Part shown: positions 1 through 64,000 of the stretch, piece by piece
How positions within the stretch are numbered: position 1 is the first letter of the stretch
Layout of the letters: each line of letters opens with the position of its first letter
Source of the DNA: an uncultured beta proteobacterium
GTDB taxonomy: Bacteria; Pseudomonadota; Gammaproteobacteria; Burkholderiales; Burkholderiaceae_C
Direction of reading: 5' to 3'
Length of the DNA stretch: 64,000 nt
NCBI GenBank assembly: GCA_903839085.1
Contig: CAIMBE010000126.1
Location: 4,014 to 68,013 of the forward strand
Notes under the pieces: generated by a model
The model's input: only the letters and a program-made list of their open reading frames with translations
What the model was told of the DNA's origin: nothing
The model's database searches: none
Made by a program: the position numbers and the translations under genes

Positions 1-2
1 CC

Positions 3-803
3 GACGACATGATCATGAATCCGCCCGCCAGCGCGCCGATGGCCAATACCGTGCTGATCGAGTCAACCTACGGCGATCGTGAACACCCCGCCGAAGATAT
101 CCTGGCCGAACTCGGCCCGGCCTTGAAGAGGCTCGCGTCGCGCGGCGGCGTGGCGGTGGTACCGGTCTTCGCGGTCGGCCGGGCGCAGGCGCTGCTGCAT
201 GCCATTCACCAGTTGAAACAGCGCGGCGAGGTGCCCAAGTCGCTGCCTGTCTTTCTGGACAGCCCGATGGCCGTGCACACCACCCACCTGTTTGAACACC
301 ATGCGCAAGACCATCGGCTTGACAGCAAGGATAGCCGGGCGCTCACGCATTCGGCAACCATGATCACCAGCAGCGACGAGTCGCGCGCCCTGGCCAGCCG
401 CCATGGGCCGATGGTGATCCTCTCGGCCAGCGGCATGGCCACCGGCGGACGCGTCCTGCACCACCTCGCCCACTACGCGGGCAACCATCGCAACATGATC
501 ATCCTGACCGGTTATCAGGCGCCCGGCACCCGTGGCGCCACGCTGGCGAGCGGCGCCAAATCAGTGCGTATCCATGGTCGCGAGGTTGAACTCAATGCCG
601 AGGTGGTCCAATTGAAGTCCGCCTCGGCGCACGCCGACGCCCGCCAGATCCTGGCGTGGCTGCGCACCATGCCGCAGGCGCCGGACCAGGTCTACGTGGT
701 CCATGGTGAATTGGGCGCGGCCGACGAACTTCGCAAGCGCATCAAGCATGAGCTGGGATGGCGCGCCATGGTGCCGGAGCACGGCGCCACCTGGCCGACC
801 TGA
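3..803 (+). CDS. MBL-fold metallo-hydrolase of the beta-CASP (RNA-metabolising) type, C-terminal ~265 aa; 5' end lies outside the window
   Basis: The frame is open to the window edge. The translation shows the ordered landmarks ESTYGDR, FAVGRAQ, SASGMATGGR, SAHAD and VVHGE typical of beta-CASP MBL hydrolases. Confidence 0.8.
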   Translation, partial: DDMIMNPPASAPMANTVLIESTYGDREHPAEDILAELGPALKRLASRGGVAVVPVFAVGRAQALLHAIHQLKQRGEVPKSLPVFLDSPMAVHTTHLFEHHAQDHRLDSKDSRALTHSATMITSSDESRALASRHGPMVILSASGMATGGRVLHHLAHYAGNHRNMIILTGYQAPGTRGATLASGAKSVRIHGREVELNAEVVQLKSASAHADARQILAWLRTMPQAPDQVYVVHGELGAADELRKRIKHELGWRAMVPEHGATWPT

Positions 804-809
804 GGCAAG

Positions 810-1346
810 ATGCAAAAGTTTTTCCGGAATTTTTTTGAATTTTCGGCTGGCACCAAGCCGCTGATCATCACTTTGTCCGGCGTTCTGCTGATGCTGCTGG
901 TATTTCCGGCCCTGCCGATCAACGGCGAGATGATCGATCTCAAGCTGTACTACGACCTGCCAGGCGTGCAGGCGGCGATGCTGCAGTACGGCCCTCAGGG
1001 TCGTGCCGTTTACGCACTCGCCAGCCCGACGCTCGACACCGCGTTTCCAATCTTGTATGTGACTTTCTTCTGCGGCCTGCTCTACCGCTTTCGCCCGACC
1101 GAACGGCTCTGGCTTGTGGCCTTCATTCCGGTCGTTGCCGGCGTCTGGGACCTGTGCGAGAACGCTCAGATCGTCGCCATGCTTGTGCAGTACCCGGACC
1201 TCTCGGCCGGGCAGGTTGCCATGGCCTCGTTCTTCACCAGCGTCAAGCATTTGCTCAGCGCCGTCTACGAACTGGCGGCCCTGGTGTTCCTCGCCCTGTT
1301 TGTGATTCGCCGCATGAAGCAGGCCCGCAACCCAGCGCGGGATTGA
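810..1346 (+). CDS. hypothetical integral membrane protein
   Basis: ATG lies 7 nt after the upstream stop. The 178-aa product has several hydrophobic helices (LIITLSGVLLMLLVFPAL, FPILYVTFFCGLLY, LWLVAFIPVVAGVW, AALVFLALFVI). No family recognised. Confidence 0.6.
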   Translation: MQKFFRNFFEFSAGTKPLIITLSGVLLMLLVFPALPINGEMIDLKLYYDLPGVQAAMLQYGPQGRAVYALASPTLDTAFPILYVTFFCGLLYRFRPTERLWLVAFIPVVAGVWDLCENAQIVAMLVQYPDLSAGQVAMASFFTSVKHLLSAVYELAALVFLALFVIRRMKQARNPARD

Positions 1347-1389
1347 GGCCGCAAGCGCCGGTCGCCCATCCCTTGATCGCGAAGCCGGA

Positions 1390-2355
1390 TCAGGCGTAAT
1401 TGTTTTCCAGCACCCGTTGGCGCGCCGCCGCATACTCGCGCTTGAGCTGCGCCACATAGTCGGCGGTGCTCTGGACCTGGGTGATCGAGCCGATGCCCTG
1501 GCCGCAACCCCAGATGTCTTTCCAGGCCTTGGTCTTGTCGCCGCCGAAGTTCATCTTGCTGGGATCACTTTGCGGCAGGTGCTCGGGGTCCAGACCGGCG
1601 TTGCGAAGGCTCGGCGCCAGGTAGTTGCCGTGCACGCCGGTAAACAGGTTGCTGTAGACAATATCATCCGAGTTCGAGTCGACAATCGCCTGCTTGTAGG
1701 CCTCGGACGCGCGCGCTTCCCGGGTGGCGATAAAGGCCGAACCGATGTAGGCAAAGTCGGCGCCTGCGGCCTGTGCCGCCAGGACCGCGTCACCGGTGGA
1801 AATGGCGCCGCTCAGGACCAGCGGTCCGTCGAACCACTGGCGAATTTCCTGGATCAGGGCAAACGGGCTCTTGACGCCGGCATGACCACCCGCACCTGCG
1901 GCCACGGCAATCAGTCCGTCGGCGCCCTTCTCGATCGCCTTGCGCGCGTGCTTGTTGTTGATGACGTCGTGCAGCACGACGCCGCCGTACGAATGCGCCG
2001 CGGCGTTGATGTCCTCGCGCGCGCCCAGACTGGTGATGATGATCGGGACCCGGTGCTTGACGCACATCGCCATGTCGTGCTCCAGCCGGTCGTTGCTCTT
2101 GTGCACGATCTGGTTGATGGCGTAGGGCGCCACGGGCTGCTCGGGGTGCGCCTGGTCGTGGGCCGCCAGCGCCTCGGTGATCTCAATCAACCATTCCTCC
2201 AATTGCTCCGCCGGACGGGCATTGAGCGCCGGCATGGAGCCGACGACGCCGGCAATGCATTGGGCTATGACCAGTTTGGGCGTGCTGATGATGAACAGGG
2301 GCGAACCAATCACCGGGAAAGGCAGATGGTTCAAAGGTGGTGGCAGTCTGGACAT
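1390..2355 (-). CDS. nitronate monooxygenase / NAD(P)H-dependent flavin oxidoreductase (NMO family)
   Basis: FMN TIM-barrel motifs GADGLIAVAAGAGGHAG and GADFAYIGSAFIAT are present. The track start at 2364 is a TTG; I prefer the ATG at 2355 (MSRLPPP). It lies 8-17 nt downstream of the acyl-CoA dehydrogenase stop, so it is probably in the same operon. Confidence 0.85.
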   Translation of the reverse strand: MSRLPPPLNHLPFPVIGSPLFIISTPKLVIAQCIAGVVGSMPALNARPAEQLEEWLIEITEALAAHDQAHPEQPVAPYAINQIVHKSNDRLEHDMAMCVKHRVPIIITSLGAREDINAAAHSYGGVVLHDVINNKHARKAIEKGADGLIAVAAGAGGHAGVKSPFALIQEIRQWFDGPLVLSGAISTGDAVLAAQAAGADFAYIGSAFIATREARASEAYKQAIVDSNSDDIVYSNLFTGVHGNYLAPSLRNAGLDPEHLPQSDPSKMNFGGDKTKAWKDIWGCGQGIGSITQVQSTADYVAQLKREYAAARQRVLENNYA

Positions 2356-2372
2356 GATGATCAAGCGTCAGC

Positions 2373-4163
2373 CTAGAACGCGTCGAGCGCCAATGAAGTC
2401 ACGCTGTCGGCACCCTCAACAATGGCATCCCGGATTCCGGGCGCCTTGGTCAGCATATGCTCGGCGTAGAAGCGCGCCGTGCAGATCTTGGCCTGCATGA
2501 AAGGCACATTCACACCCTGCTTGATCTCATCCTGCGCGACCAGCAGGGCGCGCGCCATCTGCCAGCCAGCCATCAGGTTGCCGGTCAGCATCAGGTAGGG
2601 CACGCTGCCCGAAAACACCGCATTCGGGCTGGCCTTGGTGTTCCCCGCGACAAAGTTCACGCTATCGACAAAGGCCTCGCGCGCCGCCTTCAGGCGTCTG
2701 GCCACCGCCAGCGCATCAGCGCTGCCACTGCTGACCAGCAGGCTCTCGGTCGCCTCGATCTGCGCGGCCAGCGCCTTGGCCGTCTGGCCGCCATCGCGCG
2801 AGGTCTTGCGACCGACCAGGTCATTGGCCTGGATGGCGGTGGTTCCCTCGTAGATGGTGAGAATCTTGGCGTCGCGGTAATACTGCGCGCAACCGGTTTC
2901 CTCGATGTAGCCCATGCCGCCATGCACCTGAACGCACAAGGAAGTGACTTCCAGGCTCATCTCGGTGCTGTAGCCCTTGATCAGGGGCACCATGAACTCA
3001 TAGAAGGCCTGATTCTGCTTTCGGGTTCCGGCATCCGGGTGACGGTGTGCCGCATCGAACGCCGCGGCAGCGACCGTCGCCATGGCGCGACAACCCTCGG
3101 TGTAGGCGCGCATCGTCATCAGCATGCGCTTGACGTCGGGGTGATGAATAATCGGCGCGCTCGCCATGATGGAGCCATCGACCGGTCGGCTTTGCACGCG
3201 TTCCCTGGCAAACGCCACCGCGGTCTGGTAGGCGCGCTCGGCGATGGCAATGCCCTGCACGCCGACGCCGAAGCGCGCCGCGTTCATCATGATGAACATG
3301 TACTCCAGGCCGCGGTTTTCCTGGCCTACCAGGTACCCGACAGCGCCGCCCTGGTCGCCAAACTGCAGCACAGCGGTCGGGCTCGCCTTGATGCCCATCT
3401 TGTGCTCGATGCTGACGCAGTGCACGTCATTGCGCGCACCCTGCGAGCGATCCGGATTGACCATGAATTTGGGCACCACGAACAGGCTGATGCCCTTGAC
3501 GCCTTCGGGCGCCCCGCTGACCCGCGCCAGCACCAGATGGACGATGTTCTCGGCCATGTCGTGTTCGCCCCAGGTGATGAAGATCTTGGTGCCAAACACC
3601 TTGTAACTGCCATCGGCTTGCGGCTCGGCGCGCGTGCGCACGGCGGCCAGATCGCTGCCCGCCTGGGGCTCGGTCAGGTTCATGGTGCCGGTCCACTGGC
3701 CGCTGACCAGCTTCTCCAGATAGATCGCCTTGAGTTCATCCGAACCCGCCGTCAGCAGCGCCTCGATCGCGCCGTCGGTGAGCAGCGGGCACAACGCAAA
3801 ACTCATGTTGGCCGAGTTCTGCATCTCGCCGCACGACGCACCAATGGTCTTGGGCAAACCCTGCCCACCAAATTCAACCGGGTGCTGCAAGCCTTGCCAG
3901 CCGGCCTGCGCAAACTGCGCAAAAGCCTCCTTGAAACCCGGGGACGCCGTCACCTCGCCATCGCGCCAGCTCGAGGGATGCTTGTCGCCCTCCCAGTTCA
4001 GCGGACTGACAACCCCTTCGTTGAACTTCGCCGCTTCCTCCAGCACCGCCTGCGCGGTCTCAAGCCCGGCATCCTCAAACCCGGGCAGCTGCGCAATTTG
4101 ATCAATACCGGCGAGGTACTGGATGTTGAAAAGCATGTCTTTGAGGGGGGCAACATAGCTCAT
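2373..4163 (-). CDS. acyl-CoA dehydrogenase, long form with C-terminal extension (~596 aa)
   Basis: ACAD motifs LTEPQAGSDLAAVRT, IFITWGEHD and YEGTTAIQANDLVGRK are present. The track ORF (start 4268) is trimmed in frame by 35 codons to ATG 4163 (MSYVAPLKDMLF). Confidence 0.9.
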   Translation of the reverse strand: MSYVAPLKDMLFNIQYLAGIDQIAQLPGFEDAGLETAQAVLEEAAKFNEGVVSPLNWEGDKHPSSWRDGEVTASPGFKEAFAQFAQAGWQGLQHPVEFGGQGLPKTIGASCGEMQNSANMSFALCPLLTDGAIEALLTAGSDELKAIYLEKLVSGQWTGTMNLTEPQAGSDLAAVRTRAEPQADGSYKVFGTKIFITWGEHDMAENIVHLVLARVSGAPEGVKGISLFVVPKFMVNPDRSQGARNDVHCVSIEHKMGIKASPTAVLQFGDQGGAVGYLVGQENRGLEYMFIMMNAARFGVGVQGIAIAERAYQTAVAFARERVQSRPVDGSIMASAPIIHHPDVKRMLMTMRAYTEGCRAMATVAAAAFDAAHRHPDAGTRKQNQAFYEFMVPLIKGYSTEMSLEVTSLCVQVHGGMGYIEETGCAQYYRDAKILTIYEGTTAIQANDLVGRKTSRDGGQTAKALAAQIEATESLLVSSGSADALAVARRLKAAREAFVDSVNFVAGNTKASPNAVFSGSVPYLMLTGNLMAGWQMARALLVAQDEIKQGVNVPFMQAKICTARFYAEHMLTKAPGIRDAIVEGADSVTSLALDAF

Positions 4164-4281
4164 GTGGAATCTCCGGATGGCCAACTTACATTTCACGTGC
4201 CGCTCGGCCCCGGCTGGTCGAATCCTCGCGGTCCTTCGACAAGCCTGAAGCGAGCGGCTCCAGGTCAAGGACGCTGTATCG

Positions 4282-5214
4282 CTACAGCGCGGCCACCAGT
4301 TCCGGGACGGCGACGAACAGATCAGCCTCCAGCCCGTAGTCGGCGACGCTGAAAATCGGCGCTTCGGCGTCCTTGTTGATCGCCACGATCACCTTGGAGT
4401 CCTTCATGCCCGCCAGATGCTGGATGGCGCCGCTGATGCCCGCGGCAATGTAGAGCTGCGGCGCCACGATCTTGCCGGTCTGGCCGATCTGCCAGTCGTT
4501 GGGCGCATAGCCGGCATCGACCGCCGCCCGACTGGCGCCGATCGCTGCACCGAGCTTGTCGGCCAGCGGTGTCAGCAGTTCGGTGAATTTCTCACTCGAA
4601 CCGAGTGCGCGGCCGCCCGAGACTATGATTTTCGCTGCCGTCAATTCGGGACGATCGTTGCGGGCGATTTCGCTGCCGATGAAAGTTGACTTGTCGCTGG
4701 CCGCGACCGCGGCCAGACTTTCAATCGCGGCCGTGCCACCGCTGGCGCTGGCGGCGTCGAAGCCGGTGGTGCGCACCGTGATGACCTTGATGGCTTCGCT
4801 GCTTTGCACCGTGGCCATCGCATTGCCGGCGTAAATCGGCCGCTCGAAGGTGTCGGGCCCGTCGACCCGGGTGACGTCCGAGATCTGGCCGACGTCAAGC
4901 TTGGCCGCCAGGCGCGGGGCGATGTTTTTGCCCGACGCGGTGGCCGGAAACAGGATGTGGCTGTAGCTCTGGGCCAGCGCCAGGATCTGGGCCGTCATGT
5001 TCTCGGCCAGGCCGTGCGCCAGGGCCTCGCTGTCGGCGTGCAGCACTTTGGAGACGCCGGCGATCTGCGCCGCCGCCGCCGCCGCGGGGCCGGCGTTGGC
5101 CCCGGCAACCAGGATATGGACATCGCCATTGCACTTGAGCGCGGCGGTCACGGTGTTCAATGTCGCGCCCTTGACGGACGCATGATCATGTTCAGCAATT
5201 ACGAGGACTGTCAT
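4282..5214 (-). CDS. etfA: electron transfer flavoprotein subunit alpha
   Basis: Full-length EtfA-like sequence with the C-terminal FAD-binding segment [19 protein letters not shown]. The ATG directly abuts the etfB stop. Confidence 0.95.
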
Positions 5215-5964
5215 TTAGATCACCTTCGCTTCCGTTTTGAGTTTGGCCACGAGCGTGGCGACGTCAGGCACCTTGATGCCCGCGCTGCGCTTGGGCGGCT
5301 CGCTGACCTTGAGGGTCTTGATGCGGGGCGTGACGTCGACCCCGAGGTCTTCGGGTTTGTAGACGTCGAGTTGTTTCTTCTTGGCCTTCATGATGTTGGG
5401 CAGCGTCACGTAGCGCGGCTCGTTCAGGCGAAGGTCGGCGGTGATGATGGCCGGCAGGGTCACGAGAATAGTCTCCAGGCCACCGTCGATTTCGCGGGTC
5501 ACCTTGAGCTTGCCGTCCGCGACCTCGACTTTGCTGGCGAAAGTGGCTTGCGGCAGGTCAGCCAGCGCGGCGAGCATCTGCCCGGTCTGGTTGCAGTCGT
5601 CGTCGATCGCCTGCTTGCCCAGGATCACGATGCCGGGTTGTTCCTTGTCGATCAGGGCCTTGAGCAGTTTTGCCACTGCCAGGGGTTGCAGTTCGACGGT
5701 GCTCTCTACCAGGATGGCGCGGTCGGCGCCAATGGCCATGGCGGTGCGCAGCGTTTCCTGGCACTGCGTGACGCCGCAGGAGACGGCAATGACCTCGGTG
5801 GCCACACCCTTTTCCTTCAAACGCACGGCTTCTTCGATGGCGATCTCATCAAAGGGGTTCATGCTCATTTTGACGTTGGCGATGTCTACTCCCGTGTTGT
5901 CCGACTTGACGCGGACCTTCACGTTGTAGTCCACCACGCGCTTGACTGCGACCAGGACTTTCAT
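5215..5964 (-). CDS. etfB: electron transfer flavoprotein subunit beta
   Basis: Canonical N-terminus [19 protein letters not shown]. The track start (GTG 5973) is trimmed to ATG 5964, which has a GGAG 9 nt upstream. Confidence 0.95.
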
Positions 5965-6006
5965 TGCTCTCACTCCAGATGGTTACGAATTCTTCGGTTT
6001 ACCTAA

Positions 6007-6022
6007 TTGACGTGCACGTCAA
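6007..6022. promoter_or_regulatory. perfect 16-bp palindrome TTGACGTGCACGTCAA in the divergent etfB / CoA-transferase-GNAT intergenic region; candidate operator
   Basis: Read directly from the sequence. It lies 43 nt upstream of the etfB ATG. The same arms (TTGACGT-NN-ACGTCAA) recur at 22823-22838 upstream of the SDR gene. Confidence 0.5.
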
Positions 6023-6248
6023 CTGTGGGATTCTATGCGGTGTCGCTCGTCGCACTGGTCGCTCATTCGACCAGGACGCGACAAAAGGCAAAATAGCACG
6101 ACCGTGCTTTTAATTGTACTTCAGAATCGCAATGAAACCGGGCCGGCGTCGCGCGCGATCAGCAGGGCTCATAATTTGCATCGTTTCGGAGCAGGGAACC
6201 GCGATTCCTGCAACATAATAGAGCACCAAGAATAGATAGGGAGATGGC

Positions 6249-8171
6249 ATGTTTGGAGACCCGACGGAGCCTCAGAGCCCACCTGCGTCAGCTAACCAGG
6301 CACCCGGCCAGTTGGCCGGATTGCACCCGATGCTGCATTCCCACGCCGCCAAGGTCTGCACCGCGCAGGAGGCGGTCGGCCGTATCCAGCACGGCGCACA
6401 CGTCTTCGTCGGCACCGCCTGTGCCACGCCGCGCGCCCTGGTGGCGGCACTGGAGTCGCTCGCAGTAACGCCAGCCGATGTCACGCTGGTGCATTTCCTG
6501 ACCGACAAGGCGGTGCCGCATGATGACCAGGGTCGCTGTATCAGCAAGTTCAGCCACCGCACTTTCTTTGTCGGCATGGACATTCGGGCAGCAGTCAAGC
6601 AGGGCCTGGCCGAATACGTGCCGATCTCGCTCGCGCGGGTGCCGGAACTGATGGCCATCGGGCGTATTTCGGTGGATGTGGCCCTGATCCAGGTGTCGCT
6701 GCCAGACGCGTTTGGCTACGTCAGCCTGGGCGTCTCGGTCGACATTGTGCCGGCCGCCGTGGCGCGCGCCAAACTGGTCATCGCCGAGGTCAACCCCGCC
6801 ATGCCGCGCTCGATGGGCGACTCCTTTCTTCACGTCAGCCAGATCGACCATCTGGTGCCGGTGACCACCCCGGTCATCGAGTATCTGCACCAACCCCTGC
6901 AGGAGCAGGCCATGGAGCAGATCGCGCGCTACATCGGCGGTGTCATCGAGGATGGCTCGACGCTGCAGATTGGCCTTGGGCGCGTCACCAACGAGGCCCT
7001 CAAGTACCTGAGCGACCGGCAGGACATCGGCATCCACACCGACGTCATCACCGACGCCATCATTCCGCTGCTGGAACACGGCATCCTGACGGGGCGCCGC
7101 AAGACCCAGCAAAAGGGCAAGATCGTCACCAGTTTCGCCATGGGTTCGCGCCGCCTGTATGACTTGATCGACGGCAACCCGATGTTCTCATTTCAGCCGA
7201 TCGAGGTGGTATCCCAGCCCAGCACCATTGCCGCGCAGCACAGGATGGTGTCGGTGACCCAGGCCTTTGCGGTTGACCTGACCGGTCAGGTCTGCGCCGA
7301 CCAGTACGGCGGCGATTTCTACAGCGGCCTGGCCGCGCAGGGCGAGTTCTTGCGCGGTGCCTCGCGCTCCGAGGGAGGCAAGGCGATCATTTGTCTGGCC
7401 TCGACCGAGAACGACGGCGAGGTCTCCCGCATCCGGGTGCGTCTGCTGCCGGGCGAAGGCGTCACGGTGGCGCGCACCGACGTGCATTACGTGATCACCG
7501 AATTTGGCATTGCCTATGTTTTCGGAAAGTCGATCCGCGAGCGCGCCGTGGCACTGATCGATGTGGCGCACCCGAAGTTTCGTGCCGCCCTGTTTGAGCA
7601 GGCGCAGGCGCTGGGCTACCTGCCGGCCGACCAGAGCCTTAAGAACCTGCGCGCCTACCCGGTCGAGGAAGAGCGCACGGTCAAGCTCAAAGACCAGCGC
7701 ACGGTGCTGCTGCGACCGGCGGTCTCGTCGGACGGCGTCGGCATTCGCGATCTGTTCCACAGCATGTCGGACCAGGACGTTTACACGCGATTTTTCCGCA
7801 AGGTGCGGGGTTTGTCGGGCAAGGAAGTGCAGCGCCTGTGCAATGTCAATTTTGAGAGCGAGGTGGCCTTCGTGGCGGTCTCGGGAACGCGCGAGAACCC
7901 GCAGATCGTGGCGCAGTCGTGCTACTTCATCGACCCCTCCACCAATCTTGCCGAAACCGCCTTCATGGTTCATCCGGGGTGGCAGGGTTGCGGTCTGGGC
8001 TCCATTCTGCAGCGCCGCATGACCGAACACGCCATCGGGCGCGGCGTGCGCGGCTTTGTCGCCGAGATCCTGCCGAGCAACGCGAACATGATTCGCCTCG
8101 CCAGCAATGGATCGAGCAATGTCAGCGTGGAGAAAACGAGCGACAGCGTCTGTGTAACCACGATGTTCTGA
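6249..8171 (+). CDS. acetyl-CoA hydrolase/transferase family domain fused to a C-terminal Pat-type GNAT acetyltransferase domain
   Basis: GGGAG lies 5 nt upstream of the ATG. The N-terminal ~460 aa resemble acetyl-CoA hydrolase/CoA-transferase (GAHVFVGTACATP, LQIGLGRV). The last ~170 aa form a GNAT (LLRPAVSSDGVGIRDLFHSMSDQDVYTRFF, HPGWQGCGLGSILQ, AEILPSNANMIRLA). Confidence 0.85.
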   Translation: MFGDPTEPQSPPASANQAPGQLAGLHPMLHSHAAKVCTAQEAVGRIQHGAHVFVGTACATPRALVAALESLAVTPADVTLVHFLTDKAVPHDDQGRCISKFSHRTFFVGMDIRAAVKQGLAEYVPISLARVPELMAIGRISVDVALIQVSLPDAFGYVSLGVSVDIVPAAVARAKLVIAEVNPAMPRSMGDSFLHVSQIDHLVPVTTPVIEYLHQPLQEQAMEQIARYIGGVIEDGSTLQIGLGRVTNEALKYLSDRQDIGIHTDVITDAIIPLLEHGILTGRRKTQQKGKIVTSFAMGSRRLYDLIDGNPMFSFQPIEVVSQPSTIAAQHRMVSVTQAFAVDLTGQVCADQYGGDFYSGLAAQGEFLRGASRSEGGKAIICLASTENDGEVSRIRVRLLPGEGVTVARTDVHYVITEFGIAYVFGKSIRERAVALIDVAHPKFRAALFEQAQALGYLPADQSLKNLRAYPVEEERTVKLKDQRTVLLRPAVSSDGVGIRDLFHSMSDQDVYTRFFRKVRGLSGKEVQRLCNVNFESEVAFVAVSGTRENPQIVAQSCYFIDPSTNLAETAFMVHPGWQGCGLGSILQRRMTEHAIGRGVRGFVAEILPSNANMIRLASNGSSNVSVEKTSDSVCVTTMF

Positions 8172-8193
8172 CCTCCCCGACAGGCTGTTTTTC

Positions 8194-10422
8194 GTGACGG
8201 AGCTACGGACAAATCTTCAGCGGTTGAGCACCTATCCGCTGCGACGGACGTTGCTGGCCGGCGGCGTCAGCGCACTTGCGGGACTGGCGATTGCACTGAC
8301 CCTCGGCCTGCTGGCCTTTGCGCCTCTGGGTTCCTCTGCGGTGCACGTTGGCATTGCGGCGGCCTTCTCGGGCGTGATATCCGGAGGCCTGGTCTACGCA
8401 TGGCTTGGCAGCGCAGCGGCGCCGACCGGCTCCCCGAGTTCGGCCACGGCGCTGATTCTGGCCGGCCTCGTGGCGCAACTGGCGCGCGACCCCCTGCTTG
8501 ACGCCGGCACCGATCACGGCCTGCTGGCGCTCATCACCGTCACGGCAAGCTGCGTCGTGCTCATGGGGGCGTTGCAGATCCTGCTCGGCCTGCTGGGCCT
8601 GGGTCGCCTGGCTCGCTTTGTGCCCCAACCGGTGCTGGCCGGTTTCATGAACGGCGTGGCCTTGCTGATCCTGGTGTCACAGTTGCCGCCACTGCTCGGA
8701 TTGCCAGGACCGGCGACGGCGCTTGGCCAGTTGGATCTGTCACAGGCGCAGCCGATCACGTTTCTGATCGGCCTGGCGACAGCGGCTGTCGTCTGGCTGC
8801 TGGCCTGGAAGTGGCCCCGCGCTCCCGCCCACTTGCTGGCATTGGTGGCCGGCTCGGCGCTGCAGGCCGCGCTGGCAGGCGCCTGGCCTGATGCCCAGCT
8901 TGGCCCGTATCTGGGCATGCTGCCGGCGGACAAGGTTTTGCCGGACGCGCTGCTGCCGCTGCTGACCAGCGAACCGCTGCGACTGCTGCAACGCCATGGC
9001 GCCGCGGTGCTGGCCTGCGCCGCGGTGCTGGCGCTTGTCGGGTCGCTGGAGTCGCTGCTTGCCGCGCTGGCTTCAGACCAGATGGCGCACGGGCGGCACG
9101 ACAGCCGGCGCGAGCTGATCGCGCTGGGCGCGGCCAACATCGTCAGCGGGGCCTGTGGCGGACTGCCCGTTGTGCTGTCGCGAGCGCGCTCGACTTCGAT
9201 GATCAAGGCTGGCGGCGCATTCAGCCGGGGTGCGGTGCTGGTGTCGACGCTGGTGCTGGCCCTGATCTATGCCCTGTGCGGCCCGTTACTGGCACTGCTG
9301 CCGCGATCGGTCCTGGCTGGCATCATGCTGACCATCGCCGTGGCCCTCTCGGACCGCTGGACACACCAGCTTCTGCGTCAGATTCGGGCCGGTGAGCGCT
9401 CGTCCGAACTGCGCTGGAGCCTGTCGGTGGTGAGTCTGGTTTGCGTCGTGACCGTGAGCATGGGCTTTGTTGCTGGCGTGGCTGCGGGCGTGCTGCTGTC
9501 CATGCTGATCTTTATTCACAGCATGAACCGCTCACTGCTGCGCGGCCGCTTCAGTGCGCGCGAGCGACCGTCACGGCGCATCTATGGCCCGGCGCAAGAG
9601 CGTCAGCTGCAGCAGGTCCGGCATTGCGTGATCCTGCTCGAGTTGGAGGGCGCCCTCTTCTTTGGCAGTGCCGAGCGCCTGGCGCTGGAGACCAGGGCGC
9701 TTTCCGCCGACTGTCGCTGTCTGGTGCTCGACATGCGCCGCGTCAGCACCATCGACGAGTCGGGCGCTCTCTTGCTGCAGGAGATATCGCGCCTGCTCGA
9801 ACAGCGCGGCGCTTCCTTGCTGCTGGCCGGTGTGGCCGAGCACAACGCCCACGGGCAAAGACTGCGCGCGTTTGGCTGCTTCCGTGAGAGGCTGCGCCAC
9901 GATTGGTGGCCCGACGCCGACCATGCGATCGAAGCCGCCGAGCGTCAACTGCTGATCGAGGCCGGTCTTTCCACCGAACAGGTGACCGTGGCACTGTCCG
10001 AAACCTCACTCCTGCGCGGACTCAGTCCGGCACAGCTTGCCAAAGTGCGGGACATGATGCTGGAGCAGCAACTCGCGGCCGGGACCCCCCTGTTTCGGGA
10101 AGGCGATCCCGGCGACCGGGTCTATGTGCTCACGCAGGGGTCGATCTCGATCATCGGTGGCGGCAATGGTCTCAGACAAAGGTATGTCAGCTATTCGCCC
10201 GGCGTCATGCTGGGCGAATTGGCGATGCTCGACGGCGGCAGCCGGACCGCCGATGCCGTGGCAGACAGCAACAGCGTGCTGTACGCGCTGACCCGCGAAA
10301 AGTTTGATGCGCTGGCCGAAACCGACCCCGCCCTGAGCGCCCGGTTGGCACGCAACATCGCACTGCATCTCTCTGAGCGCCTGCGCAGCGCCACCTTGTC
10401 CTGGCGCGCCAGCGCGGCGTGA
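8194..10422 (+). CDS. SulP-family anion transporter with STAS domain and C-terminal cyclic-nucleotide-binding domain
   Basis: A polytopic N-terminal ~450 aa is followed by STAS (VILLELEGALFFGSAERL, VLDMRRVSTIDESGALLL). The cNMP-binding fold follows (FREGDPGDRVYVLTQGSISI, GELAMLDGGSRTADAVA). The GTG start has no clear RBS, so the exact start is uncertain. Confidence 0.88.
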   Translation: MTELRTNLQRLSTYPLRRTLLAGGVSALAGLAIALTLGLLAFAPLGSSAVHVGIAAAFSGVISGGLVYAWLGSAAAPTGSPSSATALILAGLVAQLARDPLLDAGTDHGLLALITVTASCVVLMGALQILLGLLGLGRLARFVPQPVLAGFMNGVALLILVSQLPPLLGLPGPATALGQLDLSQAQPITFLIGLATAAVVWLLAWKWPRAPAHLLALVAGSALQAALAGAWPDAQLGPYLGMLPADKVLPDALLPLLTSEPLRLLQRHGAAVLACAAVLALVGSLESLLAALASDQMAHGRHDSRRELIALGAANIVSGACGGLPVVLSRARSTSMIKAGGAFSRGAVLVSTLVLALIYALCGPLLALLPRSVLAGIMLTIAVALSDRWTHQLLRQIRAGERSSELRWSLSVVSLVCVVTVSMGFVAGVAAGVLLSMLIFIHSMNRSLLRGRFSARERPSRRIYGPAQERQLQQVRHCVILLELEGALFFGSAERLALETRALSADCRCLVLDMRRVSTIDESGALLLQEISRLLEQRGASLLLAGVAEHNAHGQRLRAFGCFRERLRHDWWPDADHAIEAAERQLLIEAGLSTEQVTVALSETSLLRGLSPAQLAKVRDMMLEQQLAAGTPLFREGDPGDRVYVLTQGSISIIGGGNGLRQRYVSYSPGVMLGELAMLDGGSRTADAVADSNSVLYALTREKFDALAETDPALSARLARNIALHLSERLRSATLSWRASAA

Positions 10423-10438
10423 CCGGCCAAGGGGCAGG

Positions 10439-11704
10439 CTACCCTGTCCGCGTATGCAGCACCCGCTGCGGGAAGGGGATCTCGACGTGATTGTCTCGAA
10501 GGGCCTGCAGGACGTCCAGATTGATGAGGGATTTCAGGTTCAGGCTGCCATTCTCCGGATCCGCGATCCAGTAGCCGATCGTGAACTCGAGCCCGTCGGC
10601 CCCGAAATTTGACAGCGACACCGAGGGCTCCGGATCGCGCAGCACCCGGGCATGATTCAAGGCGGCCTCTTTCAGCAAGCGCATGACAAGCGCCACGTCG
10701 CTGTCGTAGGCAACCGAGACCACGGTCGATTGCCAGACCCGCGCATCTGCCAGGGACAGATTTTCGACCCGGCTGGTGATCAGCATTTCATTGGGAACGA
10801 TCGACTCGCGCCCGACCAGTGATCTGATGACGGTGTAACGGGCGTTGATCTGGGTGATACGGCCCTCAAAGCCGTCGACACGCACGTTGTCGCCAATGCG
10901 CATGCTGCGCTCGGCCAGAATCACAAACCCGCTGACGTAGTTGGCTGCCAGTTTCTGCAGCCCGAATCCGACCCCGACCCCGACCGCACCGCCCAGCACC
11001 GAGAGCGCCGACAGGTTGATGCCCACCGCTGACAGGGCCACCAGCAGCCCGACAAACAAGAGCAGGGCCCGCGCCGCGTTGCTCAGCGCCTTTCGCAATG
11101 ACAACTCGCCGCCGGTGGCCGAACGCAGCAGCCTGGCCTCGATGGCAGAGGAAATCCAGAGACTCACGATCAGCACGCCGCCGGCCGTCAGGACACCCTC
11201 GATCAGGGTCCGCACCGACATCGTCGCGCCGCCAAGCGTCCAGATGATCTGGTCGAGTTCCTCCAGAATCACCGGCAGCAGGCCGCTGACCCACAAGACC
11301 ATCGCCAGCCAGGCGAGCCACGATATGCTTCTCTCGAGCAAGCGCACCAGAGGGGTTTGCGCGAACGCTGCCTGCAGCACCTTGACACCCAGGCGGATGA
11401 CCAGCAGCGAGATCAGCACCGGAATCGCAATCTTGAAAACCGCCAGCGGCAGCCAAGCCTTCAGCAGGACCCGCGCCAGGTAGGCAAGCAGCAAAAGCAC
11501 AATCGGAAACAGGACGCCATCGAAAAGGCTGCGGCCAAACAGGATTGAATTCCTGTCGCGCGCTCCCAGTGCGCGGGCAACCAGAGCGGTCAACGCCCAT
11601 GCCACGAGGGCGCACACGATCAGCGCTCCGGACTCCATCAGGGCTGCCGGCCGGGTCAGGGCCGCCACCCAGCTCTCGAGGTCCGTGATCCGCGGGTCAG
11701 ACAT
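10439..11704 (-). CDS. mechanosensitive ion channel family protein (MscS-like)
   Basis: Several N-terminal TM helices precede the MscS core GFGLQKLAANYVSGFVILAERSMRIGDNVRVDGFEGRITQINARYTVIR. Confidence 0.9.
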   Translation of the reverse strand: MSDPRITDLESWVAALTRPAALMESGALIVCALVAWALTALVARALGARDRNSILFGRSLFDGVLFPIVLLLLAYLARVLLKAWLPLAVFKIAIPVLISLLVIRLGVKVLQAAFAQTPLVRLLERSISWLAWLAMVLWVSGLLPVILEELDQIIWTLGGATMSVRTLIEGVLTAGGVLIVSLWISSAIEARLLRSATGGELSLRKALSNAARALLLFVGLLVALSAVGINLSALSVLGGAVGVGVGFGLQKLAANYVSGFVILAERSMRIGDNVRVDGFEGRITQINARYTVIRSLVGRESIVPNEMLITSRVENLSLADARVWQSTVVSVAYDSDVALVMRLLKEAALNHARVLRDPEPSVSLSNFGADGLEFTIGYWIADPENGSLNLKSLINLDVLQALRDNHVEIPFPQRVLHTRTG

Positions 11705-12644
11705 CGGCCAGAACCCGGATGTGCGCCTCCACGCTGCGCCCGAGCGCGCTCAACGCATAGCCGCCTTCCAGGCAGGACACGATGCGGCCCTTGGCATGAC
11801 GCCGCGCGACTTCCTTGAGGCGATAGGTAATCCAGGCATAGTCCTGCTCCACCAGTCCCATCTGGCCCATGTCATCCTCGCGGTGCGCATCAAAGCCGGC
11901 GCTGATAAAGATCATCTCGGGCGCAAAAGCCTCGAGCCGGGGTATCCACGCGTTATCAATCAATTCGCGGACTTCCATGCCCTTGGTGTACGCCGGCACC
12001 GGCATGTTCACGAGATTGCTGGCGCCCGAGTGGGCCCAGTCCATCGGATAGAAAGGATGCTGGAAGAAACTCACCATCAGGATGCGCTGATCACCCGCCA
12101 CGATATCCTCCGTGCCGTTGCCGTGGTGCACATCGAAATCAACAATCGCCACCCGCTTCAGGCCATGACGCTCAAGAGCATATTTGGCAGCGATGGCGAC
12201 GTTGTTGAAAAAGCAGAAACCCATGGCTTTGTCGCGACAAGCGTGGTGCCCGGGTGGCCGCACGGCACAAAAAGCGGTCTCCATTTCGCCGGCCATCACG
12301 GCGTCGGTCGCCGCCAGTGATGCACCCGCGGCGCGCAGCGCGGCATCCCAGGTCCTGACGTTCAGGGAGGTGTCGGGGTCGACCTGCACATGGCTCGGGC
12401 CCCCCGCCGCGATTTCTTCGCGCAATCCGTCGCTCAGGCCGCGGATCGCGGCGACGTGCAGTCGACCATGCGCCAGTTCGATATCCACCAGCGAGGCCAG
12501 GGGCGCCTCGCGCCGGTCCAGTGCCACATGCAGACCGGATATCAGAAGACGATCTTCGATCGCATCGAGCCGCTCCGGGCATTCCGGGTGCCCTGGTCCC
12601 ATTTCATGCGTCCAGCAGTCTGGATGAGTAAAGTATCCGGTCAT
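11697..12644 (-). CDS. histone deacetylase-family (Zn-dependent) deacetylase / amidohydrolase
   Basis: Motifs RPPGHHA, DFDVHHGNGTE and EGGY are present. The track start 12701 is trimmed by 19 codons to ATG 12644 (MTGYFTHPDC). The stop overlaps the MscS start by 8 nt. Confidence 0.9.
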   Translation of the reverse strand: MTGYFTHPDCWTHEMGPGHPECPERLDAIEDRLLISGLHVALDRREAPLASLVDIELAHGRLHVAAIRGLSDGLREEIAAGGPSHVQVDPDTSLNVRTWDAALRAAGASLAATDAVMAGEMETAFCAVRPPGHHACRDKAMGFCFFNNVAIAAKYALERHGLKRVAIVDFDVHHGNGTEDIVAGDQRILMVSFFQHPFYPMDWAHSGASNLVNMPVPAYTKGMEVRELIDNAWIPRLEAFAPEMIFISAGFDAHREDDMGQMGLVEQDYAWITYRLKEVARRHAKGRIVSCLEGGYALSALGRSVEAHIRVLADV

Positions 12645-12691
12645 AGTCACGATGCGCGTCCGTCTTTCAAAATTTTTGGTAAGGTGGTGCC

Positions 12692-13612
12692 ATGAATGCA
12701 CAACAAAAACTCAAATCTCTGGTGGATCAGCTTAACACGGTGCTGGTCGGCAAGTCGGCCCAGGTCCAGGATTGCGTGGCCTGTCTGCTGGCCGGCGGAC
12801 ACTTGCTGATCGAGGACGTGCCCGGGGTCGGCAAGACGACCCTGGCGCATGCCCTGGCCAGGACCTTTGGCCTTCGATTTTCGCGCGTGCAGTTCACCGC
12901 CGACCTGATGCCAAGCGACCTCTCGGGCGTTTCGGTCTACGAGCGGGCCAGGGAGTCCTTCGTGTTCCATCCGGGGCCCTTGTTCACGCAGGTTCTGCTG
13001 GCCGACGAGATCAACCGCGCCAGCCCCAAAACGCAAAGCGCCCTGCTCGAGGCGATGGAGGAAAGGCAGGTCAGCGTCGACGGCGAAACCCGCGCACTGC
13101 CCCTTCCCTTCTTCGTGATCGCGACCCAAAACCCGTTTGACCAGGTCGGGACCTATGCACTGCCGGAGTCGCAGCTGGACCGATTCCTGATGCGCATATC
13201 GCTGGGCTACCCCGATCGCAGTGCCGAACGCGCCCTGCTGGCCGGGCGCGACCACCGTGATATGGCCGACCGGCTACCCGCCCTGCTGACGAGCGCCGAA
13301 CTCGAGCAACTGCAGCAGATGGTGCTGGCCGTCCACACCGCCGAACCGCTGCTCGACTACGTGCAGGACCTGATCGCCGCGACCCGGTCCGGGCGCTGGT
13401 TCCTCAAGGGCTTGAGCCCGCGCGCCGGCATGGCCGTGATCCGCGCGGCCAAGGCTCAGGCGCTTCTTTGCGAGCGCGACTATGTGGCGCCCGACGATGT
13501 GCAGGCGATCCTGGCGCAGACCGTGGCCCACCGTCTGCTTCCGGTGGGTGATGCCGGTCGCGGCGCGATCGAACAGGTGCGCGCCATGCTCGATGCGGTG
13601 CCGCTGCCGTGA
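12692..13612 (+). CDS. MoxR-like AAA+ ATPase
   Basis: Walker A GVPGVGKT, Walker B/sensor LLADEINRASPKTQSALLEAMEE, and the length expected for MoxR. Confidence 0.95.
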   Translation: MNAQQKLKSLVDQLNTVLVGKSAQVQDCVACLLAGGHLLIEDVPGVGKTTLAHALARTFGLRFSRVQFTADLMPSDLSGVSVYERARESFVFHPGPLFTQVLLADEINRASPKTQSALLEAMEERQVSVDGETRALPLPFFVIATQNPFDQVGTYALPESQLDRFLMRISLGYPDRSAERALLAGRDHRDMADRLPALLTSAELEQLQQMVLAVHTAEPLLDYVQDLIAATRSGRWFLKGLSPRAGMAVIRAAKAQALLCERDYVAPDDVQAILAQTVAHRLLPVGDAGRGAIEQVRAMLDAVPLP

Positions 13613-14541
13613 CATGGTTCCAGAGATGGCTGGAGGCACGCCTGCCTCTGTCCGACCACATCGCATTGACCCAGCGCAACGTCTACATCCTGCCGACCGG
13701 GCCCGGTTTCATGCTGGCGGCCACGCTCTTGCTGCTGCTCCTCACGTCGATCAATTACCAGCTCAATCTGGGGTACCTGCTGACCTTCCTGCTCGCCGGC
13801 TGCGCGGTCGTCGGCATGCATGTGGGCCACGGCACACTGCGCGGCGTCACGATGAGCCTGATCGCGCCGGAGGCGCAATTCGTCAATGCCAGCGCCAACA
13901 TCGGAATCCTGCTTCAGAACCAGCGCCGCGCGATCCGCCATGGCATCGGCCTGGCCGTCATGGGTTCCGATCATTGGCTCTGGACCGACTTGCCGGCCGA
14001 GGGCAGCAGTGCCGTGCACATTGCCTTCAAGCCCGGGCACCGCGGCCTGCACCGGGTGCCAACGATCACGGCAGAGACGCGCTTTCCTCTTGGCATTTTC
14101 CGGGTCTGGACGGTCTGGCGACCCGCCACAAAAGTCCTCGTCTACCCGGCACCGGAGCCCTCGCCTCCCCGCTTGCCTGCCGGCCAGCCGCGCGCCGACG
14201 GCGGTGCGACCGCACAGTTGCCATCCAGCGGCGAATATGACGGCGTGCGCGCCTATCGCCGTGGCGACCCGTTGAAGCTGATCGTCTGGAAGAAAGCGGC
14301 CAAGGCCGAGGAACTTGTCAGCCGGGATGCGCAGCAGGTGCAGCATCAGGCACTGTGGCTCGACCGCTCCCGCACCGGTCTGTCCGACCCGGAACGGCAG
14401 TTGTCCCGCCTGTGCGCCTGGGTCTTGCTGGCTGAGCGGCAGGGGACGGACTACGGCCTGCGCCTGGCCGGACTCGAGATCGTTCCCGGCAGCGGCGAAC
14501 TGCACAAGCTGCGCTGCCTCGAGGCGCTGGCACTATGTTGA
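13609..14541 (+). CDS. DUF58 domain-containing protein
   Basis: The GTG start overlaps the MoxR stop (GTGA). Two N-terminal TM helices are followed by the DUF58 signature YDGVRAYRRGDPLKLIVWK. Confidence 0.85.
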   Translation: MTWFQRWLEARLPLSDHIALTQRNVYILPTGPGFMLAATLLLLLLTSINYQLNLGYLLTFLLAGCAVVGMHVGHGTLRGVTMSLIAPEAQFVNASANIGILLQNQRRAIRHGIGLAVMGSDHWLWTDLPAEGSSAVHIAFKPGHRGLHRVPTITAETRFPLGIFRVWTVWRPATKVLVYPAPEPSPPRLPAGQPRADGGATAQLPSSGEYDGVRAYRRGDPLKLIVWKKAAKAEELVSRDAQQVQHQALWLDRSRTGLSDPERQLSRLCAWVLLAERQGTDYGLRLAGLEIVPGSGELHKLRCLEALALC

Positions 14542-16526
14542 GCGGCCTCAGGCAGTTACCGCGTGACAGCCGGGACACTTTGTTTCTGCTGCTGGTGATG
14601 GCCTGGGTGATGCTGCCCCAGGTCGATCATTTGCCGCTCTGGTGCAGCCTGATGGCCGCCAGCCTGCTGCTTTGGCGCGGATGGCTGGCGTTGTCGTCGC
14701 GCCCCCTGCCCTCGCGCTGGTGGCTTCTGGCCGTCCTGGGATTGACCCTGGCCGCGACCCTGTTCAGTTACAGGACCCTGTTCGGGCGCGACGCAGGTGT
14801 CAGCCTGATCGTGATTCTGGTGGCGCTGAAAATGCTTGAGCTGCGCGCCAGGCGCGACGCCTTCGTGGTTTTCTTTCTCGGCTTCTTCACGCTGCTGACC
14901 AATTTCTTCTACTCGCAGTCCCTGCTCACCGCCGCCGCCATGCTGCTGGCCTTGCTGGGCTTGCTGACCGCGCTGGTCAATGCCCATATGCCGGTCGGCA
15001 AGCCGCCCTTGCTCCAGGCTGCAAGAACCGCCGCCTGGATGGCGCTGCTGGGTGCGCCGATCATGGCGGTGCTGTTTGTCCTGTTTCCCCGCATCGCACC
15101 CCTGTGGGGCATCCCGAACGACGCCATGAGCGGGCGCAGCGGACTGTCTGCCACGATGCGGGTCGGCGCCATTGCGAGCCTCGCGCTCGATGACAGCATT
15201 GCCATGCGCATCCGTTTCGAAGGCCCGGTTCCGCCGCAATCGGCGCTCTACTTTCGCGGACCCGTGCTCTCCGCCTTTGACGGCCGCGAGTGGCGTCCCC
15301 TTCGCCGCGGGCAGCCGCCAGACGCCCAACTTCAGGTGCGCGGTGCCCCGGTCAGATACCAGGTGACGCTGGAGCCCAACAGCCGCCCCTGGCTGCTGCT
15401 GCTCGACGCGGCCCCGACCAGGCCCCTTCTGAGCGGGATCGACGCCAGCCAGACACCCGATCTGCAGTGGCTCGCCGAGCGCCCGCTGACGGACCTGCTG
15501 CGCTACAGCGCCATCAGCTACCCCGACTTCCGTTATGGCCCTCTGAGTGCGACAAGCGACCTGCAAAACTACCTGGAACTGCCCCGGGGCTTCAACCCGC
15601 GCACTTTTGAACTTGCGGCGGGGTTGGCCCGCAATCGCAGTGACAATGCCGACGCGCTTGTGGCTGCCGCCCTGGCGCATCTGCGCGACGGCGGCTACCG
15701 CTACACGCTGGAGCCGGGTCTCTTTGGCCAGCACAGCGCCGACGAGTTCTGGTTTGACCGCAAAGAAGGCTTTTGCGAACACATTGCTTCAAGTTTCGTG
15801 ATCCTCATGCGCTCGATGGGAATACCGGCCCGCGTCATCACCGGCTACCAGGGAGGCGAGAGCAACCCGGTGGACGGTTTTTTTGTGGTTCGCCAGAGCG
15901 ACGCCCACGCCTGGGCGGAAGTTTGGCTGGCCGGTCGCGGCTGGGTCCGGGTTGACCCGACGGGAGCGGTGTCGCCCGGCCGGATCAGCGCCCTGCAACG
16001 ACTGCAGGCCGCTCGCGGCGCCATCGCCGGCGCGCTGCTGGGCAACGTCAGCCCGGCGCTGGCCAGCAGCTTGCGCGCGCTGTGGGACGCCGCCAACAAT
16101 GGCTGGAACCAGTGGGTGCTCAACTACACGCAGGGCAAGCAGCTCAATCTGCTGCGAAATATCGGTTTTGAGTCGCCGAGCTGGGAGGACCTGGCCTATC
16201 TCCTGATCGCTGCCATCGTTCTGTCGAGCCTGGCTGGTGCGGCCTGGACCTCATGGGCCCGACGCCGACAGGATCCCTGGCTGCGCCTGCTGGCGGCGGC
16301 CACAGCGCACCTCAGGGACACCGGCCTGCGCATTGCCCCCAACAGCCCGCCACGCCGGCTCGGGGAACAACTGCTGCAACAGCGCGACCCGGTCGACCCG
16401 CGCGTGCCGGCGCTGCTTGACTGGCTGGAACGCCTTGAGATGCAGCGTTACGCACCGAAGGGGCGTCAGGGCGGTCAACTCGGTACACTGCAAACCGAAC
16501 TTAAACGATTGATGCGACGCAATTGA
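14535..16526 (+). CDS. membrane transglutaminase-like cysteine protease-fold protein
   Basis: The ATG overlaps the DUF58 stop. A multi-TM N-terminus precedes the transglutaminase core triad context GFCEHIASSF ... DAHAWAEVW ... WVRVDPT, and a C-terminal TM follows. Confidence 0.85.
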   Translation: MLSGLRQLPRDSRDTLFLLLVMAWVMLPQVDHLPLWCSLMAASLLLWRGWLALSSRPLPSRWWLLAVLGLTLAATLFSYRTLFGRDAGVSLIVILVALKMLELRARRDAFVVFFLGFFTLLTNFFYSQSLLTAAAMLLALLGLLTALVNAHMPVGKPPLLQAARTAAWMALLGAPIMAVLFVLFPRIAPLWGIPNDAMSGRSGLSATMRVGAIASLALDDSIAMRIRFEGPVPPQSALYFRGPVLSAFDGREWRPLRRGQPPDAQLQVRGAPVRYQVTLEPNSRPWLLLLDAAPTRPLLSGIDASQTPDLQWLAERPLTDLLRYSAISYPDFRYGPLSATSDLQNYLELPRGFNPRTFELAAGLARNRSDNADALVAAALAHLRDGGYRYTLEPGLFGQHSADEFWFDRKEGFCEHIASSFVILMRSMGIPARVITGYQGGESNPVDGFFVVRQSDAHAWAEVWLAGRGWVRVDPTGAVSPGRISALQRLQAARGAIAGALLGNVSPALASSLRALWDAANNGWNQWVLNYTQGKQLNLLRNIGFESPSWEDLAYLLIAAIVLSSLAGAAWTSWARRRQDPWLRLLAAATAHLRDTGLRIAPNSPPRRLGEQLLQQRDPVDPRVPALLDWLERLEMQRYAPKGRQGGQLGTLQTELKRLMRRN

Positions 16527-17614
16527 CCCACCCGTCTTTCATACTCCTTGTCCTGCTCGCGGCAAGCTGCGCCCTGAGTGCTGAAGCTGCAGGCACGCCA
16601 AGGTCAAAGAGAAAACCGGCGGCTGAGAGGCAGGCGGCGCAACTCGCGCAAGCCGGCCCGGCCTACGCGAAGCGCCCCGATGCGATGCTGGCGGCCGATG
16701 ACATGGCCGAGCGACGCGACCTCGACCGCGAGTGGGTGCGCCAGGCGATCGCCCACGCGCGCTATCTGCCGCAGGTGGTCAAGCTGATTCTGCCGCCGCC
16801 CCGGGGAAGCGCGAAGAACTGGCACGCCTACCGCAGTCGCTTTATTGAACCGGTTCGGATCAAGGCCGGCGTCGAGTTCTGGCGCCGACATCACGATACC
16901 CTGGCGCAGGCCGAACGCGAGACCGGCGTGCCGGCCGGCATCATTGTCGGCATCATCGGTGTCGAAACCATTTTTGGTCGACAAATGGGGCGTTTTCGGG
17001 TCATCGACGCGCTTGCCACGCTGGCCTTTGACTTTCCGGCCAGCCACCCCCAGGCAATCGAGCGCGGCGCATTTTTCAGGTCAGAGCTCGAACAATTCCT
17101 GAGCCTGACACAGCGCACGGGCGTTGATCCATCGGCACCGCTTGGCAGCTACGCCGGCGCCATGGGCATGCCCCAGTTCATGCCGTCGAGCTGGAGCAAG
17201 TACGCGGTTGACTATGACGGTGACAGCAAGATCGACCTGTTCAACAGCGCGGCCGATGCGATCGGCTCGGTTGCCAGCTATTTCAGGGCGTTCAACTGGC
17301 AGCCAGGCCTGCCAACGCATTACCGGGCGCGCTTTGATGCCGACAAACTGGATCTGCAGGCGCTGCTGGTCAACGATATTCTGCCCACTTTCAGCGCTGC
17401 CAGCATGGTCGCCAAGGGCGTGCTGCTCGATGACGATGCCCTGCGGCACAGCGGTCCGATGGCCCTGGTTGAACTGCAGAACGGCGACGCAGCGCCCAGC
17501 TACGTGGTCGGCACCGAAAACTTCTACGCCATCACACGCTACAACTGGAGCAGCTACTACGCGATGGCCGTGATCGAACTCGGAGAAGCCGTTGCTCAGG
17601 CGATGAAGCGCTGA
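16523..17614 (+). CDS. mltB: lytic murein transglycosylase B
   Basis: Signal peptide plus MltB motifs GIIGVETIFGR and SYAGAMGMPQFMPSSW. The only start-like codon is a TTG overlapping the upstream stop (TTGA). Confidence 0.88.
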   Translation: MTHPSFILLVLLAASCALSAEAAGTPRSKRKPAAERQAAQLAQAGPAYAKRPDAMLAADDMAERRDLDREWVRQAIAHARYLPQVVKLILPPPRGSAKNWHAYRSRFIEPVRIKAGVEFWRRHHDTLAQAERETGVPAGIIVGIIGVETIFGRQMGRFRVIDALATLAFDFPASHPQAIERGAFFRSELEQFLSLTQRTGVDPSAPLGSYAGAMGMPQFMPSSWSKYAVDYDGDSKIDLFNSAADAIGSVASYFRAFNWQPGLPTHYRARFDADKLDLQALLVNDILPTFSAASMVAKGVLLDDDALRHSGPMALVELQNGDAAPSYVVGTENFYAITRYNWSSYYAMAVIELGEAVAQAMKR

Positions 17615-17627
17615 AATTTCGGCAGAT

Positions 17628-17888
17628 TCACCTTTTGCGGGTCGCGATCCATTGGTCAGCTTGCTTTCGAACCAGTTGCGGAAAGGCTTCCTCGTGCTCC
17701 AGCGCAAGCATGAAAAGGGCATTGAGCACAGTCCCCGGGAAACCGGCCCTCGAGCCGCCCCGGGTGTCCGTCTGCAACTCGTTGATCAGGACATTGAACT
17801 CGGGACAGCCCCAAAACAGCTTGAGCTTTCGGCCAAGATGGGGGTAGGCTTCATTGATCACGGCAAAGTTCTTGTTGTTCTCAATCAC
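17628..17888 (-). CDS. small conserved hypothetical protein (86 aa)
   Basis: GTG start preceded by AAGGAC. Third-position GC is high in this frame, unlike the overlapping plus-strand ORFs. No motif recognised. Confidence 0.65.
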   Translation of the reverse strand: MIENNKNFAVINEAYPHLGRKLKLFWGCPEFNVLINELQTDTRGGSRAGFPGTVLNALFMLALEHEEAFPQLVRKQADQWIATRKR

Positions 17889-17898
17889 ATCCGGTCCT

Positions 17899-18048
17899 TC
17901 AAAAACGTTTTGCGGTCACGACGACAAAAAGGAGGATCACTGCACCCAGCATGATCAGAAAGACGGGATGGGCGCGCCGGCGAGGCGCTGACTTCAGGAC
18001 CAGATCCTGTGGCGCCAGCTTTGCTCGCACTGTGGTTTCACGTTCCAT
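17899..18048 (-). CDS. possible small single-pass membrane protein (49 aa), below the ORF-track length cutoff
   Basis: Hand translation gives MERETTVRAKLAPQDLVLKSAPRRRAHPVFLIMLGAVILLFVVVTAKRF. It ends 10 nt upstream of the 17888 start. The RBS is weak and third-position GC is only moderate. Confidence 0.3.
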   Translation of the reverse strand: MERETTVRAKLAPQDLVLKSAPRRRAHPVFLIMLGAVILLFVVVTAKRF

Positions 18049-18096
18049 ACCGAACTCTTTAGACCTGCTTTGGCCACATTCTATAGAGGTTGACCG

Positions 18097-20851
<2,755 letters not shown>

Positions 20852-20923
20852 TTAGGGCAATCCCTGATCTGTTATGTTGACTGTGCTGCAACCGTAACCG
20901 AGATGCACTGCAAAGGGATGACG

Positions 20924-21667
20924 ATGGAGTTTTTCAAGGGTTTTCAATGGGCATTGCCGGTGGCGTTCGCCGACTCGCTGGCACGGGCCTGGTTCGTCGA
21001 GGGTGATGTCCTGTACGACAGCGCAGTGGCCTACAACGCAAGCTGGTCGGCGGCGCTTCAAGCGGTCGAGTACACGATTCAGGTGCGCTCGCCGGCACGC
21101 TCGAGCGAAGTGAACAATCAGACCGTGCGCGAGGTTTTCACACGCAACTGGCACTCCGAGGTGCGACTCGACCTCTACTCGCACATGACCAGAGTCGGCA
21201 ACGGCCAGGTCAGGACCACCCAGGGGCGGCTCTACACAAGCTTGTGGAAGGGGACGATCGACACCCTGTTCGAGGACAAATCAGCCCACCCACCCGTGCC
21301 GACGACCGCTCAGCAGCTTTCCAGGGATCTCGAGAAGGCAAGCGGGCTGACCGCGCTTGTACCGAGCGGCCACGCGACATTTGTCATGGTGCGCGATCTC
21401 TCCAACAGCGTTTCCAGAAGCAAGTACCAAAAAGTTCAAGCCAAGCTGCGTCCCTATATGTCCCGCGAGCCCGTCATCGTGAGGCCGGCGGACGCGAATT
21501 TCCCTGATGCGCACGAAATTGCGCCAACAGTGGATATCGCCCTTTTTCCAACGACCGGCGTTGAACTGTCCGAACTGGAAGAACTGGTTAAGCAGGCCGT
21601 CTATGTGCCGACCAGGGATGCCAAGAAAGACATGTTCAGGCTCAGCGCGCACGGCGTCGTCATCTAG
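20924..21667 (+). CDS. hypothetical protein (247 aa), no recognisable domain
   Basis: This is the only long ORF in the ligA-osmC gap. The start is trimmed from 20804 (which would overlap ligA) to ATG 20924 (AAGGGA upstream); ATG 20918 is also possible. Confidence 0.55.
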   Translation: MEFFKGFQWALPVAFADSLARAWFVEGDVLYDSAVAYNASWSAALQAVEYTIQVRSPARSSEVNNQTVREVFTRNWHSEVRLDLYSHMTRVGNGQVRTTQGRLYTSLWKGTIDTLFEDKSAHPPVPTTAQQLSRDLEKASGLTALVPSGHATFVMVRDLSNSVSRSKYQKVQAKLRPYMSREPVIVRPADANFPDAHEIAPTVDIALFPTTGVELSELEELVKQAVYVPTRDAKKDMFRLSAHGVVI

Positions 21668-21819
21668 GCTCCGTGCCAACGGGAGCGGGTAAGTCTCTCG
21701 CGGTCTATGCCCGAAAACCTCCCTGTTCAGTTTCATGCGCCCGCCATGGACAAGAGAAGCATCTTGGCAACCGCAGGTATTGTTCGGCTTGGTGGCATAT
21801 GCATATGGTTATTGATTCT

Positions 21820-21848
21820 TTGACAGCCTGTCCCGCCACGCCTACAGT
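21820..21848 (+). promoter_or_regulatory. candidate sigma70 promoter for the OsmC-family gene
   Basis: TTGACA (21820-21825), an exact 17-nt spacer, then TACAGT (21843-21848). It lies about 80 nt upstream of the ATG at 21930. Confidence 0.45.
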
Positions 21849-21929
21849 GCGCCACTCAGGCAGCGGTTGAGGCGTCACGCCAGCGCTGCCGGAGTTGCTC
21901 AATTACCCATGCTTCAACAAGGAAAATTC

Positions 21930-22451
21930 ATGACCGGTTTCGCTCCGCTATTCAACGCCACCCGCTCAGCCCTGGCCGGCGAAGGCGCTCAAACCATCAT
22001 CCGCTTCAATGCAGCCAGCCAGGGCCATGACGGACTCCACCGCCGAGTCAAGATCCGGGGATTCGCCGTGGAAGTGGATGAGCCCCCGACCCTCGGCGGC
22101 ACGGACCGTGCGCCAAGCCCTGTGGAGTATGCACTCGCGGCTTTGGCCACCTGCCAGGAAATAACCTACCGCCTGCATGCCGACGCTCTGGGGATTGCGC
22201 TCAAGGACGTATCCGTCGAACTTGAAGGGGAACTTGATCTGCGTGGCTTCTTCGGCGCGACTGAAGGCGTGCGCCCGGGCTTTCTGAACATAACTGGCTC
22301 AGTGAGGTTTGACAGTTCGGCACCGGTAGCAGAGTTACAGCGCCTTAAGAGCGTTGTGGATGCGCACTGCCCGGTGCTGGACCTGTTCAATAACGCGACA
22401 CCGGTGCAGATCAGCATTGCAGCCCGAGCACCAATGACAGCGGCAACTTAA
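21930..22451 (+). CDS. OsmC-family peroxiredoxin-like protein
   Basis: OsmC-type fold features are present, including the conserved Cys contexts LATCQEITY and DAHCPV. The start is trimmed to ATG 21930, which has AAGGAA 6 nt upstream. Confidence 0.85.
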   Translation: MTGFAPLFNATRSALAGEGAQTIIRFNAASQGHDGLHRRVKIRGFAVEVDEPPTLGGTDRAPSPVEYALAALATCQEITYRLHADALGIALKDVSVELEGELDLRGFFGATEGVRPGFLNITGSVRFDSSAPVAELQRLKSVVDAHCPVLDLFNNATPVQISIAARAPMTAAT

Positions 22452-22579
22452 GGCTGCAACAGACCAAGGTTCTTGGCTGGACCCGTCCGCTAATTTGGCG
22501 AAAGTGTCGACGAGCAAGTACGCTCAACTCATTTACCCTGATTCAGTGCTGAGTTGGACACCTATCAGACAGCGTCAAG

Positions 22580-22609
22580 AAAAAAGCACCTAACGTTTCC
22601 GCTAAGTGC
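22580..22609 (-). terminator. Rho-independent terminator downstream of tRNA-Val
   Basis: The minus strand reads GCACTTAGC-GGAAAC-GTTAGGTGC followed by TTTTTTC. This is a 9-bp stem with two G-U pairs. Confidence 0.55.
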
Positions 22610-22628
22610 CTGATTTCATTCGAGATTT

Positions 22629-22705
22629 TGGTAGGCGCGATTGGACTCGAACCAACGACCCCCACCATGTCAAGGTGGTGCTCTAACCAGCTGAGCTACG
22701 CGCCT
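22629..22705 (-). tRNA. tRNA-Val (anticodon GAC)
   Basis: Hand-folded cloverleaf: acceptor AGGCGCG/CGCGCCT, D arm GCTC-AGCTGGTTA-GAGC, anticodon arm CCACC-TTGACAT-GGTGG, T arm GTTGG-TTCGAGT-CCAAT, and an encoded CCA. Length 77 nt. Confidence 0.95.
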
Positions 22706-22822
22706 AAGGATTGCCCGAGAGCCGCGAGTATATCAGCATGCACGATGCCTTCACCCTGGAACTTGTGAAGTGGAACTTATGACCTGCTCTTCTGATCAGC
22801 GAGCCGTGGGTGATAATTGACG

Positions 22823-22838
22823 TTGACGTAAACGTCAA
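22823..22838. promoter_or_regulatory. palindrome TTGACGT-AA-ACGTCAA 19 nt upstream of the SDR start codon; candidate operator
   Basis: The arms are identical to the 6007-6022 site. It overlaps a second inverted repeat, ATTGACGTT-N6-AACGTCAAT (22816-22839). Confidence 0.5.
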
Positions 22839-22857
22839 TCAATTATTGGAGATCAAC

Positions 22858-23616
22858 ATGGACATTGCAGGCAAAGTATTCATCGTCACCGGTGGTGCAT
22901 CAGGTTTGGGCGAAGGCACCGCCCGCATGCTGGCGGAAAACGGCGGAAAAGTGGTGATCGCCGACATGCAGACAGAAAAGGGCGAAGCGGTCGCCCGGGA
23001 AATTGGCGGCGTGTTCGTCAAGTGCGACGTGTCTCAGGAGGCTGACGGCCAGGCTGTGGTGAACCAGGCAGTGTCGATGGGCAAGCTGATGGGTCTGGTC
23101 AACTGCGCCGGCATCGCGCCGGCGGAAAAAACTGTGGGCAAGACCGGCGCCCACAGCCTGGCGGTTTTCAGCAAGTGCATTACCGTCAATTTGATTGGCA
23201 GCTTCAACATGATCCGACTCGCCGCGCATGCCATGAGCCAGAACCAGCCCGAGGCTACCGGCGAGCGCGGCGTCATGATATCGACCGCCTCGGTGGCCGC
23301 CTATGACGGGCAGATCGGCCAGGCTGCCTACAGTGCGTCAAAGGGCGGCATCGTCGGCATGACGCTGCCGATCGCGCGCGACCTGGCGCGCAACGGCATA
23401 CGCAACATGACCATCGCGCCGGGTATTTTCGGCACCCCGATGATGTTCGGCATGCCCAAGGAAGTTCAGGACTCGCTGGCGGCCAGCGTGCCTTTCCCGT
23501 CCCGACTGGGCACGCCCGCGGACTATGCCAAGCTGGCGCGGCACATTTTCGAAAACGACATGCTCAATGGAGAAGTGATCCGCCTCGACGGTGCAATTCG
23601 TCTGGCTCCGCGCTAG
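22858..23616 (+). CDS. short-chain dehydrogenase, 3-hydroxyacyl-CoA / 3-hydroxy-2-methylbutyryl-CoA dehydrogenase-like
   Basis: TGGASGLG cofactor motif and the YSASKGG catalytic motif are present. Start trimmed to ATG 22858, with GGAGA upstream. Confidence 0.9.
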
Positions 23617-23690
23617 CCACAAGGGGCTGAGGCCCCTCGTCACCAGATCACGCAGGCCGATCGGAACAGGTCTGCGCCACAATAGCGCCC

Positions 23691-25547
23691 GTGAGCATTC
23701 CGCAAACCTTTATCCAGGAATTGATCGCCCGCGCTGACGTGGTGGAGATCGTCGGGCGCTATGTGCAGCTCAAGCGCGGCGGTGCCAATTTCATGGGCCT
23801 TTGCCCCTTTCATGGCGAGAAGTCGCCATCGTTCTCCGTCAGTCCAAGCAAGCAGTTTTATCACTGCTTTGGTTGTGGCAAGAACGGCAATGCCATCAGT
23901 TTCCTGATGGATCACGCCGGCATGACGTTTGTAGAGGCGGTCAAGGACCTGGCGCAGCAATACGGACTGCAGGTGCCCGACGATGATGTCAGCCCGCAGC
24001 AACGGGCGCAAGCCGCCGAGCAGCGGCAAAGGCAGACCACCTTGAGCGAGGTGCTTGAAAAGGCAGCGGATGCTTACCGCAAGCATCTCAAGGATTCGAC
24101 CAAGGCAGTGGCCTACCTCAAAGGGCGCGGCCTGTCCGGCGAGATTGCCAGGCAATTCGGTCTGGGGTACGCGCCCGAGGGCTGGCGCAGCCTGGCCAGC
24201 GTGTTTCCGAGTTACGACGATGCGCTGCTGGTCGAGAGCGGTCTGGTCATTCTGAACACGGAAGACGCCAGTGATGAGAAACGCTACGATCGTTTTCGAG
24301 ACCGGATCATGTTTCCGATCCGCAACGTCAAGGGAGAGTGCATAGGATTTGGCGGCCGTGTGATCGGTGACGAGAAGCCCAAGTACCTCAATTCGCCAGA
24401 GACGCCGGTCTTCAGCAAGGGGCACGAGTTGTACGGCCTGTTCGAGGCGCGCAGCGCGCTGCGCGAGCAGGGCTTTGCGCTTGTGACCGAAGGTTACATG
24501 GACGTCGTCGCCCTGGCCCAACTTGGCTTCCAGAACACAGTGGCCACCCTGGGAACGGCCTGCACGCCAGAGCACATCCAGAAACTGTTTCGATTTACAG
24601 AGACCGTGGTGTTCAGTTTCGACGGCGACGCAGCGGGCCGGCGCGCGGCGCGCAAGGCGATGGACAACGCCCTGACCTTTGCCAGCGACACGCGCAGCAT
24701 CAAGTTTCTGTTCCTGCCCCCTGAGCACGATCCCGACAGCTTTATTCGGGAGTTCGGCAGGGAGGCTTTTGCACGCTATGTCAGCGAGGCGATTCCCTTA
24801 AGCCGCTTCCTGGTCGACAGCGCACGCGAAGGCTGCGAACTCGGCAGCGCGGAAGGCCGCGCCCAACTCGCCACCCGCGCCAAGGCCCTGTGGATGCCGC
24901 TTCCCGATGGTGCCCTCAAGCGACAGTTGTTGAGTGAAATTGCCGGGCTGGTGCAACTGGCGAGCCGCGAATTGATCGACCTGTGGACATCCCGGACCTT
25001 GCCCAGCCATTCCGAGAGATCCAAACACATCCATCGCCCGATGGATCAGACCGGTGCGCGAACGCGTCTGACCGGGCGCCCTCGACCTGTCAGCCGGGCC
25101 GACCATGCGGTTCGCATGTTGCTGGGAAACATGTCGGCGCTGGAGGGCCTGTCGGCCGAAGACCACAGCATGCTGTGCGAGTTGCCGGCGCCGCATGGAC
25201 CCTTGTTTGTCTGGCTTGAGAGCCAGTTGCACGAACATGGCGCACAACCCTGGGTCGCTTTGCGAGAGGGCCTGCGCGGACGCGAGGGCGAGGAAATTGC
25301 AGTGCGGCTGATGACGGACCACGAACTGGCCGCTGCCGACGAGACTGATTCATGCCTGAGTGAATTGCGCAACGTCTTGAACCGGATGCTGGTCGAGCGA
25401 TTGAAGGGGCAGGAAACCGAGATGATCCACCAAGCCAGAAGCGATCCGGCGGCGCTGCATCGCTATCGCGAGTTCCAGGCTCGCCGGCTTCAGCTTGAGG
25501 CCGTGCTTTCAACCGCTGCCGCCGACAGAGAGGCCCCGTCGGTGTGA
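23691..25547 (+). CDS. dnaG: DNA primase
   Basis: Zinc ribbon CPFHGEKSPSFSVSPSKQFYHCFGCGKNG and TOPRIM motifs VTEGYMDVVAL / FDGDAAGRRAA are present. GTG start. Confidence 0.97.
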   Translation: MSIPQTFIQELIARADVVEIVGRYVQLKRGGANFMGLCPFHGEKSPSFSVSPSKQFYHCFGCGKNGNAISFLMDHAGMTFVEAVKDLAQQYGLQVPDDDVSPQQRAQAAEQRQRQTTLSEVLEKAADAYRKHLKDSTKAVAYLKGRGLSGEIARQFGLGYAPEGWRSLASVFPSYDDALLVESGLVILNTEDASDEKRYDRFRDRIMFPIRNVKGECIGFGGRVIGDEKPKYLNSPETPVFSKGHELYGLFEARSALREQGFALVTEGYMDVVALAQLGFQNTVATLGTACTPEHIQKLFRFTETVVFSFDGDAAGRRAARKAMDNALTFASDTRSIKFLFLPPEHDPDSFIREFGREAFARYVSEAIPLSRFLVDSAREGCELGSAEGRAQLATRAKALWMPLPDGALKRQLLSEIAGLVQLASRELIDLWTSRTLPSHSERSKHIHRPMDQTGARTRLTGRPRPVSRADHAVRMLLGNMSALEGLSAEDHSMLCELPAPHGPLFVWLESQLHEHGAQPWVALREGLRGREGEEIAVRLMTDHELAAADETDSCLSELRNVLNRMLVERLKGQETEMIHQARSDPAALHRYREFQARRLQLEAVLSTAAADREAPSV

Positions 25548-25556
25548 TGGTATAAT
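25548..25556 (+). promoter_or_regulatory. candidate extended -10 promoter element (TGgTATAAT) upstream of rpoD
   Basis: A perfect TATAAT (25551-25556) with TG one base upstream sits immediately after the dnaG stop. No good -35 is present. It would give a ~210-nt rpoD leader. Confidence 0.4.
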
Positions 25557-25775
25557 CCAACCGTCTCAGGCAAGAGCGACAGCAGCACCTCCGGACCGGC
25601 CATTCGGTGACATTGATCACAACCGGCCACCTTCCGCAAGGACTGCATTCCAAATGTTCGCCCTCAGATCTTGCCACCAGGAGCGTTTTTCACAAGCACC
25701 CAGGCGATAACGATCGTCGCGATGCTTGTTGAGTTTGTTTAGTTCGCCTGTTTTCTTGAATTCCTGAGGTCTTTC

Positions 25776-28151
<2,376 letters not shown>

Positions 28152-28201
28152 TCCGCGGGGACCGACCGCTACGCCTTGGCTGCCGCCAGGCGGGCGAGGC
28201 G

Positions 28202-29422
28202 TCAGTCGATCAGCGTCGCGTACACCAGATTGCGAAACAGCATGCGGTAGTACTCGCGCTGGTTCGGTGCCTGCAGCATAAGGCACGCGAACATGTCCTC
28301 TGCCGGATCGACGAAGAACGTGGTGCCGGCCATCCCACCCCAGTAGTAGGCGCCGACGGAACCGGGCACAGTCGCCAGCCCCGCCTCCTTGCGAACCGCA
28401 AAGCCCAAGCCAAAGCCATAACCGGGCGGCAGCAGTTGACTGGACACCCCCTTGTTTACCGCCATCGTGCCGAGGTGATCAGCCGTCATGAAATCGACCG
28501 TCCGTGGCCCCAGCAGACGCACGCCATCAAGCTCGCCCCGGTTCAGCATGAACTGCAGGAAGCGCGCGTAGTCGAGCGCCGTCGAAGCCAGTCCGCCGCC
28601 GCCGGACTCAAATGCCACCGGTTCACGGACATCGATAAGCCGCATCTGCAAACCGCCCTCGGGATCGCGGGCAAAAGGCTGGGCGATGCGTGCGTGATGC
28701 TCTGGCGGCACGCAGAACCCGGTATCCCTCATGTCCAGGGGCTTGAAGATGTTCTCCTGCAAATAGACACCGAGCGTCTTGCCGCCAACCACCTCGATCA
28801 GGCGGCCGAGCACATCGGTGGCACGGCCATACTCCCATACCGTGCCGGGCTCGAACAGCAGCGGCAAAGCGGCCAATTCCAGAGAAGACTCGGCATTGCT
28901 GCGCAGTCGTGACCCCATCCGCCGCTGCGCATATTGCCGCTGCACCGCGGTGCTGCCCATGAACTCATAAGTCAGACCCGCCGTGTGGCGCAACAGGTCC
29001 TGCACCGTCGCCAACTGCTGCGCCGCTTGCACTTGCGCCGCTCCGTCGACCAGTCGGCTGACCTTCGGCGCGGCGTATTCAGGCAGATATTTGGCAACCG
29101 GGTCACTCAACAGCAAGCGGCCCTGCTCCATCAGCATCATGACTGCCACCGACACGATCGGCTTGGTCATGGAATAGATGCGAAAGATCGCATCCTGCGT
29201 CATTGGCGCCGCGCTTGCGGGATCCAGGGCGCCCAGGCTTTCGAAACAGGCCAGTTTGCCGTGCCGCGCAATCAGAACGACCGCCCCCGGCAGGCGCTGT
29301 CGGTCAACTTCGGCCTGCAACACCTCGATCAACCGTGCTGTGCGCTGGGGACACAGGCCAAGGCTGGCGGGAGAGACCTTGGGTGCTGGCCAACGGGATG
29401 TGCCTGCCGGAGGCGCCTTCAC
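28202..29422 (-). CDS. serine hydrolase (beta-lactamase / esterase family)
   Basis: S-x-x-K motif in RIYSMTKPIV. I prefer the GTG at 29422, which has GGAGG 7 nt upstream and overlaps the ligase stop as GTGA, over the track start GTG 29449. Confidence 0.85.
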   Translation of the reverse strand: MKAPPAGTSRWPAPKVSPASLGLCPQRTARLIEVLQAEVDRQRLPGAVVLIARHGKLACFESLGALDPASAAPMTQDAIFRIYSMTKPIVSVAVMMLMEQGRLLLSDPVAKYLPEYAAPKVSRLVDGAAQVQAAQQLATVQDLLRHTAGLTYEFMGSTAVQRQYAQRRMGSRLRSNAESSLELAALPLLFEPGTVWEYGRATDVLGRLIEVVGGKTLGVYLQENIFKPLDMRDTGFCVPPEHHARIAQPFARDPEGGLQMRLIDVREPVAFESGGGGLASTALDYARFLQFMLNRGELDGVRLLGPRTVDFMTADHLGTMAVNKGVSSQLLPPGYGFGLGFAVRKEAGLATVPGSVGAYYWGGMAGTTFFVDPAEDMFACLMLQAPNQREYYRMLFRNLVYATLID

Positions 29423-31149
29423 TTTTCCGCCTCCTGCAGGACGCGCCACATGACCTTGCCCGCACCACTCTTAGGCAAAGCCTGGACAAACTGCACAACA
29501 CGAGGGCACTTATAGATCGCCATGTTGGCCCGGCACCAGTTGATGATGTCCTCTTCGCTGACGCTGCCCTCATAGGAGGGGCGCAGCACAACGACCGCCT
29601 TGACCGATTCGCCTCGGTAGTCGTCCCTGATGGAGATGACACACGCTTCCTGCACGGCAGGATGCCCGAACATCAGCGCCTCGACCTCGGCCGGCCAGAC
29701 CTTGAATCCCGACGCATTGATCATGCGCTTGAGTCGATCCGTCAGGAAAAAATAGCCATCCGCGTCGACATGCCCCAGATCGCCCGAACGGAAGAAACGC
29801 TTGCCTTCAAACTGAACAAAAGCGGCCTCGGTTGCCTGCGGCCGTTTCCAGTAGCCCTGAAAGACTTCAGGTCCATGAATGATGATCTCGCCCGGTTCTC
29901 CGAACGGCATCTCGAGCAGCGTATCGGGATCAATGACCCGCGCCTCGGTGCTCATGAACGGGATACCCAGGCATTGCTGCTTGGGCGCATCGGGCGGATT
30001 GCTGTGCGACGGTGCCGCAGTTTCAGTCAGCCCGTAGCCCTCGATGTAGCTAAGACCGAATTGTTCATAGAGCCGTTGCGCCACCGCCTGCGGCATGGCT
30101 GCGCCACCGCCGCCGATGTACACCAGACTGGACAGATCGTAGCGATCAAAATCGGGGCTGCCCAACAAATCGATCACCATCGTGGGAATATTGGTCCAAT
30201 GCGTGACCTTCCAGCGCGAAATCAGAAGGCCTGCCGTCTCGCGGTGCCAGCGCGGCATCAGAACGAGCGTGGCGCCTGCACGAATGCTGGTGTGCATCAG
30301 ACTCACCATGCCGGTGATGTGAAACATGGGCACCACCGCGAGCACGACATTTTCAGCCGAGCCATTGCCCCATAGCGAACTGGCAATCGCGTTGTGCATG
30401 ATGCTGGCGTGACTGTGCATGCACCCCTTTGGCAAACCGGTCGTTCCGCTGGTGTACGGCAAAACCGCCAGATCCGATGGCGTCACGAAGCACTCCGCCG
30501 GGCGCGCTGTCACCCGCATCGCCTGTTCCCACTGGTGCACCTGCCCATCCCGCAACTGTGGCAAGGCATGGCGCTGCAAGAGCCAGTCGACCCAGGCTTG
30601 CGGTGGCGCATCGTCACCCGCAATCGCCGCATCGAAGGCATCGGTGAAATGCGTCACCAGCAGATGCGCCAGCCGTTGCGGCGCCTCCAGCGCATCACTG
30701 GCGAGCACCAGGTCTGCGGCCAGGTCTGCCGTGGTGATCGCCACTCTCGCGTCGGGATCGAGGATGTAGTGCTTCAGTTCCTGCGCCCGGTTCATCGGGT
30801 TCACCGGAACCACCACGCCACCGGCGCGCAAAATTGCAAAATGCGCGATCACCAATTGCGGGCAGTTCTGCATGTTGAGGAGAACCCGATCACCTTTTTG
30901 CAACCCCAGATTCTGCAAAAATGACGCCAGACTCTCGGCCTTTTGCAGCAGTTCCCGATAACTGAAGACGCGTCCAAAGAAGACCAGCGCCGCCTTGTGG
31001 GGATAGCGGCGCGCACTGGTTTCAAGGTTGTCCCAGAGGGATGTTTCAGGCACGGTTATGGCATGCGGCAGTCGCGCCGGCCAGAAACGATGATGTGAAC
31101 AGACATCGGATCTGACCGCGCTATTTGGAAAACGGCTGGTTCGCTCCAT
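29419..31149 (-). CDS. AMP-dependent acyl-CoA synthetase / long-chain fatty acid-CoA ligase
   Basis: AMP-binding motif YTSGTTGLPKG and the C-terminal GDLGHVDADGYFFLTDRLK are present. Track start 31323 is trimmed by 58 codons to ATG 31149 (MERTSRF). Confidence 0.9.
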   Translation of the reverse strand: MERTSRFPNSAVRSDVCSHHRFWPARLPHAITVPETSLWDNLETSARRYPHKAALVFFGRVFSYRELLQKAESLASFLQNLGLQKGDRVLLNMQNCPQLVIAHFAILRAGGVVVPVNPMNRAQELKHYILDPDARVAITTADLAADLVLASDALEAPQRLAHLLVTHFTDAFDAAIAGDDAPPQAWVDWLLQRHALPQLRDGQVHQWEQAMRVTARPAECFVTPSDLAVLPYTSGTTGLPKGCMHSHASIMHNAIASSLWGNGSAENVVLAVVPMFHITGMVSLMHTSIRAGATLVLMPRWHRETAGLLISRWKVTHWTNIPTMVIDLLGSPDFDRYDLSSLVYIGGGGAAMPQAVAQRLYEQFGLSYIEGYGLTETAAPSHSNPPDAPKQQCLGIPFMSTEARVIDPDTLLEMPFGEPGEIIIHGPEVFQGYWKRPQATEAAFVQFEGKRFFRSGDLGHVDADGYFFLTDRLKRMINASGFKVWPAEVEALMFGHPAVQEACVISIRDDYRGESVKAVVVLRPSYEGSVSEEDIINWCRANMAIYKCPRVVQFVQALPKSGAGKVMWRVLQEAEK

Positions 31150-31419
31150 TGATTTTCTCTGTTGATGCCGCACTGGCGGTAGCGGCAAACTGCATTGCGG
31201 CCGGAAATTCGGCCATGGATGGCACAAATCCTGCCTTGCCCATGGGAGCATAATAATCTGCGGCGGGGTGGTGCTCGAATTCTTTCGGATTTGTGCGAGC
31301 GTAAACCCGGATGCTTGAGTCATCCTGACGCTGCTAAAGTTGGCATAGGGTTGGCTGGTATTTTTGGTGGCCTTGTCGGCTGATTTTTGATTTCATTTCT
31401 TTTGACTGGAGTAAGGTAA

Positions 31420-32454
31420 ATGCATTTAAGCAAATTGAAACCGGTGATCGCTGTCGCGCTTGCCGTGGGTACCATGATGGCGACCCCGGCGCATGCAGGC
31501 AAAACGCTCGATGGCATTAAGGCACGTGGCCAGGTGATCTGCGGCGTTCATACTGGCCTGGCTGGCTTCAGTGCCGCCGATTCTGCTGGGAAGTGGGCCG
31601 GTATCGACGTTGATGTTTGCCGGGCGGTGGCTGCAGCCACCTTGGGCGATAGCGAAAAGGTGAAGTATGTGCCATTGGTCGCACAAGCGCGCTTTACCGC
31701 ACTGCAGTCTGGCGAAATTGATGTTCTTTCGCGCAACACGACCTTTACCTTGACTCGAGACGCATCGTTGGGGTTGAGCCAGACCGCCGTCACCTACTAT
31801 GATGGCCAGGGCTTCATGGTGCCGGTCAAGAGCAAGATCAAGAATGCCAAACAACTCAAAGGGCAAACCATTTGCGTTCAATCGGGCACAACGACAGAGA
31901 AGAACTTGACTGATTTTTCCAAGGCCAACGGATTGAACGTCAAACCCGTTGTTTTTGAAAAACTTGACGCAGTGGAAGGTGCCTATTTTTCAGGCCGCTG
32001 TGTCGCGTACACGACGGACGCTTCCGGGCTCGCTTCTGTCCGCAACAAGTCGGCCAAGAATCCGGCGGATCACCTGATACTGCCAGAACTGATTTCCAAA
32101 GAACCCCTGGGACCTTTGGTGCGTCGCGGCGATGACGAGTGGGCAGCCATCGTCAAGTGGGTGATCTATGGTCTGCTTGAAGCCGAAGAGTATGGCGTTA
32201 CCTCCGCCAATGTTGACGACCTCAAGGTCAACAGCAAAGACCCGGTCGTGGGTCGCATTCTCGGAACGTCAGAAGACACTGGAAAATTGCTGGGATTGGA
32301 AAAAGAGTGGCTTGCACGCGCTATCAAGGCAACCGGCAACTATGGCGAAATCTTCGAGCGCAACGTAGGCCCCAAGTCGGCCCTGCAATTGCCCCGCGGC
32401 TTAAACAACCAGTGGAACAAGGGTGGCATCCAGTACGCCCCGCCGATCCGTTGA
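31420..32454 (+). CDS. aapJ: general L-amino-acid ABC transporter substrate-binding protein
   Basis: Signal peptide ending AHA-GK and family-3 SBP features are present. It is followed by two long permeases and an ATPase, as in aapJQMP/bztABCD systems. Confidence 0.88.
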   Translation: MHLSKLKPVIAVALAVGTMMATPAHAGKTLDGIKARGQVICGVHTGLAGFSAADSAGKWAGIDVDVCRAVAAATLGDSEKVKYVPLVAQARFTALQSGEIDVLSRNTTFTLTRDASLGLSQTAVTYYDGQGFMVPVKSKIKNAKQLKGQTICVQSGTTTEKNLTDFSKANGLNVKPVVFEKLDAVEGAYFSGRCVAYTTDASGLASVRNKSAKNPADHLILPELISKEPLGPLVRRGDDEWAAIVKWVIYGLLEAEEYGVTSANVDDLKVNSKDPVVGRILGTSEDTGKLLGLEKEWLARAIKATGNYGEIFERNVGPKSALQLPRGLNNQWNKGGIQYAPPIR

Positions 32455-32503
32455 TTTGCGCCTGAACGGGGTGACGTTCATCCCTCCACCCTGTTCAAGA
32501 TTG

Positions 32504-32542
32504 AAGGGCAGATGCATTTTCTTGCGCTGCCCTTTTCCATTT
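32504..32542 (+). terminator. possible intra-operon attenuating hairpin between the SBP and permease genes
   Basis: AAGGGCAG-N15-CTGCCCTT followed by TTCCATTT. The T-tract is weak. Confidence 0.3.
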
Positions 32543-32574
32543 GAATAGTATCGCTGTTCCATTCCAAGACTTCC

Positions 32575-33753
32575 ATGCCTGCCCCCTCTCACACTCCGCC
32601 AAAAAAATCCTGGTCTTGGCGCAGCCAGGCGTTTCGGGCACTGATCTATCAGATCATCGCAGTGGCCGTGATTGGGCTCACTGTCTTCTACCTCGCAAAC
32701 AACACCGCCACCAATATGCGCGCGCGAGGCATCCAGAGCGGATTCGATTTTTTGTTGGGTTCGGCCGGTTTTGACATCGGCGAGAGTCTGTTCCCCTTTG
32801 ATTCTGGAGAACCCTACTGGCATGCCTACCTGGCTGGCATGATCAACACCCTGCGTGTTGCTGTCATCGGAATCATTTCCACCACCCTGCTGGGCACTCT
32901 CGTTGGCGTCGGGCGCTTTTCGCGAAACGCGCTGGTCCGTGGTTTATGCGTCGCCTATGTCGAGTTCTTCCGCAATATTCCGGTCCTGCTGCAACTGCTG
33001 ATGTGGTACCTCATGTTCACCGAGGTTCTTCCGGCGGCCAACCAACCGTGGATCGTGGGTGCCGTGTTTCTAAGTAAGGGCGGATTGAATTTTCCGATTC
33101 CGGTATGGGCCGACGGCCACGTTTGGGCAGCCATCGGCATGTTGGTCGGTCTGTTTGCGGCGTGGGCCTACAGCCGCAATGCGCGCCATGCATTTGAACT
33201 GACCGGGCGGCCCAGGAGCATGTTCCTGGTCCCTGTCGCGATGGTCCTGGCATTTGGCCTGATCGGCTGGCTTTTCGGCGGCGCACCAACTGCAATGGAC
33301 AAACCCATGCAGGGCGAGTTTGCAGTCGAGCACGGGGGCTCGCTGACACCTGAATTCCTGTCGATGCTGTTGGGACTGACCATCTATACGGCAGCCTTCG
33401 TGGCAGAGGTGGTCCGAAGCGGCATCCAATCAGTTGCCGCGGGTCAGGCAGAGGCTGCCAGCGCCCTTGGGTTGAATCGCGGCCAGAGCATGCGACTGAT
33501 CATGCTGCCGCAAGCGCTGCGGGTCATCATTCCTCCGATGACCAATCAGTTCCTGAACCTTACCAAGAATTCTTCACTGGCAGTGGCTATCGGCTACCCC
33601 GATGTGGTGTCCATTGCCAACACAGCCATCAACCAGACCGGTCGCGCTGTGGAGTGCATTGCAATCATCATGCTTGTCTATCTGAGCACATCGCTCTTCA
33701 CCTCCGTACTCATGAACTGGTACAACGCACGTGCCGCCATCAAAGAACGTTAA
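32575..33753 (+). CDS. aapQ: amino-acid ABC transporter permease
   Basis: A polytopic 392-aa protein with the EAA-type loop AGQAEAASALGLNRGQSMRLIMLPQALR. Confidence 0.9.
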   Translation: MPAPSHTPPKKSWSWRSQAFRALIYQIIAVAVIGLTVFYLANNTATNMRARGIQSGFDFLLGSAGFDIGESLFPFDSGEPYWHAYLAGMINTLRVAVIGIISTTLLGTLVGVGRFSRNALVRGLCVAYVEFFRNIPVLLQLLMWYLMFTEVLPAANQPWIVGAVFLSKGGLNFPIPVWADGHVWAAIGMLVGLFAAWAYSRNARHAFELTGRPRSMFLVPVAMVLAFGLIGWLFGGAPTAMDKPMQGEFAVEHGGSLTPEFLSMLLGLTIYTAAFVAEVVRSGIQSVAAGQAEAASALGLNRGQSMRLIMLPQALRVIIPPMTNQFLNLTKNSSLAVAIGYPDVVSIANTAINQTGRAVECIAIIMLVYLSTSLFTSVLMNWYNARAAIKER

Positions 33754-33763
33754 GGACAAGAAC

Positions 33764-34864
33764 ATGAGTGCACAAACGTTTCAGACCGTCCATGCCCGAC
33801 CTGCTCCCATCTCGACCGAGGGATGGATCGCCTGGTGCCGGATCAACCTGTTCAACGACTGGAAAACAGCGCTGGGCACTCTTGCGATCGGTGCCGTGCT
33901 GATGACTCTGCTGCCACCCTTGTTTAGATGGGCCTTGGTGGATGCAGTCTGGGTGGCGGACTATACGATCTGCCACGAAGCCAGTGGCGCCTGCTGGGGC
34001 GTGGTTCGTGAAAAATTTCGCTTTATCATTTTTGGTCGTTACCCGTTTGCGGAGCATGGGCGTGCCCTGGTCTGCACCGTGATCCTACTGATGTTGATCA
34101 TTGCCAGTTGCATACGCGCCTGCTGGAGACCTTGGCTGGCCGCAGTCTGGTTGGTCGGACTGTCGGTCTACTTTGTGTTGATGCGCGGCGGCGTATTGGG
34201 CTTGTCGCAGGTTGATACCGACTTGTGGAGCGGTCTTCCGCTGACGATATTGCTGGCAGCGCTGAGCATGACAATGGCCTTCCCGCTTGCCCTGTTCATT
34301 GCCCTGGGGCGACGGTCAGGCATGCCAGCCATTCGCAGCTTGTGTACCATTTATGTCGAACTGATCCGCGGCGTACCGCTGATCTCTGTCCTGTTCATGG
34401 CTTCCTTCATGTTTCCGCTGTTGATGCCGCAGGGCTTTTCAATCGATGTGCTGGTACGGGTGCTGGCAGGCATCACCCTTTTTGCTGCAGCTTACATGGC
34501 CGAAGTTATCCGTGGCGGTCTGCAGGCGATCCCGAAAGGCCAGATTGAAGCTGCCGCGACCTTGGGCCTTTCTTACTGGCAGACACAACGAAAAATTGTC
34601 TTGCCGCAGGCACTGGCCATGGTGGTACCTGGGATCATGAACAACTTCATTTCGACTTTCAAGGATACATCGCTGGTGGCCATTGTGAGTTTGTATGAGT
34701 TGACCGGCGCCATGGGCATGGCCATGAATTCCGATGCCAACTGGCGACCTTTCCGAATCGAGGGCTATCTCTTTATCGCCATGATCTATTTCATCTTCTG
34801 TTTTTCCATGTCGCGCTACAGCCTGTGGATCGAAAAGCATGTCAACCGTGGCACCCAGCGCTGA
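33764..34864 (+). CDS. aapM: amino-acid ABC transporter permease
   Basis: EAA loop KGQIEAAATLGLSYWQTQRKIVLPQAL. Start trimmed to ATG 33764, with AAGGA upstream. Confidence 0.9.
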   Translation: MSAQTFQTVHARPAPISTEGWIAWCRINLFNDWKTALGTLAIGAVLMTLLPPLFRWALVDAVWVADYTICHEASGACWGVVREKFRFIIFGRYPFAEHGRALVCTVILLMLIIASCIRACWRPWLAAVWLVGLSVYFVLMRGGVLGLSQVDTDLWSGLPLTILLAALSMTMAFPLALFIALGRRSGMPAIRSLCTIYVELIRGVPLISVLFMASFMFPLLMPQGFSIDVLVRVLAGITLFAAAYMAEVIRGGLQAIPKGQIEAAATLGLSYWQTQRKIVLPQALAMVVPGIMNNFISTFKDTSLVAIVSLYELTGAMGMAMNSDANWRPFRIEGYLFIAMIYFIFCFSMSRYSLWIEKHVNRGTQR

Positions 34865-34918
34865 GTCTGTCGCAATCATCGACCAGCCATTCTTCAAAGA
34901 CCGTCTCAAGAGTTCATC

Positions 34919-35662
34919 ATGTCAGAACCGATCATCAAATTCGAAAAACTCAACAAGTGGTACGGCAATAATTTTCATGTCCTGCGCGATATCGATCTCA
35001 GCGTGGCGCCAGGGGAGCGCATCGTCATATGCGGACCGTCGGGCTCCGGCAAGTCAACCTTGATCCGTTGCATCAACCGCCTCGAGGAGCATCAGGAAGG
35101 CCGCCTTTTCGTCGACGGCGTGGAGGTCACCGACGATGTCAAGGCAGTTGACGACATTCGCAAGAAAGTCGGCATGGTGTTCCAGCAGTTCAATCTGTTT
35201 CCGCACCTGACGGTTCTTGAGAACCTGACGCTGTCGCCCATGTGGGTCGGCAAGATGCCGAAGAAAGAAGCCGAGGAAAGGGCCATGACCCAGTTGAAGC
35301 GCGTGCGCATCGCCGAGCAGGCGGGCAAATACCCGCTGCAGCTCTCGGGTGGTCAGCAGCAGCGCGTGGCGATTGCCCGCGCCCTTTGCCTGAAACCCAA
35401 GATCATGCTGTTTGATGAACCCACCTCGGCGCTTGATCCCGAAATGATCAAGGAGGTGCTTGATGTGATGGTCGAGATGGCGGGTCAGGGGATCACCATG
35501 CTGTGCGTGACCCATGAGATGGGTTTTGCCAAGGCGGTTGCTGATCGCGTGATCTTCATGGACGAGGGGCAGATCGTCGAGCAGAACAATCCAAACGACT
35601 TTTTCAATAATCCGCAAAACGAGCGCAGCAGGGATTTCCTGTCCAAAATTCTGGGCCATTAA
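34919..35662 (+). CDS. aapP: amino-acid ABC transporter ATP-binding protein
   Basis: Walker A GPSGSGKST, signature LSGGQQQRVAIARAL and Walker B IMLFDEPTSALD are present. Confidence 0.95.
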   Translation: MSEPIIKFEKLNKWYGNNFHVLRDIDLSVAPGERIVICGPSGSGKSTLIRCINRLEEHQEGRLFVDGVEVTDDVKAVDDIRKKVGMVFQQFNLFPHLTVLENLTLSPMWVGKMPKKEAEERAMTQLKRVRIAEQAGKYPLQLSGGQQQRVAIARALCLKPKIMLFDEPTSALDPEMIKEVLDVMVEMAGQGITMLCVTHEMGFAKAVADRVIFMDEGQIVEQNNPNDFFNNPQNERSRDFLSKILGH

Positions 35663-35686
35663 GCGCCAAACCCGACGTACCCGCTC

Positions 35687-36703
35687 ATGAACCGCGCAGA
35701 AGGTCCGACCGGATCAATCACGGATGTCCTCGGTCTCGAGGTCGGACACTTCACCGATGCACGCCGACCCACCGGCTGCACCGTGATCGTCTTGCGCGAG
35801 GGCGCGGTTGCCGGGGTGGACGTGCGCGGCGCGGCGCCGGGCACGCGCGAGACCGACCTGCTGCATCCGTCCAATCTGGTCGAGCGCGTTCACGCGATCA
35901 TGCTGGCCGGCGGCAGTGCCTGGGGCCTGGATGCGGCCAGCGGCGTGATGCAGTGGCTCGAAGAAAACAACATCGGCCTGCCGGTTGGTTTCGGACTTGT
36001 GCCTATCGTCCCGGCTGCCGTCCTGTTCGATTTGCCGGTGGGCGACGCCCGCATCAGGCCCGACGCGAGTGCCGGCTATCAGGCCTGCCTTGCGGCCGGG
36101 CGCAGCGCCCCCGCCGAGGGCAATGTGGGTGCCGGAGCCGGGGCGCTGGTCGGAAAACTGTTCGGACTGCAGCGCGCGATGCGCGGTGGCATCGGCAGCG
36201 CCGCCATCAGCGTCGACGGCGTCACGGTCGGCGCCATCGTTGCCTGCAACGCCATGGGCGATATCGTCGACCCAAGGACCGGCGCTGTGATCGCCGGCGC
36301 CCGAACGGCAGATGGCGCGGGCCTGCGCAACAGCCGCGACGCCCTTCTGGCCGGTGAAGGTCCCCAACCCGTTCTGGCTGGTACCAACACGACCATTGGC
36401 GTGATCGCCACCGATGCGATCCTGAGCAAGGCGCAGGCTCACCGTCTTGCCGTGGTCGCGCATGACGGACTCGCGCGCAGCATCAACCCGGTGCATACCA
36501 TGTCAGACGGCGACACCCTGTTTGCGTTGGGGACCGGGCGGGCTGGCAAGACCGCCGGCATGATGCTGCTCAGCACCCTGGCAGCCGAGGTCACCGCCCG
36601 TGCTGTCGTGCGCGCCGCGATGGCGGCCCGCAGCCTGAACTGCAACGGGATGCACTGGCCGGCGGCCAGGGACCTGGCAGGGTCGGCTACTTCAGCGCCT
36701 TGA
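35687..36703 (+). CDS. P1 (DmpA/S58) family aminopeptidase
   Basis: DmpA-type features: GLEVGHFTD, AIMLAGGSAWGLDA and the self-processing region GTNTTIGVIATDA. It starts 24 nt after aapP. Confidence 0.85.
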   Translation: MNRAEGPTGSITDVLGLEVGHFTDARRPTGCTVIVLREGAVAGVDVRGAAPGTRETDLLHPSNLVERVHAIMLAGGSAWGLDAASGVMQWLEENNIGLPVGFGLVPIVPAAVLFDLPVGDARIRPDASAGYQACLAAGRSAPAEGNVGAGAGALVGKLFGLQRAMRGGIGSAAISVDGVTVGAIVACNAMGDIVDPRTGAVIAGARTADGAGLRNSRDALLAGEGPQPVLAGTNTTIGVIATDAILSKAQAHRLAVVAHDGLARSINPVHTMSDGDTLFALGTGRAGKTAGMMLLSTLAAEVTARAVVRAAMAARSLNCNGMHWPAARDLAGSATSAP

Positions 36704-38348
36704 AGCGCATGCGCTTGGGCTTGGCGCCCTCTTCGCCCAGGCGCCTGCGCTTGTCAGCCTCATATTCCTGGTAGTTGCCATCGAAGAAGGTCCACTGGCT
36801 GTCGCCCTCGCAAGCCAGGATGTGGGTCGCAATGCGGTCCAGGAACCAGCGGTCATGGCTGATCACCATGATCGATCCGGCAAACTCCAGCAAGGCGTCT
36901 TCGAGCGCGCGCAGCGTCTCCACATCAAGGTCATTGGACGGCTCGTCGAGCATCAGCACGTTGCCCCCTGCGATCAGGGTCTTGGCCAGATGCAGCCGCC
37001 CGCGCTCGCCGCCTGAAAGATTGCCGACGCGCTTTTGCTGATCCGCACCGTTGAAATTGAAGCGCCCGCAATACGCCCGGCTTGCCATCTGGAACTTGCC
37101 GACATTGAGAATATCGAGTCCGCCGGACACGTCTTCCCAGACGGTCTTCTCGTTGGACAGATCGTCCCGGCTCTGGTCCACAAATGCCATCTTGACGGTC
37201 GAGCCGACCTTGACGTCACCGCTGTCGGGCTTTTGCTTTCCGGCGATCATCCGGAACAGGGTCGACTTGCCGGCGCCGTTGGGACCAATAATGCCGACAA
37301 TGGCGCCTGGCGGCACCTTGAAACTCAGGTTGTCAATCAGCAACCGATCACCAAACGACTTGCTGACATTCACAAATTCAATCACTTCATTGCCGAGCCG
37401 ATCGGCGACCGGGATAAATATTTCGTTGGTTTCGTTGCGTTTCTGATATTCGAAATCCGACAATTCCTCGAAGCGGGTCAGCCGCGCCTTGCTCTTGGCT
37501 TGCCGCGCCTTCGGATTCTGGCGCGCCCATTCGAGCTCCTTCTTCAGCGCCTTGGCGCGTGATTCCTCGCCCTTCTGCTCCTGCGCCAGGCGCTCCTGCT
37601 TCTGCTCCAGCCAGGCGCTGTAATTGCCCTTGTAGGGGATGCCGGCGCCACGATCGAGTTCCAGAATCCATTCGGCCGCGTTGTCCAGAAAATAGCGGTC
37701 ATGGGTAATGGCCACCACCGTGCCCGGATAGCGCAACAGGAACTGTTCGAGCCAGTCCACCGATTCAGCGTCCAGGTGGTTGGTAGGCTCGTCCAGCAGC
37801 AGCATGTCTGGTTTGGACAACAGCAGGCGGCACAGTGCAACCCGGCGCTTTTCGCCGCCTGAAAGCAGACCGATGGTGGCGTCCCATGGAGGCAGGCGCA
37901 GCGCGTCGGCTGCAATCTCAAGCTGGTGTTCCGAATCGGTTCCGGCGCTGCCTATGATGGCCTCCATCTTGGCCTGCTCGTCGGCCAGCGCATCAAAATC
38001 AGCATCTTCCTCGCCGTAAGCGGCATAGATCTCTTCCAGCCGATTCTTCGCCGCAAGAACGTCGCCCATGCCGGCCTCGACGCTCTCACGCACGGTCTGC
38101 TCCGGGTCGAGCTGCGGCTCCTGCGGCAAGTAGCCGATATTGAGTCCCGGCATCGGGATCGCCTCGCCCTCAAACTCCTGGTCGACCCCTGCCATGATCT
38201 TGAGCAGGGTGGACTTGCCGGAGCCGTTGGTACCCAGCACGCCAATCTTGGCGCCCGGAAAGAAGCTGAGGGAGATGTCTTTGAGAATGAAACGCTTCGG
38301 CGGAATGATCTTGCCGAGGTGATTCATGGAAAATACGTATTGAGCCAT
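36687..38348 (-). CDS. ettA: energy-dependent translational throttle protein EttA (ABC-F)
   Basis: Two ABC cassettes (GTNGSGKST ... LSGGEKRR; GPNGAGKST ... LSGGERGR) are separated by the ABC-F linker. The N-terminus MAQYVFSMN is typical. Confidence 0.97.
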   Translation of the reverse strand: MAQYVFSMNHLGKIIPPKRFILKDISLSFFPGAKIGVLGTNGSGKSTLLKIMAGVDQEFEGEAIPMPGLNIGYLPQEPQLDPEQTVRESVEAGMGDVLAAKNRLEEIYAAYGEEDADFDALADEQAKMEAIIGSAGTDSEHQLEIAADALRLPPWDATIGLLSGGEKRRVALCRLLLSKPDMLLLDEPTNHLDAESVDWLEQFLLRYPGTVVAITHDRYFLDNAAEWILELDRGAGIPYKGNYSAWLEQKQERLAQEQKGEESRAKALKKELEWARQNPKARQAKSKARLTRFEELSDFEYQKRNETNEIFIPVADRLGNEVIEFVNVSKSFGDRLLIDNLSFKVPPGAIVGIIGPNGAGKSTLFRMIAGKQKPDSGDVKVGSTVKMAFVDQSRDDLSNEKTVWEDVSGGLDILNVGKFQMASRAYCGRFNFNGADQQKRVGNLSGGERGRLHLAKTLIAGGNVLMLDEPSNDLDVETLRALEDALLEFAGSIMVISHDRWFLDRIATHILACEGDSQWTFFDGNYQEYEADKRRRLGEEGAKPKRMRFKALK

Positions 38349-38430
38349 TGGACGAGCGTGAGTTTGCGGGAGGTAAATCCAGCATTATCGACGCATCGAC
38401 CGACCGCATCGGTCGGTCAGCCACTGGCCC

Positions 38431-39858
38431 TCAGGAATGCGATGCCACCTGATGCCATGGTCGGGATACAAACCCGGCCATCAAATCAGGAATTCCGGCG
38501 TTCAATCGGTCCTTCGCAAATTCATCTGCCAGGCTCTGCGCACTTTTCCTCAATGGCCAGTCAGTCTCCAGTTTGCGCAAGACGGACTCGAACAGGGCAG
38601 CGCCCCCGTCTCTGCCGTTCAAGGCATCGACAGCGGCCGTTGCAGCCACCAGAAAGCGACGGAATTGCGGCTCATCACCGGTTCCCAAAGTCAGACCGCG
38701 GCCGATCAGCCACTCCAGAAACTGGCGCGCGGCGTGCTGGCGATCACTGAAAAATCGAGGATCGGAGCGCGCCAGGCCCAGCAAGGCAGGCTCCAGTCCC
38801 TTGACGAGATCCCTCACCTCTGGCAACAGTTTTTCATCCAGCAACAGGCTGTCAAGCATCAGGCGCACCACCTCCTCGCCCAACTGCGCGCTCACCGGTC
38901 GGGTCCCGGCCTGCCCGCTCAGAGCGGCCTGACCCGGAAGAATTTCGGACCCCGCCGTTTCAGCCGCCTGACTACCCCGATCGGTCAGCCGCTGCATCAT
39001 GGGCTTTAGCAACTTCAGGTCCTCCAGCGCGACATAGGAGAACGGCACCGTCGGCAAGAAATCCTGTCCGCGCGGATTTCTGTCAGCCTCGCCCGACAGC
39101 AAGCGCCGAAATTTGTCCAGCATCGCCATGGTCCGGCTGACCGAGCTATTCGCCGTCGCCAGCGACACCGGATTTCCCGTGCCCAGGCAGACGCCAACGG
39201 GCCAGGCCGGCTCCACGCCGCAGGAGCGCAACCAGTCACAGATCTCGCGATAAAACTGCCGAAGGCTGACCCCGAGCAGCCCGGCAGATGGAACCAGCAG
39301 GGCTGTCCTCTCCTGGCCGCCCGGTACGTGCTGGCGCAAGGTGGCAAGCAGCGCGTTCACAAAAACTTCGGCCTTAAGGGGGTTGAGCTGCGGCTGCACG
39401 GTCGTCCAGCCGGCGAGGCTGCTGACCAGGGCGTCAACGGATGGCAGGACGTCATCAACGCAGCGCGAGACTTCCTGCAGCGCCACCGCGAGTTCAAAGC
39501 TCGCATCCATCTGATCGCCATCGAGGAGTTTCAGTTCGGCATAAGGTGTGGTTGCCCTGTCGTCCCCGTCCTGGGCGCAGCCGCGCCTGATGCCAAGCTC
39601 CAATTCAGCGATAAACGTCGCGATCAGCAAAGATTCCTGCGCGCTCAGCAAGTCTGTCATCCCCTTGCTGACCGGGACGGGACAGGTAAAAGCGCTATTG
39701 AACCGGGTCTTGCTGCTCAAACCGGTCAAGCCATCAAGCACCTCACGCATCAGGGTGTCCGCCGCGGCGATCACAGCCTGGATGCAGTCATGCAAGGTCG
39801 GGCGCGTGCCGGCCTGTTCGTTGGCTACGCCGATGCGGTGAAGTTTGAATCTGCTCAT
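38431..39858 (-). CDS. hypothetical protein, possibly DUF1631-like
   Basis: A 475-aa ORF fills the gap between ettA and the helicase. The segment PEVRDLVKGLEPALLGLARSDPRFFSDRQHAARQFLEWL resembles the DUF1631 core from memory only. Confidence 0.6.
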   Translation of the reverse strand: MSRFKLHRIGVANEQAGTRPTLHDCIQAVIAAADTLMREVLDGLTGLSSKTRFNSAFTCPVPVSKGMTDLLSAQESLLIATFIAELELGIRRGCAQDGDDRATTPYAELKLLDGDQMDASFELAVALQEVSRCVDDVLPSVDALVSSLAGWTTVQPQLNPLKAEVFVNALLATLRQHVPGGQERTALLVPSAGLLGVSLRQFYREICDWLRSCGVEPAWPVGVCLGTGNPVSLATANSSVSRTMAMLDKFRRLLSGEADRNPRGQDFLPTVPFSYVALEDLKLLKPMMQRLTDRGSQAAETAGSEILPGQAALSGQAGTRPVSAQLGEEVVRLMLDSLLLDEKLLPEVRDLVKGLEPALLGLARSDPRFFSDRQHAARQFLEWLIGRGLTLGTGDEPQFRRFLVAATAAVDALNGRDGGAALFESVLRKLETDWPLRKSAQSLADEFAKDRLNAGIPDLMAGFVSRPWHQVASHS

Positions 39859-40220
39859 GTAAGGGTCTACCTCAGATTACGGATTCGTTGCCGTTTTCGA
39901 CATTCTCCGCCTTGTTTTCGTTCTTGAACAGCTTGCTCACATATTGTTTCAAATCACTACAAGGCGGCCCTTGAAACTTACAATTGACAGCGCTCGGTTC
40001 ACTGCCAGCGCGCCAAACCGCGGCAAGAAAAACAAGATATTCGATACCGTGCGACAATGCAGCCGTTGTGGAGCATCAGTTACCCACAATGTCGGCACCT
40101 CGCCGGGAACATGGCCTTGCGCAGATGTTCCAACTTTGTCTCCCATCTGCCTTTGACTGACTTGGCGCTAATCGCGCCGGGACAGGCCGATGCCATAGCG
40201 CTCAGGAAGAGCGCCAAACT

Positions 40221-41906
40221 ATGAACTTTGAAAAATTGAATCTGGCTCCGGCCATTGTCAAGGCTGTGCTTGAACAAGGCTACGTCACCCCAACCGCCAT
40301 CCAGGCGCAGGCTATTCCTGCCGTGCTCGATGGTCACGATCTGCTCGGCGGGGCCCAGACCGGCACCGGCAAGACGGCCGCCTTTGTGCTGCCCATGCTG
40401 CACAAACTCAGCAACAGCGACGCACCGAAAAACAAATTCGGCGGCGTCGGCATTCGCGCCCTGGTTCTGACACCCACGCGCGAACTCGCCGCACAGGTCG
40501 AAGAGTCGGTAAAGACCTACGGCAAGTACCTGGAACTGACCTCCACGGTCGTCTTCGGCGGTGTCGGTATGAACCCGCAGATCAGCCGCGTCAAGAAAGG
40601 CGTCGATATTCTGGTGGCCACACCCGGGCGCCTGCTCGACCTGCTGCAGCAGGGAGTACTTGATCTCGGTCAGGTGCAGATCCTGGTCCTCGACGAAGCG
40701 GATCGCATGCTTGACATGGGTTTCATCCACGACGTGAAGAAGGTGTTGGCCGTCGTGCCAAAAGCCAAGCAGAGTCTGCTGTTCTCGGCCACCTTCAGTG
40801 ACGAAATTCGCGACCTGGCGGCCACCCTGCTGAAGAACCCGCAAAGCATTCAGGTGACGCCGGGCAACACGACGGTCCAGCGCATCACGCAGATCATTCA
40901 CCCGGTCGGGCGCGGCAAGAAGAAGGCCTTGCTGGCGCACATCATCCAGCAGCACAACTGGAGCCAGGTATTGGTCTTCACGCGCACCAAGTTCGGTGCC
41001 AACAATGTTGCCGAGTTCCTCGTCAAGAACGGCATCAATGCGATGGCCCTGCATGGCAACAAAAGCCAGGTGGCGCGCACCCAGGCGCTGGCCGGATTCA
41101 AGAGCGGCGATATCCGGGCCCTGGTAGCGACCGACATTGCGGCACGCGGCATCGACATCGATGACCTGCCGCACGTGGTCAACTACGACATCCCGAACGT
41201 CAGCGAAGACTACGTGCATCGCATCGGCCGCACCGGCCGCGCCGGCGCCGATGGTCAGGCGGTCAATCTGGTGTGTCTGGACGAAGAAGGTTTCATGCAG
41301 GCCATTGAACGTTTCACCAAACAGGAAATACCGGTGCAGATCGTGGAAGGCTTCATGCCAGAGCCCGGCGAAAAGGCGGAACCGATTGCCATGGGTCGCC
41401 AGACCATCTGGGGCGGCGCCGGAAAACCGCCTAGCCGGGACGTGATGCAGGCGGCGGCCAAGGCGGCGCGTTCCGAGATGATGCAGCGCGTGCGCGAGAG
41501 CAAGGGCGCGCAGGGCGAGCGTACCGGCGGCGCAGGCGCTCGCCGGGGTGGCGGCGCCGGTGCAGGGCCGCGCAGCACGGGCCAACGCACTCCCAACCCG
41601 CTCGGCGAGCAGCAGCCGCGCGGTGCCAGGCCGGCACAGGGCCGCGGCGGCTATGCCGGGGGAGGCAGCACCGGCGGCAACTCCGCACCCTCGCGCTCCG
41701 CACAAGGCCAGCCCGACCCGATGCGCACCAGTGTCGATATGATGGCTGAACGCGGTGCCCGCCGTGGCTCTTATGCCGGCGGCAACCGCAATGGAGGTTC
41801 CTATGCTGGATCAGGTGGCCGCTCCGGCGGCGGGGCGGGTGGCTTTGGTGGCGGGGGCAACGGGTCTCGTGGGCCGGGAGGTTCTCGCGGCTCTTTTAAC
41901 CGATAA
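40221..41906 (+). CDS. rhlE: ATP-dependent DEAD-box RNA helicase with Arg/Gly-rich C-terminal tail
   Basis: Motifs [19 protein letters not shown] and [10 protein letters not shown] are present. The last ~130 aa are an RGG-type low-complexity tail. Confidence 0.93.
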
Positions 41907-42489
41907 GCGCTACGCCGCGGTTCACGCGGTGGGCCGTCGGCCATTGTCGGTCAAGCACGCGAAACTGTTCAATCACGTGGTGGACTTCACCGCATCCCCG
42001 ACGCTGTCGGAGATTGCGAGGATTGACGATGTCATCATCGCCCTTGGCACCACCATCAAGGTGGCGGGCAGCCAGCAGGCTTTTCGCGCCGTCGACTTCG
42101 ACGCCGTTGTCGCGATCGCCCGCGCTGCCAGGGCCAGGGGTGCCACCCGGCTCGGAATCGTCAGCGCCATGGGCGCCAACCCGAAGTCGGGTGTCTTTTA
42201 CAACCGCGTCAAGGGTGAAATGGAAGCCGCCGTGACGGCCTTGGGCTACCCGACACTGGTCATTGCGCGACCCTCGATGCTGGTGGGCGACCGCAGGGCG
42301 CTGGGTCAGCCTGAGCGTCCCGCCGAAAGATTTGTGGCGCTGGCGATGCCCCTTTTGAAGCAATTGATTCCAGCCAACTACCGGGCCATCACGGCAGTGC
42401 AGGTGGCGCGCGCACTGCTCGCGGCAATGCAAGGTACGGATCAGGGAGCGCGTGTCTTGCTGTCAGGTGACATGCAGCCAATCCGCTGA
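41803..42489 (+). CDS. NAD(P)H-binding oxidoreductase (atypical SDR / HTATIP2-like)
   Basis: GGAGG lies 5 nt upstream of ATG 41803. The N-terminal Rossmann motif [15 protein letters not shown] is encoded inside the overlap with the helicase 3' end. Confidence 0.8.
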
Positions 42490-42490
42490 G

Positions 42491-43918
42491 TCACTCCGGG
42501 CCAGGCTCTGCCTGGCCGTCATAGTCCTTCTCCATCGGAATCAGAATCTGTGCCTGGCTATCGGGCAAGGCCTCAACCTGCTTTAACGCCCGACCGACCG
42601 CGCGGCTGCGAATCTGGGCGCCATCGAGGGTCTTGAGCACGGTCTCGGTCTGGCTCTTGACCTTGGCCAGCACGTCGCCAAATTTACCAAATTCCGCCTT
42701 GACCGCACCGAGCACCTGCCATACTTCGCTCGAACGCTTCTCGAGCGCCAATGTGCGAAAGCCCATCTGCAGGGAACTGAGCATCGCCAGCAATGTGGTC
42801 GGACCGGCCAGGGTGATACGGTGCTCGCGCTGCAAGGCCTGCATCAAGCCGGGTCGTCGCAAGACCTCGGCGTACAGCCCCTCGGTCGGCAGGAACAGAA
42901 TGGCAAAGTCGGTGGTGTGCGGCGGCGCCACGTATTTCTCGCAAATGGAGCGCGCTTCGAGCCGGATGCGCAACTCAAGCGCCTTGCCCGCCGCCTCGAC
43001 CCCGGCCACGTCAGCATCGGCCTGGGCCTGCAGCAGGCGTTCGTAGTCTTCATTCGGAAATTTGGCATCGATCGGCAACCACAGCGGCTCGCCGTCCTCG
43101 GCCCGGCCCGGCAGTTTGATGGCGAAGTCCACCATGTTCTTGCTGCCAGGACGCGTCGCCACCTGCGCCGCATACTGGTCGGCCACCAAAACCTGCTCAA
43201 GGAGGGATGCCAGTTGCGCCTCGCCAAAAATTCCGCGGGTCTTCACGTTGGTCAGAAGATGCTTGAGGTCGCCCACGCCCTGCGCAAGCGCTTGCATCTC
43301 GCCCAGGCCCTTGTGCACCTGTTCCAGGCGCTCGGCAACCTGCTTGAAGCTTTCGCCAAGTCGCAGTTGCAGCGTCGTCTGCAGCTTTTCGTCAACCGTC
43401 GCGCGCATTTCGTCGAGCTTGGCGGCGTTGTTGACCTGCAGTTGTGTCAGTTGCGATTCCATCGTCTGGCGCACCTCGCTCATGCGCCGCGCATTCGACT
43501 CGCTCAGCGACTGCAACTGCAGCGTCAGGGTGTCTGACAGGCTCTTTTGCAGCAAGGCCAGCTGCTGACCAAACGCATCGATCTGGGCGTTCTGCGTGCG
43601 CGTCGCCTCTGCCCCCTGCTGCAGCAGCGACAGCTGAAACGTGGCGAGGTTCTGCATCATTTCCTGCCGCCCAATGCGGGCGGATTCGCTGATTTCACGC
43701 CGCAGTTCACGCTCGACCCGCTCGCTGCCGTCCTGCATCACGGCCCGCAGTTCATCCTTGCGCTGGTCGGCCGCCTGCATCGCCGCGCGCTCCGGACGAC
43801 CTCGCGCCACCCAAAAAAACAGGACCAGACCATTGAAGACCGCAAGCGCCAGCAGCAGCCACAGCAAGACATCATTCAAAGCAGTCACCTCCAGGCCCCT
43901 ATTGTTGTTCAAAACCAA
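42491..43918 (-). CDS. rmuC: DNA recombination protein RmuC
   Basis: An N-terminal TM and a long coiled-coil precede the RmuC nuclease-like C-terminal domain (DFAILFLPTEGLYAE). The start is ambiguous: the track start is a TTG, and a TTG at 43879 has GGAGG 8 nt upstream. Confidence 0.88.
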   Translation of the reverse strand: MVLNNNRGLEVTALNDVLLWLLLALAVFNGLVLFFWVARGRPERAAMQAADQRKDELRAVMQDGSERVERELRREISESARIGRQEMMQNLATFQLSLLQQGAEATRTQNAQIDAFGQQLALLQKSLSDTLTLQLQSLSESNARRMSEVRQTMESQLTQLQVNNAAKLDEMRATVDEKLQTTLQLRLGESFKQVAERLEQVHKGLGEMQALAQGVGDLKHLLTNVKTRGIFGEAQLASLLEQVLVADQYAAQVATRPGSKNMVDFAIKLPGRAEDGEPLWLPIDAKFPNEDYERLLQAQADADVAGVEAAGKALELRIRLEARSICEKYVAPPHTTDFAILFLPTEGLYAEVLRRPGLMQALQREHRITLAGPTTLLAMLSSLQMGFRTLALEKRSSEVWQVLGAVKAEFGKFGDVLAKVKSQTETVLKTLDGAQIRSRAVGRALKQVEALPDSQAQILIPMEKDYDGQAEPGPE

Positions 43919-43997
43919 AAGTGGCCGCCCGGCCGCGCCAGGGCATCATGGCGGACCGCGACGGGCAGCGGCCGGCCAATGGCAACGAAAGTGCTCG

Positions 43998-44024
43998 AAA
44001 AAAAAGACCTCGGAATCGAGGTCT
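43998..44024 (-). terminator. Rho-independent terminator after the TRAP binding-protein gene
   Basis: The minus strand reads AGACCTCG-ATTC-CGAGGTCT followed by seven T residues. It lies 26 nt downstream of the stop at 44050. Confidence 0.65.
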
Positions 44025-44049
44025 TTCCCGGGCTCGACAATCGGCCTGA

Positions 44050-45135
44050 TTACAGCTTCAGTGTCGACATGAAGGTATCGAAGCGACTTTCCGCAAAACG
44101 GAACCATGCCACCTGATCGCGCTGGAACGCGCGCAAATCGGCATAAATCTTTTTCCATTCGGGACTCTTGGCATCGTTTTCAGCGAACACCTCCATCGAG
44201 GCCTTGAAGGAGGCTTCCAGCACCGCTTGGGAGAACGGCAGGACCTTGGTTTTTGCCGCGATCAGTTGCTTCAGCGCGGTCGGGTTGAACGCGTCGTACT
44301 TGGCCAGCATGTCGGTGTTGGCGTGGGCCGCAGCCGCTTCCACGATCGCCTTGTTCTCACTCGACAGGGCGTCAAACGCCTTCTGGTTGATGAAGAAGTC
44401 GACCTCCGGACCACCCTCCCACCAGCCGGGATAGTAATAAAACGGAGCAACCTTGTTGAAACCAAGTTTCTGGTCGTCGTAAGGTCCGACCCACTCGGCC
44501 GCGTCGATCGTGCCTTTCTCCAGCGCCTGATAAATCTCCCCGCCCGGGATGCTCTGCGGCACCGCACCGAGCTTTTGCATCACTTCACCGATCAAACCGC
44601 CCCCGAGGCGCATCTTCATGCCCTTGAAATCGGCAATCGACTTGATCTCCTTGCGGAACCAGCCACCCATCTGGGTCCCGGTATTGCCGCCGGCGAAGCT
44701 GAGCATGCTGTAGTTGGCGTAAAACTCGTTCATGAGCTTGCGGCCATTGCCATGCAGCATCCAGGCGCTCATCTGGCGCGCATTGAGACCAAACGGAACA
44801 GCCGATCCCAGCGCGAAGGCCGGATTCTTGCCATAAAAATAGTAGGGCACCGTGTGGGACATCTCAACGGTGCCGTTCTGCACACCGTCGACCACGCCAA
44901 ACGGCGGCAACAACTCGCCGCCGGCATGGACGGAAATCTCGAACTTGCCGCCCGACATCGCCTTGACCGCCTTGGCAAATACCTCGCCGCCGCCATAGAT
45001 CGTGTCAAGCGACTTGGGGAAACTCGACGCCATGCGCCAGCGCACATTGGCCCCCTGCGCGTGCACGGCAGGCGCAGCGCCAGCGGCGAGAATGCTGGCG
45101 ATGCCAGCGTTTTTGATGACGGAACGGCGATCCAT
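44050..45135 (-). CDS. TRAP transporter substrate-binding protein (DctP superfamily, COG4663-like)
   Basis: Twin-arginine-type signal MDRRSVIKNAGIASILAAGAAPAVHA and SBP-like length and composition. There are no dctQ/dctM genes nearby. Confidence 0.88.
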   Translation of the reverse strand: MDRRSVIKNAGIASILAAGAAPAVHAQGANVRWRMASSFPKSLDTIYGGGEVFAKAVKAMSGGKFEISVHAGGELLPPFGVVDGVQNGTVEMSHTVPYYFYGKNPAFALGSAVPFGLNARQMSAWMLHGNGRKLMNEFYANYSMLSFAGGNTGTQMGGWFRKEIKSIADFKGMKMRLGGGLIGEVMQKLGAVPQSIPGGEIYQALEKGTIDAAEWVGPYDDQKLGFNKVAPFYYYPGWWEGGPEVDFFINQKAFDALSSENKAIVEAAAAHANTDMLAKYDAFNPTALKQLIAAKTKVLPFSQAVLEASFKASMEVFAENDAKSPEWKKIYADLRAFQRDQVAWFRFAESRFDTFMSTLKL

Positions 45136-45236
45136 GGAGTTCTCCTGAAGTTGTTGGTAAATGCCTAAAACTGGCTAATTATGCCAATAATCGCAGCGGG
45201 GAGCGAATCAAACCAAACTGAAGCACAAAACGCCAG

Positions 45237-47135
45237 TCAAGCAACGGCTTTCAGGTCAGGACGCCCGGTTTCCAGCAAGGCTGCAAATCGACTTCTGATC
45301 GATGACTCGATGCCCTTGGCGTCGAGCCCCTGCAAAGCCAGAAGCTTCGCGGTGTCCCCATGCTCGATGAATTCATCACGCAAGCCCAGTTGCATCAATG
45401 GCCTGACGATTCCCGCGGCGCACAGCGCTTCGCTGACCGCGCTGCCCGCTCCACCCATGACGGCGCCCTCCTCCACTGTGACAAGGGCCTGGTGCTCGCT
45501 GGCGATCCGCAACAGAAGTTCGGTGTCCAGCGGCTTGACCCACCGCATGTTGACCACCGTGACACCCAGCGCTGCCGCCGCTTCCAGCGCCGGATAGAGG
45601 AGCGTGCCAAAGGCCAGAATCGCCACCCCTTTGCCGGCACGCCTGACCTCCGCCAGACCAAACGGCAAGGCAGCGAGACCGGGCTGGACCGCAACGCCAA
45701 CGCCGGCGCCGCGCGGATAGCGCACAGCCACCGGATGATCCTGCTCGAAGGCACAGGACAAAAGCTGACGACACTCGTTCTCGTCGGCTGGACAGGCCAG
45801 ACTGACATTCGGAATGCAGCGCAGAAAGGCAATGTCGTAGGCGCCCGCATGGGTTGCGCCATCGGCGCCGACCAGGCCGGCCCGATCCAGCGCGAAGACA
45901 ACCGGCAAGTTCTGGATCGCGACATCGTGGATCAGCTGGTCGTAGGCTCGCTGCAGGAAGGTCGAATAGATCGCCACCACCGGTTTAAGGCCATCGCAGG
46001 CGAGGCCGGCGGCAAAGGTCACGGCATGCTGCTCGGCAATGCCGACATCAAAATAGCGCTCCGGAAAACGGGTTTCAAATTCGACCATGCCCGAGCCCTC
46101 GCGCATTGCGGGCGTGATGCCCACCAGCCGCGGGTCATGCGCCGCCATGTCGCACAGCCACTGGCCAAACACCTGCGTGAAGGTCAATTTGGGCGGTACG
46201 CTGGGCATTTGCAGGCCGATCGCCGGATCGAACTTGCCTGGGCCGTGATAGGCCACCGGGTCGGCCTCGGCCAGCTTGTAGCCCTGACCCTTCTTCGTCA
46301 CCACGTGCAGGAATTGGGGGCCCTTGAGGTGCTTGATGTTCTCCAGCGTGGGGATCAGGGACTCAAGGTCATGACCGTCGATCGGACCGATGTAATTGAA
46401 TCCAAACTTCTCGAACAAGGTGGCCGGCACGACCATGCCCTTGGCGTGTTCTTCAATCCGCTTGGCCAATTCGAACAGCGGCGGCGCGCCCTTGAGCACG
46501 GTCTTGCCGGCGTTCTTCGCGGCGGCGTAAAACTGCCCGCTCAAGAGCTTGGCCAGGTAGCGATTGAGCGCTCCCACCGGCGGGCTGATGCTCATGTCGT
46601 TGTCGTTCAGGATGACCAGCAGATTGGCATCGGCGACGCCGGCATTGTTGAGTGCCTCGAACGCCAGACCGGCCGTCAGCGCGCCATCGCCGATGACGGC
46701 AATCACGTGACGCTCCTCGCCCTTGATCTTGGCGGCCAGCGCCATTCCCAGCGCCGCAGAAATGGAGGTGCTGGAATGCGCCGTGCCAAAGTCGTCGTAT
46801 TCGCTCTCGGCTCTCTGCGGAAACCCGCTCAAGCCGCCGAACTGGCGCAACGAGTCCATGCGTTCGCGCCGCCCCGTCAGAATCTTGTGCGGATAGGTCT
46901 GATGGCCGACATCCCAGACAATGCGATCGTGGGGTGCGCTGAACACGTAGTGCAGGGCCACGGTCAGTTCGACCGTCCCCAGATTGGAGCTCAGGTGTCC
47001 GCCTGTTTTCGACACGCTGTCAAGCAGGTAAGCCCGCAATTCCGTTGCCAGCATTTCCAATTGGGCGCGCGGCAAACGCCGCAGATCCGCTGGGTCATTG
47101 ATCGTTTGCAGCAACGGATACAACTTGTTCGGCAT
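45237..47135 (-). CDS. dxs: 1-deoxy-D-xylulose-5-phosphate synthase
   Basis: N-terminus [14 protein letters not shown], the TPP motif [18 protein letters not shown], and a full-length match to the Dxs architecture. Confidence 0.98.
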
Positions 47136-47162
47136 AGGTGATGTGTATTTTCTTGCTTTGTT

Positions 47163-48119
47163 TCAGCTTGTGCGGTTTACCACCATGTTAGCCAATCCCT
47201 GCAGCGCGCAGGTATTGCGCAGGCCGCTTTGCGCCAGCGCGCCCAGCGCCTGGCCCAGCAGTTCCTGCGCGTAACTCGACGAACGCTCCAGACCGAGCAC
47301 CGAGACATAGGTCGGCTTGTGCTGGCTGGCATCCTTGCCAGCCGTTTTTCCCAAGGTGGCAGAGTCTGCCGTTACGTCAAGAATATCATCGACCACCTGA
47401 AAAGCCAGACCGATCGCGGCGCCATAACCTTCGAGCCCAACCAAGGCGGTCGCGTCCACCCTGCCAAAAACCGCACCCATCATGACACTGGCCTGCAACA
47501 GGGCGCCGGTCTTCAGGCGATGCATTTCACGCAACTGACTCTCGGACAAGCTGGCGCCAACGCTGGCCAGGTCGATGGCCTGCCCGCCGGCCATGCCGGC
47601 GCTTCCGGCGGCGCGCGCCAGCAGCCGACACAAGCTGGCCTGCTGCCCCTCGGGCATTGTGCTTTCCGGCGTCAGCAGCTCAAAAGCCAGCGCCTGAAGC
47701 GCATCGCCCGCCAGCAGCGCCTGCGCTTCGCCAAATTTCACGTGCACCGTCGGCTTTCCGCGGCGCATCACATCGTTGTCCATGCAAGGCATGTCATCGT
47801 GGACCAGTGAGTAGGCGTGAATCAGTTCCACCGCACAGGCCGCCCGCAGAACAGCATCCTGCCCGGCATCGACGGGACCCTCAACTTCAGCCGTGACCGA
47901 CTCGCACGCCGCCATCACCAACAAGGGGCGCAAGCGCTTGCCGCCATCGAGCACCGCGTAGCGCATGGCCTCGATCAGCTCAGCCGGCGCGCCGTGACCC
48001 ACATTGACCGGCGAACTTGCGCTGACCCAGCGTTCCAGCGCAAGCTCGACACTTTCCAGGTGCCTGGCACTCCAGCTGGCGATGTCGAAAGCGCTGGCAG
48101 TTTTCACTCGGCGGTCCAT
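47163..48119 (-). CDS. ispA: farnesyl diphosphate synthase (polyprenyl synthetase)
   Basis: First Asp-rich motif [11 protein letters not shown] and second FQVVDDILD are present. It sits in the classic xseB-ispA-dxs order. Confidence 0.95.
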
Positions 48120-48340
48120 GTCTTGAGCGCCCCCTGGTCAAGCACCTTGATCTGCCCATCCACCGCCTCCAGCCGTTCGCGGCAATACTTCAGCAGTTCG
48201 GCGCCACGCTGGTACTGCGTGAGAAGTTGTTCCAGCGGCAGCGCTCCCGACTCCAGCCGGGCCAGCAACTGCTCGAGTTCAGCCAGAGCGCCTTCAAAAG
48301 TGGGGGGCTTGGACAGACCGTGATGCGAAGCAGGTGGCAT
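48104..48340 (-). CDS. xseB: exodeoxyribonuclease VII small subunit
   Basis: A 78-aa helical protein with [24 protein letters not shown]. It overlaps the ispA start by 16 nt. Confidence 0.93.
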
Positions 48341-48574
48341 GAGGCAGAATATCTTGTGGCGTAATTGGCGCGATTTTAGGCGTTAGCGCCGCGAATATCT
48401 CGGATCTGCAGATTGCCATGCACAAGATTGAGGCCATCGCACTAAACTGCAACGCATCCCTCGCGCGACGACCCGACGCGTACAATGCATGCTCCTCTCG
48501 CCAGCGCTGGCGGGTTCTTTTTGTAACGCGCAATGGCGCATCTCCCTGTGGGGAGTCTTTAGGTCAGGACACCG

Positions 48575-49711
48575 ATGTCTGATTTAAGTCTTCAACTGCA
48601 GCAGGCCACCGGCCAACTACCAGTTTCGAGCTATTTTGATGAAGGCCTGTACAGGCGTGAATTGGAAACAATTTTCAAACTCGGGCCGCGCTACGTCGGC
48701 CACAGTTTGAGCGTGCCCGGCGCGGGCGACTACGCCACCCTGGCGCAGGAGGGCGAGGGTCGCGCCCTGGTGCGCGGCAGCAAGGGCGTTGAACTGGTCT
48801 CCAATGTCTGCCGCCATCGGCAGGCCGTGATTCTCAAGGGACGGGGCTCGCTCGACACCACGCATCCGGGTGCGGCGGCCGGCAACATCGTCTGCCCGCT
48901 GCATCGCTGGACCTACAGTGGCAGCGGCCCGCAGCCCATGGGCACCCTGCTGGGCGCGCCGCATTTTACGCACGACCCCTGCCTGAACCTCAACAACTAC
49001 AAGTTGCGTGACTGGAACGGTCTGCTGTTTGAAGACAATGGGCGGGACATCGATGCCGATCTGGCCGGCATGGGCCCGCGGGCCGACCTGGACTTCAGCG
49101 GATTTGTGCTCGACCGCGTGGAACTACACGAGTGCAACTACAACTGGAAGACCTTCATCGAGGTCTATCTTGAAGACTACCATGTCGGCCCCTTCCACCC
49201 GGGATTGGGCAGCGTCGTGACCTGCGATGACCTGAGCTGGGAATTCAAGAAGAACTATTCGGTGCAGACCGTCGGCGCTGCCGTGCAAAGCGGGCGCGCC
49301 GGCACGCCGGTCTATCAGAGATGGCAGGATGCGCTGCACGCCTACCGCAAGGGGCAGCCCGCCAAGTATGGCGCGATCTGGCTGACCTACTATCCGCACA
49401 TCATGGTCGAGTGGTACCCGCACGTGCTTACCGTCTCCACGCTGCATCCCAGAGGTGTGGGCAAGACCCTGAACATGGTCGAGTTCTATTACCCGGAAGA
49501 GATCCAGGCCTTCGAGCGTGAATTCGTCCAGGCGCAGCAAGCGGCCTACATGGAAACCTGCATCGAGGACGATGAGATCGGCGAGCGCATGGACGCCGGG
49601 CGTCGGGCGCTGCTCGAGCGCGGCGACGACGAAGTGGGGCCCTACCAGAGCCCGATGGAGGACGGCATGCAGCACTTTCACGATTGGTACCGCGGGCAGA
49701 TTCAGTGCTGA
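48575..49711 (+). CDS. Rieske [2Fe-2S] aromatic-ring-hydroxylating oxygenase alpha-subunit-like protein
   Basis: Rieske motif CRHRQ ... CPLHRW, followed by an SRPBCC-type catalytic domain with EDYHVGPFHP. Confidence 0.88.
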   Translation: MSDLSLQLQQATGQLPVSSYFDEGLYRRELETIFKLGPRYVGHSLSVPGAGDYATLAQEGEGRALVRGSKGVELVSNVCRHRQAVILKGRGSLDTTHPGAAAGNIVCPLHRWTYSGSGPQPMGTLLGAPHFTHDPCLNLNNYKLRDWNGLLFEDNGRDIDADLAGMGPRADLDFSGFVLDRVELHECNYNWKTFIEVYLEDYHVGPFHPGLGSVVTCDDLSWEFKKNYSVQTVGAAVQSGRAGTPVYQRWQDALHAYRKGQPAKYGAIWLTYYPHIMVEWYPHVLTVSTLHPRGVGKTLNMVEFYYPEEIQAFEREFVQAQQAAYMETCIEDDEIGERMDAGRRALLERGDDEVGPYQSPMEDGMQHFHDWYRGQIQC

Positions 49712-49715
49712 GCCC

Positions 49716-50603
49716 ATGCAAGCGCTATGGATGATCCTGGGGTCCTTCTTTTTTGCCACCATGGCGGTGGGGATCAAGATTGCCTCGCGCGAATTCGGCA
49801 CTTTTGAGCTGGTTTTTTATCGCGGCGTTGTCAGCGTGATTTTCATCGCGCTGGTGTTGCGTTCGCGCGGCATGTCGCTCAAGACCCCGGTGCCGATGAT
49901 GCACGCCTGGCGCAGCGTGGTCGGGGTGCTGTCGCTGGCGGCCTGGTTTTACGCCATTGCCCATTTGCCTCTGGCGACCGCGATGACGCTGAACTACATG
50001 AGCGGCGTCTGGGTCGCGGCCTTCATTGTCGGCGGCGCCGTGCTCTATGGCAGTACCGAACGCCAGGGGCCGCTGATGGCCACGGTGCTCGGCGGTTTTG
50101 GCGGCGTTGTGATGCTGTTGCGCCCGACGCTGGAACAGAACCAGCTGTTCGCCGGCCTGATCGGCCTGCTCTCGGGCATCGGCGCGGCCCTGGCCTACAT
50201 GCAGGTCACCGCGCTCGGCAAGGCGGGCGAGCCCGACGGACGCACGGTGTTCTATTTTTCGCTCGGCTCGGCCCTCGCCGGCTTGCTGGGCATCGCCTTC
50301 AGCGGGCTGACGTCCTGGGCCTCGGTGAGCTGGCAGTCGGTCGCCTGGCTGGTGCCGATCGGCATTCTGGCTTCGCTGGGCCAATGGTGCATGACCCGCG
50401 CCTACAGCCGGGGCTCGACCCTGCTGGTGGCCAACCTGCAGTACTCGGGCATCGTCTTCTCGGCCTTTTACAGCCTGCTCCTGTTTGGCGACAGCGTGCC
50501 GCTGATCGGCTGGGCCGGCATCGCGCTGATTGTGGCCAGCGGTCTGACCGCCACCGTGCTGCGCACGCGCATCCTGCCCGACACGCCGGCAGAAGTACAC
50601 TAA
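49716..50603 (+). CDS. DMT-superfamily (EamA-like) transporter
   Basis: A ten-helix hydrophobic protein. The track ORF (49518) is trimmed by 66 codons to ATG 49716 (MQALWMILGSFFFATMAV), 5 nt after the Rieske stop. Confidence 0.85.
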   Translation: MQALWMILGSFFFATMAVGIKIASREFGTFELVFYRGVVSVIFIALVLRSRGMSLKTPVPMMHAWRSVVGVLSLAAWFYAIAHLPLATAMTLNYMSGVWVAAFIVGGAVLYGSTERQGPLMATVLGGFGGVVMLLRPTLEQNQLFAGLIGLLSGIGAALAYMQVTALGKAGEPDGRTVFYFSLGSALAGLLGIAFSGLTSWASVSWQSVAWLVPIGILASLGQWCMTRAYSRGSTLLVANLQYSGIVFSAFYSLLLFGDSVPLIGWAGIALIVASGLTATVLRTRILPDTPAEVH

Positions 50604-50644
50604 CGCGCTTACTGTCAAAGGCCTCCGGCAAGAAAGTTCATCGC

Positions 50645-51505
50645 ATGTATACAACCCTGATCTCAGCGCAACAACTCCGCGGCCTGCAAGACGCCGGTGC
50701 GCCCTGCATGGTGTTTGATTGCAGTTTTGAGCTGATGCAGGCTGGCGCCGGCGATCAGCAGTACGAGCAGTCGCACATCCCCGGCGCCGTGCGGGCCGAT
50801 CTGGAGCGCCACCTGAGCGCCGCCAAAACGGCAAGCGACGCGGCATCGGGCGGGCGTCATCCCCTGCCCTCGCGCGAATCGTTTGCGGCCTGGCTTGGCA
50901 GCATCGGCTTTGGCAACCACATGCAGGCCGTTGCCTATGACCGCCAGGGCGCCGTTTACGGCGGCCGCCTGTGGTGGATGCTGAAGTGGGTGGGCCACGA
51001 AAACGTGGCCGTGCTCGACGGCGGTCTGCCGGTCTGGTTGGCCAGCGGCGGCGCGGTGGAAAGCGGCCTGTCCGGTGCGCTCGGTACTACCCGTTTTGCG
51101 CTCAGCGAGCCCAGGACCGCCCTGGTGACCACCGACACCGTGGCCCGTAATCTGGGGCGCCCGCAGCAAAGCCTGATCGATGCGCGCGGCGCACCCCGTT
51201 TCAAGGGTGAGGTGGAACCGCTGGACCCGGTCGCCGGACACATCCCCGGCGCGCTGAACCGCCCGTTCAGCCTGAACTTCGACGCGTCAGGCAGGTTCAA
51301 GCCGGCGTCCGAGTTGAAGGCCGAATTTGCATCACTGCTGGCCCTGCGCGACCCGGCCACAGTGGTCCACCACTGCGGCAGCGGCGTCAGCGCCGTGCCC
51401 AATATCATCGCCATGGAACTGGCCGGCCTGGGGCGCACTGCCCTCTATGCCGGCAGTTGGAGCGAGTGGTGCAGCGACCCTGCGCGCCCGGTGGCACAAG
51501 GTTAA
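50645..51505 (+). CDS. sseA: 3-mercaptopyruvate/thiosulfate sulfurtransferase (tandem rhodanese)
   Basis: Two rhodanese domains with the active-site loop HCGSGVSA. The track ORF (50384) is trimmed by 87 codons to ATG 50645. Confidence 0.88.
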   Translation: MYTTLISAQQLRGLQDAGAPCMVFDCSFELMQAGAGDQQYEQSHIPGAVRADLERHLSAAKTASDAASGGRHPLPSRESFAAWLGSIGFGNHMQAVAYDRQGAVYGGRLWWMLKWVGHENVAVLDGGLPVWLASGGAVESGLSGALGTTRFALSEPRTALVTTDTVARNLGRPQQSLIDARGAPRFKGEVEPLDPVAGHIPGALNRPFSLNFDASGRFKPASELKAEFASLLALRDPATVVHHCGSGVSAVPNIIAMELAGLGRTALYAGSWSEWCSDPARPVAQG

Positions 51506-52797
51506 ACAGTGCCAAATTTGGTATCGAACTGGATACCAATCTTCTGGAGCAGCGGCGTGGGGAGCAAGCCACCGGCACAGACAATGACGGCATCGTTGCG
51601 GTACTGCTGCGTCTTGCCATCAAATTCAATCTCAACCTGCTTGTCGTGAATCTGCTTCACTTTTGAATTGAGCATGACCCGCAAACGCCCAGCCAACTGC
51701 TGCTGCTCCAGCAGCGCGCGGTTCTTCTGCTTCACGCGCGAAAACGCGGCGCTACGATATGACAGGATGACATCCGTTTTGTCCTGTTGCGACAGGGCGA
51801 TGGCAGCTTCGAGCGCGCTGTCGCCGCCACCGACCACCAGTACCGCCTGGCCCTTGAATTGGGCCGGATCGACCAGCCGGTACATCACCTTGGGTGCCTC
51901 TTCACCCGGCACATCGAGTTTGCGCGGTGTGCCGCGCCGCCCCATGGACAGCAACACGGCGCGCGCGGTGTAACTGCCCTTGTTGGTGTTCACGCGAAAC
52001 ACCTCGCCGGTCTTTTCAATCAATTCCATGCGTTCATGAAAGCTGATTTCCAGCCCCGTCTTTTTAACCACGTCCTGCCAGAATTCGAGCAATTTTTCCT
52101 TCTGCACTTCGGCAAATTGCATTTTGCCGATGATGGCCAGTTCCACCGGCGCCGTCATGGCGATTTTCTGCCGTGGATAGTGGTAGACCGAGCCACCCAG
52201 CGAGTCCTCCTGCTCCACGATCTTGTAGCGCAACTTGTGTTCGATGGCCGACAGCCCCGCCGAAATGCCGGCCGGTCCGCAACCGACAATCAGCACATCG
52301 AAGTCCGCGCTCGCGCTACCCGACTTCGTCTTGCGGATCGCGTTCATCGCCTGGCGCCCCTGCTCGGCCGCCTTGCGAATCAGGCCCATGCCACCCAATT
52401 CTCCGGCGATGAAGATGCCGGGCACATTGGTCTCAAAGTTCTGACTGATATTGGGAATGTCGATGCCGCGCTTTTCGGTTCCGAACACCAGCTTGATGGC
52501 TTCAACCGGACAGGCATCGAGACAAGCCCCATGCCCGATGCAATGCGCCGCGTTGATCAGGACCGCCTTGCCGTTGACGACGCCCAGCGCGCTCTCGGGA
52601 CAGGCCTTGGTGCAGGCGCCTGAACCCATGCAGCGTGCCAAGTCAACTACCGGGTGCAGGGACGGCGGCTCCGCCAGGCCGCTCTCGATCGACTCGTGCA
52701 ATTGATGGGTGTGCGCCGTGTTGATGCGGCGGTGGCGCCGCAGGTAAAAGGCCAGGATCAAGCCGATAGCCAGCAAATACAGATACAGGTAATTCAT
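51502..52797 (-). CDS. membrane-anchored NAD(P)/FAD-dependent oxidoreductase with an N-terminal ferredoxin-like Fe-S domain
   Basis: N-terminal TM MNYLYLYLLAIGLILAFYLRRHRR. Two ferredoxin-like motifs CMGSGACTKACP and CIGHGACLDACP follow. Dinucleotide motifs are DVLIVGCGPAG and VLVVGGGDSALE. Start trimmed to ATG 52797. Confidence 0.85.
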   Translation of the reverse strand: MNYLYLYLLAIGLILAFYLRRHRRINTAHTHQLHESIESGLAEPPSLHPVVDLARCMGSGACTKACPESALGVVNGKAVLINAAHCIGHGACLDACPVEAIKLVFGTEKRGIDIPNISQNFETNVPGIFIAGELGGMGLIRKAAEQGRQAMNAIRKTKSGSASADFDVLIVGCGPAGISAGLSAIEHKLRYKIVEQEDSLGGSVYHYPRQKIAMTAPVELAIIGKMQFAEVQKEKLLEFWQDVVKKTGLEISFHERMELIEKTGEVFRVNTNKGSYTARAVLLSMGRRGTPRKLDVPGEEAPKVMYRLVDPAQFKGQAVLVVGGGDSALEAAIALSQQDKTDVILSYRSAAFSRVKQKNRALLEQQQLAGRLRVMLNSKVKQIHDKQVEIEFDGKTQQYRNDAVIVCAGGLLPTPLLQKIGIQFDTKFGTV

Positions 52798-52909
52798 GGG
52801 CTCACAGACAAAGCAAATAGCACCCACGGTGCCACAGCCCTAACCTTACACTGATTTTCTTACCATTTGGAAATCGAAGCTCGCGCCTGATCTGTCCCGA
52901 CTCTGCGAC

Positions 52910-53704
52910 TCAGGGCTGGCGCTTTGAGGCGCCAGCTGTCGCTGGGGCCGCTTGCCGCGCCTGCGCCAGGCTGGACTGAATCTGCTGCGCAAACAGGTTG
53001 TCAGGCCCGCCCATGGCCACGACCTGATCCCAGTACTTGACGGCGGCCGCGTAGTCCTTGCGCTCAAAGGCATCACTGCCGGCGATTGCCAGAGCCTTGA
53101 CGTTGCGTGGGTCAAGCGTAAGCGCGCGCGCAATCAGTTTCATCGGCTCACCGGTCAAAACCCGATTGTTCTTGACCGCCAACGCGTCGGCGTAGTCGGC
53201 GAGCAGGCCGGCGTCGCCCTTGCTCAGTTCGAACGCTTTGGCATAGGCTGCCACCGCCTCATCGGCGCGTCCCAGCGCACCATAGGAGCGCGCCAGCATG
53301 GCCCAACCCGCAGCGTCACCGGGCTTTTCCTTCAGCCGCGCCGCCAGTTTGCCGATCATGCTGCCCATCTGGTCGGAGGCAGCCGCATGCGGCGGCGTGG
53401 CACCCAGCGCGTGGGGAACGCTGGTTTTGGAACCAGCAGCAACGCCGTTGGACGCCGAGCGCTTGACCCCATAAACAACCGCGGCCACGATCAGCAACAC
53501 GATGACCAGAGCCGCCAGCCATTGCCACGCCGGCCGCCGGGGTGATGATGCCGGCGCGGGTGGCTCAGCCATCACGCAATCGAGGATGCTGCGCTCGTGC
53601 TGCGCCTTTTGCAGTTCGTACGACTCAATGCTGAGCGAGCCGGAGGCGCGCGCTTCGTCTAGTTGCAGCAGTTGATTCCTGAGAGCGCCTAAGTCGTGAT
53701 CCAT
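52910..53704 (-). CDS. CcmI/NrfG-like TPR protein (single TM, periplasmic TPR domain); putative apocytochrome chaperone
   Basis: TM WLAALVIVLLIVAAVVYGV, then TPR repeats (GWAMLARSYGALGRADEAVAAYAKAFEL, LDPRNVKALAIAGSDAFERKDYAAAVKYWDQVV) closely resembling CcmI/CycH C-terminal domains. I use start ATG 53704; ATG 53728 is also possible. Confidence 0.72.
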   Translation of the reverse strand: MDHDLGALRNQLLQLDEARASGSLSIESYELQKAQHERSILDCVMAEPPAPASSPRRPAWQWLAALVIVLLIVAAVVYGVKRSASNGVAAGSKTSVPHALGATPPHAAASDQMGSMIGKLAARLKEKPGDAAGWAMLARSYGALGRADEAVAAYAKAFELSKGDAGLLADYADALAVKNNRVLTGEPMKLIARALTLDPRNVKALAIAGSDAFERKDYAAAVKYWDQVVAMGGPDNLFAQQIQSSLAQARQAAPATAGASKRQP

Positions 53705-53730
53705 GGGTACTGTGATGCATGTTGACATTT

Positions 53731-55503
53731 TCAATGTTTGATCTGTTTCCAGCTTTCGCTCACGTGGCATTGCTGGCAGCGCGCGCCAAAACGCCCCTGA
53801 TGCGGGTCGCTGCTGCGGTGACAAGCGTAACAGGTCGCTGGCAGTGCGGCGGCGGCCTTGCCGGCCGGCGCCGGATCGCGATGGCAACTGACACAGGCCA
53901 CCGGTCGGTGCGCGCCTTCCAGCCGAAACTTGGTGCCTGTGTCATGGTCAAAGTCCCACAGCTTCCAGGCACGCGCGTTGTGGCAGCTTTCGCAACGCGG
54001 CCCCAGCGTCTGCTTGTGCTTGTCTTCCTTCAGATGGCAGGCCGTGCAGTCGCGCCGCGCATCCCGAAAACGCGTCGTTTCATGGCAGTTCTTGCAGGTG
54101 GCCACGCCGTGGCGCCCGTTGAGCGCAAAGCGGGCGCGGTTGTGATCGAAGCGCTCGACCTTCCAATTCAAATCGGAGTGACAGGCACCGCATTTCGGGC
54201 CAAGCTGGTCTTCATGTTTATCATCCTTCTTGTGGCAGCCCAGGCACTCTATCGAGGTGTTGCGCAAACTCTTGACGTCCTTGTGGCAGGAATCGCATTT
54301 GACCTTCGCTCCCCTGTGCGCGTTTTGCAGGCGAAAGCTGGTCTTGTCGTGGTCAAAGCGCGTGGCCTTCCAGTCGTTCGCGGTATGACAGTCGGCGCAT
54401 TTTTCACCGAGGTTGGCCGCGTGTTTATCATCCTTTTTGTGGCAGGCGTAGCACTCCTTGCTCGCCTGCTTGAACAGGCTGCCTTCGTGGCATGCCTTGC
54501 ACTCGGTCTTGACGTGTTTTCCCAGCAGCGGGAAAGCCGACTTGTCATGGTCAAAGCCGGGGGACTCCTTCCATGATTTTTCATTGTGGCACTTGGCACA
54601 GTCGCGCCCCAGACTGTCCTTGTGCTTGTCGTCCTTGCTGTGGCAGGCGTAGCACTCGCGGCTGGTCTTGACCTTGTAGAGATCAGCGGTATGACAGGCC
54701 GTGCACTTTGCGCTGTGGTGCTTGCCGTTCAGGACATACTTGGTATCAAGATCGTGGTTGAAGTGGGAGCTCTTCCAGGCTTTGTCGCCATGGCACGTGT
54801 CACACTTTTCACCAAATTGACCCTTGTGACCTTTCTGCTCGTCGTCCTTGCGGTGGCAGGCCAGACAGGCCTTGGGCGTGTCCTTGTATACGCCCTTCAA
54901 ATGGCAGGCCTCGCACTTTGTGTCAACGTGTTTGCCGCTCAGAGCGAATTTTGTTTTGCCATGGTCAAACCGGTATTCCTTCCAGTTCGTTGCATCGTGA
55001 CAGTCGGCGCAAGCGTTACTCAAAGCGCCCTTGTGCTTGTCGTCCTTGCGATGGCAGGCCACGCATGTGTCGGGCGCCTGTCGATACAGTTTGCCGGCAA
55101 GATGGCACTTCTCGCACTCCACTTTCTGATGCTTGGCCTTCAGCGGGTAATCGGTAATGGCGTGGTCAAACGCCTGCTTGTCCATCGCGTACAGCCGCAT
55201 GTCGCGCCCCTGGTGCTCGGTGTGGCATTGGCGACACTCCTGCGGTTTCATTTTTCCGTGGTGGCCGGTATGGGCGCTGACGTCAGCACGCGTCTCCTTG
55301 TGGCAATCCAGGCAAAGCCGGCTTTGTTCCTGGCGCTTGAACCGCACATGGCACTTCGCGCAGTCTTCCTCGTATTTGGCGTGGGCCTGCGACAGTTTTC
55401 CCGGTGCAATGACCGACTCGATACCCTGGGCCATGGCCCAGGGCGTGGCAAGCACGAGGCCAAGCAGAGCAACACAGCGCCAGATCCGGCCAATAGAAAG
55501 CAT
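53731..55503 (-). CDS. 24-haem c-type cytochrome (eight tandem trihaem c7/c3-like modules)
   Basis: Sec signal ...ATPWAMA-QG. I counted 24 CXXCH motifs in 590 aa. GAGGACGG lies upstream of the ATG. Confidence 0.95.
   Translation of the reverse strand: MLSIGRIWRCVALLGLVLATPWAMAQGIESVIAPGKLSQAHAKYEEDCAKCHVRFKRQEQSRLCLDCHKETRADVSAHTGHHGKMKPQECRQCHTEHQGRDMRLYAMDKQAFDHAITDYPLKAKHQKVECEKCHLAGKLYRQAPDTCVACHRKDDKHKGALSNACADCHDATNWKEYRFDHGKTKFALSGKHVDTKCEACHLKGVYKDTPKACLACHRKDDEQKGHKGQFGEKCDTCHGDKAWKSSHFNHDLDTKYVLNGKHHSAKCTACHTADLYKVKTSRECYACHSKDDKHKDSLGRDCAKCHNEKSWKESPGFDHDKSAFPLLGKHVKTECKACHEGSLFKQASKECYACHKKDDKHAANLGEKCADCHTANDWKATRFDHDKTSFRLQNAHRGAKVKCDSCHKDVKSLRNTSIECLGCHKKDDKHEDQLGPKCGACHSDLNWKVERFDHNRARFALNGRHGVATCKNCHETTRFRDARRDCTACHLKEDKHKQTLGPRCESCHNARAWKLWDFDHDTGTKFRLEGAHRPVACVSCHRDPAPAGKAAAALPATCYACHRSSDPHQGRFGARCQQCHVSESWKQIKH
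53734..55401 (-). repeat. eight tandem ~66-70-aa coding modules inside the cytochrome gene
   Basis: The recurring unit is FDH-x-K-x-F-x-L-x-GKH-x4-CxxCH-x10-14-CxxCH-x-KDDxH-x5-6-CxxCH-x5-W-x4-FDH. Each unit has three CXXCH motifs plus three extra His residues. Confidence 0.85.
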
Positions 55504-55518
55504 GGTGTTGGTCCGTCC

Positions 55519-56418
55519 TCAGTAGGCGTGCACTGCAAAAATATGAACGAAGGTACTGATCACCAGCATGAAAACAAAAGGAATATGAGCGATATGCCAA
55601 GCCGAGAGCATCCAGGTGTAGGCACCGAACTGAGCCACCCGGACTTCGGCATTGAGGTAGCGCATCACCAGTTTGCGCGCCAGTCTGCGATGCTCGCGAA
55701 CCTTGTCGGCATTCCACTGCAGATGCTTGGCCAGCCGTGCTGAAGGTTCGCGCAACAATCGCGTGCAACGCCAGTAAACCAGCCACTGCACGATCGGCAA
55801 GACAAACACCCGGCGCATATAGGTGCGCCAGCCCGGCACGGCCGCGCGTTCGCGCTGTGCGAAATCGAGCAGTGTCTTCTCAACCTCACGCGCAAAACTC
55901 AGGCGCGAACGAACGCCCTCCTGCTCCAGACCGGCGCGCGCCTTGAGGTCCTGCAAACTCCCGATCTCACCATGCAAACCCCGGTTCACACGCATGTAAA
56001 TGAAGCGGCCGGCAACACCGCTGAGCGCAACAATGATCATGCTCCCGAGCGCCACGCCAGCGTTGATGGATCCAAACCGGAAACCGGAATGCACCAGAAT
56101 CAAAAGTGGCCCGCCGATACCCAGCACCATGTGCAACACAAGCCACATCCTGACAGGGCCCCAGTTGCGCGCGAAGCGGAAATGTTTGCGCAGAGGATAG
56201 CTGAACAGGATCAGCATCATGACGGCGCCGGCCACGCCAAGCCAGTAACCGAGGTCGTCCCTGGGCTTGAACAGCTTGAGCAGACTGATCTGGCGCGCAA
56301 CCCATACCAGGAAGGTCAGTGCGGCATAGACCATGAGGTCCTTGGAAAGCTCGGGCACATAACGCGCCGTTGTGGTGTCACCCGAACTGACATCTGATGC
56401 GTTGGAATTCAAGTTCAA
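55519..56418 (-). CDS. integral membrane protein with two H-x13-H helices; candidate dihaem b-type cytochrome subunit
   Basis: About five TM helices. LHMVLGIGGPLLILVH and HIPFVFMLVISTFVH each place two His residues 13 residues apart. The track start is a TTG overlapping the upstream stop (TTGA); ATG 56334 is an alternative. Confidence 0.7.
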   Translation of the reverse strand: MNLNSNASDVSSGDTTTARYVPELSKDLMVYAALTFLVWVARQISLLKLFKPRDDLGYWLGVAGAVMMLILFSYPLRKHFRFARNWGPVRMWLVLHMVLGIGGPLLILVHSGFRFGSINAGVALGSMIIVALSGVAGRFIYMRVNRGLHGEIGSLQDLKARAGLEQEGVRSRLSFAREVEKTLLDFAQRERAAVPGWRTYMRRVFVLPIVQWLVYWRCTRLLREPSARLAKHLQWNADKVREHRRLARKLVMRYLNAEVRVAQFGAYTWMLSAWHIAHIPFVFMLVISTFVHIFAVHAY

Positions 56419-58697
56419 TCCTCCGAACCCATCGACTGTGCGCGCCGTTTGCGCGCACGCAGCAACAGTGCTGCCATGAATAGCAGCAACCAGAGCACGG
56501 GATCGGGCTCACCCGCGATCGACATGGAGCAGCCACTCCCGCCGTCCGCCGGCGGCGATGCCGGCGCGACGATGACGACCGGCGTCACTAGCCCGGAACT
56601 GGTGGCGACAAAAAGACTGCCTCCCAGCAGACGCACGCCGTTGACCACCAACGAGGGCAAGGCCGATGTCCCAACGCCACTGATGTCAACCAGACCCTTG
56701 AAAGCCCGATCCGCCAGGCTGATGGCCCACAAACCCTCGGCCGTGCCAACATACAGATTCACCGTGTCCACGGCCAGCGCCTTGACACTGACCAGCGGAA
56801 ATGGCAGCGCGGCAAAGCCGGTAACCGAGCCCCAGGCACCGTTTTCATTCTGCATCAGAAAACCGTTGCCACCAATGAACACGACACCCGCCGCGACGGC
56901 AAGACTGTTGACGCGTGAATCGCTTGCAAACGACTCGGCCCCAAACATCCGCCACGCCGGCGCGAGCGCCGGTTTGGCCGGTACAAAATCGCTCGCCACA
57001 TAAACCGCATTGTCATAGCTGAGACCAACATCAAGCCACCCGGCCACATAAACCGAACCACCCGACACTACCAGGCTTTGGACATTGAAGTTGGCACGCG
57101 GCGCACTCTGGATCACATCAAAGGGCACGCCACCAACCAGCGGCCTCAATTCCAGGCAACCACTGTCATCAAAGCGGCGTCCAGCGTACAGTGCCTGCGC
57201 GCCAACCGCCAGCGCCCTGACGTCGTAGGCATTGCCAAGCGGCGTCCATGCGCCTGTTCCCTGCCACAGGTAATAAACGCCTTGGTCGGTGGCTGCGTAC
57301 AGCACGTTGTGGGCGCTGTCGGCAGCGAGTGCACGAATAGCGGTGACCGGTGAGAGCGGGCCGGCGAGCTGGGTACGGGTCCAGTTGGCACCGCGATCGG
57401 TACTCACCACCACGTCAACGTAGCTCCCGGTGTCGGTCTGCGTGATGGCAAACAGCGAGGCCCCGATTTGCGCAACATCCTGCACCTGCACATTGTTCAG
57501 CCGCTGGCTCGGTGCATCGACACGGGCCGGGCCGTTGAGCGGCGCTGGTTTTGACAGGGCAAGCAGCGTACTCTGCGTCAAATCAGCAGCGGTGCTGGCA
57601 TACAGACCGGACTCGGTGGCCCATAACAGGCTGGAGCGGGCAGCAGGATCGACCTGCAACGCAGCACGAACATAACTGCCCATGGCGAATGCAGGGCCCG
57701 GTACAAAACCCGGTGCCGACACGGTGCCGTCGTCGAATACCGAAGTAGCAAAAGCACCGTCACTGCTTGCCATGGCAAGCACGGATTGCGTCGCCGCGCC
57801 AACTCTGGCAACCGCCAGTCCATTGCAAGTCCTGGGATCATCACCGGCAAACTGCAGACGGGTCCAGGTCAGTAGCCCGCCCGTTGACAGATCGGCCTGG
57901 AAAACCAAGCCGGCCAGCGTGCAGGTAAACGCCCATTTGGACGAGGACGATACGATCGCCGCAACCTGCTCACCCAGCAACCCCGCGAGCACGGGAAAGC
58001 CGTCAGCGTCGGTCGTCGCCTCGCTGTTGATCCAGTTCTGATTGGCATCCTGACGGTAGATCGTGCTCAATGAACCAACCGCAACGCTCCCACCCAGCAA
58101 CCCGAGTGCGCTCACAGTGGAGGCACTGCCCGCCGGGCCCGCTGGCAAACTCGTTTTAACCCAGGCTGGTTTACTCTGTCCCGCCTCACTGGTGACATAG
58201 ATGTTGGGCTCACAGTTGGACGCCATGTACAAACGCGATTCGGCGCTGAGCAACAGGCTGATGGCACACGCCGATGCAGTGTCCGCCGCCTGGGGCGACT
58301 GCAGACGGCTCCAGCCCAAGGTACCGCCTGCGGGCGAAAAATAAACACCGTCATCGGTCGCGGCATAAACGAAATTGCCCAGGCTCGCCATGGCATGAAC
58401 ATGACGCCCGCTGCGTATGCCGCTGTTGCCAGCAGTCCAGGTGGCGCCCCCATCCTTGCTGACGAACACGCCATTGACATCACTGCCAGCGTACAAAATA
58501 TTCAACGGCTCAGCAGGATCAGCCAGCAAGGCCGTCACACTGCCGCCGGTCGGACCGAGCACGCTCCAGGTGGGCGCCGTCTGCGCCCAGCTCGCAAGGC
58601 TGCCAAGGCCACAGATCAGCAACAGCATCGTGCGAACACAACGCGCCCAGCGCAAAACAGCTAATGCACCGGCAAGCACACGGAGTCGATCGCTCAT
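56415..58697 (-). CDS. secreted BNR/Asp-box beta-propeller-like protein with a C-terminal tripartite sorting signal
   Basis: Long signal peptide ending SLASWA-QT. Asp-box motifs SKDGGATW and STDRGANW sit among Gly/Ser/Ala-rich repeats. I use start ATG 58697; the track start GTG 58736 is possible. Confidence 0.8.
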   Translation of the reverse strand: MSDRLRVLAGALAVLRWARCVRTMLLLICGLGSLASWAQTAPTWSVLGPTGGSVTALLADPAEPLNILYAGSDVNGVFVSKDGGATWTAGNSGIRSGRHVHAMASLGNFVYAATDDGVYFSPAGGTLGWSRLQSPQAADTASACAISLLLSAESRLYMASNCEPNIYVTSEAGQSKPAWVKTSLPAGPAGSASTVSALGLLGGSVAVGSLSTIYRQDANQNWINSEATTDADGFPVLAGLLGEQVAAIVSSSSKWAFTCTLAGLVFQADLSTGGLLTWTRLQFAGDDPRTCNGLAVARVGAATQSVLAMASSDGAFATSVFDDGTVSAPGFVPGPAFAMGSYVRAALQVDPAARSSLLWATESGLYASTAADLTQSTLLALSKPAPLNGPARVDAPSQRLNNVQVQDVAQIGASLFAITQTDTGSYVDVVVSTDRGANWTRTQLAGPLSPVTAIRALAADSAHNVLYAATDQGVYYLWQGTGAWTPLGNAYDVRALAVGAQALYAGRRFDDSGCLELRPLVGGVPFDVIQSAPRANFNVQSLVVSGGSVYVAGWLDVGLSYDNAVYVASDFVPAKPALAPAWRMFGAESFASDSRVNSLAVAAGVVFIGGNGFLMQNENGAWGSVTGFAALPFPLVSVKALAVDTVNLYVGTAEGLWAISLADRAFKGLVDISGVGTSALPSLVVNGVRLLGGSLFVATSSGLVTPVVIVAPASPPADGGSGCSMSIAGEPDPVLWLLLFMAALLLRARKRRAQSMGSED
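56418..56552 (-). other. C-terminal sorting-signal-like region of the beta-propeller protein
   Basis: The last 45 aa read PADGGSGCSMSIAGEPDPVLWLLLFMAALLLRARKRRAQSMGSED. They comprise a Gly/Ser stretch with a single Cys, a DP motif, a hydrophobic helix and a basic cluster. Confidence 0.65.
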
Positions 58698-58739
58698 AAA
58701 TACACCATTTGAAAATACATCATCTGCACACGCCACGCA

Positions 58740-60206
58740 TCAAAAGGAATACCAGGGACTGGTAGAAAATATGGGATCCCTGGCAGCCAGATCCCAGATT
58801 GACAAACTCACCCGTCTCCCATAGAAGAACGGTAGGCCCCAGGAAAAGGACGCCGCGCTGCCGTCCGAAGCCGCCGGGGCGCCCGCCATGCCCGCCAGTG
58901 CCGTGATCGACTGCGCCAGGGTACCGGCGTTGCCGACAGTGAAAAAAACCTTGGCCGCGTTCTGTCCCGGTCGGTCGCCGTCCGATACGGTCGCTGATTT
59001 CGACAAGGCGCTGAGCGGGCAATACCAGGAAGCCTCCCCCGCTGCAACCGCCGCACACCTTGCGATCGCGCTGTCGCTGAAGAACAAACCGTTGGTGCCG
59101 GTGTCGAGATAACTGTTGTAAATTGTGTTGCCGTTGTACTGGGTTGTGACACTGAGGTAAGAGTCGAATCCGTGCGTTGACAAGCTGTTCTGCCAGTCCA
59201 CGCCCAATTGAATCCGGTTCGCACCCGCGGCCAACTGGTTGCTGATGCTTCGCTTGCTGGCGTCAGTGCTGCGGGTATTGATGCCAAAAATAAGTTCCCC
59301 GTTGACTTTGGCAGCACCAGTCTCGGGAAGTGCCGGCAGCACCAGCACGACGCCATTGTTGTCAGCCAGATTGTTGTTGTTCGGGTCCTTGCCCAGTGCA
59401 GCGACCGGATTGAAAACCTGCAGGTTGGCGGCGACGGCAGCCGGCGTGCATTGAAGCGCGCTGCTGGCCGCTGGCGGACAGCTGTAGTACTGCACATAGG
59501 AGTTGACATAGTGCTTGTCAAGGCACAAGGCGCCGCAGTCCAGTGTGACGCTGCCGATGCCAAGGATGCCGTTAGAGCCGAGCGCGCTGACTGAACTCAG
59601 CACCTGGCCATTGACCGCGTTAAAACAGTCCAGCGGCGCCTGCACCGCAGCACCGGGATCGTCCTGGATCAGTTGCAGCGGAAGTGCGCTCGCCCACTGC
59701 TCGCCAAGTCCGACATCGGCCACTGCCGTCGGGCCCCACAGGCCACCCACCACAAAGGGGTAGCACTCGTGCGCCTGACCCGCCACACCCGCGGTGCCGG
59801 CACTGGATGAGAGCTCAACCGGAACCAGTCCGAGCGCAGCGACCTTGCTCGCCAGAATGCGCAGTCCAACCGAGCCGGTATCGACCTGCACGTGATCAAT
59901 CGTCGCGCATTTGGTGCTCGGACCATCAGTCGGTCGGGCACCGGGGGCACAGACCGTCACGTTGGCGTACAGAACATTGGTCGGCATCGCAAACAGATGG
60001 GCGGGCCCGCTGTCCACCGTCACTTCCATGTTGTTGACCTTTTGCACGAAAGGAGCACCAACCGTCGGACCGGTGACGGAACAATCGGGCGATGCGCTGC
60101 AGCGCAGGGTCGTCACGCTCGAATCACCGCCACCGCAGGCTGCCAAGCAAGCGAGGCAGATTGCCCAGGCAAGCGGAAAGTCAAACCGGCACAGCACGGT
60201 CTTCAC
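58740..60206 (-). CDS. lipoprotein with pepsin-like (two-DTG) aspartic-peptidase signature; probably the family annotated as DUF3443
   Basis: Lipobox in LAWAICLACLAAC-GGG. Ordered motifs are VQVDTGSVGL, NGILGIGS, NGELIFGI and YLDTGTNGLFF. The GTG start at 60206 overlaps the upstream stop (GTGA); track start 60437 is trimmed by 77 codons. Confidence 0.78.
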   Translation of the reverse strand: MKTVLCRFDFPLAWAICLACLAACGGGDSSVTTLRCSASPDCSVTGPTVGAPFVQKVNNMEVTVDSGPAHLFAMPTNVLYANVTVCAPGARPTDGPSTKCATIDHVQVDTGSVGLRILASKVAALGLVPVELSSSAGTAGVAGQAHECYPFVVGGLWGPTAVADVGLGEQWASALPLQLIQDDPGAAVQAPLDCFNAVNGQVLSSVSALGSNGILGIGSVTLDCGALCLDKHYVNSYVQYYSCPPAASSALQCTPAAVAANLQVFNPVAALGKDPNNNNLADNNGVVLVLPALPETGAAKVNGELIFGINTRSTDASKRSISNQLAAGANRIQLGVDWQNSLSTHGFDSYLSVTTQYNGNTIYNSYLDTGTNGLFFSDSAIARCAAVAAGEASWYCPLSALSKSATVSDGDRPGQNAAKVFFTVGNAGTLAQSITALAGMAGAPAASDGSAASFSWGLPFFYGRRVSLSIWDLAARDPIFSTSPWYSF

Positions 60207-60649
60207 TCCAGACCTATTTGCTCTGGATTGACGCCGCGCGGCAGCATGGAGCGGCGAAAAGCAAAGCCGGAAAACACGTGCAGATACGCGCTCGATTGGA
60301 GCACCAGATCGAGATCGTCGTGCTGAAAATACCGTTGCACGCCAGTGCGTTGTGCAGCGACCCGCGCTGCCGCTGAGTAGCCCGGATACGAGGTTCCCAG
60401 CAGAGCCGAGAGGTCGGGCTTGTACAGGGTGCGCCAACTCACAGCAAAGACCATGCCGCTGCTTGAGACATATTGCCGAAAGCGTGAGCCATCGGCACTC
60501 TGGAACTCGTGCAGCGAATACTGCGCGCCGGGCATGACCCGATGCTGTGCCGCCATGCGTTTATGCTCGACATTGTTCGAATCAAGATCCTGTCCGAGGC
60601 CGGCAAAAGAATGCACCGGTCCGAGCAAGAGCGCCAGCGCCACTATCAT
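60203..60649 (-). CDS. small secreted protein (148 aa), probably the DUF2844 family
   Basis: Signal peptide MIVALALLLGPVHSFA-GL. The track ORF (to 61291) is trimmed by 214 codons, because its upstream part is the Arg/Pro/Thr/Gln-rich antisense of the CPBP gene. Confidence 0.7.
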   Translation of the reverse strand: MIVALALLLGPVHSFAGLGQDLDSNNVEHKRMAAQHRVMPGAQYSLHEFQSADGSRFRQYVSSSGMVFAVSWRTLYKPDLSALLGTSYPGYSAAARVAAQRTGVQRYFQHDDLDLVLQSSAYLHVFSGFAFRRSMLPRGVNPEQIGLE

Positions 60650-60658
60650 GCGCAAACA

Positions 60659-61099
60659 ATGACACCCTTGATGCAGCCAGTTTACCGGCCCATGTTCGCT
60701 GCCTACGGCCTGGTCTTCGCTTGCGGACCGGTTGGTGCCTGGCTCGCTCTGCACAGTGGCATCGGTCTTGGCGCCGCATCCTGCACCCCAACTGCCCTGC
60801 TCACCCTGCTGCTGATCGCGCCGATCGCTGAAGAAACCGTGTTTCGACTGGGCCTGCACAACTTCTTGCTCAACCGGTTTCAGATGTGTTGGGGCGCGCT
60901 CAGCCTGGCCAATGCTCTGGTCGCCGTGGTATTTTCTGCCCTTCACGCCCTGCACCAGGGTTCGATCAGAATGCTGCTCACCGCTGTACCCGCGTTGCTG
61001 CTCGGTTGGCTGTGGGAACGCAGCGGACGCCGCTTGCAGGTACCGAGCGGGTTTCATGCCTGGTTCAACCTGTGCCTGGCGCTGGTCAGTTGCCGGTAG
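60659..61099 (+). CDS. mini CPBP-family (CAAX-protease-like) glutamic intramembrane endopeptidase
   Basis: All three CPBP motifs occur in order: PIAEETVFR (EExxxR), FSALHAL (FxxxH) and HAWFN (HxxxN). They are embedded in hydrophobic helices. Start is ATG 60659; 60671 and 60692 are alternatives. Confidence 0.8.
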   Translation: MTPLMQPVYRPMFAAYGLVFACGPVGAWLALHSGIGLGAASCTPTALLTLLLIAPIAEETVFRLGLHNFLLNRFQMCWGALSLANALVAVVFSALHALHQGSIRMLLTAVPALLLGWLWERSGRRLQVPSGFHAWFNLCLALVSCR

Positions 61100-61106
61100 A
61101 CCGCCA

Positions 61107-63974
61107 TCAGTAGAAGTCATAGCGGTAGCCAAGGTAGAAGAATACGGCCGAAGAATCCTCGTGGTTGGTCGGTCCGTCGGTCGTGGAGTGCTCGTAAATG
61201 GTCTCACCCAGCAAGCTGGCGCGATCCGAGATCTTGTAGGAGAGCCGCACGCCCGGAGACACGCGCGACACCTTGGTTGCGGTGTTGTCAATCTGCGAAT
61301 AGATGCGTAGTGAGGGCTCGAAGCTCGCCTTGTTATCTAGAAAACCGGTTAGGTTGTTGTAAGCCATTTGCGTTCCGCGCAATGTGTCGCTGTGCATGAC
61401 GCTAAGGTTGAAGCCGTTGATGTCGCGGTTTGAATATAGATTGGAACCAGTCAACTGTATGGAGACGTTGTACTGGGCACCGGTTGCGGGCATGGCTTGG
61501 AAGTCGCCGACGGCGGGTAAGGCCCCAACATCGCTATAACGCAGATCAAGCGTGCCCTGCCACTTCGGCGCCAGTGCGCGCGAAACACTGAACAGTGCCT
61601 GGCGCGCCAGCGCCGCCGTGCCCAAGGCCATTTCCTTGACCTCGGCCAGACTCTTGAGTTGTAACAATGTCTTGAGCGAGGTCGTACCTGAGCTGATCAG
61701 GGCGTCGCTCAATTGAAGCGAAGGCGCCTTGCGGCTGTCAAGCAGCAAGGTGATCGTGGTGCCCAGCGGCCCCTGCACCGATCCCTGCATGGTGGCAGCA
61801 TTGAGGGTGCGGAAGTTGAGGTCGTAATCAAGTTGCGAGTACATCGACAGCGAGTCGCCAAAATAACGCAATTCAAAACCCGCCGCCCGGCGGTCCGAAA
61901 TACCCTCAGACTTCTGGTCCACCAGCGAAATATTGCCGCCCCAGTGATCAAACAGGTTGTCGGCCTCCAGCACCAGGCCCGCCAGTCGCTGTGATGGCGC
62001 TGACACCAGCGTATTGGCCGGTGCGCCGGCCATGGCATCAAGCCTGAACTTTCCGCCAACCGGCATCATCAGCGAGACACCGTCAAACAAGCCAAACAAG
62101 GAACCACCGATCGCCGCCTGGCGCCCGAACCGCACGTCGAGTTGCGGATCGCGGAAACGGTAATCCACATAGACCGCACTCAGGCCGCTTTGCGTATTGG
62201 TCGAAGTGATGAAGTTCTTGGAATAGGTGTCACGCAGGACAAGCTTGGTTTCCGAGTTCTCCGACTTGTAGCGCCCGGAGAGGTCAACGCTGGTCACTAG
62301 CGTTGATTGGTTGGTGCGGCTCAGCGTGCTCTGGTCAATTCCAGCGGCAATGTTGACCAGCGAATCGGTCTTCGAGCGCCCGCCATAGTAATACTGCGAA
62401 ACACTGCCCGAGGAAATCAGGCCGCCCTGCCCTGACGCTGCATCGGGCTTGTCCGTTGTTTTGGCGCCGCTGGCGATGGGAGCGCCCAGCGCGTCAAGAC
62501 GCTGCGCCACACGCAGCGCCGCCTCACCCTGGGGATAGAGCCGAAGGTACAACTGGTACTCGATGCGGGCCTTCTCGTTCTGTTTCAGACCCTCCCAGGC
62601 GGCGCCAATCAATTCCTGGGCCTGCTGTGATGCCCGATTGGGTGGCAGCAGCAAAGTTTGGTTGAAAGCCACCACGGCATCCTGCCAACGCTGCTGGCTC
62701 AGGGCAAACTGCCCCCTGTGAAGCAATTCAGCGGCCTGGCCGTTGACCTTGGCAACGGACTCGTTGTCAGGCAGCACCGCGTCAGCCGGGGCCTGCACTA
62801 CAGCCAAGGCGACCGGCGGCATCGCCGGGCTAGGCGGCGGTGCCGTACTTGCGACGACGACGGGGCTGGGCGCGACAGTCACAGCGGTTGTCGGCGTCAG
62901 CGACGCCAGAGGAACAACACTGGCCATCGGGAAACTACCTGCGGCCCTGTCTCGCACTGTCTGGGCCTCCTCCAGCGTGCGGAAATACCCCATTGCCAGC
63001 GCCAAGCGCTGGTCACCGTCCTGTTCGAGCTTGCGCGTGAAGACCGTATAGTCTTGAAACTGCGCCGCCACACGCGGCATTTTGGCCGCATCGTCGAGCG
63101 CAAAAGTCTGTAACAACACCACATAGCGCCGCTCATCGGGCACGGCAGCCATCGCTGCGAGCCCCGCGGGTGGCGGCGCAACCGGGCCTCTACCACCCGA
63201 CGCGAGTGGCGTCGGCGCCAGTTGCCCGTTCTGGAGGACGCTGGCCAAGGGGAATCGATCCGCCGCGCGGTCCCGCACCGTTTGCGCCTCGGCCTGTGTC
63301 CGAAAATAACCCATGACCAGCGCAAAGCGCTGCCGACCATCCTGTTCGATCTTGCGAGTGAAAACCGCGTAGTCCTGAAATTGCGCTGCCACGCGCGGCA
63401 TTTCTGCGGCCTCATCGATCGCAAAAGTCTGCAGCACCACGACATAACTCCTCTCATCGGGCCGGATCGCCATGGCCGGTAGCGGCTTGTCCGGTACCAA
63501 TGCCCCCCCTGCGCCATCAGCACCGACAAACGCAAGATCAATGGCGTGTGCCCCGGGTCCCTGGCGCGCCAGAACCCGGACCTTGTTGGTAAAGCGCAAA
63601 GACAGCGACTGGGTGAACAGTCTTGTTTGTGGAACATAGCTCAGGGCTATGCCCACCTTGCCGGCACTGCGCTCCAGGCGCTTGCTCTCTTCAACCGATT
63701 GCCCTGCCACGACCTCATCGGCCACAACAATCTGAAACCCCAGTTGCACCAGATCGGTCGGCGCCAGTGGTGACTGCCGCAGAAAACGCACGTTGGCGTT
63801 GAAGGTAATACGGGCTACCGCTGGCCTTGCGCCTTCAATCCATTGCAGACTTTCGATCGTCTGCGCCGACACCCCAGCGCAAAACAATGGCGAGCAGACC
63901 AAGCAGGCCCATAGCCGCAATGTTGCCGAACCCATTAAAACCACCCAAAAAGCGCGCGCCCGCACCGCCCACAC
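61107..63974 (-). CDS. outer-membrane protein: signal peptide, N-terminal domain, two SPOR-like domains, Pro/Ala linker, TPR segment, C-terminal ~440-aa beta-barrel
   Basis: The C-terminus YLGYRYDFY is a typical OMP terminal signature. An alternating-polarity beta-strand pattern runs through the last ~440 aa. The duplicated DER-YVV-LQTFA ... GYF-T--EAQTVRDRAA modules are SPOR-like. The start is GTG 63974 or ATG 63935. Confidence 0.85.
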   Translation of the reverse strand: MWAVRARAFWVVLMGSATLRLWACLVCSPLFCAGVSAQTIESLQWIEGARPAVARITFNANVRFLRQSPLAPTDLVQLGFQIVVADEVVAGQSVEESKRLERSAGKVGIALSYVPQTRLFTQSLSLRFTNKVRVLARQGPGAHAIDLAFVGADGAGGALVPDKPLPAMAIRPDERSYVVVLQTFAIDEAAEMPRVAAQFQDYAVFTRKIEQDGRQRFALVMGYFRTQAEAQTVRDRAADRFPLASVLQNGQLAPTPLASGGRGPVAPPPAGLAAMAAVPDERRYVVLLQTFALDDAAKMPRVAAQFQDYTVFTRKLEQDGDQRLALAMGYFRTLEEAQTVRDRAAGSFPMASVVPLASLTPTTAVTVAPSPVVVASTAPPPSPAMPPVALAVVQAPADAVLPDNESVAKVNGQAAELLHRGQFALSQQRWQDAVVAFNQTLLLPPNRASQQAQELIGAAWEGLKQNEKARIEYQLYLRLYPQGEAALRVAQRLDALGAPIASGAKTTDKPDAASGQGGLISSGSVSQYYYGGRSKTDSLVNIAAGIDQSTLSRTNQSTLVTSVDLSGRYKSENSETKLVLRDTYSKNFITSTNTQSGLSAVYVDYRFRDPQLDVRFGRQAAIGGSLFGLFDGVSLMMPVGGKFRLDAMAGAPANTLVSAPSQRLAGLVLEADNLFDHWGGNISLVDQKSEGISDRRAAGFELRYFGDSLSMYSQLDYDLNFRTLNAATMQGSVQGPLGTTITLLLDSRKAPSLQLSDALISSGTTSLKTLLQLKSLAEVKEMALGTAALARQALFSVSRALAPKWQGTLDLRYSDVGALPAVGDFQAMPATGAQYNVSIQLTGSNLYSNRDINGFNLSVMHSDTLRGTQMAYNNLTGFLDNKASFEPSLRIYSQIDNTATKVSRVSPGVRLSYKISDRASLLGETIYEHSTTDGPTNHEDSSAVFFYLGYRYDFY
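62913..63473 (-). repeat. tandem duplication (period 321 nt / 107 aa) encoding the two SPOR-like domains
   Basis: PDERSYVVVLQTFAIDEAAEMPRVAAQFQDYAVFTRKIEQDGRQRFALVMGYFRTQAEAQTVRDRAADRFPLASV aligns without gaps to PDERRYVVLLQTFALDDAAKMPRVAAQFQDYTVFTRKLEQDGDQRLALAMGYFRTLEEAQTVRDRAAGSFPMASV. The DNA copies are visibly similar. Confidence 0.75.
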
Positions 63975-64000
63975 CGACCAAAAAGGGCGGTGCGGACTTC

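What the first reader, a model, noticed from the sequence alone, without database searches (positions are those of the whole stretch)
51502..63974. Compact envelope gene cluster with the parts list of a trans-envelope redox conduit, in an arrangement I do not recognise
From 63974 down to 51502 every gene except one is on the minus strand, with junctions of -4 to +112 nt. The order is: OM SPOR/TPR/beta-barrel protein; small DUF2844-like protein; pepsin-like lipoprotein (GTGA stop/start overlap). Next come the BNR beta-propeller with a C-terminal sorting tag (42-nt gap) and the 4-His membrane protein (TTGA overlap). The 24-haem cytochrome c follows (15-nt gap), then the CcmI/NrfG-like TPR protein (26-nt gap) and the membrane-anchored Fe-S flavoprotein (112-nt gap). 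A mini CPBP protease is inserted antisense. Together this gives a cytoplasmic-side NAD(P)H/FAD/Fe-S enzyme, a b-type membrane subunit, a very long periplasmic haem chain, a dedicated haem-attachment helper, an OM barrel and a surface-sorted propeller. That is what an extracellular or periplasm-spanning electron-transfer system would need. However, I see no MtrA/MtrC-like decahaem pair and no Cyc2-like fused porin-cytochrome, and the barrel protein carries peptidoglycan-binding-type and TPR modules instead. The functional link between the protease/propeller half and the cytochrome half rests only on gene packing.
Basis: partly seen in the sequence, partly recalled or inferred. Interest (0 to 1): 0.8.

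Follow-up and report, generated by a model that had tools for sequence, protein, structure and literature searches.

The report
Envelope-spanning cytochrome conduit gene cluster
This is a bacterial gene cluster of the predicted but never tested "PCC3" type, thought to wire electrons from the inner membrane to the cell surface, here carrying extra surface-protein genes and leftovers of a cytochrome-assembly operon that suggest testable ideas about how PCC3 works.

Summary

It is not an unrecognised arrangement. The membrane protein E, the 24-haem cytochrome F and the outer-membrane protein A are the inner-membrane protein, periplasmic cytochrome and porin of the PCC3 porin-cytochrome cluster (He et al. 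2017). The "missing" outer cytochrome is a window-edge artefact. Contigs 99.97-100% identical to the window show a gene with at least 20 haem motifs directly upstream of A, ending about 36 nt past position 64000.

The propeller D carries a JDVT-CTERM sorting tag, and the antisense CPBP gene is its cognate protease MrtJ (Haft 2023).

DUF2844, DUF3443 and the propeller stay beside the outer cytochrome-porin pair in three different gene arrangements, so the two "halves" are linked by more than packing.

The TPR protein G and the Fe-S flavoprotein H are the tail of a ccm cytochrome-maturation operon that commonly flanks PCC3. H is also the immediate divergent neighbour of the PCC3 membrane protein in 33 of 45 metagenomic loci.

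Verdict: a new variant of a known, untested kind. The accessory links and the flavoprotein association seem undescribed. Interest is moderate.

The parts
61107..63974 (-). A: PCC3-type outer-membrane porin. It has a weak TPR segment and a duplicated SPOR-like N-terminal unit of about 100 aa. Start uncertain: 63935, 63974 or beyond the window.
   Evidence: Residues 433-955 are 32% identical (E 3e-74) to the porin of canonical PCC3 locus L044. A is 52-60% identical to the porins of L086, L090 and L081. Pfam gives only sub-threshold TPR and SPOR hits. The barrel fold itself was not modelled.
60692..61099 (+). I: MrtJ, a small CPBP/Rce1-like glutamic intramembrane protease and the predicted sorting enzyme for the JDVT-CTERM tag. 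It lies antisense in the A-B gap. The longest ORF starts at 60509.
   Evidence: NF033192 (MrtJ) scores 70.6 bits, E 1.4e-19, against a cut-off of 75. PF02517 hits at 1.2e-12. The EExxxR, FxxxH and HxxxN motifs are conserved in all 8 related loci. Gene callers place it at 60692-61099.
60203..60649 (-). B: small secreted DUF2844 protein.
   Evidence: PF11005 at 5.7e-25. It always lies directly upstream of DUF3443 in related loci.
58740..60206 (-). C: DUF3443 lipoprotein with two invariant D-T-G motifs (pepsin-type catalytic signature).
   Evidence: PF11925 at 1e-84. The lipobox Cys21, DTGS at 106-109 and DTG at 365-367 are invariant in 21 homologues. There is no Pfam Asp-family hit and no PDB sequence hit.
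56415..58697 (-). D: tandem beta-propeller protein with a signal peptide and a JDVT-CTERM sorting tag. The tag is the last ~41 codons, 56418-56540.
   Evidence: NF033191 (JDVT-CTERM) scores 29.7 bits against a cut-off of 27. Cys723 and Asp732-Pro733 (+9) are invariant in 16 homologues. The AF2 model has pLDDT 76 and pTM 0.70 and is all-beta. Best PDB fold matches are GH74 (TM 0.62) and PorZ (TM 0.54).
55519..56412 (-). E: PCC3 inner-membrane protein with 5 transmembrane helices, a putative di-haem b carrier.
   Evidence: W92x3H96x13H110, S133GxxG137 and W274x3H278x13H292 are invariant in 26 homologues. These are the motifs that define the PCC3 inner-membrane protein. Hydropathy gives five transmembrane helices and an Arg/Lys-rich loop at 143-268. 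It is adjacent to a 21-27-haem cytochrome in 79 of 80 genome loci.
53731..55503 (-). F: periplasmic 24-haem cytochrome c made of 8 c7-type trihaem modules.
   Evidence: It has 24 CxxCH motifs in 8 groups of 3. PF14522 (Cytochrome_C7) hits at 1.1e-29 in 7 stretches. It has a signal peptide.
52910..53704 (-). G: membrane-anchored CcmI-like TPR protein, an apocytochrome chaperone of the System I haem lyase. It is shortened and lacks the Ig_CycH domain.
   Evidence: PF23914 scores 83.8 bits against a cut-off of 42. TIGR03142 (CcmI) scores 30.9 against a cut-off of 29.3. G aligns to residues 1-262 of the 409-aa CcmI of L090. It occupies the position after ccmH in full operons.
51502..52827 (-). H: N-terminally anchored cytoplasmic flavoprotein with an atypical two-cluster ferredoxin domain and a TrxR/FNR-type FAD/NAD(P)H domain.
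   Evidence: Pyr_redox_3 at 4.8e-43, plus Fer4 families. Nearest PDB relatives are YpdA/Bdr and TrxR-type FNRs. The motifs CxxSxxCxxxCP and CIGHGACxxxCP are conserved in 23 homologues. A transmembrane helix followed by RRHRR places the domain in the cytoplasm.
63975..64000 (-). Leader of A. The extracellular multihaem cytochrome gene of the cluster ends about 36 nt beyond the window.
   Evidence: L084 and L085 are 99.97-100% identical to window 46415-64000 and extend 2412 nt further. There they carry a 5'-partial ORF of at least 791 aa with 20 CxxCH motifs. The same holds in L001-3, L005, L007, L081-83 and L174.

Best explanation
The region is a complete PCC3-type porin-cytochrome cluster of a freshwater Comamonadaceae-like betaproteobacterium. 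It is a rearranged, augmented subtype.

**Gene order (transcription direction)**
1. Extracellular multihaem cytochrome, just off the window.
2. Porin A.
3. MrtJ, antisense.
4. DUF2844 (B).
5. DUF3443 lipoprotein (C).
6. JDVT-CTERM tandem propeller (D).
7. Inner-membrane protein E.
8. 24-haem periplasmic cytochrome F.
9. CcmI-like protein G.
10. Fe-S flavoprotein H.

**Proposed working (inferred, not shown)**
- E holds two b-type haems across the inner membrane.
- F, a chain of eight trihaem modules, bridges the periplasm.
- F meets the extracellular cytochrome inside porin A.
- I commit to H as the cytoplasmic partner of E. NAD(P)H would pass electrons to FAD, to two Fe-S clusters, and then to the haems of E. 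This resembles a split NOX/ferric-reductase and makes the system an electron exporter. I put this step at about 0.45.
- G is what remains of a PCC3-dedicated System I ccm operon. It helps load haem onto these very long apocytochromes.
- D is exported by Sec and held by its C-terminal helix. It is probably lipidated on Cys723, cleaved by MrtJ and moved to the cell surface.
- D, the outer-membrane lipoprotein C (a likely aspartic protease) and B serve the outer cytochrome-porin half, in assembly, processing or anchoring.

**Shown versus inferred**
- Shown: homology, motifs and conserved gene neighbourhoods.
- Inferred: all redox steps, the direction of electron flow and the roles of B, C and D.
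For: **PCC3 identity**
- E carries every motif that defines the PCC3 inner-membrane protein.
- E and a 21-27-haem cytochrome are adjacent in 79 of 80 genome loci.
- In the common form they are followed by a second cytochrome of 9-72 haems and a homologue of A.
- A is 52-60% identical to such porins.
- The outer cytochrome lies upstream of A in contigs identical to the window and in all relatives that extend upstream of A.

**Sorting system**
- NF033191 scores above its cut-off. The Cys and the +9 Asp-Pro are invariant.
- The MrtJ catalytic motifs are conserved.
- The JDVT-CTERM/MrtJ pairing was described by Haft. The related MrtX has been shown experimentally.

**Link between the two halves**
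- The full order is kept in L001-3, L005, L007, L081-83, L089 and L174, while D identity falls to 37-40%.
- DUF2844-DUF3443 directly follow the outer cytochrome-porin pair in 4 of 4 loci without D.
- D-like proteins at 31% identity lie convergent with DUF3443 (L173, L175). L175 also carries DUF2844, a porin and an outer cytochrome.
- The D family has only about 12-16 end-to-end representatives among 1.84 billion.

**ccm link**
- Full ccmABCDEFGH-ccmI-H follows PCC3 in L090 and L174. L088 has ccmC-H then H, without ccmA, ccmB or ccmI. L092 has ccmA-I, but no H follows.
- ccm genes flank PCC3 in many loci.

**H-E link**
- H is the immediate divergent neighbour of E in 33 of 45 metagenomic loci with enough upstream sequence.
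- H stays with PCC3 where no ccm genes are nearby, as in L075, L132 and L171.
Against: - PCC3 itself has never been tested functionally, so the conduit function is a hypothesis resting on a hypothesis.
- E gave no Pfam hit even at E 10. Its AF2 model (pLDDT 74) matched no PDB fold at E below 0.5. The ferric-reductase-like di-haem b idea therefore rests on motif spacing alone.
- H is the last gene of ccm operons in Comamonadaceae and sits beside ccmI and DsbD in L175. It may serve cytochrome maturation rather than feed E.
- PCC3 occurs in known Fe(II) oxidisers, which argues for inward flow to quinones in at least some hosts.
- C has no detectable sequence similarity to pepsins beyond the two DTG motifs.
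- D has no invariant His and no obvious cofactor site.
- MrtJ scores slightly below NCBIfam's cut-off and is not adjacent to D.
- Transcription units are unknown. The terminator scan was not informative: 22 sites against 14.1 +/- 4.3 expected.
Confidence: 0.75

Rival explanations
1. The core is the same PCC3 conduit, but H is not its electron donor. H and G would both be cytochrome c maturation accessories, supplying reductant for haem or for the thiol-reduction branch while very large multihaem apoproteins are made. [quoted passage not shown] Flow would then be inward from Fe(II) or another extracellular donor, or reversible.
For: - H is the terminal gene of ccmABCDEFGH-ccmI-H operons (L090, L174). 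In L088 it follows ccmH directly.
- H lies in a ccmI-H-DsbD run in L175.
- In the metagenomic form H lies between ccmG and the inner-membrane protein gene.
- PCC3 is found in Fe(II) oxidisers and was modelled as quinone-linked.
- The PCC3 inner-membrane protein gene was up-regulated in iron-oxidising Sideroxydans CL21.
Against: - H stays with PCC3 where no ccm genes lie within 8-10 kb (L075, L132, L171).
- H remains in the window although ccmA-H are gone.
- H has no CxxC disulfide centre, so it cannot act as a thioredoxin-type reductase.
- L092 has the full ccm operon with ccmI, and no H follows it.
Confidence: 0.3
2. Two unrelated systems lie side by side. The propeller, DUF3443, DUF2844 and MrtJ genes would form an independent surface module for glycan binding, proteolysis or adhesion. 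It would merely have inserted into a PCC3 operon and have no role in electron transfer.
For: - D's fold matches glycan-binding or glycan-degrading tandem propellers: GH74, the BT4663 sensor and PorZ.
- D has no invariant His or redox motif.
- L004 keeps DUF3443 next to the inner-membrane protein gene with no D between them.
- None of the 80 metagenomic PCC3 loci and most of the genome loci lack B, C and D. PCC3 therefore works without them.
Against: - Every context recovered for D, for D-like proteins and for DUF3443 has DUF3443 and/or an outer cytochrome-porin pair alongside. This covers 14 independent loci and three arrangements, down to 31% identity for D-like and 40% for DUF3443.
- The D family is tiny and was seen nowhere else.
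Confidence: 0.12
3. The cluster is an MtrCAB-, Cyc2- or other characterised porin-cytochrome system that was simply mis-recognised.
For: The general logic is the same: a periplasmic multihaem cytochrome, a porin and an outer cytochrome. F shows a faint Pfam MtrC/MtrF domain hit at 5.8e-08.
Against: - The DmsE/MtrA family model TIGR03508 scores 19.7 against a cut-off of 192.
- F is built of c7-type trihaem modules with 24 haems, not 10.
- Only F in the 64-kb window has 2 or more CxxCH motifs, so A is not a fused cytochrome-porin.
Confidence: 0.02

Closest known systems
PCC3 porin-cytochrome c gene cluster (He et al. 2017, PMC5566968; found in Sideroxydans, Leptothrix and others)
   Same: All four defining components are present. 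E is a ~300-aa inner-membrane protein with five transmembrane helices, SGxxG and two WX3HX13H motifs. The periplasmic cytochrome has 24 haems against a reported 21, 24 or 27. The porin is homologous. A Thr/Ala/Ser/Gly-rich repetitive outer cytochrome has at least 20 haems.
   Different: The order is rearranged: outer cytochrome-porin come first and inner-membrane protein-periplasmic cytochrome last. Four extra genes lie between them (MrtJ, DUF2844, DUF3443, JDVT-CTERM propeller). The porin has an N-terminal extension with two SPOR-like units. The CcmI-like gene and the Fe-S flavoprotein gene follow. None of these extras, nor the ccm link, is mentioned in the PCC3 papers I read.
JDVT-CTERM / MrtJ sorting pair (Haft 2023, bioRxiv 10.1101/2023.06.07.544157) and MYXO-CTERM / myxosortase MrtX (PMC11980579)
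   Same: D has the tripartite tag: one Cys, Asp-Pro nine residues later, a Leu-rich helix and an Arg cluster. There is one client in the locus. A small CPBP protease with conserved catalytic motifs is encoded nearby.
   Different: The protease and its client are separated by two genes instead of being adjacent. The pair is embedded in a porin-cytochrome cluster, a context not listed by Haft, who found only DUF4266, DUF3570 and TlpA neighbours in a few species. MrtJ scores 70.6 bits, just under the cut-off of 75. More distant D-like proteins (L173, L175) have a tag without Cys.
MtrCAB of Shewanella and MtoAB/PioAB
   Same: The design is the same: a periplasmic multihaem wire inserted into an outer-membrane barrel that meets a surface cytochrome. 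In Shewanella the surface partner is a lipoprotein delivered by type II secretion (own knowledge).
   Different: There is no sequence-family membership (TIGR03508 at 19.7 against 192). The haem counts are 24 and at least 20 instead of 10 and 10. The inner-membrane partner is a putative b-type protein rather than the tetrahaem CymA.
NOX / FRE ferric-reductase-domain proteins and bacterial MsrQ (own knowledge; the analogy was drawn by He et al.)
   Same: Two HX13H pairs sit on transmembrane helices 3 and 5, suited to stack two b haems across the membrane. A membrane-attached NAD(P)H/FAD enzyme (H) is encoded next to the gene in most loci.
   Different: The dehydrogenase is a separate TrxR/FNR-type flavoprotein with two atypical Fe-S clusters. 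It is not a fused FNR-like domain. E has no PF01794 hit and no PDB fold match.
Uet cluster of Ca. Tenderia and Gallionella, and OmcZ maturation by the protease OzpA in Geobacter (the latter from own knowledge)
   Same: Non-haem beta-propeller proteins (NHL repeats, UetH/I) and other accessory proteins are encoded with an outer cytochrome and porin. A dedicated protease matures an extracellular cytochrome.
   Different: The propeller family differs (Asp-box tandem propeller with a JDVT-CTERM tag). The protease type differs (putative aspartic lipoprotein against a subtilisin-like enzyme). No processing has been shown here.
Dedicated haem-lyase helpers: NrfEFG of E. coli and CcmI of System I
   Same: G has the CcmH/CycH TPR domain and passes the CcmI domain model. 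In relatives it follows ccmH in a PCC3-linked ccm operon.
   Different: G is shortened to 264 aa and lacks the Ig_CycH domain. It fails the NrfG equivalog model (64.8 against 306). ccmA-H are absent from the window.

Membership tests
PCC3 porin-cytochrome cluster | Inner-membrane protein of about 300 aa with 5 transmembrane helices, SGXXG on helix 4 and WX3HX13H on helices 3 and 5 | tested here: met
   E has W92-H96-H110, S133-G134-x-x-G137 and W274-H278-H292, all invariant in 26 sequences. Hydropathy gives five helices.
PCC3 porin-cytochrome cluster | Adjacent periplasmic multihaem cytochrome with about 21-27 haems | tested here: met
   F has 24 CxxCH motifs and a signal peptide and lies 15 nt after E. 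The reported range is 21, 24 or 27.
PCC3 porin-cytochrome cluster | Outer-membrane beta-barrel porin gene in the cluster | tested here: inconclusive
   A is clearly homologous to the porin-position gene of canonical PCC3 loci: 32% at E 3e-74, and 52-60% to others. The barrel fold of A was not modelled or predicted here.
PCC3 porin-cytochrome cluster | Extracellular multihaem cytochrome gene next to the porin | tested here: met
   It is not inside the window. It is present directly upstream of A in contigs L084 and L085, 99.97-100% identical to the window. The ORF has at least 791 aa and 20 CxxCH motifs and is rich in Thr, Ala, Ser and Gly.
PCC3 porin-cytochrome cluster | Actual trans-envelope electron transfer | not testable with these tools
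   This has not been shown for any PCC3. Recent papers call it functionally unverified.
JDVT-CTERM / MrtJ sorting system | C-terminal tripartite tag with a single Cys, Asp-Pro nine residues later, a hydrophobic helix and an Arg cluster | tested here: met
   NF033191 scores 29.7 against a cut-off of 27. The tag reads GC723SMSIAGEPD732P...RARKRR. C723, D732 and P733 are invariant in 16 homologues.
JDVT-CTERM / MrtJ sorting system | Cognate MrtJ-type CPBP protease encoded nearby | tested here: inconclusive
   MrtJ is the best hit (NF033192, E 1.4e-19), but 70.6 bits is under the cut-off of 75. The catalytic motifs are conserved in 8 loci. It is two genes away from D rather than adjacent, whereas 16 of 17 pairs were adjacent.
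JDVT-CTERM / MrtJ sorting system | Cleavage after a modified Cys, followed by surface display | not testable with these tools
   This has been shown only for the related MrtX and MYXO-CTERM.
Pepsin-like (A1) aspartic peptidases | Two catalytic D-T/S-G motifs in a bilobal protein | tested here: met
   DTGS at 106-109 and DTG at 365-367 are invariant in 21 DUF3443 proteins.
Pepsin-like (A1) aspartic peptidases | Detectable sequence or profile similarity to the family | tested here: not met
   No Pfam Asp or TAXi hit even at E 10. No relevant PDB hit by sequence or by profile. The fold was not modelled. C is therefore not filed as a member, only as possibly working like one.
Ferric-reductase-domain (NOX/FRE/MsrQ) di-haem b proteins | Profile or fold similarity to the FRD transmembrane domain | tested here: not met
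   No Pfam family at E up to 10. Foldseek of the AF2 model (pLDDT 74) against the PDB gave a best E of 0.55. Only the His spacing agrees.
System I CcmI (apocytochrome chaperone) | CcmI/CycH TPR domain and a position at the end of a ccm operon | tested here: met
   PF23914 scores 83.8 against 42 and TIGR03142 scores 30.9 against 29.3. Orthologues follow ccmH in L090, L092 and L174. In the window the other ccm genes are absent.
NrfG (NrfEFG haem lyase subunit) | Equivalog model NF007692 | tested here: not met
   The score is 64.8 bits against a cut-off of 306.
MtrA/DmsE decahaem family | Family model TIGR03508 | tested here: not met
   F scores 19.7 bits against a cut-off of 192.2.
YpdA/Bdr bacillithiol-disulfide reductase | Equivalog model TIGR04018 | tested here: not met
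   H scores 165.5 bits against a cut-off of 339.9. H has an extra transmembrane anchor and a ferredoxin domain. It belongs to the same flavoprotein superfamily only.

The most novel reading that the evidence does not exclude
PCC3 may not be a quinone-linked Fe(II) oxidase. It may instead be an NAD(P)H-fuelled electron exporter. The membrane-anchored Fe-S flavoprotein H and the di-haem protein E would form a split NOX/ferric-reductase-like module. That module would drive electrons through a 24-haem periplasmic wire to giant surface cytochromes. Those surface cytochromes would need their own ccm system. In some lineages they would also need a dedicated outer-membrane kit to be assembled, trimmed or anchored. 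The kit would comprise a pepsin-like lipoprotein, DUF2844 and a lipid-anchored, MrtJ-sorted tandem propeller.
Probability: 0.3. Interest if true: 0.8.

Novelty: new variant of a known kind. Interest (0 to 1): 0.55.

Why it matters
- PCC3 is widespread in iron-cycling and freshwater Proteobacteria. It encodes some of the largest multihaem cytochromes known. Its function, direction and inner-membrane coupling remain untested.
- This locus and its relatives show that PCC3 travels with a dedicated System I ccm operon and with a membrane-anchored NAD(P)H Fe-S flavoprotein. That gives a concrete and cheap biochemical test of what feeds or drains the conduit.
- The variant in the window also places a JDVT-CTERM/MrtJ sorting pair in a defined functional context, apparently for the first time.
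- It gives two families of unknown function, DUF2844 and DUF3443, a specific association with the outer cytochrome-porin pair.
- A practical warning for genome scans: the key outer cytochrome gene is systematically cut by assembly breaks and window edges.

Tried and rejected
1. **Variant lacking an outer cytochrome.** My first reading was a PCC3 without the extracellular cytochrome, with the propeller in its place. I rejected it when L081-L085 and L001-L007 showed a large haem-rich ORF upstream of the porin.
2. **Fold test of E.** The AF2 model (pLDDT 74) gave only noise in Foldseek against the PDB, with long-helix proteins at E of at least 0.55. The ferric-reductase-like fold is therefore unconfirmed.
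3. **Sequence and profile searches of DUF3443.** Searches against the PDB and relaxed Pfam found no pepsin relative.
4. **phmmer of F against the PDB.** No hit at E 1e-3 or better.
5. **Literature.** No paper in the library mentions DUF3443 or DUF2844. The original PCC3 paper says nothing about ccm, propellers or flavoproteins, and the other PCC3 passages I read do not mention them.
6. **Promoter and terminator scan.** Not informative: 3 promoter-like sites against 2.6 expected, and 22 terminator-like sites against 14.1 +/- 4.3 expected.
7. **Tandem-repeat and Rfam scans.** Nothing in the cluster.
8. **MtrCAB, Cyc2 and HmcA membership.** Rejected on model scores.
9. **Mobile island.** Not supported. 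G+C is 58-65%, like the rest of the window. The flanks are core genes: dxs, ispA, xseB and a rhodanese gene.

Full report

Yes. ORF listing and family scans recover the nine genes in the stated order and orientation.
- A: 61107-63974, minus strand.
- B: DUF2844, 60203-60649.
- C: DUF3443, 58740-60206.
- D: 56415-58697.
- E: 55519-56412.
- F: 53731-55503.
- G: 52910-53704.
- H: 51502-52827.
- I: a CPBP gene on the plus strand at 60692-61099. The longest ORF starts at 60509.

F has exactly 24 CxxCH motifs, arranged as eight groups of three. It is the only ORF in the whole 64-kb window with two or more such motifs.

Junctions with gene-caller starts are 5, 42, 2, 15, 26 and 82 nt. The A-B gap of 457 nt holds the antisense gene.

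The SPOR and TPR labels for A are sub-threshold.

The rest of the window is ordinary core chromosome: ligA, dnaG, rpoD and dxs. Its G+C content is similar to that of the cluster.

**2. The core is PCC3.**

E had no Pfam or NCBIfam family, but it has 834 homologues. An alignment of 26 shows three invariant features: W92x3H96x13H110, S133GxxG137 and W274x3H278x13H292. Hydropathy gives five transmembrane helices and a large Arg/Lys-rich loop.

This is exactly how He et al. (2017) define the conserved inner-membrane protein of their predicted "PCC3" porin-cytochrome cluster. That cluster comprises a porin, an extracellular multihaem cytochrome, a periplasmic multihaem cytochrome (median 21 haems) and the inner-membrane protein. 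Later work reports 21, 24 or 27 haems for the periplasmic subunit.

I fetched 80 genomic loci around E homologues. Nearly all come from Comamonadaceae or other Burkholderiales MAGs, including Leptothrix ochracea.
- E and an F-like cytochrome are adjacent in 79 of 80 loci.
- In the common form they are followed by a second cytochrome of 9-72 haems and then a homologue of A.
- A residues 433-955 align to such a porin at 32% identity (E 3e-74). They align to others at 52-60%.

**3. The "missing" outer cytochrome is a window-edge artefact.**

In every relative with sequence upstream of A, a haem-rich ORF cut at its 5' end abuts the porin gene. Metagenome scaffolds L084 and L085 are 99.97-100% identical to window 46415-64000 and run 2412 nt further.

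There they carry an ORF of at least 791 aa with 20 CxxCH and one Cx4CH motif. It is rich in Thr, Ala, Ser and Gly and is internally repeated. It stops about 36 nt beyond the window end. This matches the description of PCC3 extracellular cytochromes.

All public contigs break inside this gene. The cluster is therefore a complete PCC3 with this order:
- outer cytochrome
- porin
- MrtJ (antisense)
- DUF2844
- DUF3443
- propeller
- inner-membrane protein
- 24-haem cytochrome
- CcmI-like protein
- flavoprotein

**4. The propeller and the antisense gene are a sorting pair.**

D passes the NCBIfam JDVT-CTERM model (29.7 bits against a cut-off of 27). The CPBP gene's best hit is the JDVT-CTERM system protease MrtJ (70.6 bits, E 1.4e-19, against a cut-off of 75).

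Haft (2023) described this pair in silico. The tag has a single Cys, a nearly invariant Asp-Pro nine residues later, a Leu-rich helix and an Arg cluster. There is usually one client per genome. D has Cys723 and Asp732-Pro733, invariant in 16 homologues. The EExxxR, FxxxH and HxxxN motifs of MrtJ are conserved in all related loci.

For the related MYXO-CTERM system, cleavage by myxosortase and surface display have been shown experimentally. The proposed route is lipidation of the Cys, cleavage, then type II secretion.

D's AF2 model (pLDDT 76, pTM 0.70) is an all-beta tandem propeller. Its best global matches are GH74 (TM 0.62) and PorZ (TM 0.54). The BT4663-type sensor domains give the best E-values. 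Sequence identity is only 12-14%, and D has no invariant His. D looks like a binding or scaffolding protein, not a redox protein.

**5. Are the two halves linked?**

The full order is kept in L001, L002, L003, L005, L007, L081-83, L089 and L174, while D identity falls to 37-40%.

The D family is tiny. There are 17 clusters in the word-indexed search. A full HMMER scan of 1.84 billion representatives found about 12-16 end-to-end relatives. Every context seen is this cluster.

DUF3443 is a larger family.
- All four contexts sampled at 46-49% identity without D show the outer cytochrome (up to 3371 aa), then the porin, then DUF2844, then DUF3443.
- In L004, DUF3443 is followed directly by the inner-membrane protein gene, with no D. 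The propeller-MrtJ pair is therefore an optional further layer.
- More distant D-like proteins (31% identity, tag without Cys) lie convergent with DUF3443. In L175 the same locus also carries DUF2844, a porin and an outer cytochrome.

The B-C-D set thus tracks the outer-membrane half of PCC3 through three arrangements. That is much stronger evidence than packing in one genome.

C has an invariant lipobox Cys and two invariant D-T-G motifs. It has no detectable similarity to pepsins otherwise. I treat it as a probable aspartic protease lipoprotein, not as a member of family A1.

**6. G and H.**

In L090 and L174 the PCC3 genes are followed by ccmABCDEFGH, then a 409-428-aa CcmI, then an H homologue. 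L088 shows ccmC-H and then H, without ccmA, ccmB or ccmI. L092 has ccmA-I, but no H follows.

Many canonical loci show ccmA onward after the porin before the locus ends. Others show only CcmI-H, or H alone.

The window has no other ccm gene. G corresponds to the first 262 residues of such a CcmI. G and H are therefore the remnant tail of a PCC3-linked System I operon.

A second scan, centred on a distant (Acidiferrobacterales-type) inner-membrane protein, fetched 80 metagenomic loci. The typical layout there is as follows.
- ccmABCDE and ccmG, transcribed rightward.
- H, on the opposite strand.
- The inner-membrane protein gene, the periplasmic cytochrome, the outer cytochrome and the porin, transcribed rightward.
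- ccmI, ccmH and ccmF, on the opposite strand.

H is the immediate divergent neighbour of the inner-membrane protein gene in 33 of 45 loci with at least 1.8 kb upstream. H also stays next to PCC3 where no ccm genes are within reach, as in L075, L132 and L171.

H has several notable features.
- An N-terminal anchor followed by RRHRR, which places the domain in the cytoplasm.
- No Tat motif.
- A ferredoxin domain whose two motifs each lack the second Cys (CxxSxxCxxxCP and CIGHGACxxxCP), conserved in 23 homologues.
- A flavodomain nearest to YpdA/Bdr and TrxR-type ferredoxin-NADP reductases, with no CxxC.

**7. Mechanism**

Shown: homology, motifs and conserved neighbourhoods.

Inferred: E carries two b haems across the membrane, F spans the periplasm, and A houses the junction with the outer cytochrome.

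For the inner end I favour H as donor to E, at about 0.45. The path would run from NAD(P)H to FAD, to the Fe-S clusters, and then to haem b. This would be a split analogue of NOX/FRE and would make PCC3 an electron exporter.

The main rival, at about 0.3, is that H serves cytochrome maturation and E couples to quinones as originally proposed. That would allow Fe(II) oxidation. An uphill, inward route to NAD(P)+ is not plausible.

B, C and D probably assemble, process or anchor the outer cytochrome. The OzpA-OmcZ precedent (own knowledge) and the NHL propellers of the Uet cluster are analogies only.

Weak points:
- E's model matched no PDB fold.
- PCC3 has never been tested functionally.

**8. 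Novelty and verdict**

As far as the library shows, the following appear to be undescribed:
- PCC3 combined with a JDVT-CTERM/MrtJ client.
- The DUF2844/DUF3443 association with the outer cytochrome-porin pair.
- The PCC3-ccm-flavoprotein supercluster.

This is a new variant of a known kind, of moderate interest. It gives direct experimental handles on an untested but widespread predicted conduit.

Noticed in passing
window 52490-52640 (H residues ~63-112): Both ferredoxin motifs of H lack the canonical second Cys: CMGSGACTKACP and CIGHGACLDACP. The Ser (once Gly) and His substitutions recur in all 23 homologues checked. This suggests 3Fe-4S clusters or Ser/His-ligated 4Fe-4S clusters.
   Followed up: partly
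beyond window end (about 64036 onward); L084 2-2377: Every public contig carrying this locus breaks inside the repetitive outer cytochrome gene. Its full length and haem count are therefore unknown. Relatives reach 2498-3371 aa (L088, L090, L092).
   Followed up: partly
window 62900-63914 (A residues ~20-355): A contains an internal duplication of a SPOR-like unit of about 100 aa. Two stretches of A align to the same N-terminal region of the 832-aa porin of L090. The Pfam SPOR hit is only E 0.08.
   Followed up: partly
L004 1-1624: In a close relative (inner-membrane protein 77% identical), DUF3443 is followed directly by the inner-membrane protein gene with no propeller between them. The contig ends before the MrtJ position, so its presence there is unknown.
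   Followed up: partly
genome MAGs CAITXW01 (L002 + L014), CAIRAW01 (L003 + L028), CAIPGC01 (L007 + L023): Three MAGs carry both the augmented PCC3 type and a canonical PCC3 cluster. The window's genome may likewise have a second PCC3 copy, possibly the one that keeps ccmA-H.
   Followed up: no
L173 and L175; proteins P0320, P0332, P0352: Distant D-like propellers end in a GGG-x-x-D-(P/A)-W plus helix plus basic tail, without the Cys. This may be a different, undescribed C-terminal sorting signal. No CPBP gene was called in L175.
   Followed up: no
L175 1968-6524; L092 18615-20413: In L175, ccmI, the H homologue and DsbD lie in a row. In L092 the ccm operon is followed by a glutathione peroxidase gene, a cupredoxin gene and an FTR1 iron permease gene. 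These are possible hints to thiol-redox or iron-uptake links.
   Followed up: no
window 60649-60692 and 61099-61107: mrtJ is wedged antisense. It is 7 nt from the stop of A (convergent) and about 42 nt from the start of B (divergent). Transcription from A into B would run antisense through mrtJ. This layout is conserved in all related loci.
   Followed up: partly
window 22632-22705 (-): A single tRNA gene is the only Rfam match in the window.
   Followed up: no
window 8194-10422 (+): A SulP-family permease is fused to STAS and cyclic-nucleotide-binding domains. It is unrelated to the finding.
   Followed up: no

Follow-up and report, generated by a model that had tools for sequence, protein, structure and literature searches.

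The window analysed here is a stretch of 64 kb, and the genes described lie on its minus strand unless stated otherwise. At 53731..55503 is the gene for a 24-haem c-type cytochrome of 590 aa, in which a Sec signal is followed by eight trihaem repeats; its open reading frame begins with ATG and is intact. The gene directly upstream, ending 15 nt before the cytochrome gene, encodes a protein of 297 aa (55519..56412, with a TTG start at 56412) that carries the motifs of the inner-membrane proteins of PCC3-type porin-cytochrome gene clusters and is predicted to cross the membrane with five TM helices and to have a helical loop domain of ~120 aa. Only 2 nt past the cytochrome's stop comes the ATG of a CcmI/NrfG-like TPR protein of 272 aa with one TM helix (52910..53728; Pfam TPR_CcmH_CycH, 2.8e-23). 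This protein also matches TIGR03142 ccmI and NrfG, and is putatively a dedicated apocytochrome chaperone. A further 112 nt downstream lies the gene for a membrane-anchored oxidoreductase of 431 aa (51502..52797), in which domain matches point to a 2x[4Fe-4S] ferredoxin and an FAD/NAD(P) (TrxR/YpdA-like) part behind an N-terminal TM helix.

Upstream of the inner-membrane gene is a BNR/sortilin-like beta-propeller of 773 aa (56415..58736) that ends in a JDVT-CTERM sorting signal (GSGC-x8-DP, a TM helix and RARKRR). The NCBIfam model NF033191 for JDVT-CTERM scores 29.7 bits, over its cut-off, and the BNR/Sortilin matches are hints. Next come a DUF3443 protein, a predicted lipoprotein with an LAAC lipobox (58740..60206; Pfam PF11925, 1.4e-84), and a DUF2844 protein of 148 aa with a signal peptide and an ATG at 60649 (60203..60649; Pfam PF11005, 1.8e-25). 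A literature search on DUF3443 and DUF2844 found no papers. On the plus strand, at 60659..61099, is an MrtJ-type CPBP intramembrane protease (NCBIfam NF033192, 1.4e-19; 70.6 bits, just under the cut-off of 75), predicted to be the cognate sorting enzyme for JDVT-CTERM; in a relative, a 146-aa Rce1-like gene occupies the same place. Finally, 61107..63935 encodes a PCC3 porin-family outer-membrane protein of 955 aa, assigned by homology to canonical porin-position genes. It comprises a signal peptide, an N-terminal domain, two SPOR-like repeats, a TPR region (the SPOR and TPR matches are weak) and a C-terminal part that reads as a putative beta-barrel of ~430 aa with the aromatic end YRYDFY. A promoter/terminator scan returned nothing informative.

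Haem motifs and repeats of the cytochrome

The original prediction counted 24 CXXCH motifs in the 590 aa, or about one haem per 25 residues. The recount gives exactly 24 motifs among 49 Cys and 53 His (24.6 aa per haem), while 20,000 shuffles of the same residues yield a mean of 0.36 and a maximum of 4. A motif scan of the protein found no CX3CH, CX4CH or CXXCK variants. The predicted Sec export without a lipobox was likewise borne out by the signal peptide, which reads ...ATPWAMA/QG. Three Pfam families score above their cut-offs in the multihaem HMM searches that had been named as a check: PF14522 Cytochrome_C7 (102.4 bits against 24.8, in nine stretches of the protein), PF14537 Cytochrom_c3_2 (64.3 bits, gathering threshold 25) and PF02085 Cytochrom_CIII (43.7 bits, gathering threshold 22.9). 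By its sequence, the protein is a Sec-exported, non-lipidated, 24-haem cytochrome of class III (c3/c7 superfamily) built from eight diverged trihaem repeats.

The eight copies are ~66-70 aa long, 25-52% identical to one another in pairwise comparison, and align to the consensus L-x-G-x-H-x4-6-CxxCH-x11-12-CxxCH-x-KDDxH-x7-8-CxxCH-x4-WK-x3-5-FDH. Six modules end in FDH and one in FNH, and the protein's C-terminus is ...WKQIKH. The original prediction took FDH as the module boundary, with three further His per module as distal ligands. The eight trihaem repeats stand, and a register that ends at FDH matches the protein's termini; on the other hand, the Pfam alignment, the alignment to PDB entry 3OV0 and the conservation of His favour other registers. 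A c7-like register is shifted by one CXXCH from the FDH-delimited modules, and the unit implied by the alignment begins at KDDxH, with one distal His relocated. Across 72 aligned 24-haem orthologues, all 24 CXXCH motifs and exactly 24 other His are invariant, which would suffice for bis-His ligation of each haem. In this respect the predicted ligation holds, except that the terminal H590 is G, N or R in other sequences and that H97 in module 1 takes its place as the 24th invariant distal His. Since H590 varies and H97 does not, the His count fits only if each FDH His is given to the next repeat.

A gene of such repetitive architecture could in principle have been assembled with the wrong repeat number, or be a pseudogene whose reading frame is not expressed, and the original prediction listed a repeat artefact among its possible refutations. 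We consider this reading hardly credible. The repeats are only 60-72% identical to one another at the DNA level, Tandem Repeats Finder called no tandem repeat in the gene and direct repeats are weak. Among the best 120 homologues, 73 also have 24 motifs and all but two of the others have a multiple of three between 27 and 45, which makes 118 with multiples of three. Together, the diverged DNA repeats and the motif counts of the homologues exclude repeat collapse or expansion. Moreover, 71 homologues of about the same length, drawn from separate clusters of the database, are colinear with all 24 motifs invariant, the cytochrome gene is tightly spaced with its neighbours, and PCC3 genes are transcribed in Sideroxydans CL21 according to the literature.

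Comparison among these homologues gives a repeat-level picture. The repeats are orthologous one to one among 24-haem proteins. In relatives with 27-45 haems, most of the difference lies in how many interior-type repeats there are and how they are ordered, and the end repeats are usually retained. Repeat 1 at the N-terminus and repeats 7-8 at the C-terminus are unique, while interior repeats are duplicated in relatives. This pattern would fit a protein whose two ends are specialised for docking, with a variable-length spacer between them.

The PCC3 cluster and its partner genes

PCC3 porin-cytochrome clusters were described by He et al. 2017 (PMC5566968) and Hoover et al. 2023 (PMC10734462), and have been reported in Sideroxydans lithotrophicus ES-1, Sideroxydans sp. 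CL21 and Leptothrix. Their periplasmic cytochromes are characterized by ~21-27 CXXCH motifs, 22-39 aa per haem and repeat units (PMC5566968, PMC10734462). Periplasmic subunits that carry 21, 24 or 27 haems are already known from these papers, as are linear AlphaFold models and the proposal that these proteins span the periplasm. With 24 motifs, 24.6 aa per haem and eight repeats, the cytochrome falls within this description. It is a member of the already described PCC3 family and so is not new; the original prediction missed this named identity, along with the published periplasm-bridging hypothesis and linear models. Related loci are carried by, among others, Leptothrix discophora and Sphaerotilus mobilis, whose group is reported to encode PCC3, and in Leptothrix discophora the 24-haem orthologue shares 56% identity and is accompanied by the same partner genes.

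[quoted passage not shown] The 297-aa protein has five hydrophobic segments and the motifs WLVLH96-x13-H110, S133-G-x-x-G137 and WHIAH278-x13-H292. Across 51 homologues there is no variation at W92, H96, H110, S133, G134, G137, W274, H278 or H292. As in PCC3, it is paired with the cytochrome: a homologue of ~300 aa lies directly upstream of the 24-haem gene in 80 of 80 related genome loci. At the locus of a 45-haem relative (L086), no gene is called directly upstream and none is of ~300-aa size. No Pfam or NCBIfam family matches the protein, a profile of it finds no match among PDB sequences, and its AlphaFold2 model (pLDDT 73.6) gave only spurious helical matches in Foldseek (E >= 0.1). With no relative among solved structures by sequence or fold, binding of b haems is read from motifs only, and we describe the protein as a putative di-haem b protein. 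He et al. 2017 proposed a resemblance of the PCC3 inner-membrane protein to a ferric-reductase domain, for which the spurious Foldseek matches give no fold-level confirmation.

The 955-aa protein is 34% identical to the porin-position gene product of a canonical PCC3 locus (L001; E 7e-86) and 33% identical to that of another locus (L087; E 4e-94), so that by homology the cluster contains an outer-membrane porin gene. Among 31 related loci with at least 8 kb on each flank, a second, larger cytochrome is present in all 31 and a porin homologue in 29. The 64-kb window holds no other ORF with two or more CXXCH motifs, so the gene for the extracellular cytochrome is not in it. In all seven loci of the window type (L002-L007 and L009), that gene is directly upstream of the homologue of the 955-aa porin, and in relatives its stop falls at a point ~40 nt past the end of the window. 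The giant extracellular cytochrome thus adjoins the cluster in relatives of this locus, as in PCC3.

The layout differs from the canonical one, in which four genes follow in the order inner-membrane protein, periplasmic cytochrome, extracellular cytochrome and porin. In the window type the order is extracellular cytochrome, porin, MrtJ (on the opposite strand), DUF2844, DUF3443, JDVT-CTERM propeller, inner-membrane protein, 24-haem cytochrome and CcmI-like protein, and the propeller gene is present in window-type relatives. The two SPOR-like repeats of the window-type porin also set it against canonical PCC3. Canonical 24-haem PCC3 proteins have a C-terminal tail of 13-56 aa, whereas the window sub-type has none. 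It is this layout that is modestly new, including the CcmI-like and FeS-flavoprotein genes that come after the cytochrome.

Whether the FeS-flavoprotein belongs to the system is uncertain. Its gene occurs within 10 kb of 17 of the 31 well-flanked PCC3 loci, and in four of four loci picked only by the length of their surrounding sequence, homologues lie immediately 3' of clusters holding large cytochromes. As a universal PCC3 partner the protein was rejected: it is absent from a Nitrospirota locus (L084) and from two further loci (L085, L087), which makes the association at most Burkholderiales-specific.

Comparison with known multihaem cytochromes

The original prediction likened the protein to the c7 polymers of Geobacter sulfurreducens. 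The dodecahaem cytochrome GSU1996 (PDB 3OV0) is likewise one periplasmic polypeptide in which trihaem units of the c3/c7 superfamily follow in tandem, at 26.5 aa per haem against 24.6 here. The tandem trihaem architecture, the Cytochrome_C7 match and a match of the repeat profile to 3OV0 (E 6.5e-7) could accordingly suggest a stand-alone relative of GSU1996, GSU0592 and GSU2210 that works without an outer-membrane conduit, but we regard this as very improbable. The 3OV0 match owes its score to the CXXCH motifs and is no better than that to the 16-haem HMC, phmmer with the full-length cytochrome finds no PDB chain at E <= 0.01, and the full-length profile finds only weak c3-type matches among PDB sequences. 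PMC10138318 describes one His-Met haem in each GSU1996 domain, whereas the present cytochrome has 24 invariant His and only five Met, none of them conserved and each located in the signal peptide or repeat 1. Ligand order differs as well, being H, H, CXXCH, CXXCH, H, CXXCH here and H-x2-H, CXXCH, H/M, CXXCH, CXXCH in c7. In addition, the gene context is that of PCC3, while dedicated inner-membrane or porin partners of GSU1996 are not described in the part of PMC10138318 consulted. Of the likeness originally drawn, the trihaem units and the family match therefore stand, and the kinship appears to be remote, a distant superfamily relationship only, as the lack of a conserved Met ligand and the weak profile similarity suggest.

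The best profile matches among solved structures are 1H29 (3e-7), 1GWS and 1Z1N, of the HmcA/16-haem/nonahaem type. The sulfate-reducer cytochromes c3 of this type (HmcA and the high-molecular-weight 16-haem and nonahaem proteins) are likewise class III, bis-His-rich and multi-domain, but they form globular assemblies of c3-like domains rather than a regular three-haem repeat. The NCBIfam HmcA model gives a partial match of 41.6 bits, far under its cut-off of 400. MtrA and MtoA (MtrCAB/MtoAB) offer a functional analogy: they too are peptide-minimised haem wires that face the periplasm and have an outer-membrane beta-barrel as partner. Mtr also has an extracellular cytochrome, and trans-envelope electron transfer is the proposed role in common. 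The cytochrome does not match their family (TIGR03508 DmsE, 19.7 bits against a cut-off of 192), and PCC3, unlike the MtrA/MtoA systems, has an inner-membrane protein of its own. MtrA has 10 haems and reaches across ~100 A, only part of the periplasm, with other carriers thought to bridge the remainder (cited in PMC5566968).

Proposed electron path and its implications

Our preferred reading, to which we assign a probability of about 0.75, is that the product of the gene at 53731..55503 is the periplasmic multihaem subunit of a PCC3-type porin-cytochrome cluster and would act as a wire crossing the periplasm. The inner-membrane protein would use its two HX13H pairs to bind two b haems, and would exchange electrons either with the quinone pool or with a partner in the cytoplasm. 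If as linear as known peptide-minimised cytochromes, the 24-haem chain would be roughly 18-24 nm long and could serve as a single unbroken wire for electrons across the periplasm, with the distal end contacting or inserting into the porin and there meeting the extracellular multihaem cytochrome. The sequence supports a periplasmic haem wire, and this reading is strengthened by the putative di-haem-b protein directly upstream and by the PCC3 porin homologue in the cluster. The sequence is compatible with either direction of electron flow, Fe(II)/mineral oxidation or extracellular reduction. An AlphaFold2 model of the cytochrome, built without haems from the 72-sequence alignment, has low confidence (pLDDT 61.8, pTM 0.25), and a Foldseek search of the PDB with it found no meaningful match; a fold dominated by haems needs its cofactors, so the model is uninformative on shape or length.

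The main competitor to a fixed bridge is a soluble periplasmic protein that stores electrons or ferries them as a mobile shuttle. Acting as a capacitor like GSU1996, it would accept as many as 24 electrons from the inner-membrane protein and pass them on to the outer-membrane complex through diffusion or by docking transiently. The cleavable Sec signal and the lack of a membrane anchor or lipobox would suit such a protein, PMC10138318 discusses GSU1996-type periplasmic 'nanowires' as capacitors, and Hoover et al. (PMC10734462) also mention storage for PCC3. Furthermore, haem numbers of 24-45 among the homologues listed, and of 21 in the literature, are hard to square with a fixed periplasmic width. 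Against it, the dedicated inner-membrane partner at all 80 loci and the conserved terminal repeats suggest defined docking at both ends, and an elongated rod of ~65 kDa would probably diffuse poorly through the peptidoglycan layer. On balance we hold the store or shuttle to be a minority possibility, at roughly one chance in five. More speculative still, and in our view improbable, is a distinct PCC3 sub-type in which the conduit would work with the JDVT-CTERM/MrtJ surface-sorted beta-propeller, the DUF3443 lipoprotein and DUF2844. The 2x[4Fe-4S]-FAD-NAD(P) oxidoreductase might then exchange electrons directly with the di-haem-b protein from the cytoplasmic side, giving a 'split NOX-like', quinone-independent, pyridine-nucleotide-linked envelope conduit.

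The window adds no new principle. What it contributes is a clearly resolved case of the 24-haem subunit, whose ends are conserved and whose middle can expand, a variant layout of the PCC3 locus and a set of candidate accessory genes (the CcmI-like chaperone, the FeS-flavoprotein and the JDVT-CTERM propeller). These contributions could guide genetic work in cultivable carriers, among them Rhodoferax lacus, Leptothrix discophora, Piscinibacter aquaticus and Hydrogenophaga aromaticivorans. PCC3 clusters occur widely in Burkholderiales of freshwater and soil, in Gallionellaceae and beyond, and are prime candidates for a putative role in microbial iron oxidation or other extracellular electron exchange. 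If the proposed path is true, a single polypeptide wiring the inner to the outer membrane would depart in design from the shuttle-based pathways of Mtr and Geobacter.

An eight-fold trihaem cytochrome

The gene at 53731..55503 (- strand) encodes, from an ATG start, a cytochrome of 590 aa with exactly 24 CXXCH motifs, 49 Cys and 53 His, and with no variant haem motif. This density of haem sites is not a product of composition, as 20,000 shuffles of the protein's own residues gave a mean of 0.36 CXXCH and a maximum of 4. Cut at the FDH-type His, the protein resolves into eight units, unit 1 of 88 aa and the others of 66-70 aa, with the consensus L-x-G-x-H / CxxCH / x11-12 / CxxCH-x-KDDxH / x7-8 / CxxCH / WK-x3-5-FDH. 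Pairwise identity is 33-52% within units 2-8 and 25-31% against unit 1. The motif count and the unit alignment bear out the original prediction of 24 motifs in eight FDH-delimited modules of about 66-70 aa. The protein is also exported, as had been proposed: its N-terminus, MLSIGRIWRCVALLGLVLATPWAMA/QG, reads as a predicted Sec signal without a lipobox.

Collapse or expansion of the repeats during assembly, which had been named as fatal to the prediction, is ruled out, since the repeats share only 60-72% DNA identity and 73 of the 120 best homologues likewise carry 24 motifs. Tandem Repeats Finder called no tandem repeat in the cytochrome DNA. All but two of the other best homologues have 27, 30, 33, 36, 39, 42 or 45 motifs, all multiples of three, which argues that evolution has worked in whole trihaem units. 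Among 24-haem proteins, every repeat finds its best match in the equally numbered repeat of the window protein (w1 to w8, in order), and the eight-fold structure is therefore older than the split of these lineages. In the closer relatives, those with 27 and 30 haems, interior repeats (types w3-w6) occur in extra copies; farther out, in proteins with up to 45 haems, repeats of interior type increase in number and lose their order. Most relatives begin with w1 and most finish with w7-w8, a pattern suggesting two specialised ends and a spacer of variable length between them. At the C-terminus (window 53731-53760), proteins from loci with the window's gene layout end 10-11 residues past the last CXXCH (WKxIKx), whereas canonical 24-haem proteins have a non-conserved tail of 13-56 residues; the short end may have to do with the porin and accessory set, which also differ.

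Across 72 aligned 24-haem orthologues (55-85% identical), the 24 CXXCH and exactly 24 additional His are all invariant, and no Met is conserved. This supports the predicted bis-His ligation of every haem, for which the His ligands suffice. The original tally of GKH, KDDxH and FDH residues in each module was right in number and wrong in one position: the terminal H590 is variable (G, N or R in orthologues), and it is H97, in unit 1, that completes the 24 invariant His. According to the Pfam Cytochrome_C7 model and an HMM alignment to GSU1996, the dodecahaem cytochrome of Geobacter sulfurreducens, the c7-like unit runs from KDDxH-CXXCH to FDH/GKH-CXXCH-CXXCH, offset by one haem from the modules first proposed.

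A PCC3 cluster with a variant layout

Searches with multihaem models, proposed with the original prediction, matched class III cytochrome families in Pfam (Cytochrome_C7 with 102 bits in nine stretches, also Cytochrom_c3_2 and Cytochrom_CIII); in NCBIfam, no model reached its cut-off. The cytochrome has more than 5,500 homologues; a scan of one genome per species gave 80 loci. Nearly all hosts are labelled betaproteobacteria of the order Burkholderiales, with genera including Rhodoferax, Polaromonas, Piscinibacter, Leptothrix, Sphaerotilus, Ideonella, Hydrogenophaga and Rubrivivax. The nearest relatives (78-86% identity) come from uncultured lake betaproteobacteria.

[quoted passage not shown] 2017, PMC5566968). 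In that study, the periplasmic cytochrome has a median of 21 haems, with 22-39 aa per haem, and is built of repeat units, while the inner-membrane protein has five TM helices, with SGXXG on TM4 and WX3HX13H on TM3 and TM5. Hoover et al. (2023) report periplasmic subunits with 21, 24 and 27 haems. Directly upstream of the window's cytochrome gene, 55519..56412 encodes an inner-membrane protein with five hydrophobic segments and exactly the PCC3-defining motifs (W92-x3-H96-x13-H110, S133-G-x-x-G137 and W274-x3-H278-x13-H292), which are invariant across 51 homologues. The pairing is obligate: in all 80 loci, the gene just upstream of the 24-haem cytochrome encodes a membrane protein of ~300 aa. 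The window protein is thus a PCC3 periplasmic cytochrome, of a family already known, and the new part is the variant layout of its locus.

Where at least 8 kb is available on both flanks, a second, larger cytochrome is present in all 31 loci and a large outer-membrane protein in 29 of them; over the whole survey, the larger cytochromes carry 10 to ~92 CXXCH. Some neighbouring extracellular-cytochrome ORFs are giant when read stop-to-stop (L062, 3494 aa and 92 CXXCH; L031, 3402 aa and 90; L045, 3096 aa and 81), the first two exceeding the 85-86 haem sites given in publications of 2017-2019 as the most reported for any one protein.

The window's cluster includes a porin homologue of 955 aa (61107..63935, - strand), which shares 33-34% identity with the proteins encoded at the porin position in canonical clusters (E 7e-86 and 4e-94) and has an aromatic C-terminus of outer-membrane type. 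Its N-terminal half holds two tandem SPOR-like (peptidoglycan-binding-type) repeats, a weak match (Pfam E 0.08), and a TPR region, before a putative C-terminal barrel; of two canonical loci, L087 has one such repeat and L001 none. Besides the 24-haem cytochrome, no ORF in the 64-kb window has two or more CXXCH. However, in seven of seven loci with the window's layout (L002-L007 and L009; cytochromes 64-86% identical to the window's), the gene immediately upstream of the 955-aa homologue encodes a large cytochrome (1297 aa as called on one contig; 11-13 CXXCH visible up to the locus edge). Aligned to these loci, the window's last bases place the stop codon of that gene ~40 nt past position 64000, so the window appears to hold the full PCC3 set save the extracellular cytochrome, whose gene would be cut off at the edge.

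The canonical order is inner-membrane protein, periplasmic cytochrome, extracellular cytochrome, porin. The window differs, running from the putative extracellular cytochrome past its edge to the porin, an MrtJ protease on the opposite strand, DUF2844, a DUF3443 lipoprotein, a 773-aa beta-propeller with a JDVT-CTERM sorting signal, the inner-membrane protein, the 24-haem cytochrome, a CcmI/NrfG-like TPR protein and a membrane-anchored 2x[4Fe-4S]-FAD oxidoreductase. The genes are closely packed: the propeller stop directly adjoins the start of the inner-membrane gene, with 15 nt before the cytochrome and 2 nt before the CcmI-like gene. Three MAGs carry both locus types (L005/L032, L006/L041 and L009/L054), which argues that the window type is a paralogous second system and not a rearranged replacement; similarly, two PCC3 copies are reported in Sideroxydans sp. 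CL21.

Accessory genes

The propeller (56415-58736, - strand; BNR/sortilin-like) ends in GSGC, a DP nine residues past the Cys, a TM helix and RARKRR. About 1.9 kb from it, on the opposite strand, lies a gene for an MrtJ-type CPBP protease (60659-61099, + strand; 70.6 bits, just below the 75-bit cut-off). The signal and its cognate protease match point to a dedicated surface-sorting system embedded in the electron-conduit cluster, recalling the NHL propellers of Uet clusters. The DUF2844/DUF3443 pair (58740-60649, - strand) also accompanies PCC3-type clusters at several Burkholderiales loci (L056, L057, L090) and lies ~9 kb downstream of a Nitrospirota cluster (L084, 21101-21962); our literature search found no paper on either family.

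The CcmI/NrfG-like gene (52910-53728, - strand) begins 2 nt beyond the stop codon of the cytochrome. In relatives, ccm genes directly follow the PCC3 porin, from ccmA to ccmC up to the locus edge in L087 (20185-22448) and as the full ccmABCDEFGHI set in L091 (3007-9971). Together these adjoining genes suggest dedicated maturation capacity for haem-rich proteins; no further ccm gene occurs among the scanned window ORFs. Those between 18644 and 48119 belong to the ordinary housekeeping complement of a chromosome (NAD-dependent DNA ligase, RpoD, an acyl-CoA synthetase-type enzyme, an ABC-F ATPase, RmuC, a TRAP solute-binding protein, Dxs and a polyprenyl synthase).

The TrxR/YpdA-like FAD/NAD(P) oxidoreductase (51502..52797, - strand) begins with a TM helix and, after it, RRHRR. 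At 74-92% identity it is better conserved than the cytochrome (55-60% in most loci), and its gene lies within 10 kb of PCC3 in 17 of 31 well-flanked loci. Of the loci of its homologues, four were picked on length of assembled sequence alone, and all four stand immediately 3' of large-cytochrome clusters, one with the entire ccmABCDEFGHI operon in between; the gene is absent beside the Nitrospirota cluster. The flavoprotein may feed electrons into the system, may be the inner-membrane protein's partner on the cytoplasmic side or a maturation reductase, or its position may reflect mere synteny. A Rieske ring-hydroxylating oxygenase and a rhodanese adjoin it, here and in relatives.

A candidate periplasmic haem wire

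The proposal of a periplasmic haem wire is a reasonable reading of the sequence and agrees with the published PCC3 hypothesis. Hoover et al. (2023) describe AlphaFold2 models of the periplasmic subunit as 'long and mostly linear' and consider that it may span the periplasm; Edwards et al. (2019) make the same argument from the correlation of haem number with length, where ~27 haems correspond to ~200 Å. The putative di-haem-b inner-membrane protein would exchange electrons at the membrane, and the 24-haem protein would form one continuous chain of ~18-24 nm (scaled from Edwards' correlation and the GSU1996 length given in the original prediction), docking to the porin or inserting into it, where it would meet the extracellular cytochrome. 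The chief alternative has the protein serve as a capacitor or shuttle, not as a static bridge. Our own AlphaFold2 model of the cytochrome, built without haems, has low confidence (pLDDT 61.8, pTM 0.25), and Foldseek found nothing with it; for the inner-membrane protein (pLDDT 73.6), Foldseek found no structural neighbour in the PDB.

GSU1996, as the original prediction correctly stated, has four trihaem domains and 12 haems. It has one His-Met haem in each domain (PMC10138318), whereas none can be inferred in the window cytochrome. Full-length phmmer found no PDB chain, and the repeat profile matched GSU1996 (3OV0, 6.5e-7) no better than HMC, the 16-haem cytochrome of sulfate reducers (3e-7), both alignments resting on the CXXCH motifs. 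Membership of the GSU1996 family is thus unsupported; by analogy, the cytochrome may still work like a haem chain of that type. PCC3 is described as functionally unverified even in papers of 2025-26, and the present finding points to accessory genes and cultivable carriers for testing it.
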